The notes below the pieces were generated by a model. It saw only the letters and a program-made list of their open reading frames with translations. It was not told the origin of the DNA and did no database searches. From NCBI GenBank assembly GCA_977030845.1, contig OZ365116.1:18786001-18850000 (forward strand): a stretch of 64,000 nucleotides of DNA. Reading direction: 5' to 3'. Origin of the DNA: Fimbriosthenelais zetlandica. Lineage: Eukaryota. This document shows positions 1-64,000 of the stretch, piece after piece; within the stretch, counting starts at the first letter, position 1; every line of letters starts with the position of its first letter. The position numbers and the translations under genes were made by a program.

Positions 1-1229
1 GGTTATTCAGCCATAGAAATAGTATAGTCATGTCACAATGTTTTTTTTCTTTCTTCACTGGACCTACAATTGTTCCTAAATGTTTATGAAAAAGATCCAA
101 TACAAACACGGTGTTAACCCATAGAACAAAGATTTAACAAGAGGTTTGGAGTTTAGCCTCACTTGATGGTTCAGGGCAGGGAGATAAAGCGGTATTTGTA
201 TACTAAACACCTCGGAGGTCACAGTCCAAATTAACATCCAGGTATCAGTGTGGACTAGAGTTCCCATTGACAAACAGGCCCATCCCACCCAATAATCCCC
301 CAACGGTCCATTTCATCCCAGCCTATTTAGCCATTTCCCCAGTGGTGATACCCTGTCCTTCACCAGGCCAGATGCTCAAATTCAGGTATAGTTAAGAGAA
401 ACAATTCTCACCATAGTAGCAACCACTAACATTGTTACCACATGAATCAACTGGTACTTTCTTACAGTGTTCCTTATACAGATTTATGGACTTTCCTGCG
501 TCAGCATGTCAAATAAAGGATTTTTTTTGGTATATATAATGAAATACCTATTCCATTGAACAAGAGAGTGGGACATGTTACCTGGGCGGCATTTCTTTGG
601 CCTAATCAGTGTTGAGGTTTCCTGCTCGGGTGGACTGTATGGCAGGGGAGATGGTAGAAGACATCTTATCGGTGAAGGAAATGCTGACCCTGGGGCCTTC
701 GCCTGGCTGGGCCCGTATTCTCAACATGTCAGCTCCCATTTCACACCCATTGGTGGAGGACAAGTCCAATCCATTACTTTACTCAAAGCCTTTCAATGGC
801 TGCCGATCCTCCACAAACGTGAGGGCGTACGGCCCCGGCGCAAACTATTGTGAGATGGAACCAGAGGGCACTCTCACCAGAAGTATGCATATACGTATGT
901 AGCCTTATAAAATAATAAATAAAATATAGAAATACACTTAAAATAGGGTTAATGCTATATATTCCTTAATCACCAACTTGAGGGATTGCCTGAATGATTC
1001 ATATTAAGCATATCCCAGAAATGAGTCCTGCCTATTATGATATTTAAACTTTCTGGAAAGATTTCTTCATAATACTCATTGTCCCTTTCCAAGTGTCCCC
1101 CAAAGCCAACCAAGACCCAGTGAAGTGATCCCGTCAATGGAACTTATAATCAGGCACGGCAATGGTAACCTGTTGATTGGTCAGAGAGGAAAAGCAGACA
1201 AAGTGGCCACACTGACATGGCCAGGCCTA

Positions 1230-1243
1230 GTTACCATGGCAAC
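1230..1243. promoter_or_regulatory. Consensus RFX X-box
   Basis: GTTACCATGGCAAC. Confidence 0.4.
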
Positions 1244-4200
1244 ATCTTACTATTGAAGCCAGCCATAATGAACATGGCTTGGTCTTTGTGTGGATATGTC
1301 TATTGGAGACTTAGCTATTCTTCATGGATTTTCCTCCTGAGGAAACATCAATGAGTGAATTGGAAATAGATGGAGTAGAATCCAGAGAGCTTCAGGTAGC
1401 TAATGGGGCAGGGTTTATATTGTCAATATTGATGCAAATACCAGCCTTCTAGGTCCGCTTCAATGAAAGAAAGAAAGTTTCGCCTGTCGCCTAGGGGCTG
1501 TTATGACCCATATAGACTAAATCTTGGAGATTTTTTTTTGTCAAAAGAAAGCAGACACGAAGACGCAACCTCATGAAAGTTTTAAGTTCGATGGTTAAAA
1601 GCCTGCCTCAAAAGCATATTCGAAAATGCTTATTGAAATAATTGAAAAGTGAGATAATTGAAATGAAGTTTTTGCACAGACTTTAAGGTCGTTTCTAGAC
1701 AAAGCATGCCATTGACATATAGCAGCAGAGCATTGCACCTGTCGTACTAGTCTGGTGCCAAGATTGCCTCCAAATCCACTAGGTATAATCTTACATGGAT
1801 CCTGGATGAACTTTAAACCCATTAGATTCAGGAATGAAGCTAAAATATGTTCCCACGAATTGGAGCAAAGATTACAACCAAAGATACCATGGAAGAAAGA
1901 AGCGGTCCGTATAATATAATTCAACATAATAGGGTACAGTAAAGGATGTCAACTCAATTTTGAAAAGGGTGGGAATGGAAGGCATTCTAATTGAAACACA
2001 TAAAGGATGACACAGTCCAGAGTCATAAACCAAAAGTGAACTCCTGTTTTTCATGATTTCTCATTATGTCTGCAATTACTGAAATGATGAAATGGATTCG
2101 TTTTGGAATGATGAAAGCAGCGATGACTGCCATTTCCATTAAAATTCTCGCCTAAGGTGGCTTATTTTTGTCTGGAGTGATATACAGCAAGACAATCATG
2201 GACACATGAAGTACGATGAATAAAGTAAATAGGTCCCCATTGGCTGGCGGGTATGCAGCCTGGAATAGAAACAAAGCACTAACGGTACACTTCCCATATT
2301 GACGACGACACTAATGTATCCATAGGGAGGCTTGTGATCCAAACGTGAGTAAGAACTGATCAAAAGGTTTTTATATTAAAAATGAATAATAATCTGTCCC
2401 AAATACATCACAAGTAGTAAAAAATATCACTCTAGAGGCATGAGACAGGGAGAGCCCGTCATGAGAAAGGCCGCGAGTATAGGGTTTAATAGCTGTTGAT
2501 CATATGTTAGACGGTGGAGGGAGAGAGGAGTGAGTCTATCCAATGCCTTCAGGGAGTTCACCTTGGATTCACATTGTTGGTGTCGTGTTCCACTCACCTT
2601 TCACAGTCCTGGTTTAAAGCCAAATGAAAGGACCCCTAGTTTACATTTTACCTTCAGGGAGGAAAGGCTATACTCAAAGTAAGTGGAGAATCTTTGGTGA
2701 AGAAAGCCATATATATTAAAATAGACTGACCACAGAGCTCTGAGGGTCCGCCTGAGTCCACCAGTCAATTAGGACGAGAGAATGGTCAGTTTATTAACAC
2801 AGGTCCCCAAGACATTCCTCCCCAACTTCACTGCGTTGACCATTGACGAAACTCCTTTTGTTATCAATGTTTTCTCATAAAATCTCTTAAATTAGGAGTA
2901 ATCTCTAAAAACACATTTTTTAATAAGCGTAAATCTATTTCTTCCACACACTACCATTTTCCTGCCTCTGATCATAAGATAAGGGCTCCATTTGACATGA
3001 AAAATCAAAATGATGAAAAGACAGTGCCATATTTTCTTTCTCTGACATGTCACATAAGGAATCAAATGCCTTGAGACAGTTAAAACCCTGCGACGTATTC
3101 ACATGGAATCAATCATTTCATCAATCTAAGAATTCCCACAGGTTGTTAAAGCATTCCCGGCAGGAAAAGACAGATTAAAATTGGACTTGGGATGGATTAG
3201 CTGAACTGATTACCCAAAAACCCTCCCCCTCCTGAATCCATTTTAAACAGTTGAAGTTCAGGTGACAAGTGAAAAAATTAACAACTTCTAATTTAGCCTC
3301 AGGACACAAAGCTTTGACAGATCACTCAAAAGCGGATAGGGACTACATAAAGAAACCAGAGATTACATGAAACAAATGAATGAATCATTCATGTAAATAT
3401 TAGGCAGAAATATATCCACCATTGTGTAAATAATGAAAATAAAAACAAGTAACTCATACCGTCCGTCTAATGGATATGTCCTTCAATTCTAAATATTTAA
3501 AATTTCTAAGATACACAAGAAGCAAAAATCATTCGCTCTTAGGGGCAAAGAATCCATTATGCGTCTAGGTGAAGCGCTACATTATTAGAATATAGCTCGG
3601 TAAGTAATTAGGTGTCAAGTTGACAGTGATAGATATAAACGAGCTGTACAATAGTCCATCTCTCAAAGGGAACTTGTCAAATCAACACAAACAACAGCAG
3701 CAACAAAGCTGCCGCAAACGTCTTCAAAGGAAAGAGAAGAGTCTCTCCATTATTCTATGGTTAAACCCACAACTGTATACCCATTATTTCAAGACAGTTT
3801 AGCAGGTAGTGGGCCATAGAAGACTATATTCTTTCCTTAAGACCCTCCCTTAAGCGACTAATTTCTAAGGGGGTTGTAACAAGTGTTTACGACCCTGAAG
3901 ATACTTCAGGTAAAGTCCTACAGCAAGTGCTAATGGCAAACGCCTTGATTTGGACATAGGGACAATTGCCTTCTTTCCTAGAAGGAAAATATTGGAGTGA
4001 GGGTAAAATGTCCCTATGGTTCTCTATTGCTAGAGCGCTATACATCACGCAGGTCGTGCTTTGGGAGGGTTTATGATGTATTTGCTGGTAGAGTGGGGTT
4101 CCTCCCATGACAGGAGGGGTGAGTAATGTTGAGTTATGATTCTACCTTTCCACTGTGATGTATTAGCGTGGGGTCCATCCTGACAAGGACCTTCTTGCTT

Positions 4201-7200
4201 AGCTCTACTCCACTCACAATTATGTATAACAAAGGGCCACTTATGTATAAGCCACCCAGGCCACTTGGCTTGTGGAAAAATTACTTTCCCACTAACTTAT
4301 GAGTCCTCTTCAAATGTTTGAAAGATGAACTGAATTTCTGTTCTCTTTCGTTTGGCTTGGCCCTTATATCATAAGTGCATGTATAGGTCTACAGGGAGGT
4401 GGTTATATGGAACATAAACCAGACTCAGAAATATTCATCATTTCTGACATGAGATAATATAATAAATGTACGACTAAATTAGAGGAAACTCTATACTAAA
4501 CTTGGATAAAAAACCTATAACGATGACGAAAGGAAATTAATATGATGCTTTTAAGTGACACATTGCAATGTGATACAGTTATTTTTCACAACCTAATCAT
4601 TCTACACTTAACTAGGATTCCTAGAATTGATATGCCTGTATAGTACATGCCTGCTAGCAGACACCACATGAAAGCACAGACCTCCTAGGAGGACCACTAA
4701 CCACGAGGAGCCACTCTTCCCCTCTCATCTCTGAAATATTAAACTTATTCTCAACTCAAAGGCCAGATGTATGGGCAAGCCTGCCATATCTAACTCAAGC
4801 ACGACAGAAGGCTCCTGATTTATTGGAGTATCTCCTCTACATACCCTGGCGAAGATCTTGAGAGAAAGGAAGGATACTCGAGGCTGACCAATGTTAAGGA
4901 GGCCTACATATAGCATTCATTTACCAGGGGCTCCTGCCTTACTTAAATTTTGTATTGCAGACTTTGTGGTTAACGTGTACATATAAAAAAATATAAAGCA
5001 ACTCGTGAATCAAATATGACCCAGACAGAGGGCATGTGAAATTCTGCTGAATTTGGGAGCACTTGGACAATAAGAATATGACATCACGATGAATAATAAG
5101 AAAATTGTCTCGAGTGGACAAAAATTGTCTTGAAATTCTTCAGGCCCACGCTATGTCAGCCTTTCTCTCTCCACCTTGTCTTCTTGCATTACGAGAGGAC
5201 ACGTTTCACATCTCACTCACCAGGCGACGACATGGCGCTGCTATCACCTTGAAGGTCACGTGACGTCTCCAGCTCCACCACCCACTCTCCTGAGCGCCTT
5301 CCAGTCCACGCCCTATGGTAACCCCTATCACTGGCCACATTTACCATTGTCATAATTTTTTCTGCACAATATGATTCCAAGCTTGGAAGAGTAGCCTTGG
5401 AGAGGCAGGAGAGGATGGGTGGGTTTGAGAGTAAAGTGTTTTGATCTGTTTAACGTCAGGAGATGAGTGCGTGCTCAGTTCAGTACTTGTCATAATCATG
5501 ACGGATGGGGCTTCAGTACAATGGAGAAGAGGGACCACAAGGTTGGTTACTGGGAGACGATCATGTAGTAAATCAGCCTTCATTAAAATAAAATGTAGCT
5601 ATAGGTCTTTGACCAATGTGTTCATCACAAAATGAGGTCGAATGTCAGAGGTCTGCTTCCAAATGAGATTAATTAATTATAATAATTCATAAACCATCAG
5701 CTGTGATTTGGATGCACCTCGTGACATGACCTTGATGCATCATTCAGGCTTTCACCCTGGCTAGCAGTAAAGTGGTGAATGACAGAGAACTTTTATAATG
5801 GTAGACGTCAGCACCAAGGTCATGTGACACTATAGCAGAATGGCAACCAGTGGAGAGTGGTATCAAAGTGGCAGCTGTTGAAGTGCCACCCATATCGCCT
5901 CAAAACGAGGCAGATAGCAGACCTGATCACACCCATCACAAACTGAGATCAAATAAAAATTCAAGGGGCGACCAAACTCCTCAGACATTGAGTTCCAATA
6001 CCATTTCAATGGTAAGATTCAAGATGAATCGAGTCACGCCTTCCCAATGAAAAACTGAGGCAACTATTTTTATAGAGATACCTTTGGCAACTGGTCCTTT
6101 AAGAAGGAAATGAAGACCAAGTCTTAGACCAGCGGGTCATTGTCATCATAGACCTCTCGTGATGTTGCTGGAATTTTCATGTTTCCAGTAAACGTGTCCT
6201 GCGCCAGGTAGAAACATGAGAATAGGGAGCCATTGTTTCTCTCGCCAGTTCCTTTGATCTAGCCGCCACTGAGCGTCACCATACAAACTTCTTGTACACC
6301 AAGCAACCTGCAGCTTGTCCGTGGTGCTTAGGATGCTGGGTAAATGTTTAGCATTTCCTCAACGCGCAGCTTCAGAAGTTGGTAACCGGATCTGGTGTGG
6401 TTACTTAGGTGTTTGCAAAGAAAGGAATCTGGTCGTTCAGTTTGGAAAGAATGGAATAGTAGACCTAACTGGAGTCCTGATCCATTTTGTTTGTAGCTGT
6501 TATATCCAAAAATGAATAATAAGAAAGCAATGTATCTTTCAGATGGGGAAACTATTTTAGCTTGCTTTGACAGAAAATGGATCAGGTTACTCCGAATTAG
6601 CCGACTTATAAATTGAGAAAATAGTGTCTTTCCTAAACTGTGCCAACCATGTACTGAAGGTGAAGACATGTGGCATGAGTGAAATGTTTCCTTGGTAACG
6701 TTAGAGGTGACGTGTTAGCATGGTTAAAGACAAACACTGTAATTAGGTGAGGCAGGATGAGCCACACACCTGCTGAACGCCACATATACAAATAAATAAC
6801 ACTGACGTCATACAATCACAATCTGACAGTATGAAAACATCCCCGCCCTATAATAGCCTGAGAATAAATACCAAGGAATTCCACTGAAACTAAGAAAGGC
6901 ATTTAGTTTGGAGTCTTGCCCAGTAGATAGTCATAAAGGGCAGAAGATTATTCCCAAAGTTTCAATCAAACTTTCTCTTGAAAGTATATTTTTCTAATGC
7001 ATGAAATTAAACATTAGAGATGTTATTGCAATCATTCTCTTGCTGCAATATGCAAGCACTGAGATTTTGTAAAATTAGTAGTATAATGGTTATCTTGCAT
7101 GAGGCCCATATGCAACGCTGCATCGAGGCAATTCATGACTCCTTCTCACAACAAACTTCAATCAGGGCAAATATTTTAGCTGAGGATCGCAGTGCACAAG

Positions 7201-10200
7201 AGCACTGCAGGTTAATATTCTCCATCGGGCGAGGTTTATCAAACTCAAACCGGAAGCTTGTCCCTACACAAATAATGGTTAGAAATATTTGATACATCCA
7301 ACAGCCTAGCCATATCATAGCTTCTAAAGGTCCAGGTGGTGGGACAGCCATAAACCAGAAATTATTAATAGGCCTAGTAGGACTATATTATTACATATTG
7401 GCCAATAGACATTTTATATTTTATGGCAAGATGTTCGCAAGACCATATGTCCACAGCTGGAGTGAAGATCCTTCAAAAATACACCAGATCTTATCCTCAT
7501 TATCGCTCACTGAGTATTCTAGTCTTACAAAGACCTCATCCTCACCCACCACAAAACCTCTACTGACGTCATTTGTGACGTCATTGACAGATGCAAAGCT
7601 TACCATTTATACAGAAAACTTTGAACAATTGCAAAAGACAAACAAGTTAATGTAGTGCTTAAAATTATTGAACAATTAGTTCAAGCCTGTAAAAACCTGT
7701 CGTGATTTTGCCAGATGTCTTGTTTAAATATGGCCTAAGGATGCAGAGGGGGAAGAAACTAATCGAATTTTCCGCAGAAGTACAAGGGTCAATAGGTAAT
7801 TCTCTGAGAGAAGAACTGACCATTTAAAGCCTTTGTTATTAGACTAAATAATGCTGAGCTCATACACCACCTGGTGGGAGTACTTTCTGGCTATTTTCCT
7901 AATTCAAATTTCTCTCAGATTAAGAGATTCCTAAGAGCCCGGGTAAATATCCTGCGGCCTCTCTGTTGTGTGAACTTAATGGTAGCCCAGTCCCACACAG
8001 AAAACCAAATCTTCTTAAAGTTTTTGGCAATTTGACCATCAACCTAAGCCACAGAATACTTACAGAATAGCAAGACACAGAAAATGGAAAATGGCTTAAT
8101 GCGAATTGTTATAGAAATTCTTGATAGAATGTGATTCAAACCCTGCAATGGGAAACTGCATACCAAGATTGCCTCTCAGTGTAGGACAAGATTTACTTTG
8201 CCCCCTTGAGAGTCGTGCACGCTTTCTCACCATCCTTCACACACCAGTAGTTCACTATACTTATATCAAAAACCTGTATAAGCCTCAGGGCAGGATTACA
8301 GTGACAGAATAAACTTAACCTCTCTGCCTTCAACTAACACATTCTTCTTCAGATGACAAGCAATGCTGGGAATTCATGAGCTTCCGTGCCCAGGCGTAAC
8401 TATTGTCAACTTAGTCATCAAGAAAATTATTGTTTAAAACTGATTAAAATAACTATTTCTGGCAAGATCTCTCACAAAATAAATACATATTTTGAATGGT
8501 CAGATGGATATATTCATCCAAGGAAAAAGCCAATAGCTAGCTAAGACCAGCTCCAAACTATTCATATATTGTGCACGGACGTATGCAAAGCTTATAAGCC
8601 ATCTATTCCAGGCGGTGTGTGGTGAGGGGTGGAAAAAATCCTCTCTAATCTGAGTCTGGCTGAGCCATGCACCTCAGGCGCAGGCCTGAGGAAGAAAAAA
8701 GATCCTGTCTACGGAAATGAGGCAGAGACTCTCTCCAGCTACTGGTGTGTCTAATAGAAGGCCGTTTTACAGTCGACTTTATATAGAGAGAAAGCACAAC
8801 CATACATTCCGTTCTTTTCCGCCCATGTATTATTCTTTATAAATCAGGAATAATACGATAATTATCTTAATAGTAGTGATTTTCACAAAAAGGAAGAGGA
8901 AAAGCTCTGGCAAAGCTATGTTATTTGCAGGTCATATAGCTGGTACACAGAGCCTGGATTGGCATGTAGCATTGAGTATTAGAGGTGTGGAGACTCCAGG
9001 GATGCATGGATTAACAGCTACAAGACTGAGCCTCCTGACCAGCATGGGAGGATGTCCACACCTACACCAGGCACAACCTGCCACACACAAAATACGGTAT
9101 ATACTTCTTATAAATCACCCACACCAACATACCCTCAACAGGCTACACCTTTATACCCTAACAGTTTTCTAGATTCAGAAACGATACTGTCAGGTTTTAC
9201 ACAACTATCCACAAAACAGATCGATTGGAGATAAGATCTGCAGACACCTTTCTCACAAATCTACAGTTCCCAACATCTTAGATATGTTTTTCCTCCATTC
9301 ATGGCTAAGATATTCTGAAGAACAATTGCCTTTGCACAGCTCCATCTCCTCCCACCTGCGACCAGCCTCAGAGGAAGTGAGCCTTGAAGGCTGCGTGCGC
9401 ACCTTACAGGGGGCACCGGAAGGCAAGTGGTGCTATCTGTAGACACAGATTGGCCTAGACTTGTCGCTGTCTCTTAGAGGTGGAAAGGCTAACCATAGAG
9501 TCAGTGCTCCATTCTAGAGTAATAAAAATCTTATTCCATCAAGTAGTAAGGAGAAATATGAAACCATATTTTCCAACTTGATTTCTGAGCGTGAATTGTA
9601 AATCTTCATAGACAAAGGATGAAGACATAGGCAAGCTAAGAGGAAGGTGTATGAAAGGAAGATTGAGGCACCAGGACAACGGAAAGGAATGACCTTTCAA
9701 AGACAACAATAAATCTAATGACAATCTATTGCGAGTGTGGCATATAGGTTGACACCAGTACATACTTCACACCAATACCAGGCTGTACACCTTCACAATG
9801 AATAGTCCTACATTTGTAAGACATATTCCAGCCCCTCAGTGATCATTTAATAGAGTAGCATGCACATGTGGACTCATCAATTATTTTCATATAACATTTG
9901 CATTATATTCCGTATGACAATCCAAAGATCTCATATATACGGCACTGGAGATCCTCCATGCACCATCTCTGTACTGAACTGCTCCCAGTGGACAGTCAAT
10001 GATTGAAGAAGTGGGCAGCTTCTATGCCGCCCTGACATTTTCTTGCAACTGAATAATATATTACACGATGCTGACTGAATAGAACCGTCAGTCGAGATCC
10101 ATTTCTTTCTCCTCCAGATGAGAGCAACTTAAGACGGAATGAAAAGGCTTCAGAGAATGATAAAAGCTACATGTGAATGCTACCGAGTAGGCAGAGTTAT

Positions 10201-11840
10201 GGCATTTCCTGTAAAGAAAAGACTTTCAAAGCTGGAATTGAGCCTGCCCATTTTTCAAACCAAGAGAATAAAGCCCTAATTAGAGGAATTTAGTTTGACC
10301 TTTCAAAGGAAGCCATCTCCAATTTTCCTCTCACAAACTTGGATTAGTCTTAAAACTTTGCCAAGAGCACAAAGTGTGGACCTGTTTGCAGAAGCAGTCA
10401 AAAACCCGCGCACCTACTTTAATGCTTGGAAAATTATTTTCCACGAGAGTGGTTAAAGATTGAGCAATATTCATGGGTCATTAGGCGAGGTGTTATTTAA
10501 AACGGAAAGCAGGAGGAGCTATTGAAGACTGGCGTTTCTTGAGCTGCTCTTCTCCATGGGGGTATTTGTTACAGGGGTATAGCCTCGGATTCACATCAGT
10601 CACCAAACAACCAGGCTTCACAGAAAATAGCTGGACCAATATAATGAGCTGACGACAAGCACTGGCCATACATCATTCAGAGGGATGGTAATTGACAGGC
10701 AGGACACAGGTATATCCACATGGCTGCTATACCCTGGTCACACACTGGCTGACCAGCTGGCTTAGTGTGTCAAGGTGCTCTTTTCAGGAGGACGTAGAGA
10801 AGGGGCACAACAATCACTACCACCAACTCCAGCAAAGAAAAGAGAGCGATGGTAGCTTGGCATGTGATGCTATGAAAGACACTCCACAACAATGCTCCGG
10901 CCTCATTGGAAACCCATGAGGAGAAAAGGGATACAAAGGATTGCCCACTCAAAGCAAGCCTCAATTTTTTGTCCACGTTTTTCTCTCCATCCACCCAGTT
11001 GTGACTCACACTCGCCCTCCAGCGCTTGCTTCTTTTGGGTTATCCTTCCATCGCAAGAGATCAATGCACAAGCGACGATCCCACTGCTAATTAAACACTT
11101 TTTCCTCCTCCCAAGGGGCTCTTGGAATCGTTTTTATTTCTGGTAAATCAAGTGAACGCTTTGTAGTTACTTTGAGGAAAGGGGTTGTCTTTTTATTCCC
11201 CATTCACTGCGAAATTAGTAGGATGGAATAGGCATTTGTAAAAGCTTACCTTTTTGTGAAAAGAACCTGCAATCTTGAGATCTTGAGTGTTGAATAAGAA
11301 GAAACGTGAGTTTAATTCCCTGCCAATATTGCCCTGATCTGATCAAGCCTCAATGCATCCCCGCAGGCCTAAAAAGCACCAATTTTTTCCTCCTAATAAT
11401 GTGCTTTACCCACTAGCAAAATTGATCACCTTAAGCGTTCCACTATCAAGTGGGCCTTTTTCCTATTATTTTCCCCCAATGGGAAGAACAAAGGAGTATG
11501 AAAATATCAGTTTTGTTCAATCATCGGGGGGCTGCGTCTCAATGAAAAGTTATAGTATTTTTGCCAGGTATCCTAGCATGAGAATGCTAACAGGCCCGGA
11601 GCCAGGCACCCACTTTCTGGACGGATAATCAATAGTCTTGTTTGATAAGAAATAATGGACTACCTAGCCCTACAAGTCATTGATCATCGAAAGGGAAGAA
11701 ACATCTTGATGTAATAACTATAGTCTGAGCTGGAGAAATTCAATACTACACATTAAGAGGATAATGTTACCAGTCAGGCTATACCAGACGTTGAAAACTG
11801 CTATGACAGGCCATATTTACTTGCTGTGCGCAACAACACT

Positions 11841-11871
11841 GAGTGAGTGAGGGGGAGAGTGAGTGAGTGAG
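11841..11871 (+). repeat. Interrupted (GAGT)n microsatellite
   Basis: gagtgagtgagggggagagtgagtgagtgag. Confidence 0.75.
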
Positions 11872-14800
11872 CGAATATGAAGAGTGAAATAGTTATTTTG
11901 GAGTAATTACTGACGCCATCCAGCTAGGATTAGGCGCAGGATGATCACAAGGATTATACTGGGGTGAGAAGAGAGTCATATTGCACGCTCGGGTAGAGCC
12001 CTTGTTCCCCTGTCCTCTGTCAGCCTACATAAGTGATGCTATTTACTGATGCCTTCATCAGTGTCATTATGGTGGCGCTTGGTTCAGGGTTCATGGAATG
12101 AAAGAGGTTAATGATGATTTTGTTAGCACCAAAAAAGTTCTGATTCATGTCATACTTTTCTGATTCCATTGTTAATGTTCTTATTATGTACTATGAGTCG
12201 ATATGTTTGCCATGGTAGCTAAGGCAGGGGAAATCGTTTGAAATACAAATTTTCAAAAATACAACTTCAGAATGATGCTGTGGTAATGTCAGTGTGAATT
12301 GACAATACGTCCTGGCAGACGTAGGGTTAGATGAACAGACAGACAAATGAAGGGACAGATAAGCCTTTAGAAAGATATTATTTCAACTTTCTATTCATAG
12401 CAGTAGAAATGTTATAGGCCTAGGTGTCAGAGCAGAGGAATTGGTAGGAGCATTTAATCAGCTCTTGGTGTAATGAAGGCGGGTTTATACGACTAATCAT
12501 CAAGTCTCGGCCGCGGCAAGCAGTTGATGGATTGCCAGGACCAAGGGGCTAATAAGCTCTGCTCAATTATAGGATGGGTTATATGATTCTGCTGCAAGAG
12601 GCAAGTCTCTCACCTCCAAATTACATCAGTCTAGAAACCCTTACACTTCCTGGCTTAGATTTTCTATGGATGAGTTAATACGATACACTTCTAAGAGTCT
12701 TTGGTGATACAAGAATTTAAAACAATATTGTTGCGGGTAATTCAGGTTTCAGAAAGTCTAATAATGGTTCATAAATCTTGTCCTGCGATACAAAGTAAAA
12801 CATTTGTGTCACACTTGGACTTTCCAGCTGCTGGTCTAATTGGTGGCTGGGTAATGAGTTCATTAACAAGTTGTCACGTGAATAACACCATCTCACCACC
12901 GCTGATCCGAGGCAATGGTTTGTTACTGAGTACAGATTTGTATTGTCAAAGGATTTACACAAATCCCCACCAGGGGCCCTTGTGTGACCAGGACACCACA
13001 TGTTCTTGACAAAGTAGAATTCACAGGAGCAGCCGAGCATGGCCACATGAAATACACCATGACCAATCAGTGCTCATTTCAAACACAGCGAGTTACCTAA
13101 TGGGCTGTATTCAAAATAGGCTGACAAAGGCTCGTTGACCAAGATTTGGTCCTTTATCTCGGGTGCTTGTTCTCCTGTACCAAACATGCTCCGATAGTGG
13201 TACCAAAAGACCTTGCAGGCTGTAATAACAAAACGCAGGTTCTTTCTAATTGAAAGGTGGTGTGGTAAGAGAGAAAAGGGGCAAAGACACATGACTGAAG
13301 GTCACCGGGGATGCCATCTGTGCCTTTTGTAGGAGCAAGTTCGTACTGAGACAGCAATAGTGAGGGGTGGATGGGTGCAAGAGCTCTGCACTGGGATCAG
13401 AGCAAAGAGGTGATCAATCTGGTGGTAGGAGGTCGGGATTGTGCTGTCTTATAGAAGGCCACCATCTGGGCACGGTTACATGGTCACAGCAATAAACATA
13501 GGCCTCTATTTTTACCTAATAGTTTGATAGAGTTATTATTTGAACGTCCCTTCAACAAAATGCCTTTATTAGAGGGAAGGACCCATCCAAAGAAAAAGGT
13601 TGAATAGAAAAAAGACGTAGGTATCTATCGTGAGAAGAAATAGCCAACAGAGCATATAGTGCAACAGAAACACGCAACCTTTCTCTTCCTATCAAGATGT
13701 TTATCTCACGCGACCCTTCCACGTATCACATTGCCTTGTATTAGCAGCTACTGGGAATTCAATTGCAAAGAACAACGATTCCAACTAATTCACGAAAGTC
13801 GAAAGAAGAGTCAATACAACATTCTATGACTATACGTGCACACTCCATTTCGCAGGAGAAACACTTTTGGCAACTTTAGGCACTCAAGACACTATATAAT
13901 AGTTCCAGACGAATCTAGTAGTATCAGAGCATGAGTATAGGAGAAGAGTGCTTCTCTGAGATGGGATCAAACGCTTGAGAAGACTTAACAGTACAATGTT
14001 AATGTACGGAGTAATATTTTGAGTGCCTGCGACACAACCACTAAGTAGTATGTAAGGCGCGTGCTTCTCCGAGTGACTCTCAAGGTGTGAGGCAATATGT
14101 CTGTGATGGAAGGTGTCAAAGGTGAACAGATTCATAGACTGTTGATGCATATTCATAGCATACTGATAGGCTTTATATGGGCTGGTTTATGAGGGGTGAT
14201 GTGGTCGGCTTGATGAATAGCAGAGTGAGAGGTGACAACATCCATACGAAGCCAAGGACAGCCGCAACATGGCATAATAGTGGACAACAATGGGTGGGAC
14301 AGGACTGCTGATAATAACGCCAATAAATAGCTGATTGTCTGTGCATTACCCGCGGCAGGAGCGAGGCGGTGGTGAGCTCAGAGAGACTGGTATAAGTGGA
14401 TTGTAGAGTGAGGAGATGGAGAGGAGCTGTCATGCAGGACCAAGCTGCCAAACTGATTACCTGAGAAGCCTGGCCAATGATTGAGTCACTTATTGAGTTA
14501 GTCTTTAGATGTCAGTGAAGGATGGATGGGAATCAGGGGTATACACCAGTTACTAGTATTATGCAGTAGTCTCTTATGTAACCTAAGTTATAAATCCATC
14601 ATTGCTAGCCAGGGTTTGGCCTGGAATGACGCAGGAGGCATGAAGTGGTGGATTAATTGAGTTATGACACTGAGGGAGATGGGATTATCATAATATGCCC
14701 CTGTGAGCGGGGAGGGCCTTCCAAATACCAATTATCTTAACATGTGGTTCATGGCATCTGCAAGAAATCTGCAAGACGGAGGAAGAAGGCATTTGGCTAG

Positions 14801-15026
14801 TGGCAGGCCAGAGTTAGCCTAGCATGAGAAGTTTGACTTCCGAGTTGTACACTAGTAGTAATCCTGTTCACGCTTCAATGGAGGCGAGCATGACAGGCTG
14901 AAGAAAGCATTGATTAAGGGGCGTTTTTTCTCCTTGGAAAGAAACCGATCAATCAGGCCGGATGACAGGTCTGTGGGAGAGATCAATCACCAATGATCAA
15001 TGATTAAAAAGCAATTGCCATCTTAC

Positions 15027-15073
15027 CTGAAGAGGTACATGTACACGGCTGTGACGAGGCTGAAGAACAGCAC
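15027..15073 (-). CDS. TMEM135: TMEM135 coding exon 6 (47 nt): VLFFSLVTAVYMYLF(R)
   Basis: Acceptor cctttttatttccag|GTG, donor CAG|gtaaga, phase 0-2. Matches human VLLFCITAAMYMFFFR. The gene continues beyond the left edge. Confidence 0.92.
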
Positions 15074-18000
15074 CTGGAAATAAAAGGTAGAGATCTTATA
15101 TAAGCGAGAGGAAAACATAGGAGCTAAGAGGTTGAAATCCAACCCCCGAGCAGGCAATTATCAGGGACAGAATGAACCATATGCCATTCAAATGATGCCC
15201 TCAAACTGCTCTTTTTAATAATCTTCCTTTTTCCCTATGCTAACAAACGTCCATTACCGACACAAAGCCCTGTACCTAGGAGAGGAAGCATGCCAATTTG
15301 TTGTTTATTACCTGGACATGAGCCCCACCAGCTCTTAGTCACCACCAGCCCCAGATCAAACCAAATCCCCCACCCATTCACCATTCTCTCTTTTTTTATG
15401 AATTACAGACCAAAATGATCCCCCTCCCTTTTTGTTGAGTCCATGTAGAGGAATTGTTCTTGACAAAGAGCCTTTGCTTCAGGCCTAGCCAGACTCATGC
15501 TTATCCCTCAACGTGATTAGAACCGGTGGACCGTGATTATAGCCCTTATCGCAATCACCTCCCTCATCCTAGCTTCAGGCCCATATCAGCAGGGATTTTT
15601 TGGAGGCTCATAACAATCGGGACCTTTATTGTAGCAGCGTCTGGGCTATCTGAAGCTTTGCACACCTTTTTCTGGTTGATTACACAGGGCGAACAAGGGT
15701 TCATGTAGTCTGTGATCGCCAGGCCATGCAGCTCTGGTCAGTGAGCCATGAAAAGACAAAGTTGACAATGACTTAGAGACACGCAGGGTGTGGGAGGTGC
15801 AGGCCGGGGGTCGGCCTCTGTACATGATGCCTGGGTCACACTCACACTGATTAAAAACCGGCTCAGTATGTTCAGGTTTAAAGCCTGATCATAGCCCTAG
15901 GACATCACACTTGAACATAAAGGATGAAAATCAATACTTAAATTGGAAAGACATCAAATTAAATCTGTCATCACTTTTCAGCTTCTTTAAACACATTGCC
16001 CTTTCTTTAAAATGTAACTTTATGAACTGTTTCATTGCAAAATATTCGAACTATCCCCTTCACACTACACTTAACATTTATAAATCAAATACGAAGCTTA
16101 AAAGTTATTGACCAAGAGCATCCAGTGATGATATATTGAGGAAATAAAAGGGATTTTTTCAATTCCGTTTGGAGGCAGATGCCTTCCAGAGGAATTGAAT
16201 AAAACTATAAATTGATAAGTTGATGAGCTGAAGTGCCAGACTGGAACATTCCTCCAGCACGTCTTGGCAAGGACTTACACTAAGCCATCGAGTTAACCGA
16301 TTTATGGTGGGTCACGAATCTGGAGGACAAGAAACCTGCTTTTAAAATAAGTCTTCCATTGAGACTGGACAAGCTTAAAACGAAACTAACAGATTTATTG
16401 GAGACAATGGATGGCATTAAACACAAAGCAGGCGTTCCTGAACAACTCCCGGGAACACGGGAGTCGCATCTCACACCTGCGCTCCAGTCGTGACTAGACA
16501 GAATTAAATACCGAGATCCCAGCACAACCACGGTTAAGACAAAAGCAAAAGACCTCACATATTCAAGCGGAAAGAGCCGGGAGATTTTAATTGAAGCAGA
16601 CAAATCTCAACCATATTTAACTATATTATTTAACAGTTTTTCTGAGTGCAATCTCATGAGTGGACTTCATATAGATGGTAATACTTTATATAGATGGGAA
16701 TAACTGCCAATCATGTCCACTTAACATTGTCACTCCTTCCTATGGCCACCATTATATGTGTCAGCTGTCAGGCTATGAATGACATCTATTACCAGTCAAT
16801 ACATCATACTCTTCCCCACATTACTATTATACATGTGCTGAAATATACATGATTTAATGGAAGCCTGGCGAGCTGTGAGCTCGGACATTGAGTCCCTCAT
16901 GGCTTTCATCCAGTCAATGGAAGCTGACTGCCATCTAGATTTTATAAATCATAACAATATATAATCTCCTCCATACACTTCACTTGACAATGATGGACGT
17001 TACAGAGCCGGGTAAAAGCCATTATCATGTTTTAAGGTAACATTGTATGGGGGAAGTTTAATGCTGCTATGATCCGCTATTCAATAGGACCATGCAATGA
17101 GAATACTCGGATGCTTTGATACAAAATGGAATTGAAGTGATGCTGCCAACTGTAGTACGCTGATAATAAATGTACTAGAGAATACTTCACATTTAGGCCC
17201 GAAGAACGACTTGGCTCTGCAACAGGTGAATTGGCCCGATACAAGTCTTGACAAGAGTGGCCCTTTGTGTAAGCCTATTGGGAAACTCAACAGTTAAAAG
17301 CATTAGAGGCTTTCAAGAAATTATGTACTTGCGGGTGTATCTGCTGACTTGCATCCATCTAACACCCTATTTTATATAGTGTAGGGTCCCAACACGGGTA
17401 AGACAAAGACTAGATTACAAAACCTTGGTATGAAATACAAACCATGGCTGTGGATGTCGCCATTTGAATATCAATCACATTCCATTTGGCTCAATGAAAG
17501 CATGTGTAAATAACATCACAGAGCAATCAGATTAGGCCGCTCCAAACATCAAATACAATATTCACTGGCGTCCTCAGCCTGGGTATTAATTTCTCATGAA
17601 TGATAGATGTGATGGAACCATCGTGACTATAAACCTAGATGTGGAATTAACAAACTGCCAATTGGAAATTGAATTTTCAACCACAGTATGAGACAGGACA
17701 AAGCTGAGTTGAGCAATATTATAAAGCAGAGAAACGGATTAGCATAGACTTGCTCAGAGCTCTGGCGAAGAGAGAGACATAGACCTGATTGCTGACTCGG
17801 GGGAGTATTTGAAGAATGTTTGAAGAAGAAGTTAATCTCCAATGATAGCAATGACTTTGCTCCTATATAAAGCCAGAATAAAACTTCAGTTTGGAACCAA
17901 TCATGTATTGGTGCTTTTACTTCTTCATCTGCCCTGTAAGCATGCCTCGTTCCTAGATGAGCCTTGCCTCACCTCATGTAATAGTCCGGCATTGTCTGGT

Positions 18001-20265
18001 CACTCTTTTCAGCATTACAGCAACCGAGTATGTCTGCATAGCGAGATTGGAAACATAGCAGGACAAAAGGCCATGGGATGGGATGTAATTGGGAAATAAG
18101 TGTCATCCACAAAGGGCCTGGAGGATGATTAATGAGTATGACATAGTGATTGCACAACCATTCATAATACAGATACACAGGCCCATATCACCATTAACTT
18201 TATCCTCATTTCCTTCATGGCTTCCAGGATCTCCGCTCACAGATCTAATGCTACTGTTAGATGACGGTGAAAGCTTCCGTCAATGAATCGGACAGTATAT
18301 CATCTTCATTACGATCGAGATTAAACTTGGTCTGTAACTGGCGGATGGTGAATCAGTAGATGTTGATAATGAGCGTGAGATGATCTTGTCGGCGGGTCTA
18401 GTATGCTGGGTGTCTGTGAGCATCTCACCTCGTTAATGACACAGTAATAATCAGCAGTTAACTCCTCTCAATGTTCACACAGCTCCATCAGTATTCATAT
18501 CAGAGTGAGCCCGCAGTCGGCGCCAGTTTCAACCCTGATATCCCATTAGTACAAATGATCTGTTGCTTTTCCAATTAGAGTAATGAATATTTCAACGCAA
18601 TATTTCATAATTATCACAAAGCATATTGGCTGACACCATTGCCTTTCAGTGGTGGATATTCTCGTTATCGTTCATCCTCCCACCATGAAAGGCCTTTATT
18701 GCCGGCGGGAAACAGGCAAATTGCTCCATACCAGAGGGAATGCAATGAGTGAATCCAATTTCTGAGAGAAATTGATAGGGATGTGGCAGCACCTTCTAGT
18801 ATGGTCCCATCCTGTGTAACTCATACAGATTCAAATACTACAAGGCATTTACAAGATGCTTACTCTAGTTAGGGAAGTGAAAGCAACTTCAAATGCAATT
18901 GTGAAGAGAGGCAAAGAGACATTTACCATCTTGCTGTACGTAATAGCAGTCAATGCATGTTATTACTAAAGCAACATGCAGCAAAGCAGAAAACGTAAAA
19001 CATTCGCCAGATCAATGTTCAGTTACCGGTAATGGATCTTCTGGTTCTAACAGTATAGCGTGGTAAATGACCCAACCAAATCTTGTCTTGCAGTACTAGA
19101 GCCAGACCATCTCAGCAATGTGTTGCTGGCTCATTTAGAGAGCCTGTCACAGCCTTAAACAGCATCAGGAAATGTCAGAAGCATTAATTATTCATTCATG
19201 ACTGCTTCCAACGTGTCCTAAATGACCCCAGTATTGAAGATTGGGTGCAGAGTTGTCCAGGATGTGATATTTTTCACATTCACATCAAGGCAGTGACATA
19301 AGGGTAGAGAACAATACCAGGTCTTACATCTAAATGTCATGTAGTGACTTCACAACACACAAAGACCAGCGCACTACCATATTTACTACATCAATGGGAT
19401 CTGCAGGTCTTTTTTGTTGGGAGTGAAACTATCCGCGGGTGCCCTATTGTTGCATGGGACACTGCCCACCAATTCTCATTACATGCATCTCTGACGGTGA
19501 AATCGCTCGTGAAGCGTGCATCAGCCAGTCCTGGTTGGCAGTCACGAGAGGTTGACAGGGAGCTGTCACAGCATGACAATGACAGCATCATAGATGTAGT
19601 AAAGATGTTAAAACAGTAGATCAAAACCTACCCTTCAAATAATAGAAATACACCATACAAATTATTAGAAACAGAAGACCAACTGCATGAAAATTTTTTC
19701 ACAGAATGCCTTTTTGATGGGTCCTACATACTCTCGATACATGTACCAAAGACAAATGGCCATAGCATAGCTTTCTATGTCAGAAATATATTGCGCAGAA
19801 AATACAGTACAAACGGATGCCTCAGAACAGGTCCTAGGTGCATGCATATTCAACAAACATTTATTGATGCATGAGTGTAGCATCCATCTACAAGAGAGAT
19901 CTATCATGTAGCAGGACGAGGTGCTCTATGTTCATTCATAATCCACAAGCCCGCGGACAAAGATCACATAAACGATGGATCGCCAGCCAGATTCCTAAAA
20001 TATATATATAGGCCCGATTTTCATCTTATATATCAGAATTCTATATCTTTACTTTGACATAGGAGATAGACCTATTTGTGTGCACCAACATTTGAAATAA
20101 TCTCACCCCCATAGCCAGTATACCTTTGATAGTAATGGTCTCTGAAGGGCACTCTCGTCCAGTATGGCGGTGTGTGGGAACCTGTGGGATTTCTCTGTTT
20201 CAAAGCCAGTTGAGTGGACAGAGAGTTGATGGATAGCCATGAGGTATGCCAGGGAAATAAAACAT

Positions 20266-20356
20266 AGAGAGAGGTGAAATGAGGGAGGCAGAGAGAGAGG
20301 AGAGAGAGAGATAGCGAGAGAGGGGAAGAGAAAGAGAGAAGAGAAGAGAGAGAAAG
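20266..20356 (+). repeat. Imperfect (GA)n microsatellite / polypurine tract
   Basis: Visible gagagaga/gagaa runs. Confidence 0.85.
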
Positions 20357-21777
20357 TTATTTCTTTTCAATATCAATGTGCCCACCTTTAATTACCCTCG
20401 GTGGAATGCAACTTAATTTAAACTTAATTTCACGCCGACAGGTACGTGAGCTGGCGAGAAGAGCAAATAATCCAATGGAATGACCAGACATTGAGATATG
20501 TTTAAATATCTTTTCCCTATTTGTCTGCAACACCTGAGGAAGATTATGTTAAATACTTTTAAAATACTGTTAAGATATCATAGAGGTCGACACACTTTTC
20601 ATCCAGTCTAAGTAATACATTACATGTCACTGTAAAAAGATACATGCTAAATGTGTCGCTCATTTTAAATGCCGTGCCAACCTGCCATATTGATTTAGTC
20701 AAGACATTATACTCTTTAACACCCAGTCTTTTTTTAGGAGCATTTTAAATAGCTCCTCCTCGTTGAAGAATCTGCTTTAGATTATCGTCCGCTATAAGAT
20801 ATGAAGAACATGTCAGTAGAATGTCAACTGGTTGGAGGAGTGTCTGGCTTTAGAATTGCCCAGGTCAACTCTAAGGGCTTGATATGTCACTCAGCGATAT
20901 TCCCCATACCGAAATTCAAACTTTACTCTCTGATCAATGGGTGAATATGACCAGACTGACAGACGTATACGATATTGGATTATATATCAATAAATATGAT
21001 TTGTATCAAAAATATGTGAAAAGGGAGTCTTGATCTAGTCTAGTCAGACATGTCTCACACGACACATGTTGCGCCATCGTGTGGTGTCATTCTCACACGT
21101 CTTTGTTTACATAAGGTAAAAATAAGTCACTAGAAATAAAGAGCTGTAATTGAAAAGGGGAGAGGAACATTGCCATGGCAACCATCCATTTTGGTGGTGA
21201 GAAGAAATGACAAACATACCAGCAGATCTCTACAGCAGACGCTGAGCGCGACGCGGGGAACAGATGCGCAGATTCCTCTATACAACAACTGTGTCTGTAT
21301 CAAAATTCATCACTAACGATCAAGATCCTATCTAAACTAGTACTAGGACAGAATCTAAAAATGGTCACGGTCCTTAAGATGCCAAGAAGGCAAGTAAATG
21401 TTGCTCTGATGTATTTTTTCGCAGATCATTCAAAACTATAGGCAAAGATAGTGGAGAATCTTTGCTATAGGCCTACTGTAAGACTTATAATCTCCAAGTT
21501 GCATTTTGTAAGGCGTGACACAGTTAATAACTATGTGAGTGCGTTTCCACCCTGTTAAAAACACATTATTCAATGTGACAAGAACATATTATTCAGCTGC
21601 ATCAAATTAACTACCACACCCTCATCTTCCGTCCAATCTCCTGGGGCCCTTTTAACCCAAGCACGGAGCAGGATATACATATTACAGTGTATAGGGGAAT
21701 GCTGACCAAACATGTCATCTTAATCCACTCTATTATCCTTCTTTGATCTGGGATCACCTGACCTCTCATGGCACCAC

Positions 21778-21936
21778 AAGGTCAAGGTCATGCTAGGATC
21801 GCCATATACCGGCCAGATGACAAGACAGCCAATCAAAGATGCTCTCTTATTCCACGCAGCGAGAGCCAATCAGAGCAGCTCTTTCACTATCGTACAGCGA
21901 GCCTCTAGTTTACTGACCCCATTTGACCTTGACCTT
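21778..21936. promoter_or_regulatory. Module with 13-bp inverted AAGGTCAAGGTCA repeats flanking two CCAAT boxes
   Basis: AAGGTCAAGGTCA at 21778-21790, TGACCTTGACCTT at 21924-21936, AGCCAATCA at 21827 and 21864. Confidence 0.4.
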
Positions 21937-24002
21937 AGGTTAGGGCACGCCACCGTCCCCAGGGGTCGCACTGAATCTCTAGCAAATATGATGGATATTG
22001 GTGCCGTCTGGCATAACAATAACCCTGGCTTTTTTCTTATGACCCAAGCACACTAACAAATCCAAAGAACGACTAGAACAAAACGTCAAAAGTTTAACCT
22101 TGCAGAAAAAAATGTTGTCTTCATATTTCCTTTATGGATGCAGCTTACAAATTCATATCTTCATGCATAGGTCTATATTTTTGGCTGAATAACCAATGGA
22201 AGTACATAACCAATTATGCAAATATTAATAGTCAAGGAAACAAAATATATATGGTAATATAGGCCCTATGATAGTCATAAGAGAGAAGATATGAACCCGC
22301 CGGGAGAGTGAGTAAGTGAGCAGGATTGGTATTAACAGTAGGTCCCCTGTCCCTCTGGTGTCATACATTTACCTATGATTGAGTCAATCAATACTAGGGA
22401 AGGACTCCTTCCTATCCTCCTCCTCCAATTCCCAACAAAAATGATAGATTGACCTGTCAGAATGCCTCCCATCCTCGGTCCTCAAGTCAATTTCTATTTC
22501 GAAAACCCAAAACGACTACAGATCTATAGACTGAAGTGGTGAAGAAAAATCGCTTCACCAAATAGATTTTGTGAAATATATTATTTCCTGCAATTATCCC
22601 CAATACAGCATCAGCACCTCATGGGTCCACTACATATAAAAAATGCCCAATTATTATATCATTGGATCCATAAGAGAGATAGGAGGCCTGCATGAGAAGT
22701 GGGCTCCCATTTCTTATAAAAACTACCCTTAGCTTACACCAGAACAAAGGCTTGCTAAGGCATACCCAACAACCTCCTCTGGCCTCCTCTATGCCCGGAA
22801 ACATCCATCACTGTCGACAAGAGGAGTAAGATGTCAGTCAAAGCAAAAAGGGGCACGCCCATCAAACTGAAACAGTGATGGGGCTCGAGCTGAGAGGGTG
22901 ACACCTTGAAGGCAGTGCCACCCAACTCCTTCCCTCCCCTCTCCACATCCCTTCCTACCCTTACCAATCCTCCAGGCCATTTGGCCTTCAGTCTGCAGGT
23001 CGAGTTAGCCAGCATTTCTCACACCACACCTAATGAAGCAAGCAGTTCCGATTTTCCCAACCTCTTTTTGTTTGAATCTTCAAAAACTGAATAATCAAAG
23101 TTGCTTTGTCAAAAAACCTCTGCAAAAACAGTTCCGCTGGTTTCAACTTCTTTTCAAAACTTTGGTGAATTTTGTAAACAATTTGTATATGATTTAGTAT
23201 TATTCTCGCCAATTTGGCCGAGACACACAAAGACAAGACCTCTGCCAATCGAAACAACTATATTCACCAATATACAAAATCTAGGGCCAGCGATCAACCA
23301 ACCAAATGCAGACCTTGCTTGTTAAGACCTTGAATTATAAGAGAGTTGGTAGCATGTATATAACTGTCACGGTGGAGGGGGAGTATATAGAGTAAGTAGG
23401 AGGAAAGTGAGCTGGGTTCACCTGTCACCATCTGCCCACACACAGAGAGAGCCACTCTCCACTGATAGCAGCAATGAGAGGCGGGGGGCAGGAAGTGGAG
23501 ACATTATTTTGATGATTATAATTGACAGCTGTCAGAAGTTAGAGGGTAATGCTACCTTGCTCCTCGTCTACTGCCCCTGTGGTGAGCACACATAGAGCAG
23601 CAGTGAGCTGGCTATGTAATTGCTGTAGCACTGGCAGATGTAACAGCTACCAGCTAGGTAACCTATCATTAAAATGATGCTCTATACTCACTTCTCAGCC
23701 GCATGGCTTACAGCTCAAAGAGGAGTCAATGTGGCTTCTCTAATGTACAACCTCAATCAACATCTCACAATAATAACATATATAGAAAGAAATAATAGAG
23801 AAGTAAGGAAGAAAACAAATGAGCAGAGACATTGAAACAGAATATGCGTGCCACCTCACATTATGGGTGGTACGGCTCTGCTTTCCACACCAATCAGAAA
23901 TCAGACTTATCAATTGACATCAGACTTAATATAACAAGGCTGATGATGTGGCCCATCAAACACTTCCAGAATAACTTTATAGTCTTATGAATATATAGTT
24001 TA

Positions 24003-24197
24003 ATGGAGGAGATGAATTATTTACTAATGAGCAAAATCATGTTGATAGGAGATTTTAACCTAGATGAACATAGTAGGCCTAAACGTAAGGACATAGATTT
24101 TTTCTCTCGAAATATATTACCTGAATTAGATGTTGGTCTGGGGCTCACTTTAGGTGAAAAAACGTGCTTGGGAGTTAGAAGAGGGGATTTGGTTTGA
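24003..24197 (+). mobile_element. Possible relic of a LINE apurinic-like endonuclease (EEP) domain
   Basis: Frame reads KIMLIGDFNLD...LPELDVGLGLTL. IxGDFN is the conserved EEP motif of CR1/L2-type ORF2. No RT found nearby. Confidence 0.35.
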
Positions 24198-24202
24198 AAG
24201 AG

Positions 24203-24236
24203 AAAAATTATGACCTTGTTGGGATTCGAACCCATG
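24203..24236 (-). pseudogene. 3' half of a tRNA-derived sequence (B box plus T-run)
   Basis: Minus strand: CATGGGTTCGAATCCCAACAAGGTCATAATTTTT. No matching A box or 5' acceptor strand was found. Confidence 0.45.
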
Positions 24237-24304
24237 TTCTTGTACTACTCTAAATGGCACCTTACAATATACAAGTAAGGGAGTTAGAATAAATAAGCAG
24301 TTGG

Positions 24305-24403
24305 AAAAAAAGCGAAAACGCGGAACATGGCAGGAATCGAAGCTAGTTTGACATGCCCCTCGTATTGAGAGTTCATCTCTTTAACCATTCGGCCACTGAC
24401 TGC
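24305..24403 (-). pseudogene. Degenerate tRNA-Ser-like sequence with downstream T-run
   Basis: Minus strand reads GCAGTCAGTGGCCGAATGGTTAAAGAGATGAACT...CTTCGATTCCTGCC, resembling eukaryotic tRNA-Ser (GTAGTCGTGGCCGAGTGGTTAAGGCGATGGACT...GGTTCGAATCCTGCC). The anticodon stem does not pair. A T7 run follows (24305-24311). Confidence 0.55.
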
Positions 24404-24602
24404 TTGGATCTGTTGGTGTTCAACAAATTGTGGTACATGAGAAGCGACGGTGAAAAGGAAAATATATTTAATATCAATTCATAATCTAAAACTTTTAAAA
24501 ACTACCGAATGTATCAGCTGAATGTGTCTGGTCAGTAGAATAATCAACCTCCGTGGTTGGGGAGGTTCTGGAAATATTACCATTTGGTTTACTACCTCTA
24601 AC

Positions 24603-24941
24603 GGCTGTTCTCGTTGGCCCAGTGGTCAAGGGCGCTGGTAGTCTGATGTAAGTTTTAACAGACTCGTGGGTTCGAATCCCCACAACAGCCATGGTAGTGG
24701 TCCCGTCTGTAAGTTTCAAGTGAAAGACTGGTGAAGTCTCCCACGTTCTGATCATAGCTTGATTTGCGTGGGCCCGCGTTCAATCCGTAAAGGTGGAACA
24801 CTTGCACTGATCATATGTGTGTACGGCCATGGAGCAATTCGCCACAGTGATCAGTTGGTTATCAAGTGTGTAGCCTTGCCAGGGTTGATATGCCAGGGTG
24901 AATGGATCCGGTTGACTAAGACTAACTCACCAAAAAAAAAA
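24603..24941 (+). mobile_element. Candidate tRNA-Leu-derived SINE (head 24603-24691, body, A10 tail 24932-24941)
   Basis: Acceptor-like pairing GGCTGTT/AACAGCC, D stem GCCC/GGGC with A box TGGCCCAGTGGTCAAGG, and B box GTGGGTTCGAATCCCCAC (Leu-type). The anticodon arm is replaced by an AGTCTG/CAGACT hairpin. There is no terminator after the head, then ~240 nt of body and an A-run. No target-site duplication seen. Confidence 0.5.
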
Positions 24942-25097
24942 TTTATTTATATTTTAAAATTAAATTTTGTTTGGAGGGTGTAAGATGACAGATGGGAAAT
25001 AGTGGTAGAAATATTTAATAACGCTACGAATAGGGTGATGGGTATTGGAAATTACTGAGGTGAGTGTGTGTGTGGTGGGGGCAGGTATGTAGGTATG

Positions 25098-25286
25098 GAA
25101 ATATTTTTATGAAACATGCCCCAAACACAGAAAGAGATATGGTGATGGTACAAGTGATAGTTGTAGTTAAAATGTCCCCAAAAGGGTGACAGATAATATT
25201 CTGAAATATTTTATGAAAATTGCCCCAAATAAGAGTATGCGAGAAATTAGTAAATTATTGAAAATATTTTATGAAACAAACCCCAA
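25098..25286 (+). repeat. Three dispersed direct repeats GAAATATTTT(T)ATGAAAnnnnCCCCAA with unequal spacers
   Basis: Copies at 25098-25125, 25203-25229 and 25260-25286, plus a partial copy at 25169-25183. Confidence 0.75.
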
Positions 25287-25289
25287 TTA

Positions 25290-25600
25290 GAAAGGAGATG
25301 ATGAGGTTCGGAGGGGATGAGACACAGGGTTAGGGACAGAGGGGAGAGATGGCTGGAGGAAAGGGAAATGGTGTGCTCGGGAGAATATAAGAGACAGTGG
25401 AGAACATGGGGGATGGGAGAGATGGTATAGGAGAAGGTATAAGGGAGGGTGAGGGTGGTATAGTGAATGGGACAGTGGCTAAGTAAGACAGGGTGACTGG
25501 GAGAACTCAGAGAAGGGCATGAGAGAATTCAAAGAGGAGATTATTATAGGAATGATTGGAAGCAGGAGGAAAAGGATGGAGATGGTGAGTCCCCTGTTAG
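25290..25600 (+). repeat. Purine-rich (G/A) low-complexity tract
   Basis: Strong G+A strand bias with no clear unit. Confidence 0.6.
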
Positions 25601-26061
25601 AAATTTTACATAGTGATGGAAATGAAATGTGTTTAATTGTAGCACATGCTTGTACTTGCCCAAGCACTAAAACTAATGTAGTGATCGATGATGAAGTTTG
25701 CTAGCCTCCATCCAACAATATGTCACCCGTTTTCATTAAATGAGTTTAAAGTCGTAAAGGTGAGATATAAGTGGCTTGTACACAGTGCTGTCAGGCCAAT
25801 AGCATCGAATGGCCCTGTGCGACTTTAGACTCGCTTACAGAAAACACCTCAAAAATGCAAGAAGCAAAGGAGCTGATTTGGCTGGACGGACCTCCCCTCG
25901 CTGACCAACCGTCAAAAGCCTTGCGAATTTTGCCTGTTTTGTAACGAGAAAGGTATCAAACACCTACCGACTGTAAAGCTAGGGACCTAGGGTAAGGCTA
26001 GCCAAAAGGCGGTCTCAAGGTTCTTGCAAGGGAGAGACCTGGGATCTGGTAGACTATAGTT

Positions 26062-26097
26062 CTTCCAGAACGAGAAGTTAACTTCTCATTCTGGAAG
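26062..26097. repeat. 36-bp inverted repeat (one mismatch)
   Basis: cttccagaacgagaagtt|aacttctcattctggaag. Confidence 0.9.
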
Positions 26098-26124
26098 TAA
26101 TAAATACATGAATGTACTACATAC

Positions 26125-26190
26125 TTCTCCATTCCAAAGAGGTTTGACGATTCCACGGAATGCAGCCATTCGATACAGCGTTTCTGTTGC
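26125..26190 (-). CDS. TMEM135: TMEM135 coding exon 5 (66 nt): ATETLYRMAAFRGIVKPLWNGE
   Basis: Acceptor gttttgtttcttccag|GCA, donor GAA|gtatgt, phase 0-0. Matches human [22 protein letters not shown]. Confidence 0.93.
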
Positions 26191-29100
26191 CTGGAAGAAA
26201 CAAAACAACCATTGAAAGAATATACGATACACAGAACAGTACTTCATATGCGTAGATATAATGTATTTTAAAAGGAAATTTAAGAGGTGATTGTGGGTAT
26301 TTCTGGTAGGTACTGGAACAAAATGCAGATGGAAATGTGAGCCATGCAGCAGGCTAAATAGGTAGAGGCACGGGATGGTGGGGAGGTAATTAAAGCTCCG
26401 ATGAGAGCCTTTATCTCACTCTACCTCCTCCCTCACCCACCTTCACAGCTGAGTCATCTCTCAATGCTATTGAGAGGTGATGAAGCTGGAATAAAGAAGA
26501 TTTAGAAATCACCAGCCGTAACCTGTCATTAAGACCGTCAATAAATTGGTTCTCTATTGATTTCATACCTCGCATAAAGCACCATGAAAGCTTATAGCTT
26601 AAATGAATGCTGCAGGAGAAAACAATCAATTCCAGGCGTTCTCATTCAATCTTAGGCACGCTTTCTCGTTACATTTCATATTCTGATGTAACTGCACGAG
26701 ATGAACTTCCATGAAACATTTCGAAAATAACTTACAGGCTGACTTTTCTAATGTGAATTGGCAAATGAATGCATGATGGCTGGTGCCTGAGAACACATGG
26801 AAAGCCTGATACAGATGTTTTTCATGATTAAATATAATAATTTCACATGTTACTAAAGAGGAGAATATGTTTGATGATTTCAAGATGATACACTTAATAA
26901 ATAAGTTCCACATTATTCACAAAATACCCAATGAATGAACTTTTTCTATGATTAGAAAACATTGACAGAATTCCTTAAAATGCCGGATGGAAAAACGGTC
27001 AGATTGTCATTTAATGAAGGATTAAACAAACCGTCCAGGAGATCCCCCAACAACGAACGCCATCCACAAATCCCGGCGATTTTAACAAGTTTTCCACGGA
27101 AAAAGTTCTGATTAATTAAGTCATGTCCAAGACAGAAAAAGTTGGATTCTGTCAGACGACGGTCAGAGGAATGAAATGCGAGATTAACTGTCCTCATTCA
27201 AAATGAGTTAGGCATAAATCAATTTATGAAAAAAATTCCGAAACATTAATTGGAAAACAAAATGGTCTTCAGGAGCACCAGCATCAGCAGCATGAGGTGT
27301 TTTGTGATGACTGATTAGTTGAGAAGACACATTTGGTGAATGTAACTAAATAAATCCCAAACAGGAATATCTGTGTCATCAGGGACATACTGAAGTGATT
27401 TTGCTTGCCCCCTGCTAAAATATTGCTTCTAATAGATCTTCTTACGATTGGGCTCGGAAGCCAGCTCCTTTGAAAATGGAGGACAAGTGAGTGCATGTGA
27501 GAGGGTAAGAGCAGGCATAATGAAAGTCTTTAGATTGCATGCACTCTCAGAAGAATGGAGAGATTGGGGAATGCAATGCAAAACTTTATTTCCCTGAATG
27601 TTCACACATCTTCAGGAAGGAGTTGTTGGTAAGAAAAATGTGTGAGTAATTAGTGAATTCCAGGGATGCTGCAGACGTGCACGTGCGAGCCCCTTGAGAA
27701 ATTGCTTCAAGTGCCTTTCAGAAATCCCTTATGATTTTTCCCCCAACGAAAAGCCAAGTTCGATGAAGGCAAAGTGGGAGGTTTATGAGCAAGCATCGTT
27801 TTCCAATCAATAATTCTCAACATCAATTAAATTGTGCACGATACAGGTCCCCCGAGAAGTGGGAAGAGTAGAGGTGGGGGAGGTAAATATAGACACACCT
27901 CTGTTTAGAGCATCTGACCACCCATACCCTACCATAGAGCAGGTGTGAGCAGCAGGGTCATCAAGAATAACATCAGCCCGTCATCTCCTTCTATATGGTG
28001 ATGGTGGAGGAAAAGTTATCAATATAAGGCAATTGCCATGTCTTTCATATATTGATACGTAATGAAGGGATGGTATATTCCCTTGAGCCGACCATAAACA
28101 AAACCAAACAAGAGTTCCTAAGCCACAATGCACATCATAACTTCCACAGTTTTATCCCAGGAGGTGAAAACATGGAACTTGGCATGGTATAAGATCCATC
28201 CATGCAGCAGGGAAAACTGGTTATAGACATCAATACAATGTTTCCATGTAAATAGTTCCATTCTTCCTTCCATCCCCCTACCTCCAGGAGGGCAATTTTA
28301 ACCTTTTATGAGTCCTCATCCCACCCCCCAATCCCTCCAGTGTTTATCATGTAAACAGAGCAAATGTGGTGGAAAGCATTGGTTTTGTCTACGTATTCAC
28401 TCCTCCCTCCTAAATGCAAGAATTCCATCGGTTACGCCTGATTGAACACAGGCTGAGGATGGCGCATCGATCAACTTACAGGATAGAGAAATGTCTTCAT
28501 GGTTGATTTCCCCGAGCTTGGAATACCTTCAGATGAAGGTCAATATGATATCAATGGTAGCATTAAAGCAGTAAATCATCCAAATTCTACATGAAAAAGG
28601 ATGGAAGTAAAAGCTTGGTTGATTTTGCTCGACTTTGAAGGAGCTTTCTCTATTCATTATAGTGTATAGGGAGAATATGTTCCCCTGACGTACTTTAAAC
28701 ATTGATGGATCAGCGATGACTGACATCCCAATTAAAACATGGAGGGCGAGGCCAGACTGCCAACACCCAGAGGCGGATCACATCCAATATTAAAAAGTTT
28801 ACACCAAAAAGACTTTACAACAAAAAACTGGACATGCAACGTCTCAATATTAGAATAGAGCTACAGTTTTGGTCTTCCTGCTTTGGAATTTAAGCAATAT
28901 TCCCCGGGTTGCCTGACATCCTGGAGCTTTCCAGGACTTGATCCATCTAACATCATGTGAATCGGGAAACAATACCAAAGCCAAATCTGTCAATATTCCC
29001 TCACAGATCCCCTCCATCAGGCTAAAGCTGAACACAAAGTGCGGTCTGTCACCAATCCTGGCACTGTCTGTCAGAGGCTGCAAGATCCAGGAAACTGAGC

Positions 29101-32100
29101 ACTTTAAGCCAGGGACACACCAGATGGGAATAAAGTCAAACAATGGTCCAACCATTACCAACTAGACCTATAGCACAATAGAGTAGAGTTGCTCACTGAT
29201 TTGCTCACATATTTAGTGTATGGTGGCCTCATGATATCACCCATACATCAAAAGTGACCAGGAGCCAGCAGAGAGATCCACGTGAGCAGAGTGAGGCTGG
29301 TGATATTGCGGGTGAGTGCCTGGCTAGACTGTCAGAGTAGAAAGGTCTGCCGTCATTTCTGACAATTCTTTCATATTTCATGTTGTTCGCTAGGGACTGA
29401 CCCAAGCCATACAACACAAGCTTTGTCTTATAAGTGTCATCTTTTGAATAATGCATTTATATAAAGCATACTGGAGATATATCATTGATATAATGCTGCA
29501 ACTAAGAGAGAAATGGACTTGCTCATAAGAAGTGGTTTCTTCAAGGTTTATTTACCAATAAAATAAGTTTAAGAGTAAGGACCATGTTTTATTTGCTTAT
29601 TTTTGGCATTTCTGTTGTTGCAGAATAATATTGATATGTACCTCACCCTTACAATATTCTCAGTTTCTGACTATATGACTCCAGGTCAAATTTACTGTCA
29701 CTGGAATCAGTATCAGAATGAGGACATGAGCATGAGTGTGTCTGAGACATGATTAAAGTATAGAAGCTCGTGCTGGGATACTCAGCATGCCATCATAGCA
29801 CCGTCACCTGGGTGTTAAATGCACCAACAATAAACTGAAGGATGAAAGCACGGTACCAGTCCATCGCCTTTCATGCTCCAGAAGGGCGATCGTTTTCCGG
29901 AGCCAGGCTGAATTATTCAGATGTCCCCGCTTTGATTGCAGTGTGTGTGTGTCGGTGGGTGGGGGTCGGTTCATGGCTTCTGTCCTTGGCAATCCCGCCT
30001 TTTCAATCCCCCCACACGCTTTCTTTCCTCTCCTTTCTACCACATCCATCCTTGGCTTCCCACCTGCGACTCCTATACTCCAGCCACCCACCTATTCCTC
30101 CAGTACACTCCAGGGAGAGATAAAAGGCGTTGGAGCTGAGGTAATAGACTTGTTCTTGCCAGGAAAGACCACCCTTGTCGGCAAGGATTACATGGATGCA
30201 AGTTTCAATTATGATAATGAAATCTAACGTCAAGTTATACTATTATATTGCTGTGCTTTGGGGCTAGTGTATACTTTAATGCTATTAAGATGTCATTATG
30301 TAATTCATCTTAATTTGAGCATATGACACCTTAAGATAGTGCAACGTGTAGATTGCCATTTAATATTCAAAATATGGGTATAGGAGGTAGTTCTAGTCTA
30401 GTATAAGAGGGTGGTATCATTCCTCCAGTGTTTGGCGTGCCTCCAGGGTGTCAAGGGTCAGCGGTGCGCCTCATTAACCTGATGCTGAGTCACACAGGTG
30501 AGATGTGTACTAAATGTCAACCACGACCATCTCCTCCCAGTCTCCAGCTTCCTCCCTACATGCACTCACATAGCCCACTAATCTAAATCATTATCATAAC
30601 CTGTGCATCTCCAATAGTCCTCTACAGCATAAGTAAATCACTTGATTTTTTCAATCTCTGGAGGCGGATAATTCAAGAAAGGACATCATCTGGTATCATT
30701 ATTTTGTTCCACCTGCAGAGAGACTCCTGCATTCCTCTAGGGAACATGAATACTACCCTACTTCATTGAACACTTAGTACTATTGGTCAAAAGTAGGTCC
30801 TGGGTTAATTGACCCAGGAATGGCTGACTCACCCACCAATGTTAAAGTTGCATGACCCGGGCGTTTGTTTTGCACAAATCAATTACAGGACTTTCTCTTA
30901 CAAGGCTTACCCAGTCCCTCTCAGAGAAATGCTTATTAAAACCACTCTTTATTGGCTCAAGAACTTTTTCCGAGAACGCCAATTTCCTTTGAACAGAACT
31001 CAGCATGTATGGGGGAAGACAATCGGGTCAATTCATTCCATGTTGCGTATTATCTAGGACATATTTCAATGACCGAAATGTTAGAGAGGTAGAGGAGATA
31101 TACCTGCATGCTTAGAGACTTGCCAACTGTTTCACTGAGGACTCTCTCCCTCAGTCTGTGAACTCTTTCTCCCCATCCCTCCCTCAGATCCATTCCCTCA
31201 ATTGTCCATCATTAGGGTCAACCAGTAGCAATCGATAGTGAGAACATAGTTGACCTCTGCCAACCAATCCCCTATATTGAGCAGATACCTCCCACATGCA
31301 TCATCCCATGTGACTACCTCAATGTTACTGTCTCTTAACACGGTTTTACATATGAAAGCTTTGAAGCAGCAGACCTCACCACCTTTCATCATCTACACAA
31401 TAGACCCTCTCTATACCACCACAAATGCAACACGAGCTGTTAAAAGTTGGAGCAGCTAATTTGCCCAACAGAAAACCCGATCTTCCTCCCTTTAGACAGG
31501 AACTATTAATTCACCTGTCGGCGCTCCTGCACTAAAATGTCCATGATCCAAAGCCTTATACATAAAAGCCCAGAGGAATAGGCGCTAAGCACGCAAAGTC
31601 AGGGTTAGTCATCCTCCACTCTCCAGCCCGACTGCCCCCAATTTAATCTGTTTATATTAAAAAGACCTTTTTGCTGACAAAGCTGCTTTTCTAAACCGTT
31701 CATTCATCATAAGGCTCAACTTAAAATCTTTGACAAGCATAGTACATATTTGAGTGCTTGGAAGGAAAATACCATATAAGAGCGGCACCGTAAAAAGGAA
31801 CACAGATCTGCATTTTATCAGAAGTGATTGCTTTTACTTGTTGCTGGAAAAAGTGCATGCAACAGCTGTGTCTTTAAACTTCCAGTAATGTTCTTTTTCA
31901 TTTGGCTGATAACTGAGTCGCTAGCGAGCAAAGTACAGACATACAGTAAGGGGGACATTTATTATTGACAGAAAGCACAAGCCAGAAAGCAAGGTTGAGC
32001 TGAAGCAGAGGCAGAGGCAATGTAATATGGTTATGGTAGAAGGGCCGGGCAAGGCACTGACTTGACCTTGCTTCATATTGGTGATGGGATCTGAGACCAT

Positions 32101-35100
32101 TGGGGAGTCCCAACGCGAAGATATATTGATTTTGTCATAGGGATATGTTACTTCATTTAGAAGTAAATAGCAGCGTTTCGTGGACTCACCCAATATCCAG
32201 CAGACATCTTGTGTCGGTGGCAGAAGTTGGGAGCTAGAGTCAAATTACCGATAAAGAAATGGAATTAACTATCTTAAATTGGGTAGTTTCAGTAGACTTT
32301 GACTCTCATACTTTCTTTCTCAAGTGTAGGTCTTTTTGACGGCAAACTTCCCAAAGTCTTCTTAATCTTTTACATGACAACTTAGTCCCTTTCCATTCTA
32401 GCCAAAAAAAAATGGCATAAAAAGTCTGAAGAGAGGGCAGTTACCTGAATTAGATTAAGAAGTGTCCTCCCCTCAAGACAGAAGAGAATGACAGCCAAGA
32501 GCAAAAATAACTTAAGAGCAATTACTTAAGTGAGTGTACCTCAGGAAAAAGACATCTATTTCCATACATATTTACAGCCACGCTAATTAGGTAAAGCAGA
32601 CTCTGGCAAGAGTTGTGACACATAAAAAATAACTGAGCTTGAACTCAGGGATGTCAAATACATGCGTCTTCTGTAACAATATATTCTTAAGCCCTAACTA
32701 TTTGCCTTGTAAATTAAGTTACACTTTACATAATCTATCAAACAAGTTTGGAAGCCAGCACCCTTCCGTTTTTCTCCTAGGAAATCACATCTTCAGAGAA
32801 CAAATAGCCCTGGTGGAGAAATCACCATAATCACTTGAAAACTCGAATAAAGCACAGATATCTTGAAGGGATCATTCACTGATCTTACATATCAGTCTGC
32901 CTCGGGGGTCAAATCTAAATCACTCCAGTGTAGAATTGATTACATTTCTCGTGACCAGCTTATGATTGATCATCCCGTTTTTGTCTCAGGACTAAATTCG
33001 GTTATAAAAATGATGCATTGATCCAGGAATGGACTCGGTGTGTACGTCTGAAGCTGTTGGAATAAGAAGAGTCCTGATCAGAATCCCTGGCCTGGCTTCT
33101 CAGATGATGGATGTAATGCCAAGCCCCTGTTAGCTCTGGTCTAAAGTTTAACTCAAGATGGTGGGAAGAAAGGAATGGAGGGGAATGGGAGAAAGAAGAG
33201 GAAGTAGTATGAGTCGGAGGAAGAAAAATTATATGAAGAAGATGACGACCAGAGTAAGGGAATTGCTGGGTAATTAATCAGCTGAAGCCAGTAATAGACA
33301 GGAACATGAGGAAAGCCCAGAAGACTGAAGCTTACAGTTAACTTCTATGCTGAAGCAGCAAACACCTCATCCATCTAAATCTGGATTCATTAAAGCAAAC
33401 TTCAAGAGAGGAAAGACTGAGATCCGGAAATGGACCGTTTCCTTTTGAAGGAGCAGCAGGACAGCTTCTATGGAACTGCAAGGAGGCAAGAATAGAGAGC
33501 AATGGACCTAATTCTGGACCTAAATGAAACTGAAGCCATTTAGATGTCCCAACCTGAAAAAAACACCCAACAGCTTTCAGAACAAGCCAGTGGTTCATTT
33601 AATTGCTCGAGCAATATATGTCCAGGTGAAAGGAAAATTGATAGGACACCCGACCATTTCTCTCTGCTGGTGAAAGGTTAGGCCTAAGCCTTTAAGAGAC
33701 AATCTGGACTATAAAATCACTAGTCTTCATGAATGGCTTTAGAGAGAAAAGTGGACCTTTATTCCCATAGAGCAGTTAGCCTAGGGACTTGGTCATATAG
33801 TATTTTATGGCTGTACCTAGTGACAAGATAAAATCCACCTTCATGGCCCTAAGGAAGAGGAGTAGGAGGATTAATGGCATCTCATATAGCTCCTCCACCT
33901 CTCTGTAAGTCACTTCCAAGCGCCCTGGATCATCAGCCAATGATTCCTAAAAGCCATCATTGGAGCTAAGCGCTGACATTACAGCGCACCTAGTATCGCT
34001 TTGTCAGATGGCAGACTTCCATCCCCACCTATTACCCATCATCAGGGATTTCCCTCAGGGTGAGTGATGGTCATTGTCAATGCTATAGGTAGTGATCCAG
34101 TGAATGGGCAGACTTCTGGACTGACCTCTGGTCACTTTGTGGTGGTGGTGGTCAGCCTGCGGGAGGACTAACCTGTTGGCTGTATGATCGCCTCTAACAT
34201 GTAACATTCATTGCGTGAACACTGGAGGATCTTGGCCGTCAGAAGACGGAGTGAGACCATAAGTCAGGCTGTAGCTGGGGGATTTATGACGAGGCACCAG
34301 AAATAGACCAATAAGATCTGATGGAAGCTACTATGATCACAAGTTATGGAAAGGGTCATCAAACGCCTGGGTCTGTGTGATGTTGAAATGGTAGGAGATG
34401 GGTGACATCATGTCACAAAGCCACGACACAGACAGCTCCCATCTAGAAGGTTCCATCAATGGCTTATGCTGTCCATGAAATCTCTTCCACGGGAATCAGA
34501 AATCAGGTAAAAGAAAGAGAGAAAGAAAGAAATTTCAGCAGGAGTGAGAGCTATATTATAATAGGTCTATCATTTTTTTCTGATCTTAACAGGCACCTGA
34601 TGGACAAAAGAACGAAGCTCATTTTCCATCAACATCAAAGGCTGGAGAGCATGAGGTAATGAAGAGAGGATTCAGTCCATACCGTAGCTATGGATCCCTT
34701 CAGTTCCAGTAGATGGAAAATGGGTTAATTTGGACAGTTTTTCTCTTTTCTCCAATCATCATTAGATTTCAAGGCGCATCAATTTTGACTCGATTTGCTG
34801 AGTCCCAGTCTGTTTGGGCTAAGCTCGAAGCTTCAACTCAAATTCATAACTCAATCTCATCATTCCATGCCTTTCGTCTGTTCTCAAACCTTGTGTTTTG
34901 TACAAAGAATTAACCAGGCTCGTGAATGGGATCATATTGAGAAGAAGGAGCACAGCTTTTTAAGGATAATCCTCTTGATCTCCAGAGTATTCTGATGGGA
35001 TATGGAGTACAGATGGTCACAGCCTTGCTTATGGTTGCCTACAGACTGGAGTCAGATAAAATATATCTGTATGATCTCAGATGGCAACCACAATTTCAAG

Positions 35101-38100
35101 TGAGCTACTGAGAGCATGCAAGCAATGGAAACAATGGCAAGAATTCATGATACATTAGTTTAGCATTAGGCAAACCTTTGAAGAGAAGGGACAAACCCGA
35201 AATGCACATCAACTAATGCAATTTCTGAGATTATCCCAGGCTCGCGTACCAAGGGAATTCATGGCCAGGAGAAGGGAGGGGGGATCACCACCCAAACCGA
35301 CAGAATGGCCAGAGGGGGAGTAAAGAGTTGTGAAAGGCAGCAGGGTGTTATGAATTAATTGCTGATTATTCATCGTACGTTTGGCCGAGGGGCTAGAGGG
35401 GGTGGGAGAAGATTTAAAAGGGGGGTAATGAGGTAATGGATATGTGGGCGAGTGAGGGGATGTGATTGCAAAGCAAGGATGAGGGCGAGATAGGGAGCAA
35501 GGGGAGGAGAGGGAGGGAAGAGAAGAGAAGAGTGGGGTTATTGTGGAGAAAGACATTGTGTCTCCCTAAGGTGCTGGTTCATGAAAAGTTACACGGAGAG
35601 GATCCCCTGAGGATCCAAACAGACATGGAGAAGACTATAAGATCTGATGGTCCTGATGTTTGAAGTCCACATTTATTTCTCAGGGTGTCAATGGTATCAT
35701 GCTGCAAACATCTTTCCATAATATTCATTATATTGACCCAAGGAACTCTCAGTTTTAAACTATATTATATGTAAGTTAGGGCCTGGCCAAAGTCTCCCCC
35801 TGCTCAGCAGGAAGGAGAAAAAGACCCAGTGTTTACCTAGTATGCTCCAACTGCTGAGTCGGGCCTAGAGCTCGCCTTTTGTTGTGTTATTCTAACTGAT
35901 CACAATCCATTTAGCTTCAGGCAAGAAATGACACCTACCGGCTTGTCATCATATTGCTTTTAGGCAGCGCACAAACTGATGACGTGGCACCCAGAATGTT
36001 CCTCCATGGCGGGCAGAGGAGGAAAAACAGAGAGACAACTGTTTATGGAGATACAAATAAATAGATGGTCAATAAATACGGGATTGTTGTGATTCCATTT
36101 TTCCATTGTTGATGCTGGATGCATGCTAGGAGGAATAGCTTGAGGAATGTATATCTTGGAGGGACATACTCGAGTTCTGGAGACTAGAAACATGTTGAGG
36201 GGTATATCGTTTCAGGAGAGTTTAGGGTTTCATTTTGTTGTGGATTTTCAGGGAGCTTCATCCGCCAGTAGCCGGAGGGACTAACTCGGTATTCTAACTC
36301 CTTGGCAGCAAGAGACACAGACATAAAGGAAGGGAAAGTTTCCACACTTGAATCAAGAAGCTTTGCAATCAGTAATTATGGAAATACTTGGAGGGTGGTC
36401 ACTGATGAATCGCATGCTAAATCAATATGGTCTAAATTACATTCATATATTCACCTTCGAGGTAGGATTAATTTATCAAGTGTGGAATCTATATGAGCAG
36501 AATTAGCTTTATAATTAGCTTCCATGGTGCATGGGAGCGATCTGACATTTCTTGAACCTTCACATATTATTCATATTCTCACCATATTTATCAGGCTTGA
36601 GGCCACAGACTTCTTGCTGATATTTTTAGATATTCAAGGAAGTCAATCTAAGTTAATTCCCAACACCGACTGGGAGCGCGGGCTGTGATGTGGGCATCGG
36701 AAACAGTATGAAAGTGTCGGTACCTTCAGATCCCAGATTGGGCCACTCCACCCCTGTACCTCGACCAGGAGGAAGGGTAAAGAGGGGACACTTAGCCTGA
36801 GGCGTATACGGAGAGAAGCTAGGGTGTCAACCTATGTCACCCCTCACGGTATACCATGGAGGAACCCCGTGGAGGAAGGCGGTATGGGACGGGAAGAAGG
36901 GCATCCAGGGAAGCCTACAGATGGATACAAGCCCTCCGGGCATGGATCAACCCAGGAGGAAGCCAGGAGGGGGGTGATATGAGGGGGTGAAATGGGACCA
37001 TGCTCAGCAGCTAGTCTTCTTAGCTTCCTCCCGCATTCAACTGGGAACAGGGCTAACTTTAGTGATGTTTTATCAATCTAAATAGCCAGGAATAATATTG
37101 TCTAGAGAAACTAGTTTCTTTTGATTTAATTGGAAAATATATATCCAAGCATAACTGAATTCTGGCGAGGCGCTGATAGATAGACATGAGTCAGAAAAAA
37201 CTTATTAATAATAAATATCATTTATGCTTTCCATCAAGTCCAAAGCCATATATTATATTAGACTTATGATTTTGCAGTGCTCATCATACTGGCGTCTGCA
37301 CATTTTCCATATAAATCAATTCATCTAATCACGGGCCGGCGGGAGGAGCAGGGCATGGACATTAATGAACGCGAACACATTTTATGAAACGCGAGGCAAG
37401 AGAACAAAACTTCCAATCTAAACTTCATTACACCGCTCCCATCCGCCATGATTACATGCAGAGGAACCTCGCTATATTTGGAGCCATAAATAAGGGAAAA
37501 TCCCTCACGTGGTCAGCCACATAGACTTAACAGATAATTACTTGCATATTGCACTACAGACATGCACGTTCCTTTGTGTCATAACGGGCAATGACCTGCT
37601 CACAGAGGCACTATTCTGAGATAATCATTTTCTTGGCCAAATGTAAATCTTTCATTGGGCTCTCTCAGAAGGAGGGGGAAGCAGAGGAAGAGGGCAAGTA
37701 AAGAACGAGGTAACTTTGTCTTCTAATGTGGGCCCAATATAGAGAAAGCACTTAACCACTAGGATTCATCATAGATCAAACTTGAAGGTGCTCTCAGCCC
37801 AGGCCAGTAATCCACTTCTATACCATAGCGGGCTATAGAGAAGAAGTCCATCTCTTATGCTTTATGGCCCAGTAATGCAGGCGGTACAATAAGACCTACT
37901 ATAGGGATATATAAGTTATAGGTGGGAAAGGTCATTATTTAAGGTGAAGATGTATTGAGAGTTAGGGGGGAGGGTAGTAGTTAACCAGTTTAATTTTCTG
38001 GGTTATTGTTCTAAGCTTGATTGGGGCCTACTAATCAAGATCCATCTGCCAGCCGTTGTCTCTCTCCTAATCTGTTTTCTCCAGGAGGAGCAGGTCTGGA

Positions 38101-38986
38101 GCAGATATCTATCCAACATGAGCAGCTCTCAGGCTGAGGGATTCCCCCTGGAGAAGGAGTGAGCAGATTGCCATCAGCTGGCCACGAGAACCAACAAATA
38201 AGCCGCGTTCACCAATGGTCTGTAGCCGGGATTGGTGGAGCTTTGGTTGAGTCCTACCTCAAACTAAAATGACAGGCTGACCAGGTATCTAATTATGTAA
38301 CGTCTCATTGGGACAAAAGGTGTAAGGCCACCATTACCATGATGGAAATGGGATATCTGGCCTTATATTTTATGCAGTTAAGGTCTAGATATGCACTTAA
38401 GTGCGCCAAGTGGGTCTGAAAATAGAATTAGTCGATACCACAATAATGGCAAAAAATCGGCCACATAACATGGGCAAGTGTGCAATACCAGATATATCAG
38501 CTTGACACAAAGTCCTGATAGACACAGATAAACTGACTGTGGGTTGATAGTGGAAGGAAGGTTAGAAGTTCATCAGTCATATCACTGATATCAGTTATAA
38601 CATTTATACTCAAGGTGACGTTAGAATGCAGACCTAGAGTATAAAAGAAAACTTACATGTTTTCAACTCATTTAAACAATTTATTATACTCTTCTCCGCC
38701 AATCTGACGCTATCTAAAGCACCCGGGATATATATTTTTAAAAGGCTTAAGCATTACTAGATAAAGATTCCCATAAATAATTCTCACAGAGGGAGAAGTT
38801 CTATGTCACTAAGCAGTTCATGAAGTAGCACTTGGTCAGCTGTATGGTAAAGATTGAATGAAAAATCGTAAAGACCGTGACAAGCATCTTCAACATGGGA
38901 GTCATTTCCTGATTATTTGGCGAGGATTGAGGATGCCAGACGATGTGACGGTGGAGGGGTGGGCTGTAGGGAGATGGGCAGAGTTA

Positions 38987-39016
38987 GGGGTGGGGGGTGG
39001 GGGGTGGGGGGTGGGG
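38987..39016 (+). repeat. (GGGGGGT)n-type G-tract, G-quadruplex-forming potential
   Basis: ggggtggggggtggggggtggggggtgggg: five G-runs with single-T loops. Confidence 0.8.
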
Positions 39017-40263
39017 ATCTGGAGTGACGTACAAGTAGAAGGGGGGTGGCAGGCAGGACAAGATAGCAGCTATCTGATGGTATCACTTGTCAAGCCGGCT
39101 TAGCTGGCACAAGAATCATGATTCCCTGGGAGGGGGAGTTTTACTAAAGCTTCCAACTCTATGTACCCTCAAACAAGGCCCACCAGCTAAGTTACTCAGA
39201 AATGTTCGCATTAAAATATTTTCACTAATTACAAACATAAGGCTTTAAAATAAACTTTCCGACCGACGACCATGCATGGTTTCATCAAGCTTAAGGCTTC
39301 ATCAAGCTTACCTCCCAGATTAACCAACTCCTCCATACCCCGTCACCAACAAGGCCTCACATCACTCAGACTGTGAAGTAGCCCACTCTCTGATCAATAA
39401 CTTTGTAAATCAAGTCAGGATTTATGACACCCAACACTACTTGTGGGATCGTTGGGTCAATATTTTAATCACCGGGGGGCAATCGTCCCCGGGAAGCCAT
39501 GAGACGCTGGGCCGGTGTGGGTATCCCTAAACGCCACCAATCATTCCACGGATGAGGCGGCCTCCTCAATATCAGAGACCACCAGCTCTAATGACAGGCA
39601 TTTAATAGGCAATGGATCTGCCAATCCATCTTACCATTAGTGAAACCATCTCAAAGGATCCAAATCAGTGATCAGTGATCAAAGACGGCCAGACGTGCAG
39701 GATGGCCGGGCTGATGAAGATTCAGCCAGGCCTGCAGGTCTCCCATCTTACATCAATACCAGCTCAATACAAATATCGGCCACATTCCCAAAACTAATCT
39801 CATTGGGGAGAAAGAAGTAAGAGGCAATTGATGGTTACACTTAAAAGCTGCTGCAGCAGGAGACTGAAGCATGGCTCCAGGCCAAGATCAGGCGGATTAC
39901 GAGTGAAGGTTTAATTTTGAAAAATCTGGTTAGCTTTCCAACAAGGGAGTTACATGGGAGGAGAGTGGTAGTGAAGTACAATACTGAAAAATACAGATAT
40001 CAATGAAATAGTCGCGTAGTAGCCTGACCTCATGCTACCCCAGCACTGGTCTATGTATCTTTAACTGTGTTTTGACATGAACGAGGGTAACGCGCAAGTG
40101 TATATCCTATTAAATGACAGTGCCTAGATGGCGCTGGACGCATGCCCGAGCCAAGGTCAGACATTTACATAACATCTCTCTTACCAATCTACATGTACAG
40201 GTAAAGGTCTGTCTGATGATCCACAGATAATACATTGTGGGTCAGTGAGAGAGATGAGAAGAT

Positions 40264-40283
40264 CCAGTTACCATGGTAACTGG
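40264..40283. promoter_or_regulatory. 20-bp perfect palindrome containing a consensus RFX X-box
   Basis: CCAGTTACCATGGTAACTGG; core GTTACCATGGTAAC at 40267-40280. Confidence 0.55.
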
Positions 40284-40472
40284 CATGTATAAACATATCA
40301 CAGGTCCTTGCTTCTGGCAGTGATGATTCGAGAAGACAAAGTACCTAGTTATTTCAAAGCATGGATCTCTTCAAAATCATAAGCCTACAAAGGAAAATAC
40401 CAAAACGCATACGGTACTTAATAATAGATCTAACCAACAAAACAGTAAAATTTAAAATCTAAAATAACTTAC

Positions 40473-40506
40473 CAAGTTAGCGAGGTAAAGTGCGAGAAGG
40501 CCTCGC
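40473..40506 (-). CDS. TMEM135: TMEM135 coding exon 4 (34 nt): RGLLALYLANL
   Basis: Acceptor cttttgacctttcag|G, donor TTG|gtaagt. Matches human RGLLTIYMANL. Confidence 0.93.
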
Positions 40507-41386
40507 CTGAAAGGTCAAAAGAAGAATGCGTGAGTTTACGTAAATAAGTTGAGAAGAAACATGCGAACTGAGCCCAATTCATTATTGAATGTTTTCTCCG
40601 GATAACTTTAAGCTAATGCCGTGAGGAGCATTCTTAAGCTGAGGGCAACTAAATTTTGATGGTAAACATTTAAGTATTTGATAAATGTTTCTGGGATAAG
40701 CATTGATAGTTCATGCTTCCGTGGCACTATAAGACTATGTGTTATACAATTACAGGGTCAGACATTCATACGAAAATTCCAAGATGCATATATAAAATAA
40801 TTCCTTAATGCTTTAAATACGCATTGTAACATAAATAACATTTGAGAATAATATCCAAAGCAATTTTCTGACACCGATTGAAAGGATCAAATGAAATAAT
40901 GTGATCATAATTACGTAAAATAATGATAATCAATGATAATTACCATTATTTAAAATGGAATATCATCAATCATGTGTTCTTGATTAACTAGGTTGTGCAT
41001 GATAAATATCTATGTGGTAGCGGTAAGTCATTTGTTCCTTTCAGTAAACAATACCATTGATTAGTATCTTTGAGTCATTTGTACTTTTCAGGAATGCTGA
41101 TGGCGTCAATGTGGGGTAATAAGCACATGAGTATGTTAGTGTGGATTAGTACAGACCTGCAGTGACAGGTGGGGCAGACACTGAGGTGATGAGGGGTCGA
41201 TGATCGGAGGAGGAGGAAGGGGGAGGGCTGAGAGAATAGGATGGTGTTAGTCTTAATCAAATAGTTGCATCATTCATTAAAGATTCTGGGACAGAAATAA
41301 GCCCGACACCACGCTACAGGTCTATAGTTAATTGACTTTGGCCCAAGACAAGTTGTAATTAACCGTGTTACAAGGAGGATGCCTAC

Positions 41387-41479
41387 CTGCTTTTACGCTC
41401 GAGTATGATTGAGACATAGCAGGCTAGTAATGCAGGCCCGAGACCAGTAGTAAAGAAATTTGACTGACCAGTGGCCTTT
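41387..41479 (-). CDS. TMEM135: TMEM135 coding exon 3 (93 nt): KATGQSNFFTTGLGPALLACYVSIILERKS(R)
   Basis: Acceptor gtgtcttcctacag|A, donor CAG|gtaggc, phase 2-2, in frame with exon 2. Matches human ..AALPASYVAILIERKSR. Confidence 0.94.
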
Positions 41480-42560
41480 CTGTAGGAAGACACAAAGGAA
41501 AATACCTCAGTCATGTTTAAAATTAAGATTTCCTTTTTCTTTTGTCCCTGTGTGAGAGGTCTGTTCTACAAAAGCAGTGAGGATCATGTTTGGTACAGTC
41601 ATCGCTCTGTTCTGTAATGTGAATTGCTTGAGAAAACTGAAGAACTAAATAGAAATGTTAAAGTAAGGTAATTGAGGAGAAATAAAGATTGACGAGACAC
41701 CTGTGAGGAGCTAAAAACAGACAAAATCATGACAACATCAAACTGGTCGTTGATATGAGAAGTGAGCATCTCGCTCTTCTCTATGTTACTGACGGGCGGG
41801 GTAGTTAGTCTCAACCATTCTCGTGCAAGAGAAAGCTTTATACATTAATGAAAGATAATCACGACAATACAAAGCTGACTGGAAAATTGAAATCAAATCC
41901 CATATATGCATGACTTATTGACTGATGCTATTAATTTGGTTAAGCATTAATATTTTCCAATCAGCTCACTGCCTGAAAACCACCAGACGCACTAGACATA
42001 CAGACAAAGGTCACTACAAAATAGAAGCATTTAAAAATGTAAAAGCTCTTAATATGGGAATAAGTCTGGTTGTCCCACGCCTAGTCTTTACCTGTCCTTT
42101 CTCTCAAATGACATTGCTAATGCACATGATGGTATACCGCAAAGGAGGACATTGAAGAAACAATACACTCCTGTCAGTTGACTGAAATGACAATGAATAG
42201 GGCAGAGCAATCTACACTGAAAAACTAAATACTTTACTCTGAGAACGTAGAATGTTACTGGATATCCTGAACACTAAAGCTTGATATATTCATTAATCCG
42301 TCAACAGTAGAAGTTACATTTTAAAATGTAATATTTATAAGTTTTAAAAGGGACACACGAAGTAAAATCAGATTTGTCATTTGCAGATTTGACATTTTAA
42401 ATAAAATAGTGCAGGTAGGCAAGGACATGGAATCCAATGTTTATTTAAATTTAAGGCACACATTTTAATGTTGATCAATCTGAAACACTCTGAAAATTAC
42501 AAACAATTCATAGTAGAATGAATGAACCGATTATTTCATAGACCTAGAACTGAAACTCAC

Positions 42561-42688
42561 CGCCACAGACAGAAGGATCCGATGAAGGAGAATGCATTCG
42601 TACCAAGGAAGACAGTTGACTGTAAAATCTCAGGAAGTAGCTTTTTCTTGTAGTATTCTTTGTTCTTTTTCCTTAATATGGCAGCAAT
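42561..42688 (-). CDS. TMEM135: TMEM135 coding exon 2 (128 nt): [42 protein letters not shown](R)
   Basis: Acceptor tttttcttttacag|ATT, donor GCG|gtgagt. Matches human [32 protein letters not shown]..FCILR. Confidence 0.95.
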
Positions 42689-43169
42689 CTGTAAAAGAAA
42701 AAGTTAAAAAAGGTCAATGACAACTGTACGGTATTATGAGCATAACAAAATGTTTATCGAAACACCTTTCAACAAAAACAGGAGGCCAAACAAAAGTATA
42801 GAGTATATACATGATAGGTCAATTCCAATACACAAATAGGCCTGCATGGTCTATGACTATGGAATGTAGGCCTCCCATAGATATAGAATAGATATCATAC
42901 CGTTATGAAACTGGGTCAAAGTCCAAGTAAGTATACAAGAAATATAGAGACCAAAACACCCCAACTGTCTGCTTCATGAGACTTAAAACAACAGGAACAT
43001 AGTGTCACATCTGTCCATGCATGACAAGGGATAATATAACGAGATAACAGGCAGGGAAAAGTGACCAAACCAGTGAGTGGACACGCCTTCCCCCATACAG
43101 TGAATGTAGGTGAGGCACGGAGGGGGACTCCAACTTTGAAGACACGACACTAAGATACTGACTACCTAC

Positions 43170-43310
43170 CAGATAGACTGATGAGTAAATTTTGAAACTC
43201 TCTTTCATGCCATGTAATGCAACATCCAAGACGGCTTTAAGGCACGATGGTTCCCATGTATGGCCCAGTTCATAACAGGAACAGTGAAGGATTTTGCTGT
43301 AGGCCGCCAT
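43170..43310 (-). CDS. TMEM135: TMEM135 coding exon 1 (141 nt): MAAYSKILHCSCYELGHTWEPSCLKAVLDVALHGMKESFKIYSSVYL
   Basis: Strong similarity to human TMEM135 N-terminus ([23 protein letters not shown]...ESLKIYAPLYL). Start context gccaacATGG; donor CTG|gtaggt; phase 0. Confidence 0.95.
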
Positions 43311-43440
43311 GTTGGCATGCTGCGGAACACCACAACATTGATTTTCAGCCAATCAGCAGCCAGTATTCTATTCACTGCAGCACTACGATTCCTACCACGC
43401 TTTCCCGCGCAGATACAAACTCACATGGACTTGGAAGTGA
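43302..43440 (-). promoter_or_regulatory. Putative TMEM135 proximal promoter / 5' region
   Basis: YY1-type motif overlapping the start codon (CAACATGGCGGC on minus), CCAAT box agccaatca at 43347-43355, and an ETS-like GGAAGTG near 43434. Typical of housekeeping promoters. The TSS cannot be determined from sequence. Confidence 0.45.
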
Positions 43441-44448
43441 ACAGAGAGCCTACCAGATGATGGCAAATGGTGGCAGAAACAAGTGATGACAGGACAGAGT
43501 CAAGACAATCAAAGAATATCAGTGTTTAAGCTTAGTTCCTTCAAGCAGCAGTAGGTTCTTTGCCTGGTTTAAAGATTTGTAGGCTGTCTTGTAAATAGCC
43601 AGAGCCTATCCCCTTCCAGGAATGAACCACAGACTGGTAAATCACAATTATAGGCCTAGGAATTATTATTTTAATCTATATAAAATATAATTAATAGGCT
43701 ACATTGGTATTTAACATTTAGGATTGGGTTCTATAGGTCCTAGAGTTTTCAAAAAGGTATAAATAGCATTTATAACTTCAATCCGAATAATTAAAAAAAG
43801 ATAGGGCCTCTGTAAGTCGTTGATTTAATTTAATCTATTAGGGGCCTATATAGGCATAGGTCAACCGATACGCCGACGAGAGGAGGTGGTAAAGTGTCGA
43901 TTCACTCCAAGTCCTACACAAGCCGGTACAAACGACGTGGTGTTTTGTTTAACTTTAAGATGGACGGGAAAACAAACAAGTTAGCTCTCGCAGGGAGGGC
44001 ACCAAGGAAGGAAAGGCACACTTTACCGCGTACAGGCATTGCTTCTGACATATACCGGCATATAATATGGATCTTATGTTCCATTAGTGATAAACACCAG
44101 CTCCCCTAAATAAGATTAAAGCTCTCAGATCTTTGCAAAAGTCACGTCTCTGCATAAACAAGAATGACACTTTCATTTTTGTTTCTATAAGCATAATCAG
44201 GCCATAGGCTTAAGATTACTCAATCTTTGGGGACATAGGGCCTAAATTTCCAGATGAGTTCGTTTCATCTGGATTAAGTTCATGCCACAGTCCGAATCAA
44301 ATACAATGTTAATGCACACAACAAACTATACACTTTCTATGTCAAATATACACAGAGATGATTAATTTACTACACTGTTCTCCGTCAAATATGCCCTCTT
44401 GTCCTAGTTTTTGAGGAGATCCCCCTGCCCCCCTTCGGCGCGCGGTCT

Positions 44449-44511
44449 GCCCTTTGATGTGCCGTCGGCGCCCTTTGAACTCCTGTCGGTGTCTTTGATG
44501 TTTGCCTGTGG
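44449..44511 (+). repeat. Degenerate 3 x 21-bp tandem array, each unit containing a TCF/LEF-type CTTTGAW site
   Basis: Units gccctttgatgtgccgtcggc / gccctttgaactcctgtcggt / gtctttgatgtttgcctgtgg. Confidence 0.75.
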
Positions 44512-47500
44512 TGATGCTGAGCCAGAATCGGCCCTATCTCCCCGGGCTTCACCGACTCTCCTCTACCTAGGCCCCATTTTTTAAAACCAGCGTAGGCCTA
44601 CAGATATGGAATTGGGGATAATTCATGTAAATTACTCATTATGGGTATATTTACGTCACTACAGACAAATTTCTTGGTACTGAGAAACAAATTCGAATGA
44701 GTTTTAGGCCCAGCTGTCACTAGGCTAAACTGCAAGGCAGGGAATTATTTCTTATTCTCCCACACATTCTCTAGTAACCCTAGAAGTGATTTAGGAACTT
44801 TAGAACAGACTACAAAATGTACTTTAACCAATTGTCTGTGTGGCTAGGTCGTCAGGTGTGTAGCCTCAGGAGCAGAGAGACAGTTGTACGATCTTTATGA
44901 CCTGACTTCCTAAGTACAAAGCAGGAAGATAGGACATGCAGATAGTAATGTAGATAAGCTCTGTTATCCCAGATCTATAATGCACGAATGAGGTCCAATG
45001 TATAAATGACATTGCACATATTATTGAGAAAGATACATGGACTAGTCTTAAATTTGTAAACATAGTGTTTAAAACTTAAAAGATCCAGGCCTAATTCTGT
45101 CCCCTATAATCTGACATAACTCAATCAGGGAGCAAATCAAATCAGTTTCAGTTCACTCCCTCTATGTCCAAATCCCTCCACTCACACTAAACTGATTAGA
45201 ACCTCATTGTATTTCATTCAGACCCCGTGTGGACAGGGACCTTATTGGTCTGTTTCAAATGCACAATACGAGGACAGAATGGGTGCTCAGAATGCCCCCT
45301 GTCAACCAATATGTGTCCAGCTGATCGATTCATAAACGTCCGCCACCATTTGTAACCCGCCCTTGATTCGGCCCAGACAGGTCGTTGTTATTGTCATTTA
45401 GGTCAGGGATCGACGGGGTGGAATAATCTCATAAGTTGGTAGAGAAAGGCACTGGTTTGCATCAATGCTCAGAGCACTGTTCATGTGCATGCTTCTGTGC
45501 AATCCTTCCAATGTGATTGAGGAAAATCTACAGGAAATCCTGGATAATTCTCGTCTAAATTAGATGGGATTTGATATGACTAAACCCACTAAATCACTAG
45601 TTGTCCAAATGCAGTATATAATGCTTTGGTATAATTAAGTGACTTATGAATACATCCTTTGGCCTTTTTTTTATTCATATCATGAAGGAAATTGCTGTTT
45701 CCTGTCAGTGACGTATTATGTTGAAAATGGTATAGCATCCGTTGTCAATTTGTCTGGGTAACTTTTTCACTCTGTTGGAGAGTTTTATATGACAATAATA
45801 TAATATAGATTTATTTTTTAATTCTTCCTCAGTGCGTATGTTATTAACAATACCATATAAATCCTGAGATAATAAGCATATTCGACAATATAAGTACGGA
45901 GTAGGACACAAGTGGTCGTTTCCCATGACTTGCTCCTAAAATCTCATTATGGGAACTGGACCCAGAAAAATAGATATGAACTCCATAACTAGATCCTACT
46001 CGTGTCTTGGTGTAATTTTAGGAAGGAACGTTTAAGAATATTGTCATCATGGCAGGACATTATGAGTGAGATAGGAGTGGCTGTTTTTCATCACGTGCGG
46101 GTGAATTGCACTTAATGTACATGTAGAAGGCACATTACTGATATAATGGTATTCATGCAGGTCATGCTTATCTGTCAATCATGGAAAGACTAGAGATCTG
46201 TGAGACAAAAACATTGAAAGTTACTTGTATTCCTCTCATCCAGTGTAATGGTATAAAGATGTATAATTAATAGGACCCATCAAGTCTGAAGTGGTTTACT
46301 CAGGACGTGAGTAATAGCCGTCTTCATTATTTCTATATTGGTGGGACCTAATTACCAGTCTTTTTCCATCATGATTTACTGACATTGACATTTCCCCGTG
46401 CTCAGGGCACATGATGATGAAAATGATACGTACAATCATTATCTATCATGTCAGGACCTCTTACCTCTCCTACATCACATGTACTTTGCATATCATTTAA
46501 GATTTGAACATCCGATTTTATTGGACTTAAAACAGGCTGGCGAAAAGGGAGTGGTGGTGCACTGATTTAAATCATACAAATTTGCGACCACTTTGAAATG
46601 TGATCGGGAGAAGTTTGGGGTGCTGTTCAGGGCTGGATGATTGTGCACCATTGCCTGTTTAACATATGAATGAGGCTGGAGGTATAGGGTCACCAAGTGG
46701 TCTACACAGTATGTATACATGTACTGGAGTTTACCACCAACTTTCCTCCACCCCCGGCTCCACCTCACCCCTCCTCACTGTGCTTTTAAGGAACTGATTC
46801 CCAAGCGAAGACAAACTTTGTACTAAAGAGCAAGAAGAATGGAGGGGGAAGGACTGGGGCTATCATAGCACAGGGTAAATACTGGCCACCCCGAGGTCTT
46901 GTCAATGTTGACAGGGTGGAGGGAATGTGTGAGTGGAACAGGTACTGGGCCCCCCGGGGATGATTTCAAAGACGAAAATCACAGTTTATAGGCCTTTAGT
47001 TTGATACGGTTATAACATAGACCTGATGAGAAAAAATAAACTAACGTTCAAAGTCCCAATTATAAGTAAAGCTTCTTATGCATGGTGGGTAGGAATTCTT
47101 GAATGTCTATGATTTAGTGATCGCTATTATATATTTGATGAGACGCACCCTCGGACTGAGCCCTCCACCGCGCAATCTCTGATTTAGACCAGAAAGTAGA
47201 GGCACATACAGGTGGAGGGTAATTAAGCACCACTCAAGTGGGATAAATTTCTTCCCTGAAAAGAGCCCAACATCATAACCATATGATGTGGATGAGGGGA
47301 TTGCTTTTACCAAGAAAAATGTATGAACTTCTTAATGCATCTCTATAATGACATGAACGATTCGTTTACAAAGCCAGAATTAATGCATTAAACCATTATA
47401 CCTATAGCCCATCCGAACATCCTGCTATTCACGTGGAAGGGAATAATGCAGATCATAGAGGGAGTCATTTCAATTACCCGTCCAATGTGCATAGAGAAAT

Positions 47501-50500
47501 ACACAATGAACTCATCTTTTTCCGCCCACGGAATTACACACGTGTAAGCTCGAAACATTCACTCGAATACAAAGGGGATTCACAGTTGTCTAATTTGTCC
47601 ATTGGTTCAGCATATGTATGATATGTGTACAGAGCCATGACTGTCAGTCAGAATGACTGGTTTTTTGCCTTAATAGCTTTGGTCGTTTGGTTTCTAATAG
47701 CTTCTAAGAAGACCAATCACAGCACATGGCTCTTGTTGTTAAGACCCCTGCTCATCTATTTTCCGCGTCCCCCAGAAGAACGTGTAGAAATCTTATAGGG
47801 GGTGAATATTCACATTATCTGTCTATGTATAGGGGAAGGGCCCTGTATTTGAGAGCAGTAAATTGAACACAAATGATTTCTCACAGTCACAATAACTACC
47901 AGAGGGTCAACAATATTTCACACACAAAATTACACACAAAGAAACAGCATTTTCCTTTTCAGGACCATATGTGAAATTCTTCATTACAAGAACCGTGCGT
48001 AACAGAGACGAGAGGGGCATTTGACAGTTTAAATGGGTTCTGGAGAGGGAAATGAAAGGAGAGTCTGCAACGAAAATTACACCTGTGCTATATAGTTTCC
48101 CTTTATGTACTTTACCATTATTCCCAGGGCTTCCCCAGAAACCCTACCCAGTCCACCCACAAATCCCACCCGAGGGCAAATCCCAGGGAATATCATTGTC
48201 AAACAAAACATATTATTGCAACCTTTATCTGGAGTAGCCCCTGAACTTATTGACAATCCCGACCTGGATATGATTTGTTATGGCATGTATTAGTTAGCTC
48301 AAGGCACCTGCAACCGTGGACGTTCAAGCTTGCCCAAGCGTGCCCACTCAGTGTACATGGGACTTTCAAAGGATCATTTGTATTTTTATTTCATCTTATT
48401 GGCCATTTTCACCCATTTCTTTCCTCTCCCTTGACAACCTGGGTGACCGTTTTTACACGTTTGCCTCAATAGAAGAAACTTAGGAGGACAACACATTTTC
48501 CACCAGCAGTTTGTAAAAACATGACAATCATTAGATAACACTACTACTGCAGGATCAGCGTTGCATAATTATGACAATTCTGTCATGTTAAACAGGGTTA
48601 AAGATAATGAATCAACACACAATGTAGATCCCAGAATCTAGATACAATGTTGCATAAGTCAACAAATGACTAACTTAATCATAAAGGGATAAAAAAAACT
48701 GGGCTTCCCCTAAACACGAATACAGCAGAAATACTAGAGAAAAAGATGTTTAAGAAATCAAGACATCAATTTGACCTTTCAATGATACCGTATGACGGTT
48801 ATAACTCATTATAAAGATGAAATAATGAAGGTCTTCTCGTCATTAATTTAATCGAAGATCTGCACGTCCTAAGCATAGAATAAATCAAGATAACAAAATG
48901 ATCCATTGACCCAAATACTCCCCATGATAATGTATTTATCCATCGTTTCCCTTCTTCACATTCCACCTATCAACCGATTTGCTAATTTGTCATCATTTGG
49001 AGAAGCAACATGCATTTTTTTTTTTACTATTTGCCAACGTATATTCTTATCGGACACGACCATCATGCTGTCCTCAACCAGCAGTTGTTCTACGAGGACG
49101 CAATACCGCCAGATAATGACTCTAAACAAGGCACAAGATTGGAAGAGAAAAGAAAAAAACATTGTGTCCTTTGACGTTTGCGTGCCTAGCAGCAATATTT
49201 TGCATAGCTTCATCTGACAGAAGTTTTCTGAAACGAACTATTATATAGAGGCATGGAAATGAACCATAAGACAAGAATAAAGATGAGAACCGAAATATGA
49301 GCATAAAGTCAACAATAGTCCGATACAAGGAGTCATACAGGCAGACGTATACATAAATCACTTGTACTTGGTACCCAAAACATCGAGGGTAAGAACTACA
49401 GATAACCCAGCTAGAGATATCAATTGCCTTGTTGGTTATCTATAAGTAACAGTCCTGTCAAAACCCTCATTGATTGAGAGACTTTTCTATGTCATTTTAT
49501 TTCCTTAGGCAGATGGATTTTCTGATTAGAAGACACTGCCCTTCAGTATATCGACGATACCATGACTTGTTTGTTCAATTCTTGATGTCAATGTATATTA
49601 ATTAGAGCAGTATATGATAGAGAAAGGATAAGATTAATATTCTTATTATCCACTGCACCTATCGTTATCTTAGCATAACTGATATGTAATAGACTAAAGG
49701 TATTATTCAAAACTAGAAATTGGGGAATGTTCAACCTCTATGCCTTATCATGTTCTACAAATTCCTTTTTGATCCTTAAAGCAATTTATAAGAATCTTAT
49801 GGTTCGGTATGGCGGGATTCCTTTTTATTGAAAATCAATGCGTTCCAATTAATTTTAACACAGATAATGCAACAAGAGATATGAAGGATTTGATTGGAAA
49901 ATCGTTGCAAGTAAATGATTGAGTAAGAGAGATTATGCTCCCATGCACTTTTTCCCGGGGGTAACTTCATGGATCCCATTTCTATAGGGTCATTAAATAA
50001 AGATTAAACCATCCACTTCATTGTTTGCAGCCACACAAACAAATGATTGAATGATGCCAACCAGAAAACTCATTCCTGTGATAAGAATTCACTTGGAAAG
50101 AAGTGAAAAAAGGGAATAAGGAAAAGTGTAGCAAGCCGCTCGGGATATTGACATTCAATCATGGGGCAGAATGGGACATGCAATTGTATAGAGAAGTGCC
50201 CAGTCATTCAGCAAACAAGTGTGAGTGAGCGTAACTATTGCAAGCTACAAAAGTATCCATCTCTCCATCAGAGGCAATTGCAGCAGACCAAGAGATGCAA
50301 GCAATCAAATGTGACGCCATAAACTGGCTTCACGATTGGGAGCCACTCTTACAGTGAATACCCAGCATGCAATTCTCTGCTCACAAAAAGGAGTTTGATT
50401 TTCCCTTCTCAATATTTCACACGGAGAAACATAAAAATGCCATTGTCCCTTTGGCTTTTCTTCCACTCGTAACGAGGCTCGTGTTTCAAATGCTTTATTT

Positions 50501-53500
50501 CTACTTGTTTGCACTTGGTGTCGTAAGGAGTATGCCATTATCCAATTATGAAACCAATGCTTTTGTTTGAGGCTTCAACAATGCAGGAAGGACTCTGGCT
50601 TCCATTGCCTGATTCATTATTCTCTCAACACTTGTCCTGTGACTTCAGGGGTAAAGTATAGGGCTCCACATATTATTGAGTAGAATAATCGGCCAGCTTA
50701 TCTACTTATCTCATTTTCCTCCTAGTTTCAGCACATGTAGAATATGTGTCAATGAGTGGAGACGGAGCTATTGTTAGCCACCTTGCTACATTACTGACCC
50801 CCTTTATCTGTGCTTATCAGCGTTAAATGGATCTGAGGTCCGCACTGACGCGTACATATCATTCCACCTTCCCATCACCATACTGTTACACAAGTATTAG
50901 AGGTGAACTCACTGAAGAAGATCTCACACAAAAATCAAGACGAGAACATCAGAAGGAACCGACAACTAAAAGGTGTTGACTATGATAGACGTATTGGACA
51001 AATAGGTCATAAGGCATTGTGTCTTTACGTTCCAATCTTCTCACAATTCATCTAAAGGAGGAAGCTGGGTAGAAAAAGATGATTTCTTAATGTATACTAC
51101 ACGTCAGACCTCTATGACAATGCTTCGTCTCTTCATTGAAGCCGTGAAGGGTGTTTCTATTTGGATTACATTTTAGCGAGTAGGCCCCCGGGGCTTCTCC
51201 CAAAAGAAAACATGATCAAAGGACACCGCCTATATGTCGTACTGTAACTTTTATCGCCAGTCCTAACAGGGAGGTCACCGTTGGGGCGATATTTCCCGAC
51301 ATTTTCCGCTGATAAGATTTGTCAGTATTTGATTAATGCCTCGTCCGACCAGGTGAGTCAATGGAATCGGACATGTAGCCTCCTTAAACTTATCCCAGTT
51401 GACTGATAGGCAAACATTGGTGCCGAGGCCGAGATAATTGATAATATGGCCTCCACATCTGCGGGATATGAACCTTGGACGCTAACACATCCACGTTAGA
51501 CAAATACCTGGCCAAGTATAGGAATAAACAGTACACTATAGTCTTTCTGTTCCCTGGGTGAGGTCCGCTTTTGAGATATATCTCCAATCAACCTCAATCA
51601 TGCAACGACCTCAATTTCCCTGAATTTCCAATTAAAATTTCTAATTTTTAATTATGATTTTTTACCTCGATATGACCCAGATATGGAAGAAGGACCGAGG
51701 TAAAAAAGATGTGGAGCCATGATGAGATTAGTGGGCTTGTTATGAGAGTTAACCATACATGTGTATGAGGGTGAGTGTTGGTGAGAGAGGTCGTGTCATG
51801 ATTAATACCATCCTCAGCCATATGTCCGTTAATTGATTGTGGGTCAGGACGCCAAGCACAATGATGATGATGTCATTTTTTGTCCATCTACAGACAAAAA
51901 ATGGACAATTGCGCCTCTGTGTGGTTAAAATCAAACATGGCGTGTGTGATGGCCGTGTATGCATATGGCCATGAGTAGCGGAAGGGGAGACAGGGGGAAT
52001 GGGAAGGGAAGAGGAATGAGAAATATTTGTTATCAGCTGCGATTAATAACAATGGAGAGTAATCCGGATGTTGATTCAGAGCAATATTTTTCATTGTTGC
52101 TTGCATTTCTAATGTTTCACGGGAATATGATCCTGTAGATACATGATCAACTAGAATGGTTGAGGCAAATTTTAGGGAACCACCCTCTCCTTCATCTCTC
52201 CTGTTCAAGGTTCTTGAAAGGGAACTTTGTTGTGGATGTTCCTGCCCCCAAAAATATTGATGTTCATAACAATCATTTAAAGCAATACATTATATGAAGG
52301 TGACAGAGGGCTCTAAAAGGGTATAATGCCTGCCTATATACCTATATACGCAGGGCCTTACTTTCTCACCAATTAAAGTGTGCCTCAGGGCCTCACTTTG
52401 CGCTTGAACGTTCAGAGTTATTCGAGCATGAGCACTAGCCCCTGGCTTTGTCTCATCGCCCAAAATGTCGTTGGCTTTCAGTCCTTTCAAGAAATTGTCG
52501 TCTGCTGGTTTCCTTCTTTCATACAACAAGACGCGAGTTTCTATAAAGCTTCAGGGTCCTGTCCCAGATATCTCAAGATGAGGTGAAAGTATGTTTCTTT
52601 TCTTTAGGAATATATATTGCAGTCACCTTAGCAAAACAATTTTCTTCACAAAAAGTGTTCTCAAAAAGTTATGAAGCCTTGGACGGTTTATGGTCTAAGG
52701 GCTTTAACTTGCCTCCGTGTAGTTAGAAGTGAGTACCATAGAGGCAAGCTTGTTTGTTTGCCTCATTACCCTTTGTAGCACTATCAGGTATTTGCTGACA
52801 ACCCTCCACTCCTACATGCAGTCACAAAAGGGCCGTCTATTTCACCCTTGTGAAAGATGGAAAATGAATATCCCCTTTTGTTAAAGGAGACCTAATTGGT
52901 ACTCTAACTCATAATGGTTTTTTGATTAACACTAAACATGTGAACCATCTAATTTGGACTCCACATGAACCACCCAGCCCCGCGCCTCTCTCACTCATGA
53001 CTGTTCTTCCAAGTCGATGAAGCAGAAAGTAGGATTCCTTCCTTTTAGAGTGGGACCTTTTTGTAATGGGAGGCATGCACAATGATAGAGATAACTCAAC
53101 AAAGGTCGGCTCCCCACCACATAGGATTCTTTCTTTTGACCCTTCTCTACCCTTGAGTCCTGATTTTCCGGGTGAAAAGGCTTGTGACACTCTGGTCCAT
53201 TCTATTTACCACTGGTGAAATGCTGCCCTAAGGGCAGGATCAGTCAATCCTGAAATCACTGCGCAGAGAATTTAATGGACTGCATTGTTCATACAGAATA
53301 TAAATATGATTGTCTATTATATAATTCATATAAGTTCCCATATATTGCGATAAGAGGAGTGTATGCAGAATGATTAGACCCAGTAAAACTGTTCAGATAG
53401 TTTAACGCCTATATATTGAGTAAGTTAAACTTAAACCCAGTCCTACCACATGAAGATTTGATGGCGTGATTGATGAGATTCCTAGAATGCTGGCATTTAG

Positions 53501-56500
53501 TAGATGAGATTAGCGTTTAAGGCATGTAAACTTACATGATGCAAACTAACTTAGAATCAAAGTTACCATGGTGATGACTACAACAAAGCCTGTCAGACCT
53601 CTCAAGGTACCCATTCTATTATATCGATCCGCTTCCTTTGTTGATTTCCTATGAAGTAAATTAATCAAGTGCCAATAGAAGCAGTTTTTATGCCTCTAAC
53701 AAATGACAATGAATGTGAAGTCTGAGCAGTATAATTTGTGAATAATTCAGTACGACAACTAGCTAATGTTTGAAGATATCCTTTCTCCTGGCCATGACCC
53801 GGATGGTGAGGAGCCATAGAGAGGAGTGAGGAGGAGCCTCTTCACCATTGAGGAGCCATTAGTTCACTGACTATTGATACCTGTACTTGTAAAGGCTTCC
53901 AATGAGACCAGCAAGAGTCAAACAAGAGCAGCTTGACCTCTCCCCAATACGTGGTCCGCCTTCTAACCTTACAACAACCCATGTAGGACCCATGCATCAC
54001 TCATGGACATGAATTCCATAGTACTTTCCATTGCGTTTCAGACATAGTGCGCATGGCGCCCGAATGTCAAGCACTATAGTACATCTTAACAGAAAAGTCA
54101 GTTATGTGTGTTCCAGGCTTAAAAAGTCAACTGCTCACAATCCATGCCTTTCTTGACAAGCCCTAAAAACAAAACATCTCCAGACTAGCAGTCTTGATAA
54201 AATACCTTGGCAAGATCAACAATGTGTGCGAGGAGCCTGGCATTTGAGGAGCAACTCGCGGAAAGGCCCGAGCAGGTCAGGAACTGACAAGGGAGTTAGT
54301 TCCAGGTGTGGGTCTGGGTGTGGGATTGCCTCCAATGAGCAGATCTCCAGTGATTAGGTGGGGAATGGACAGGTGTTCCTATGATAGGTAGAAAGACAGG
54401 ATAAATACATGGCTGCTTCAATTGACACGCTTCTGGCAGCCATTAGACAGCAATGCTGAGAGGAGAGGGATATTATTTTTAAAGGTTAACATTGCCGAAC
54501 GAATGTTGCCTGCTTTCTGGCTCGTACAGATTGTAAAGAGGCGTGTAATTGATTCCAAATGTCTTTAAAAAGAACTTCTTCCCTTGTACCTCTAATAATG
54601 GATCACAAATGTGAGCTTGGATTTACTTCCAGACAGATTCCCTTGGAGTCTATGTTAGATTTAAATTTAATCTCAAGTAAGTTTAGTATATAAGATGCAG
54701 GAGGCGCCTTTAATAGAAGCTCATTATCTGTGCTGGTCCTCCCGTGGATCTCACACCTGGAGCACACCTGGACGAGGTGGGGCAGTAACCTGCTGGATCT
54801 CCTCCATCTTACTCCACTCTATACTCGACCTTTAGGTCGTTTATCATAGAGCTAAGAGAATCACAGCACGTTATTAAAGTTATTGATGAATTGATTGAAT
54901 TCATATAATGAAGTCCAAAGTCCCACAGAGGTGCTCCATACTAAATTAAAATAATACTGTCAGTGTTAGTGCATGGAATATCATCCTTCTATTTAGGCCA
55001 TGAAATTAGTTATACCACACATTGAACTGATAATATTCCAGATGAGTGTCTAATTCATCTTTTTCTCTGGCTTTTCCTCCAGGCAGGGTGGGTATCAGCC
55101 GGGAAGGTAGTCTGGGGCTGGGAGAGACGGGAGGATTGTTGGGTTGAAGGGTTGAGGGCAGAAGAGAAAGTTTCGCACGTGTTGTTACTTAAGGTGATAA
55201 CCCCTGATGGCCTATCACACCTGGTCTCACCTCCAGGGTGGCAGGGGTGAGGGCTTTACCCTCCAGGGTGGTAAGGTGCCCATGATTCACATCATTACCT
55301 CCTGAGTAAGCTTTAGTCACACCCCAGGAACTGTATGATATATATGTACGTCTCTCACCACTAATTGTCTATATCTATATTGAGTAAATCATCTCAACCC
55401 ATCATTCATCTGCTTATTAACATTATTAAGTTTCACTGTAGCGCATCTAATGATCACCAACATTCATTAGGCCCATTCCTACTCAAATTATTAAATGATC
55501 ATGTACTGAGCAACATGGGCCATCAACTGAACTTATCCAATACCGGTATATATCATCAAGTAGGGGTAAAGTACTGTTATTATTATTTTTGTCTCCTATT
55601 TAATTAAATGGAGCCACATTGGCGGTAACAAGAAAATTAGCTCACATCTAATTAATCAAGTTAAATGATTTGGATTTTGCAAAATTACTTCCGACATCTG
55701 GCAACAGGTTTGCATACAAGCTCCCAATAAGTAGGCCAATTATGGCTTTCTATTTAAACATTGACTGGATGACGCAGACTTTTGAATCATAAAGATATAA
55801 ATTTGAGAAGTCAAAAATAACACAGTATGCGGCCTACATTTAAGTGCAGCAATATGATTCATGGATGGGTATAAATCATGTTTTTTCTATAGGCTTTCTA
55901 CTATGTTATCATTTCTACATGTGGACCATGGCAAACAAGGAGGGAGTATGTGTGTTGTGGACATACATTCAGTTAACTTGTCATTCAATAATCAGCAAAC
56001 ACACTCAGTACATATATACCTCAAGAGGCACATATTAAACCAAGCCTTGGGGGATCCCAATTAGACGCAAGATATATGTGGATCACACTGAGTTATCTGC
56101 TAATTAAAAGGGGGCCCAGAGTGAGGTCGGTATGAACCCTTCCTGACAACTTTTATATCCTCTCAATTTGTTCTTGGCTCTAAGTATAAAAGGCGCACTC
56201 AGGAAAAGATGTTTAAATGTTATTCGGGACAGGTAATGTTGCAATTAGGTAGTATGTATTCCTCTTAGTTGAATGCCATCATATTTCACTCTGTCAATCT
56301 ATGGTTTAGTTGATATGGACTCTCGTTAATTCTTATCTCAAATAAAAATGCTTTTCTGCCAGTGATTGGGTTGGTATAATAATCTTAGAGAAGTAGGCCT
56401 ATTAGAAAGAGCCCATAATACCAATAATGATGTCAGACTTGTTATTTTTAGCATAGATGCATGTACCAATGCAATCAGCTGAACATTATACAACATATTA

Positions 56501-59500
56501 CAGGGCCAAATTCCTTTCCACTAGTATAATAAGGTACTTCAATACGGGGAATATATGCTTGTTCCGTGACATTTAAAATACATATTGGTGCCCAGGTATT
56601 TGGGTACGAGTGCACACTTGGCTTTCCTGTCCACTTTCAGGTGACCTTTGCAGCCTTTTATGCACATTCCTGCTACTTGATCCTTATGTAGTTGGTCAAA
56701 TAAATCCTCCTGATCCCCAGCTCTTAGGTCACAAAAGCTCTGGTCCCTTGCGTCTTAGAGTGGCTGAAGAGGATTTATTTGTTAAAGTATATATATAGGG
56801 AGAGAGTATAAGTGTGTATCCAAGCTGCTTACTTTTGGAGAAGATTTCAATAACGTTTCAAAAAGGCATTATTCCCAGTCCGATCCCGGGGATCTAATCA
56901 GAAATAATTGATAAAAGTAAGTGAGCTGCGGGTCGCTTGTTGATGACATTTTATGATAAGTAAGTCCAGGATGGACACTCTACCAGGGTCACACATACAA
57001 ACCTGTGATAAGCCTTTCTTCCATTCCCTATTTCACCTCCTATTCAGGCGGGTATTTGCCCGAGGTGGCTGAGTTAGTTTGAGTTGGCCTTGGCAAAGAG
57101 ACCAAAGTTAAAGCAAACATGCGTCCTTTTGCCTCTACACCATTGCCTGGCTTTTGTACTAGCCTTATAGTTAATGTATTTCCCCCACTCGAATTGACTG
57201 AGTCTATGTGTTCGTGCGGTACAATATAGAATTCAATTAAGGCTGAAGGCTCCTCCAAAGAGAAGCTTATACAAGGAGTAATGAACCAGCCAAGCTTATC
57301 CACACAAACTTACCAACACTCCCCCGCCACACCATTTCCCAATTGGTAATAGGCAATCAAACATTTCCACCAACTCCTCAAGTGGTGTCCAAAAGACACT
57401 TTTCCTTCAAACATTTGGCATCGATGAACCATTATTAAGAACAATGTTATGGATAATAATCTTGTTCCGTCGGAGAATAAAAAACGAATACGATAATGAG
57501 TTATTTTGTCTTTTGGTCAGTTTACTTATACTTTACAATATTTACACTCACACTCTAGCTGCATGTTTTCTCACGAGGCAGGGCAAGTCTGAGAGATATA
57601 ACACTACAGCAGACACAAAAACTTACTTCAGGTCGTCATGTTGTATGAATACTGATAAGAAATAGCTTCAAACTGTTGAACTATCGATTATGATAGAGAT
57701 AAATACAGGTTTGTACAAACAATATCCAATCATTCATATTATATATTATCACGTCCCACACAATGATATACATTATATATGGCAGTTATTTTCAGTAAAC
57801 ACTTCAATTCGACCGTGATTTCCTGATTGTTTCCATGGTAATATCATGATGGGGGAAGTTGTCATGATAAAGAAGCTAACATTTAAAATGTAAGGGAAGT
57901 ACTCTTACATTTTAATGCAGTCTACAACGATATGATATAGAGTGATAGACGTATATAGATTTACCACATAGTACAGTTGTCATGTATTACATTGGTCTTC
58001 CTGCAGCATATGGCCACAATGATATCTGTGAGATAAGTTGACTGATAACAATGTCATGTCTCCATCGTGGTTGGTATATAAATTATAGAATCTATCATCG
58101 TTATTGTGGGTGTTCCATAAATGGATCAATATAATACAATTCATTCTGTATACGTCAATTCTTACTTACAGAGTGACATTGAAGCAGTCATGGTATGAAC
58201 GTTTCTATGCATAAAAATTGGCCCCATTACATCTCAACTTTAGCTTCATCATAAACTGGATCCTATCTAGAAAGACCTATTTGCTTATTAATGACATCTT
58301 AAGGGCCAGAAGCAGAACACTGTCTTAGGGATTTGAGCTAGACCTAGAAAATTCCTTATGCATAAAAGTTGTTGGCAGTGTTGTTGACATATTGATGTAG
58401 TAAGCTATCAATGACAGAGCTGACGCTGTGTAAGTTCCCCCCAGACATGCATATACATGATGTTTACCTAAAATGATGGACTTAAAAACCTCTCCTGCCA
58501 TACATATAAAAACCATTTGTTATCTCGCAGATACACAACCTCATGTCATTTATCTCGTGCACACATGTCACCCTCTCTCTACCACTATATGGGACATTCA
58601 CTCACATGACGCTAAATTACAGCCATTTATTCTGTTTCTATTATTTAAATGGAAGTTTGCCAGAATATATAGGTTATATTCCCTCAAGACATCTTCTGAT
58701 TGACCTGTGAGCATACTCTGGATTAGGTAACCGCAGGGATGTTTGGTACAAAGGTGCCGACCCGTGGATAAAAAACGCTAGTGACCCATCACAAAGAAAT
58801 TTCATTAAAATACTTGAATGGTGTTAAGTAGACGGGAGAGGATTAGGGGTTTTGAAGTGAATCAGGAATAGAGTAAGAAGGTCTGAGGCCTGAAGCTGAT
58901 AGAGCTATAGGAAGGTAAAGTACATAGCTGTGGGGGGCTGGTATCGGGCAAACACTCAGGTCTGAATGGGTGGGTGGAAGGAGGATTTGAGTTGCAAGGG
59001 GTGGAGGACAAAGTGGACGGGGTGAATAGGGGAGTTAAGGGAGCTTATGGCGTCCTGTACATGTCAGAGCTATCATGTCAATGTGTTAAATGGTGCACAC
59101 AACAGGTTTCTCATTGAAGATAATGTCACCAATGATTATACACTAAGTCTCGGCCAGTCTCTGTTGTACCTGCTGGATTTTCACACCGTTAAAAACTTTT
59201 GTCGATTTTTCCCATCAAAAATATTAAATTTCGCATGTACCCGGAGCATTATGTTTCCACCATACAATAACAACCGATTCTGGTTTCCATCTGAGAGCAA
59301 TTGGTGCACTTTCGTGACTAAACGGTTGCTTCTTCAGAAAATCAGCCGAACCGGAAAATTACACTGGTTGAAAAGTGATGCAAATAGATCAGCGGACTTG
59401 ACGAGCATTATCACGTTACCTTATATGATAAAGGCAAGTGATGGAGCCAGGAGCCCGACATAATGCCTTATGCAAAGTGATAGTCAACGAATCTTCAAAT

Positions 59501-60930
59501 CTATACCACCGAAAGTTTCTACCAAACACACACACCTATAGTCACCTTCAGCAACAGTCTGATATCTTCAGAATTAAGCCAATCATTTTACAAAAGATAA
59601 GACATGGTCTAACCAAAACTATTGCTTCCACAACTTTTTCAGTCAAATAAAAACCAAAAACCTTTATCGTTTAGGTGCATTATAAAAAAGCTAATACACA
59701 TAATAAATTGTGGGTATTGGGTGATGTGCCAGGCATGGACATGAGCCTGTATGGAGGAGGAATGGCCGGCTTGTGAGGAATGATTGTGTGTGTTATAATT
59801 GAAACTAATGCCTGCTGAGTGTGAGGCATTTTGGAGTGGACTCTGACACTAGGATATGAATCCATATTGACCAGAGCTTCTGTGTATGTTGACACTCGGC
59901 TATCAAGCATTAGGCTTTATAGGCCAGCCATCAAGTCCCTCTACACACATACGCTTCACTAAGGCTCACCGTTATTATCAAAATGTTCAAGCACTCTTTC
60001 ACTTCCCCTTTTCTTCCCTTCTGGGACAAGTTAAACATTTCCTGTAGAATGTCTAATGTCGAAACGAATATTATTTCCGACTGACAAGCAATTCTGTTGG
60101 AATGATGCATAAAGTCATTTCTGATAGTCCCCAATCTAATCGGTGCTGCAATATTTTTGTTTTGGATCTAGCAGGAAATAGGCTTATTGGAGCTTTAAAG
60201 CTAAAATCACATGGGGTTATAATAATAATAGCAGCAATAAACTCATCAGTGCAATCCTGCGAGCCTAGTGAGACATGCCCAGCCAGTGTGAAAATGGAGG
60301 CCGCTTCTATTCCCCATCCCAAACACGTTGTAAATCACTATAAAAAGTGGGTACAGAGGGACTTGTCGGCCTGGTGGCCATGGGGGCGCGAGAGTTAACA
60401 GAATGGGTGCCAGTTATGACCAGTGAATGAGGGACATTACATGGGGAAATGGTGTACATTTACAGAAAAGTGTGATTCGTGATAATGTATAATCCATCAA
60501 TGCTACACTCACAGTCGAGCTGCTTCCTTCTATTCTATTTCAATCTCCTTCAGCATTCTAAGCACAAGCACATCTTTTCACAGCTATATATAATAAGGAC
60601 CCGTGTTGGCTACCTTGTCGGTACTCTAAGTGGATTCATGTCGATTCTAAACGTAGTCATTTCTTTTTATCAATAGATTTTTCTCAAATGAAATGTGTAA
60701 AAGTTAACTTCTTGTAGGTGTTCAACTATAGCTCAAACTTGTCCACTGATTATTCTAACCCAGACAGTACATACTGACCATAATAATATTACATATGCAC
60801 ATATTTTACATCTTTACATTAACTATACACGAATATTATGCTCACGTTTTATAATACATTACATAATAATGCTTCAATAAGGTTACATCTTTAAGTGTAC
60901 ATAAATGCCGTGGATTAGAAGGCAATGCCT

Positions 60931-62700
60931 TTAAACCACCGTCTCACTTCCCAGTCCCTTTTTGCATCGTTTATGCTTGATATCAGACACCCTAATGGGT
61001 GTAGTTGTTCTTGAATGTTCTCTAGATATTGGGTATTGTAGTTTACTTTGATGAGTTGGGTGGTATTGGTATTGTGGAAAGTTCGGCGTGCTCTTCCTCT
61101 CAGTCTTACATCCACATATCCTGCGGATGAAAGTCCTCCAGGCATTCAGAGTCTTAGTACTCCATATCCACATGCCACTCGTGATGCCCACCACTAGAGA
61201 CATGAAGATCTTCAACATGAAGATTTCTATGTTGGGTTTGTTGGTGCTTTGTGGGTGATACCACATGGCCCTATTGGTATATTCATAGAAGTAACACGCT
61301 ATGACACAGGTAGCGGGGACTGTATATAACACACTGAACACACCTATTTTGATCATTAGAGCCTCCAGTTTGTCAGTCTTCATCCCATCATTGCGCACGT
61401 GGCGCCTGATTCGGAATAGAGACACTAATCCTGCAAAGAGGAAGGAGGTGCCCAGGAGGAGGTAGACGAAAAGAGGAGCAATAATGAAGCCCATGAGGCT
61501 GTCTGAGTTTTGGTTGCCCACATAGCACATGCCAGTCAGTTCATCAGCATCCACGTTTCTCATAACGAGGATGATGATTGTTTTCACTGCGGGGATGCTC
61601 CAGGCAGCAAGGTGAAAGTAGCTCGAGTGTTGTTGCATTGCCTCATGTCCCCACTTCAAGCCAGCAGCCAAGAACCAAGTTAAAGTAAGGATGACCCACC
61701 AAATACTGGAGGCGGTGCTGAAGAAGTAGAGGAGGAGGAAGACTATAGCACAGTCAGTGTTGTCCAGGCCCTCCTGGAGAAGGTACTGTCCAGTTTTATC
61801 ACAACTGATGGAGTTACGTCCAGCGATGAGGCGCACAATGTAACCAATAGCACAGATATTATAACAAAAAGACAGCACAATGATGGGTCTCTCTGGGTAC
61901 CGGAAGCGCTGAGAATCCACAAGGAAAGTCAAAACTGTGAATAAAGTTGACACGAAACAAAGGCTGGCCCAAATAGCCATCCAAATGTCAGCGAAGTGCT
62001 TATCTTTCTCACTGAAGAGGTCGTCCTGGCCACACTTGAGAGCACAGCGACCAGTGCGGTTAACAAACATATATTTTTGTGAATTTCTGTGGAAGGGGCA
62101 ATAATTTGGTGCCCCACCTGGGGCTGCACCTGGGTTGTAAGCCCCGGGCTGGTAGGCGCGGTACCCGTCCCCTTCAAGGGGGATCTCTTTATCTGTTCCT
62201 GGACCATCCATGCACATATGTTGATGATCGTTACGTTCAGGAAACTTAGAACAGTTGAGTGCTTCAGGCCAGGGGAAGCCGAACTCCTGTAGAACCGGCT
62301 GACATCTCAGTCTCACAGATTCACACATAGGTCGACACGGGCCTATAGACTCCATCACCTTCTCTGTACACATGGGGAAATAGACTGAACAGAGGAAGAA
62401 CCGGAGCTGATTGGAGCATCCATACTGGATGAGGGGACTGAACGTCTGAAGTTGAAGGTCAGCATCTTGTTGTGTCTCATGACCGACCAGGTTAGGCATC
62501 CCCGTCACGTTATAGCCCAGACCTTTACACAGGTCCACAGCGATGGGGTCACATTGCCTAACGATGGCTGCCCCCAGACCCGGAATCTCCTGGGCTGTTG
62601 CCATGGAAACAACGCCCTGCATGAGAAGCATGAGCAGCAGCAATGACGACGTCATCGTTGTCTTTGTCAGGGTTGTGATGTCAGGTCCGTAAACGTCCAT
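60931..62700 (-). CDS. FZD4: Frizzled-4 family Wnt receptor (class F GPCR), single coding exon, ~589 aa from the first ATG
   Basis: Signal peptide (..[21 protein letters not shown]), 10-Cys CRD (CDPIAVDLC...WPEALNC), linker [12 protein letters not shown] matching human FZD4 NDHNHMCMEGPG, and 7TM with [10 protein letters not shown] and [30 protein letters not shown] (nearly identical to FZD4). KTxxxW Dishevelled motif (KTLNAW) and C-terminal GSETVV as in human FZD4. The ORF track starts at a TTG (62748); the first ATG is 62700 (gtcATGG) and a second candidate is 62655. Confidence 0.97.
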
Positions 62701-64000
62701 GACTGGTATCAAAAGATTGAAGCTCGTACAAGAAGGCTGCGACTCCAATATAGGAGAAAGCGATCTTAAATCACATTAAATAAAAGGTGAATTAATACAC
62801 CGCACCTGGGGCCTTTTCTCCTCAATGTCACACTTCTCAAATAATGTTATAATAGAATGATTAGCATCCAACCAAGCAAAGTCTCCGGCTTTTGTGTTGG
62901 CTATATTGAAACATGCGAGTCCCTTTCACAGCTTTCAGTAGAGGTTACAAAGGCCATGGAATCAGTTTGCTGGAAGACTGACTTTTTTCTTCTTCACGGG
63001 TAACACATTAGTCTCACACCTGACGTCTGGTCGTTAGGCTGGTGGTGGTGGAGACCTTGGGATATGATATTGCGCTCATCTCACTTTTTCTTTAAACTCT
63101 AAGTTTGGTGGCGGTTGATAAGTGGTGGATGATTGAGGATACACTCTGTGGCCTGACAACCGAGCACACAATATAACAACGATCTATGATCCAACTAGAT
63201 CTAATCACATCCATACAATCTTGTGTATCATAAACCTCAATCTCCATACATATCAATTTTCAGCCAAATACTTTATGACATCCGGAAAAGGTAACATCAA
63301 ACTTGGAAAGTTGCATGGAATATTAATCCCTACTTTGGATCTGGGATGAGGGGAGATAGTTGTAAGTAAGGCAAAGGTGGGTATGTATACACGTTTGACT
63401 GCCTACTTTCAGCCCCCATGTAGTTTACAATGATGAATGTGTACGCCTTGACAGGTCCTAGTTGATCACATCGTACGTTGACAGGGCGTGGAGAGAGGCC
63501 GACATGGGCAATTAACCGGTCGGCAATCGTGGAGGGTTACGTCCTAGCAAGAGCTCTTCACGGTGTATCGTGTTCTCCATTCAAAAAGTGGGATGAATGT
63601 GTACCTGTGTATGTAAGGCAGGGCTGGATGTCTATATGCATGGATGGGGGTGGGTCCAGGCAGGACCGTCCGATCCTCCCCGGCAATCAGGGCTACAAAG
63701 GCCGTCAGCACTTGTCAAGCCCTCCCCTTCTCCATCCACTACCCTCTCCCCTTGAGGAAAAAAACACCCCTTTCCTATCTTTTAAGGGGTACAAGAAAAG
63801 GTAGCCTTTCAATTACAGGCGAATTTCCTCTTAAGATTATTGCTTTCCGTTTGTAGATCGGTTCCCAAGGCTTTCACTGGGCTCAGAACTGTCGATAAAT
63901 GAATGCTTTATGTCAATGATTGATTTTTCTCTGGACCTGTTTACTTAAACTGGGCATGGCCTCCATAAAAGTGAGACGGAGCGGTGAAGTTTGGTAGTAA

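What the first reader, a model, noticed from the sequence alone, without database searches (positions are those of the whole stretch)
1..40472. Only TMEM135 introns 4-6 are huge: bystander-gene signature of a regulatory block
Seen: intron lengths are 481, 1081 and 880 bp (introns 1-3), then 14282, 11051 and at least 15026 bp (introns 4-6). Few recognisable TE relics account for the expansion, and motif clusters are frequent. From memory, introns 4-6 are also the largest in human TMEM135 (tens of kb each). Inference: the same three introns have hosted fz4 long-range enhancers in both lineages, which would explain the retained linkage.
Basis: partly seen in the sequence, partly recalled or inferred. 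Interest (0 to 1): 0.75.

Follow-up and report, generated by a model that had tools for sequence, protein, structure and literature searches.

The report
Three giant introns in TMEM135 beside frizzled-4
A housekeeping-type gene (TMEM135) next to the Wnt receptor gene frizzled-4 keeps 92% of its intron DNA in three huge, almost repeat-free introns, which fits, but does not prove, these introns carrying frizzled-4's distant switches.

Summary
TMEM135 lies on the minus strand, with 13 GT-AG exons encoding 460 aa. Introns 1-3 are 481, 1081 and 880 bp; introns 4 and 5 are 14,282 and 11,051 bp. Intron 6 runs off the window and is 23,329 bp in full; introns 7-12 are 87-1,279 bp.

The giant introns are about 95% single-copy DNA. 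The exceptions are one young 2.17-kb transposon, an 84-bp MITE and a tRNA-Gly gene. No nested gene was found.

Comparisons give mixed support for the interpretation.
- In spotted gar the same three introns are the largest (19.8, 16.8, 21.4 kb).
- Intron 4 is only 404 bp in Lineus and 59 bp in Capitella, so the "same three introns" pattern is not ancestral.
- Only intron 6 is the largest intron in all four species that have large TMEM135 introns.
- fz4 and TMEM135 are adjacent in the window, Lineus, Capitella and two metagenomic animal contigs.
- In amphioxus they lie 9.2 Mb apart, and there TMEM135 is compact with introns 4-6 of 1 kb or less.

No conserved non-coding sequence was found, but every available relative is too distant for that test. 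The bystander-gene (regulatory block) reading is plausible but unproven. It would be a new member of a known kind.

The parts
60931..62748 (-). frizzled-4 (fz4) coding region, a single open reading frame
   Evidence: ORF of 605 aa. The best hits are Frizzled-4 proteins of many animals, 64-66% identical to Lineus and Owenia, carrying PF01392 and PF01534.
43311..60930 (.). 17.6-kb intergenic spacer between the fz4 stop and the TMEM135 start (both genes on the same strand, fz4 upstream)
   Evidence: Coordinates. No intra-locus repeats and no hits to 20 random genomic samples. AT skew falls to about 0 here. The whole-genome repeat search of this stretch could not be scored.
43170..43310 (-). TMEM135 exon 1 (ATG at 43310)
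   Evidence: PF15982 match of 47 bits, profile match at E = 3e-17, donor GT at 43169.
42689..43169 (-). intron 1, 481 bp
   Evidence: GT..AG read.
42561..42688 (-). TMEM135 exon 2
   Evidence: 77% identical to Lineus TMEM135 residues 48-94. Splice sites.
41480..42560 (-). intron 2, 1081 bp
41387..41479 (-). TMEM135 exon 3 (93 nt, the same length as in Lineus and Capitella)
40507..41386 (-). intron 3, 880 bp
40473..40506 (-). TMEM135 exon 4 (34 nt)
   Evidence: 75% identical to Capitella residues 120-131. The reading frame closes only with these borders.
26191..40472 (-). intron 4, 14,282 bp, single-copy DNA
   Evidence: Length. No other genomic copy: 4 first-look candidates, 3 scored, none significant. 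No intra-locus repeat. No Pfam hit in its longest ORFs.
26125..26190 (-). TMEM135 exon 5 (66 nt)
   Evidence: 61-65% identical to several orthologues. It also aligns to gar exon 5 at the DNA level.
15074..26124 (-). intron 5, 11,051 bp (8,880 bp without the transposon)
   Evidence: Length. Outside the transposon, only a satellite-like AG-rich stretch near 20259-20359 and an ~85-bp fragment at 23809-23898 have other genomic copies.
23933..26103 (+). young non-autonomous transposon, 2,171 bp, ending 21 bp from the exon 5 donor site
   Evidence: At least 39 scored copies at 99-100% identity on many contigs, with 1,894 first-look candidates. No ORF above 94 aa, no terminal inverted or long terminal repeats, a 34-nt hairpin at one end, G-rich skew of 0.27.
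15027..15073 (-). TMEM135 exon 6 (47 nt)
   Evidence: 71% identical to Lineus and Babylonia. Aligns to Lineus exon 6 at the DNA level. Borders.
1..15026 (-). window part of intron 6 (full length 23,329 bp; it continues 8,303 bp beyond the window start)
   Evidence: Exon 7 was found 8.3 kb upstream of the window. The window part has no other genomic copy: 24 first-look candidates, 23 scored, none significant. The off-window part holds an 84-bp MITE and a tRNA-Gly(GCC) gene.

Best explanation
TMEM135 here is most likely a bystander gene in an old fz4-TMEM135 gene pair. Its introns 4-6 (48.7 kb of nearly repeat-free, long-transcribed DNA) are retained mainly because they carry distant cis-regulatory elements that act on the fz4 promoter 17.6 kb upstream of the TMEM135 start. 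Breaking the pair would then strip fz4 of part of its control region.

Shown here: the gene model, the intron sizes, the single-copy nature of the introns, adjacency of the two genes in several lineages, the matching intron pattern in gar, and the compact gene in amphioxus where the pair is split.

Inferred: that the unique intronic DNA is regulatory, and that its target is fz4 rather than TMEM135.

Intron 6 is the only recurrent large intron. Introns 4 and 5 appear to have grown separately in this lineage and in vertebrates.
For: 1. Introns 4-6 hold 92% of the intron DNA, and the other nine introns are 87-1,279 bp.
2. The expansion is not repeat-driven.
   - Only about 2.6 kb of 48.7 kb has other genomic copies.
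   - There are no intra-locus repeats in 84 kb.
   - 10-kb blocks of the locus carry less high-copy repeat than 20 random samples of the same chromosome (median 0 against 2%, Mann-Whitney p = 0.001).
   - First-look repeat candidates number 4 and 24 for introns 4 and 6, against 42, 87 and 2,917 for three control stretches.
3. No nested gene, known RNA or TE protein domain was found.
4. The two genes are adjacent in several lineages.
   - Window: 17.6 kb apart on the same strand.
   - Lineus: 31.6 kb apart on the same strand.
   - Capitella: 4.2 kb apart, head-to-head.
   - Two metagenomic animal contigs, L055 and L050: head-to-head.
5. Intron 6 is the largest intron in the window, Lineus, Capitella and gar, and gar shares the 4-5-6 pattern (rho 0.71, p = 0.009).
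6. In amphioxus fz4 and TMEM135 are 9.2 Mb apart. There introns 4-6 are 154, 120 and 441 bp in the B. belcheri copy and 957, 108 and 587 bp in the other hybrid assembly.
7. In human trabecular-meshwork cells, a preprint assigns FZD4 as the contact target of the glaucoma GWAS locus named TMEM135 (10.64898/2026.03.12.711121).
8. These features match the bystander predictions of Irimia et al. 2012.
Against: - No conserved non-coding element was found between this locus and any other. The one candidate was A-rich low-complexity sequence.
- Introns 4 and 5 are tiny in Lineus and Capitella even though fz4 is adjacent there, so adjacency does not require these introns to be large.
- The unlinked class rests on one lineage (amphioxus).
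- Gar adjacency to fzd4 was not checked here.
- Motif content is at background except for a marginal TCF/LEF excess.
- CpG depletion is uniform and marks no unmethylated islands.
- No RNA, chromatin or contact data exist for this animal.
- Old repeats below roughly 75% identity would escape the searches used.
Confidence: 0.45

Rival explanations
1. Neutral, lineage-specific intron growth. Introns 4-6 are old, decayed insertions and slippage products that drifted to large size. The match with gar is chance, or reflects a shared tolerance of the introns around the micro-exons E4-E7. The fz4 linkage is unrelated to them.
For: - Introns 4 and 5 are tiny in Lineus and Capitella, so their growth is lineage-specific.
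- No sequence conservation was detected.
- Insertion is still ongoing: a young 2.17-kb TE, a MITE and a tRNA gene lie in these introns.
- Two of three control 10-kb stretches also lacked strong repeats, so unique DNA is common in this genome.
- Other first-stage notes flag several more giant-intron genes in this genome.
Against: - The three largest introns coincide in window and gar (1 in 220 by chance for 12 shared introns).
- Intron 6 is the largest in four of five lineages.
- The locus is poorer in high-copy repeats than the chromosome background.
- The compact gene occurs exactly where the linkage is lost.
Confidence: 0.3
2. The large introns serve TMEM135 itself. They would hold its own enhancers, an internal alternative promoter upstream of exon 7, or unannotated non-coding transcripts, rather than fz4 elements.
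For: - The giant introns split the N-terminal TMEM135 domain exons (E1-E6) from a tightly packed 3' exon cluster (E7-E13 within 2.8 kb). That layout would suit an internal promoter.
- The AT skew shows the whole unit is transcribed as one block.
Against: - Amphioxus TMEM135 does without large introns 4-6, as does the compact gene on contig L041.
- No conserved extra exon was found by tblastx between orthologous introns.
- No Rfam family was found apart from the tRNA.
Confidence: 0.15
3. The linkage is kept by a shared promoter region (co-regulation of a head-to-head pair), not by intronic enhancers. Intron size would then be a separate matter.
For: Capitella and the two metagenomic contigs have fz4 and TMEM135 head-to-head, with starts 4.2 kb, about 3.8 kb and under 0.5 kb apart.
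Against: In the window and in Lineus the genes are in tandem, 17.6 and 31.6 kb apart, yet still adjacent. A bidirectional promoter therefore cannot be the constraint there.
Confidence: 0.1

Closest known systems
Genomic regulatory blocks with bystander genes (Kikuta et al. 2007; conserved ancestral microsyntenic pairs of Irimia et al. 2012, PMC3514665, such as Isl-Scaper and Otx-Ehbp1)
   Same: - A developmental signalling gene lies next to an unrelated housekeeping-type gene.
- The pair is adjacent in distant animal lineages.
- The bystander has several introns above 10 kb, three here. Irimia et al. report an average of 2.7 in human bystanders against 0.9-1.1 in controls.
   Different: - No conserved non-coding elements or enhancers have been shown here.
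- The target is a receptor gene, not a transcription factor.
- The pair fz4-TMEM135 is not named in the main text of any paper I could search. Supplementary tables were not available.
Shh-Lmbr1 (the ZRS limb enhancer in an intron of the neighbouring gene; Shh regulatory block, PMC3364491)
   Same: The proposed mechanism is the same: an intron of a neighbouring, functionally unrelated gene carries a long-range enhancer of the developmental gene.
   Different: The ZRS is a defined, deeply conserved and functionally tested element. Here there is only indirect evidence from intron size, repeat content and synteny.
Transposon-poor regions around developmental genes (established knowledge, not checked in a paper here)
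   Same: About 66 kb of introns and spacer contain almost no high-copy repeats compared with random samples of the same chromosome.
   Different: The depletion is not absolute: a very young 2.17-kb element has inserted in intron 5. The background sample is also small (200 kb).

Membership tests
Genomic regulatory block / bystander gene (criteria of Irimia et al. 2012) | A developmental regulator lies next to a functionally unrelated non-developmental gene | tested here: met
   fz4 is identified by the Fz and Frizzled domains and Frizzled-4 orthologues. TMEM135 is identified by PF15982 and a family profile. The two families are unrelated.
Genomic regulatory block / bystander gene (criteria of Irimia et al. 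2012) | [quoted passage not shown] | tested here: met
   53.0 kb of introns against 1.4 kb of coding sequence. Three introns measure 14.3, 11.1 and 23.3 kb.
Genomic regulatory block / bystander gene (criteria of Irimia et al. 2012) | Microsynteny of the pair conserved across distant lineages | tested here: met
   The genes are adjacent in the window, Lineus, Capitella and two metagenomic animal contigs, and are broken apart in amphioxus. For vertebrates the support comes only from papers.
Genomic regulatory block / bystander gene (criteria of Irimia et al. 2012) | Highly conserved non-coding regions inside the bystander's introns | tested here: inconclusive
   No non-exonic match to Lineus, Capitella, amphioxus, gar, the 76%-identity relative's fz4 flanks or 27 metagenomic loci. 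All of these are too diverged, or cover the wrong part, for a fair test.
Genomic regulatory block / bystander gene (criteria of Irimia et al. 2012) | Enhancers in the bystander's introns that act on the developmental gene | not testable with these tools
   No RNA or DNA runs were listed for this animal. The only related evidence is a human promoter-contact assignment of the TMEM135 GWAS locus to FZD4.
TMEM135 gene family | N-terminal TMEM135 cysteine-rich domain and conserved exon structure | tested here: met
   PF15982 scores above its cut-off on exons 1-2. The profile covers positions 1-446 of 454. There are 13 exons with the same lengths and borders as in Lineus and Capitella.

The most novel reading that the evidence does not exclude
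fz4-TMEM135 may be a pre-bilaterian regulatory block. On this reading the intron between TMEM135 exons 6 and 7 has harboured fz4 control elements since before protostomes and vertebrates split. That would explain why it is the largest intron in a vertebrate, a nemertean, an annelid and this animal. Amphioxus would be a natural loss-of-linkage experiment in which the intron collapsed after fz4 moved 9 Mb away.
Probability: 0.25. Interest if true: 0.65.

Novelty: new member of a known kind. Interest (0 to 1): 0.45.

Why it matters
If true, this adds a Wnt receptor gene to the list of ancient regulatory blocks. It also gives a compact test case: a 55-kb bystander gene with three defined introns. 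There is a built-in comparative control, because amphioxus has the pair split and the introns small. The case would show that one particular intron (intron 6) can be a long-lived enhancer harbour, while its neighbours expand and contract lineage by lineage. It also bears on human genetics. Disease-associated variants labelled 'TMEM135' may act through FZD4, as one promoter-contact study already proposes for glaucoma.

Tried and rejected
- **RNA evidence for the gene model.** No sequencing run was listed for either query. The gene model rests on homology, canonical splice sites and an open frame.
- **Conserved non-coding elements.** Sensitive blastn and tblastx were run against Lineus, Capitella, two amphioxus assemblies, gar, a 76%-identity relative's fz4 locus and 27 metagenomic loci. 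Only exons matched. The single non-exonic hit was A-rich low-complexity sequence.
- **CpG observed/expected as a proxy for methylation domains.** It is uniformly 0.3-0.6 across the locus and the genome, so it is uninformative.
- **Nested genes or RNAs.** No Rfam family and no tRNA in the window, and no Pfam hit in the ten longest intronic ORFs.
- **Motif clusters.** Ten of 11 motif classes are at background, and the TCF/LEF excess is marginal and dispersed.
- **Whole-genome repeat search of the intergenic spacer.** It could not be scored because it exceeded the letter limit.
- **Failed look-ups.** TMEM135 of B. lanceolatum and Babylonia failed because those isoforms are not on record.
- **Supplementary tables.** Those of the two microsynteny papers are not held.
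- **Hamster protein model.** It joins FZD4 to TMEM135 exon 2. I treated it only as a hint of adjacency, probably an annotation artefact.
- **Human sequence.** None was used or looked up.
Full report
**Gene content of the window.** The window is G000:C27:18786001-18850000 of a 447-Mb assembly. It contains no N. Its frizzled-4 protein is 64-66% identical to those of nemerteans, annelids, brachiopods and molluscs, and 90% identical to an unnamed transcript-sized contig. The animal is therefore a lophotrochozoan-grade protostome whose own records are not named. fz4 is a single ORF at 60931-62748 on the minus strand. TMEM135 starts 17.6 kb downstream of it on the same strand.

**Checking the observation.** Pfam PF15982 hits exons 1 and 2. 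I read the splice sites directly and mapped the short exons with full-length TMEM135 proteins obtained from an exon-1 search and with a 13-protein profile. The exons in the window are:
- E1 43310-43170
- E2 42688-42561
- E3 41479-41387
- E4 40506-40473
- E5 26190-26125
- E6 15073-15027

All have AG/GT borders. The intron lengths are 481, 1081, 880, 14282 and 11051 bp, and intron 6 begins at 15026.

The profile search placed the rest of the gene 8.3-11.1 kb beyond the window start. After fetching that DNA, exons 7-13 completed an open 460-aa reading frame. Intron 6 is 23,329 bp, and introns 7-12 are 140, 1279, 189, 87, 91 and 111 bp. Introns 4-6 hold 92% of the intron DNA. The exon lengths and borders are the same as in Lineus and Capitella, which supports the micro-exons E4-E7. 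No RNA run was listed to confirm them.

**What the giant introns are made of.** A self-comparison of the 84-kb extended locus found no interspersed repeat at all, only three short palindromes. Whole-genome searches gave the following.
- Intron 4 and the 15-kb window part of intron 6 have no other copy. They gave 4 and 24 first-look candidates, all but the unscorable self-match scored, none significant.
- Intron 5 contains a 2,171-bp element at 23933-26103. It has at least 39 scored copies at 99-100% identity and about 1,900 first-look candidates. It has no coding capacity and no terminal repeats, it carries a terminal hairpin, and it ends 21 bp from the exon-5 donor.
- The rest of intron 5 has only an AG-rich satellite-like stretch and an ~85-bp fragment with other copies.
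- The off-window part of intron 6 holds an 84-bp palindromic MITE with about 1,750 first-look candidates. It also holds a tRNA-Gly(GCC) gene, confirmed by ARAGORN and by Rfam at 66.7 bits.

The MITE and transposon searches serve as positive controls for the tool. Three control 10-kb stretches gave 2,917, 87 and 42 first-look candidates.

I also compared 10-kb blocks of the locus with 20 random 10-kb samples of the same chromosome. The locus blocks carry less high-copy repeat (median 0 against 2%, mean 5.7%; Mann-Whitney p = 0.001).

In total about 2.6 kb of 48.7 kb is recognisably repeated. The refuting condition 'mostly recent repeats' is not met. Repeats older than roughly 75% identity would not have been seen.

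No Rfam family, no tRNA within the window, no Pfam domain in the ten longest intronic ORFs, and no tblastx match between orthologous introns was found. The plus-strand AT skew is +0.06 to +0.12 from the last exon to the start codon and about 0.01 on both sides. The giant introns therefore carry the compositional mark of long-standing transcription.

**Orthologous intron lengths.** For the 12 introns shared by all species:

| Species | Intron lengths, bp (1 to 12) |
|---|---|
| Window | 481, 1081, 880, 14282, 11051, 23329, 140, 1279, 189, 87, 91, 111 |
| Spotted gar | 1620, 1692, 7144, 19771, 16821, 21402, 461, 606, 940, 133, 2232, 731 |
| Lineus | 2420, 10378, 9831, 404, 7813, 16327, 1244, 3532, 948, 498, 420, 4681 |
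| Capitella | 822, 3272, 1214, 59, 57, 5171, 281, 382, 52, 230, 57, 43 |
| Amphioxus (B. floridae x japonicum) | 750, 964, 1040, 957, 108, 587, 1104, 588, 3765, 5237, 1255, 1154 |

- In the B. belcheri copy, introns 4-6 are 154, 120 and 441 bp.
The same three introns are the largest (1 in 220 by chance), and rho is 0.71 with p = 0.009.
- The two other protostomes do not share it: intron 4 is tiny in both, intron 5 is tiny in Capitella, and introns 2-3 are large.
- Intron 6 is the largest intron in four of the five lineages.
- The simplest history is an ancestrally large intron 6, with separate growth of introns 4 and 5 in the window's lineage and in vertebrates.

**Linkage of the two genes.**
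- Lineus has fz4 31.6 kb upstream of TMEM135 on the same strand, the same layout as the window.
- Capitella has them head-to-head, 4.2 kb apart.
- Two metagenomic animal contigs also have a frizzled gene head-to-head with TMEM135 exon 1. On L055 the fz4 is 49-53% identical to all bilaterian Fz4 proteins. On L050 the frizzled is 31-33% identical.
- Head-to-head is therefore probably the older layout, and the window and Lineus share an inversion.
- In amphioxus (B. belcheri haplotype, CM033053.1) fz4 lies at 18.60 Mb and TMEM135 at 9.36 Mb, beside an enoyl-CoA hydratase gene. There the gene is compact. This natural experiment favours a link between adjacency and intron size, but it is a single lineage.
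- A compact TMEM135 (8 kb) on contig L041 could not be scored for linkage.
- For vertebrates I rely on papers. FZD4 deletions take TMEM135 with them. A 2026 preprint names FZD4 as the promoter-contact target of the glaucoma locus 'TMEM135'.

**Sequence conservation and motifs.** All cross-lineage DNA matches are fz4 or TMEM135 exons. The only exception was low-complexity A-rich DNA. The closest accessible relative (76% Fz4 identity) was available only for 10 kb either side of fz4 and shares no non-coding match. This test is inconclusive rather than negative. Motif densities equal the genomic background, except TCF/LEF at 15 sites against 7 expected (P = 0.0055 uncorrected for 11 tests) and with no clustering. 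CpG depletion is uniform.

**Verdict.** The locus meets three of the five bystander-gene criteria of Irimia et al. 2012. A fourth is inconclusive and the fifth is untestable here. I put the regulatory reading at about 0.45, neutral lineage-specific growth at 0.3, TMEM135-intrinsic functions at 0.15, and a promoter-sharing explanation of the linkage at 0.1. No paper in the searchable library names this pair as a microsyntenic or regulatory block. If real, it is a new member of a known kind. The same scan has flagged the fz4-TMEM135 adjacency and several other 'bystander' candidates in this genome.

Noticed in passing
window 23933-26103: A 2,171-bp non-coding element is present in dozens to perhaps about 1,900 copies at 99-100% identity across the genome. 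This is a very recently active, unclassified non-autonomous transposon. It has a 34-nt terminal hairpin and strong G-over-C skew, and it is inserted 21 bp from the exon-5 donor of TMEM135.
   Followed up: partly
L005 6262-6332 (3.7 kb beyond the window start, plus strand, inside TMEM135 intron 6): A tRNA-Gly(GCC) gene lies antisense to TMEM135 (ARAGORN, and Rfam at 66.7 bits). Near-identical copies form tandem arrays with a period of about 1.26 kb on contig C1.
   Followed up: partly
L005 8788-8871 (1.2 kb beyond the window start): An 84-bp palindromic MITE-like element. It has about 1,750 first-look candidates genome-wide and occurs in 6 of 20 random 10-kb samples.
   Followed up: partly
window 1-43310 versus 43400-64000: Plus-strand AT skew is +0.06 to +0.12 across the whole TMEM135 transcription unit and drops to about 0.01 exactly at its two ends. 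This is a strand-composition footprint of transcription that marks the gene borders without annotation.
   Followed up: yes
whole window and 20 random samples of contig C27: CpG observed/expected is 0.3-0.65 almost everywhere (19 of 20 samples), with no CpG-rich islands at the fz4 or TMEM135 starts. This suggests genome-wide rather than mosaic CpG depletion, which is unusual for an invertebrate.
   Followed up: no
L008 24720-28576 (amphioxus TMEM135, intron between the exons for residues 349-374 and 375-407): The largest amphioxus intron (5.2 kb) is filled with more than 20 tandem copies of a ~115-bp unit resembling the following TMEM135 exon. Its size comes from exon-derived tandem duplication.
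   Followed up: no
L050 8070-10129 and L055 4648-10159 (metagenomic contigs): Two unidentified animals have a frizzled gene head-to-head with TMEM135 exon 1, under 0.5 kb and about 3.8 kb apart. The L055 Fz4 is equally distant (about 50%) from all bilaterian Fz4 proteins, which hints that the pair predates Bilateria.
   Followed up: partly
protein P0087 (Cricetulus griseus 'frizzled class receptor 4', 710 aa): This public gene model joins FZD4 to a stretch matching TMEM135 exon 2 (residues 644-693). It is probably an annotation chimera of two neighbouring genes.
   Followed up: partly
window 44451-44479: Two TCF/LEF core motifs lie 21 bp apart just upstream of the TMEM135 start, inside the array noted by another first-stage finding (s1-184686). 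Elsewhere in the locus such motifs are scattered.
   Followed up: partly

Follow-up and report, generated by a model that had tools for sequence, protein, structure and literature searches.

Frizzled-4 and TMEM135 are neighbours in an annelid as in human, an adjacency very probably inherited from early bilaterians

The genes for the Wnt receptor Frizzled-4 (Fz4) and the membrane protein TMEM135 lie side by side in a 64,000-nucleotide stretch of annelid DNA (contig OZ365116.1 of Fimbriosthenelais zetlandica, referred to here as the window), as they do in human, and the comparison of sequences and gene orders indicates that this adjacency very probably dates from early bilaterians, i.e., from the protostome-deuterostome ancestor. 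The pair was, in our view, retained from this ancestral adjacency most likely as a genomic regulatory block, a reading to which we assign a probability of about 50%; the adjacency is taken from the comparison between species, and the regulatory step is what we infer from it. In the window, the two genes are arranged in tandem on the minus strand, with Fz4 upstream of TMEM135. The individual features, with the evidence used for each, are the following.

Positions 60931 to 62700, minus strand: Frizzled-4 coding sequence, single exon (ORF, Pfam domains, best protein matches, PDB match, gene tree)
Positions 43311 to 60930, no strand: spacer of 17.6 kb from the Fz4 stop to the TMEM135 start, without recognisable gene (Pfam, Rfam, tRNA, tblastx, blastn)
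Positions 43170 to 43310, minus strand: TMEM135 exon 1, 47 codons, with ATG at 43310 and GT donor (phmmer matches to TMEM135 proteins, PF15982, exon model)
Positions 42561 to 42688, minus strand: TMEM135 exon 2, 128 nt (exon model, PF15982 with 42 bits)
Positions 42092 to 42181, minus strand: TMEM135 exon 3b, 90 nt, alternative copy of exon 3, "CGIP...ERKDR" type (profile match)
Positions 41387 to 41479, minus strand: TMEM135 exon 3a, 93 nt, "ERKSR" type (profile match, exon model)
Positions 40473 to 40506, minus strand: TMEM135 exon 4, 34 nt (profile match, exon model)
Positions 26125 to 26190, minus strand: TMEM135 exon 5, 66 nt (profile match, exon model)
Positions 15027 to 15073, minus strand: TMEM135 exon 6, 47 nt, the last one inside the window (profile match, exon model)

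The Fz4 open frame consists of one ORF on the minus strand (60931 to 62748) that terminates with a stop codon at 60931 to 60933 and contains two candidate start codons, at positions 62700 and 62655. The gene has a single exon. ATG 62655 is more likely to be used than the originally chosen ATG 62700; it is located directly before the signal peptide and gives a protein of 574 aa, as in a 90%-identical relative. Pfam identified the Fz cysteine-rich domain (CRD) at the N terminus (PF01392, E 4.8e-34) as well as the Frizzled seven-helix domain (PF01534, E 3.8e-127), and the translation features a KTxxxW motif in the form KTLNAW and the C-terminal tail ETVV. A juxtamembrane KTxxxW motif and a PDZ-binding C-terminal ETVV are typical of FZD4. 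Every named protein among the best 120 matches of the window receptor is a frizzled-4, and in a PDB search human FZD4 ranked first with 730 bits, compared to approximately 490 bits for FZD1/7 and approximately 340 bits for FZD3/6. The CRD alone scored 216 bits with FZD4 versus 158 bits with FZD10; it is this CRD score that provides the comparison with FZD10, the maximum likelihood (ML) tree being one of Fz4 proteins. In this tree, which follows the species groups and recovers deuterostomes, ecdysozoans, molluscs, nemerteans, and annelids, the window protein groups with those of Platynereis, Capitella, and further relatives (annelid clade support 99/98), and this clade lies within Spiralia, separate from molluscs, nemerteans, and Owenia. 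Judged by sequence, the window receptor is thus, as had been proposed, a Frizzled-4 orthologue rather than an Fz9/10 protein, and its host is a non-vertebrate, as the original argument required. The annelid placement also means that the synteny shared with human is non-trivial.

TMEM135 is present in the window with six coding exons and one alternative exon, all of which possess AG/GT splice sites. The exons match the TMEM135 profile in colinear order, and for PF15982, the N-terminal cysteine-rich TMEM135 domain, exon 1 alone (47.5 bits) and exon 2 alone both exceed the Pfam cut-off of 27 bits. Exon 3b has AG/GT sites and a phase identical to that of exon 3a, and exons of its type also occur in the DNA of Owenia, Lineus, and amphioxus and in annotated isoforms. 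The coding part inside the window comprises approximately codons 1 to 169 of a total of approximately 455. No TMEM135 exon beyond exon 6 was found by a profile search of positions 1 to 15026; consequently, the gene continues past the window start, and the C-terminal Tim17-like domain (PF02466) belongs to the part beyond it. By the sequence of its N-terminal part, the gene at 15027 to 43310 is TMEM135.

The Fz4 stop and the TMEM135 ATG are 17,621 bp apart. That a stop at 60931 and an ATG at 43310 would enclose 17.6 kb with no recognisable gene was borne out by the ORFs, the exon model, and the Pfam, Rfam, and tRNA searches. Specifically, 20 spacer ORFs of at least 70 aa gave merely two sub-threshold Pfam matches, no Rfam family, tRNA, or long repeat was found within the 17.6 kb, and tblastx of the spacer against orthologous regions in other species revealed no similarity. 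The spacer, which may still contain an unannotated transcript, is a candidate place for regulatory DNA.

The pair was followed through other animals by coordinates (window, Owenia, Lineus, and Apostichopus), by annotation order (molluscs), and through the literature (vertebrates). In Owenia, the two genes are arranged in tandem on the plus strand of CAIIXF020000011.1 with a gap of 21.6 kb, and no called gene is present in the 20 kb of it that were inspected. The nemertean Lineus likewise has a tandem on the plus strand (OU342996.1), with a gap of 31.6 kb in which no gene was seen and with consecutive RefSeq protein numbers (XP_064629514 and XP_064629515-17). In the sea cucumber Apostichopus, the genes are positioned head-to-head on CM075718.1 (Fz4 minus, TMEM135 plus); here, too, no gene was seen in the gap of 31.9 kb, and the protein numbers are consecutive (XP_071819529 and 530-532). 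Among the molluscs, Patella shows consecutive locus tags (SNE40_019485 and SNE40_019486), whereas the protein numbers are two apart in Littorina and in Pecten, for which adjacency is read from protein numbering only and TMEM135 isoform X1 spans 224 kb. Both genes are located on one small scaffold in Lottia (419 kb), Ruditapes (578 kb), Capitella (708 kb), Mizuhopecten (1.49 Mb), and Ylistrum (2.4 Mb), and a common chromosome or scaffold record was found in 21 of the 23 species compared. In human, the expected adjacency is documented by a deletion that removes ME3, PRSS23, FZD4, and TMEM135 together (PMC8306649).

The linkage is broken in amphioxus, where Fz4 and TMEM135 are 3.26 Mb apart, and in a millipede, where they lie on different scaffolds. 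It was probably lost in crinoids as well: the protein numbers of Antedon are approximately 1,030 apart, and in Anneissia the genes are on different scaffolds. Tubulanus may be a further case, with protein numbers 8,291 apart although one chromosome carries both genes. In Dreissena, the distance is 11 by GenBank numbering versus approximately 1,150 by RefSeq numbering. As Dreissena and Tubulanus show RefSeq numbering to be an imperfect proxy for distance, only consecutive or near-consecutive numbers were counted as evidence. Conservation across phyla, as originally proposed, therefore holds for annelids, a nemertean, molluscs, a holothurian, and vertebrates, in which the genes are adjacent or near-adjacent; it fails in amphioxus and the millipede and probably in crinoids. 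The gene beyond TMEM135 differs among Owenia (a TIR gene), Lineus, Apostichopus, and Pecten (FAM228); judged from this side, only the Fz4-TMEM135 pair is conserved.

Two gene models that join the genes were set aside. In a model of the jellyfish Sanderia, in which a 7TM part is fused to TMEM135, the 7TM part is a non-Frizzled GPCR, and the model does not count as support. A Chinese hamster FZD4 model with a C-terminal TMEM135 exon-2 segment was discounted as chimeric or as the product of a rearrangement in the assembly or the cell line, because one model can span both genes only if they share a strand, in conflict with the head-to-head layout that we take to be that of human and other mammals. 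The tandem pair of the annelid window differs from this presumed human layout.

With random placement, the chance that two genes come to lie within 32 kb on one chromosome is approximately 0.002 to 0.003 per species, as a per-pair estimate. Shared ancestry is therefore the only reasonable reading, and the presence of the pair in both spiralians and deuterostomes supports the proposed persistence since a deep bilaterian ancestor. The orientation varies, being tandem in spiralians and head-to-head in Apostichopus. Had the adjacency arisen separately in spiralians and deuterostomes, this difference would be explained too, and the separation of the genes in amphioxus and probably in crinoids would fit, as would the failure to find the pair in any outgroup once the Sanderia model is disregarded. 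However, such a double origin needs the same improbable event twice for the same pair, whereas one small inversion explains the difference in orientation; we regard it as very improbable.

For the retention of the pair, we favour the genomic regulatory block. In such a block, Fz4, which is developmentally regulated, would have its long-range enhancers within the spacer of 17 to 32 kb and in the large TMEM135 introns, so that a break between the genes would sever Fz4 from its control elements, with TMEM135 acting as a passive bystander. A local inversion could have converted the tandem of the spiralians into the head-to-head arrangement of the sea cucumber with the genes still together, and it would have been tolerated because enhancers work in either orientation. 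In favour of a regulatory cause, spacers of this length go far beyond what a shared promoter would explain, the adjacency survived the change of orientation, and the human deletion takes FZD4 and TMEM135 together with ME3 and PRSS23. TMEM135 also spans 21.5 kb in amphioxus, where the link is broken, versus 53 to 85 kb where it is kept, but this is a single case confounded by other genome differences. The only direct hint of Fz4 enhancers at TMEM135 comes from a human promoter-capture study, in which FZD4 is the target of a glaucoma GWAS locus labelled TMEM135 (lead variant rs2513214; bioRxiv 10.64898/2026.03.12.711121). It speaks against a regulatory block that Fz4 is a receptor, whereas the typical targets are transcription factors, and that the comparisons described below revealed no conserved non-coding sequence, although the relatives may be too distant. 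Moreover, the losses in amphioxus, the millipede, and probably crinoids imply that any constraint is not absolute. The stronger version, in which Fz4 enhancers have resided in the spacer and the TMEM135 introns throughout Bilateria since before the protostome-deuterostome split, we put forward tentatively, at less than even odds.

Alternatively, the ancestral adjacency may have been kept merely by slow rearrangement in annelids, nemerteans, molluscs, echinoderms, and vertebrates. With ancestral neighbour pairs numbering many thousands, chance alone would preserve some of them everywhere; this one was noticed for matching human and is thus a post hoc pick, and several lineages lost the link without obvious consequence. 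Such neutral survival also agrees with the blastn and tblastx comparisons of the window with the orthologous loci of other species, in which no conserved non-coding sequence was found. At the locus of the nearest relative available (76% protein identity, 10-kb flanks), the best non-coding matches did not exceed the reversed-sequence control; the relatives may be too distant to reveal conserved non-coding DNA. No TMEM135 exon was found within 10 kb of Fz4 in this relative, which is uninformative, since the spacers elsewhere measure 17 to 32 kb. On the other hand, at least three lineages that separated long ago have kept the pair, whereas the next gene along from TMEM135 is a different one in each of the species examined, which is unlike a generally inert region. 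Its persistence through the change of orientation and the human promoter-capture link, which points to regulatory overlap, likewise argue against slow rearrangement as the sole cause, and we consider this explanation possible but somewhat doubtful.

Selection might also have kept the two genes in one domain because they share a chromatin domain or regulatory elements and their products are needed together. Irimia et al. (PMC3514665) give coordinated transcription of neighbours as one of two causes for conserved pairs, and the spiralian Fz4 and TMEM135 are on the same strand. However, no functional connection between the Wnt receptor and the Tim17-like peroxisomal/mitochondrial membrane protein emerged from the papers retrieved, and spacers of 17 to 32 kb together with the change of orientation disfavour a shared promoter or read-through, so that co-regulation appears unlikely.

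One partner of the pair, the Wnt receptor FZD4, clearly matters in human disease, its gene being the one that is mutated or deleted in familial exudative vitreoretinopathy. If the regulatory cause holds, human non-coding variants assigned to TMEM135 become candidate FZD4 variants, and the elements could be sought in annelids, molluscs, and echinoderms, whose genomes contain the locus in compact form (17- to 32-kb spacers). If the block is bilaterian-wide, "TMEM135" disease variants (glaucoma, perhaps retinal vascular disease) would act through FZD4, and wherever the pair came apart, as in amphioxus, the control of Fz4 would have been rebuilt and TMEM135 made more compact. For the bystander model, the single switch of orientation and the repeated loss of the link serve as natural experiments.

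A literature search retrieved no paper joining FZD4, TMEM135, and synteny. Neither gene is named in the main text of Irimia et al. (Genome Res 22:2356, 2012; PMC3514665) or in the supplements of Robert 2022, and a bare pair would go unlisted among the synteny blocks of Simakov 2013, which require at least three orthologues. In vertebrates, FZD4 and TMEM135 are neighbours (PMC8306649) within the 11q14-type order ME3-PRSS23-FZD4-TMEM135-RAB38-CTSC-GRM5-TYR, and the module TMEM135-RAB38-CTSC-GRM5-TYR-NOX4 is common to human, chicken, frog, and turtle (PMC12294924). In contrast, the gene beyond TMEM135 in Owenia, Lineus, Apostichopus, and Pecten contains no Pfam family indicating RAB38. Compared with genomic regulatory blocks such as those of Otx and Islet (PMC3514665) or Shh (PMC3364491), which are defined by conserved non-coding elements and enhancer activity, Fz4-TMEM135 is known here from gene order; it has a receptor instead of a transcription factor as its target, and it dissolved in several lineages. 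It resembles these blocks in that a developmental gene adjoins an unrelated gene with long introns and in that the adjacency was kept despite an inversion. The closest likeness is to the nearly 600 ancient microsyntenic pairs of unrelated genes described by Irimia et al., which are tightly linked in distant animal lineages over more than 500 million years and, as here, combine a developmental signalling gene with a housekeeping-type gene with large introns, although the present evidence comes from newer chromosome-level annelid, nemertean, mollusc, and echinoderm genomes. Fz4 and TMEM135 are unrelated genes that are adjacent, with none or very few genes between them, in Annelida, Nemertea, Mollusca, Echinodermata, and Vertebrata, and they are a well-documented case of a known kind that may add to the roughly 600 ancient neighbour pairs.

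The receptor gene of the window is an open reading frame (ORF) of 605 codons at 60931–62748 on the minus strand. Its translation comprises a Frizzled cysteine-rich domain (CRD; Pfam E value, 4.8e-34) and the Frizzled seven-helix domain (3.8e-127), contains a KTxxxW motif, and has ETVV as its C terminus. In-frame ATGs are located at 62700, the end coordinate of the original prediction, and at 62655; the latter is directly followed by a signal-peptide-like stretch and gives a product of 574 residues, the length of P0001, the closest database relative (90% identity). The coding sequence consists of one exon, as in Owenia, Lineus, Apostichopus, amphioxus, and Pecten, in all of which gene and coding sequence have the same length. 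Among solved structures, human FZD4 was matched best (730 bits, versus about 490 for FZD1/7 and about 340 for FZD3/6), and the CRD alone scored 216 bits with FZD4 versus 158 bits with FZD10, which places the receptor with Fz4 and not with Fz9/10. The best named Fz4 matches were spiralian (Owenia, 66%; Lineus, 64%). A maximum likelihood tree built from 34 Fz4 proteins placed the window protein with Platynereis, Capitella, and further relatives (support, 99/98), to the exclusion of molluscs, nemerteans, Lingula, and Owenia; the clades of deuterostomes and of ecdysozoans were separate. The genome is therefore that of an annelid, not a vertebrate, and the tree mirrors the species tree, as expected of orthologues.

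TMEM135 opens with an ATG at 43310, on the same strand as Fz4 and 17,621 bp downstream of its stop. The exons were located using full-length TMEM135 proteins and a profile made from them, and their borders were set by splice-site reading.

TMEM135 exons in the window (evidence for each: protein/profile match and splice sites)
43310-43170, minus strand, exon 1
42688-42561, minus strand, exon 2
42181-42092, minus strand, exon 3b
41479-41387, minus strand, exon 3a
40506-40473, minus strand, exon 4
26190-26125, minus strand, exon 5
15073-15027, minus strand, exon 6

Every splice site shows AG/GT, the frame is unbroken, and exons 1 and 2, each taken singly, score above the Pfam threshold for the N-terminal domain of TMEM135. 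The window holds about 169 of roughly 455 codons; since a profile search of 1–15026 found no TMEM135 sequence past profile position 174, the gene extends beyond the window start. The predicted coordinates 60931, 43310, and 15027 agree exactly with the ORF and the exon model.

Exon 3 is present as two homologous copies of 90 nt (3b) and 93 nt (3a) which, being of the same phase, near-equal in length, and AG/GT-bounded, look mutually exclusive from their sequence. One type ends in ERKSR and the other reads CGIP...ERKDR, and annotated isoforms of Lineus, Pecten, Littorina, and amphioxus come in pairs that differ by these two types. Both types also occur in the genomic DNA of three orthologous loci.

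Exon 3 copies (coordinates within each locus)
14831-14920 and 30971-31054, Owenia (L003)
15180-15269 and 23090-23161, Lineus (L004)
12021-12089 and 12173-12262, amphioxus (L010)

In spiralians 3b precedes 3a; in amphioxus 3a comes first. As spiralians and amphioxus possess the same two types, the pair seems to predate the protostome-deuterostome split. In Apostichopus it is exon 2 that is doubled, as seen both in its genomic sequence and among its annotated isoforms; the isoforms of Amphiura vary across that exon-2 segment too. At 41976–43279 of the Apostichopus locus (L006), a TMEM135 intron contains an annotated C-type lectin gene in the opposite orientation.

No recognisable gene was found between Fz4 and TMEM135, as originally proposed. 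The longest ORF of the spacer (43311–60930) has 138 aa, and its 20 ORFs of at least 70 aa gave just two Pfam matches, both sub-threshold (zf-AD and a poxvirus family); Rfam (gathering thresholds), tRNA, and long-repeat searches returned nothing in the entire window, and tblastx of the spacer against orthologous stretches from seven species gave no matches. The spacer may hold a non-coding or lineage-specific transcript. The zf-AD match, a 73-aa ORF at 45705–45926 on the minus strand (E value, 2.3e-4; 21.8 bits versus a cut-off of 28), has the first CxxC pair only and no zinc-finger ORF nearby, and is probably a chance match or a decayed fragment. At 44449–44511, roughly 1.1 kb upstream of the start codon of TMEM135, three TCF/LEF-like cores (CTTTGAT/A) sit within a short tandem repeat (TRF: period 21, 2 copies, 80% matches); CTTTGAWS is not enriched across the window (17 observed versus 14.7 expected).

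As a proxy for linkage in other species, the longest contigs recorded for the two proteins were compared in length. Fz4 and TMEM135 shared a record length in 20 species: the annelids and nemerteans Owenia, Capitella, Lineus, and Tubulanus; the molluscs Patella, Lottia, Gigantopelta, Littorina, Babylonia, Pecten, Argopecten, Mizuhopecten, Ylistrum, Pinctada, Mya, Mactra, Ruditapes, and Dreissena; and the echinoderms Apostichopus and Antedon. Amphioxus, with both genes on one chromosome by coordinates, brings the total to 21. Several of the common records are small scaffolds (419 kb to 2.4 Mb). The records were unequal in Anneissia and the millipede Chamberlinius.

Fz4 and TMEM135 by coordinates
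Owenia, CAIIXF020000011.1: Fz4 8,719,668-8,721,407 (+), TMEM135 8,743,041-8,827,721 (+); tandem, gap 21.6 kb
Lineus, OU342996.1: Fz4 12,953,580-12,955,352 (+), TMEM135 12,986,962-13,046,825 (+); tandem, gap 31.6 kb
Apostichopus, CM075718.1: Fz4 5,647,417-5,649,051 (-), TMEM135 5,680,980-5,734,478 (+); head-to-head, gap 31.9 kb
Amphioxus (hybrid assembly), CM027643.1: Fz4 297,363-298,997 (+), TMEM135 3,557,012-3,578,555 (-); 3.26 Mb apart

Over the 20 kb of the Owenia gap that was covered, no gene is called. Consecutive RefSeq protein numbers in Lineus (XP_064629514, then 515–517) and Apostichopus (XP_071819529, then 530–532) close the unseen part of each gap, about 12 kb. The two genes have consecutive locus tags in Patella (SNE40_019485 and SNE40_019486), and their RefSeq numbers differ by two in Pecten and Littorina and by 15 in Ylistrum. 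A distance of about 1,030 numbers in Antedon indicates that they are probably non-adjacent there. Numbers are also far apart in Tubulanus and, in RefSeq, in Dreissena, yet the Dreissena GenBank numbers differ by 11, so that large numbering gaps are weak evidence. Conservation concerns the pair only, the annotated gene beyond TMEM135 being unlike in each species examined; in amphioxus, an enoyl-CoA hydratase gene lies directly upstream of TMEM135. A model from the cnidarian Sanderia malayensis (P0471, EukProt), which joins a seven-helix region to TMEM135 without its first exon, was rejected as support because the receptor is non-Frizzled; this fusion suggests that in this jellyfish TMEM135 is directly preceded, on its own strand, by another GPCR gene.

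In human, the two genes are probably arranged head-to-head about 80 kb apart. P0087, a 710-aa FZD4 model of Cricetulus griseus, carries the FZD4 seven-helix domain and, at its C terminus, a TMEM135 exon-2 segment (PF15982 at residues 644–689). A single model requires both genes on one strand, at odds with the probable head-to-head layout of mammals; it may be a chimeric model, or result from faulty assembly or from a rearrangement in the cell line. A clinical paper describes human deletion of ME3, PRSS23, and TMEM135 along with FZD4 (PMC8306649). A TMEM135-RAB38-CTSC-GRM5-TYR-NOX4 module is common to human, chicken, frog, and turtle, and RAB38 adjoins FZD4 in medaka (PMC12294924).

The Fz4-TMEM135 observation itself is confirmed. 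If any two genes were positioned randomly along a chromosome of 21 to 37 Mb, the probability of their lying within 32 kb would be about 0.002 to 0.003, and this pair is that close in two annelids, one nemertean, and one holothurian and adjacent in molluscs and vertebrates. Given such low odds and the recurrence of the same pair, the adjacency must go back to the protostome-deuterostome ancestor at least, in support of the predicted ancient microsynteny. Cephalochordates and a myriapod have since lost it; crinoids probably have, and a palaeonemertean perhaps. One orientation change separates the spiralian tandem from the head-to-head arrangement of the sea cucumber, and may have gone in either direction.

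Two causes are given for such pairs in the literature: co-regulation, and genomic regulatory blocks, where a bystander gene (here it would be TMEM135) harbours enhancers of its developmental neighbour. The regulatory block fits best: spacers of 17 to 32 kb are too long for a shared promoter, the adjacency outlasted an inversion, and TMEM135 introns are very long where the pair is kept. There, TMEM135 extends over 85 kb (Owenia), 60 kb (Lineus), and 53 kb (Apostichopus), with an annotated range of 224 kb in Pecten, and the first six exons alone take up more than 28 kb in the window; the TMEM135 gene of amphioxus, in which the two genes are separated, covers 21.5 kb only, which further favors a block. 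So does a promoter-contact map of human trabecular-meshwork cells, which names FZD4 as the target of the glaucoma GWAS locus labelled TMEM135 (bioRxiv 10.64898/2026.03.12.711121). Neutral survival in slowly rearranging genomes competes seriously with this reading: likeness to human was the reason for choosing the pair, and the repeated losses of the pair imply that any constraint is escapable. Comparison with the orthologous loci, all from very distant relatives, found no conserved non-coding sequence. A cis-regulatory cause of the adjacency is plausible. No paper linking FZD4, TMEM135, and synteny was found in a search outside which the supplementary lists of Irimia et al. lay. The kind of phenomenon is well known, and Fz4-TMEM135 represents a new, or at least newly documented, instance of it.
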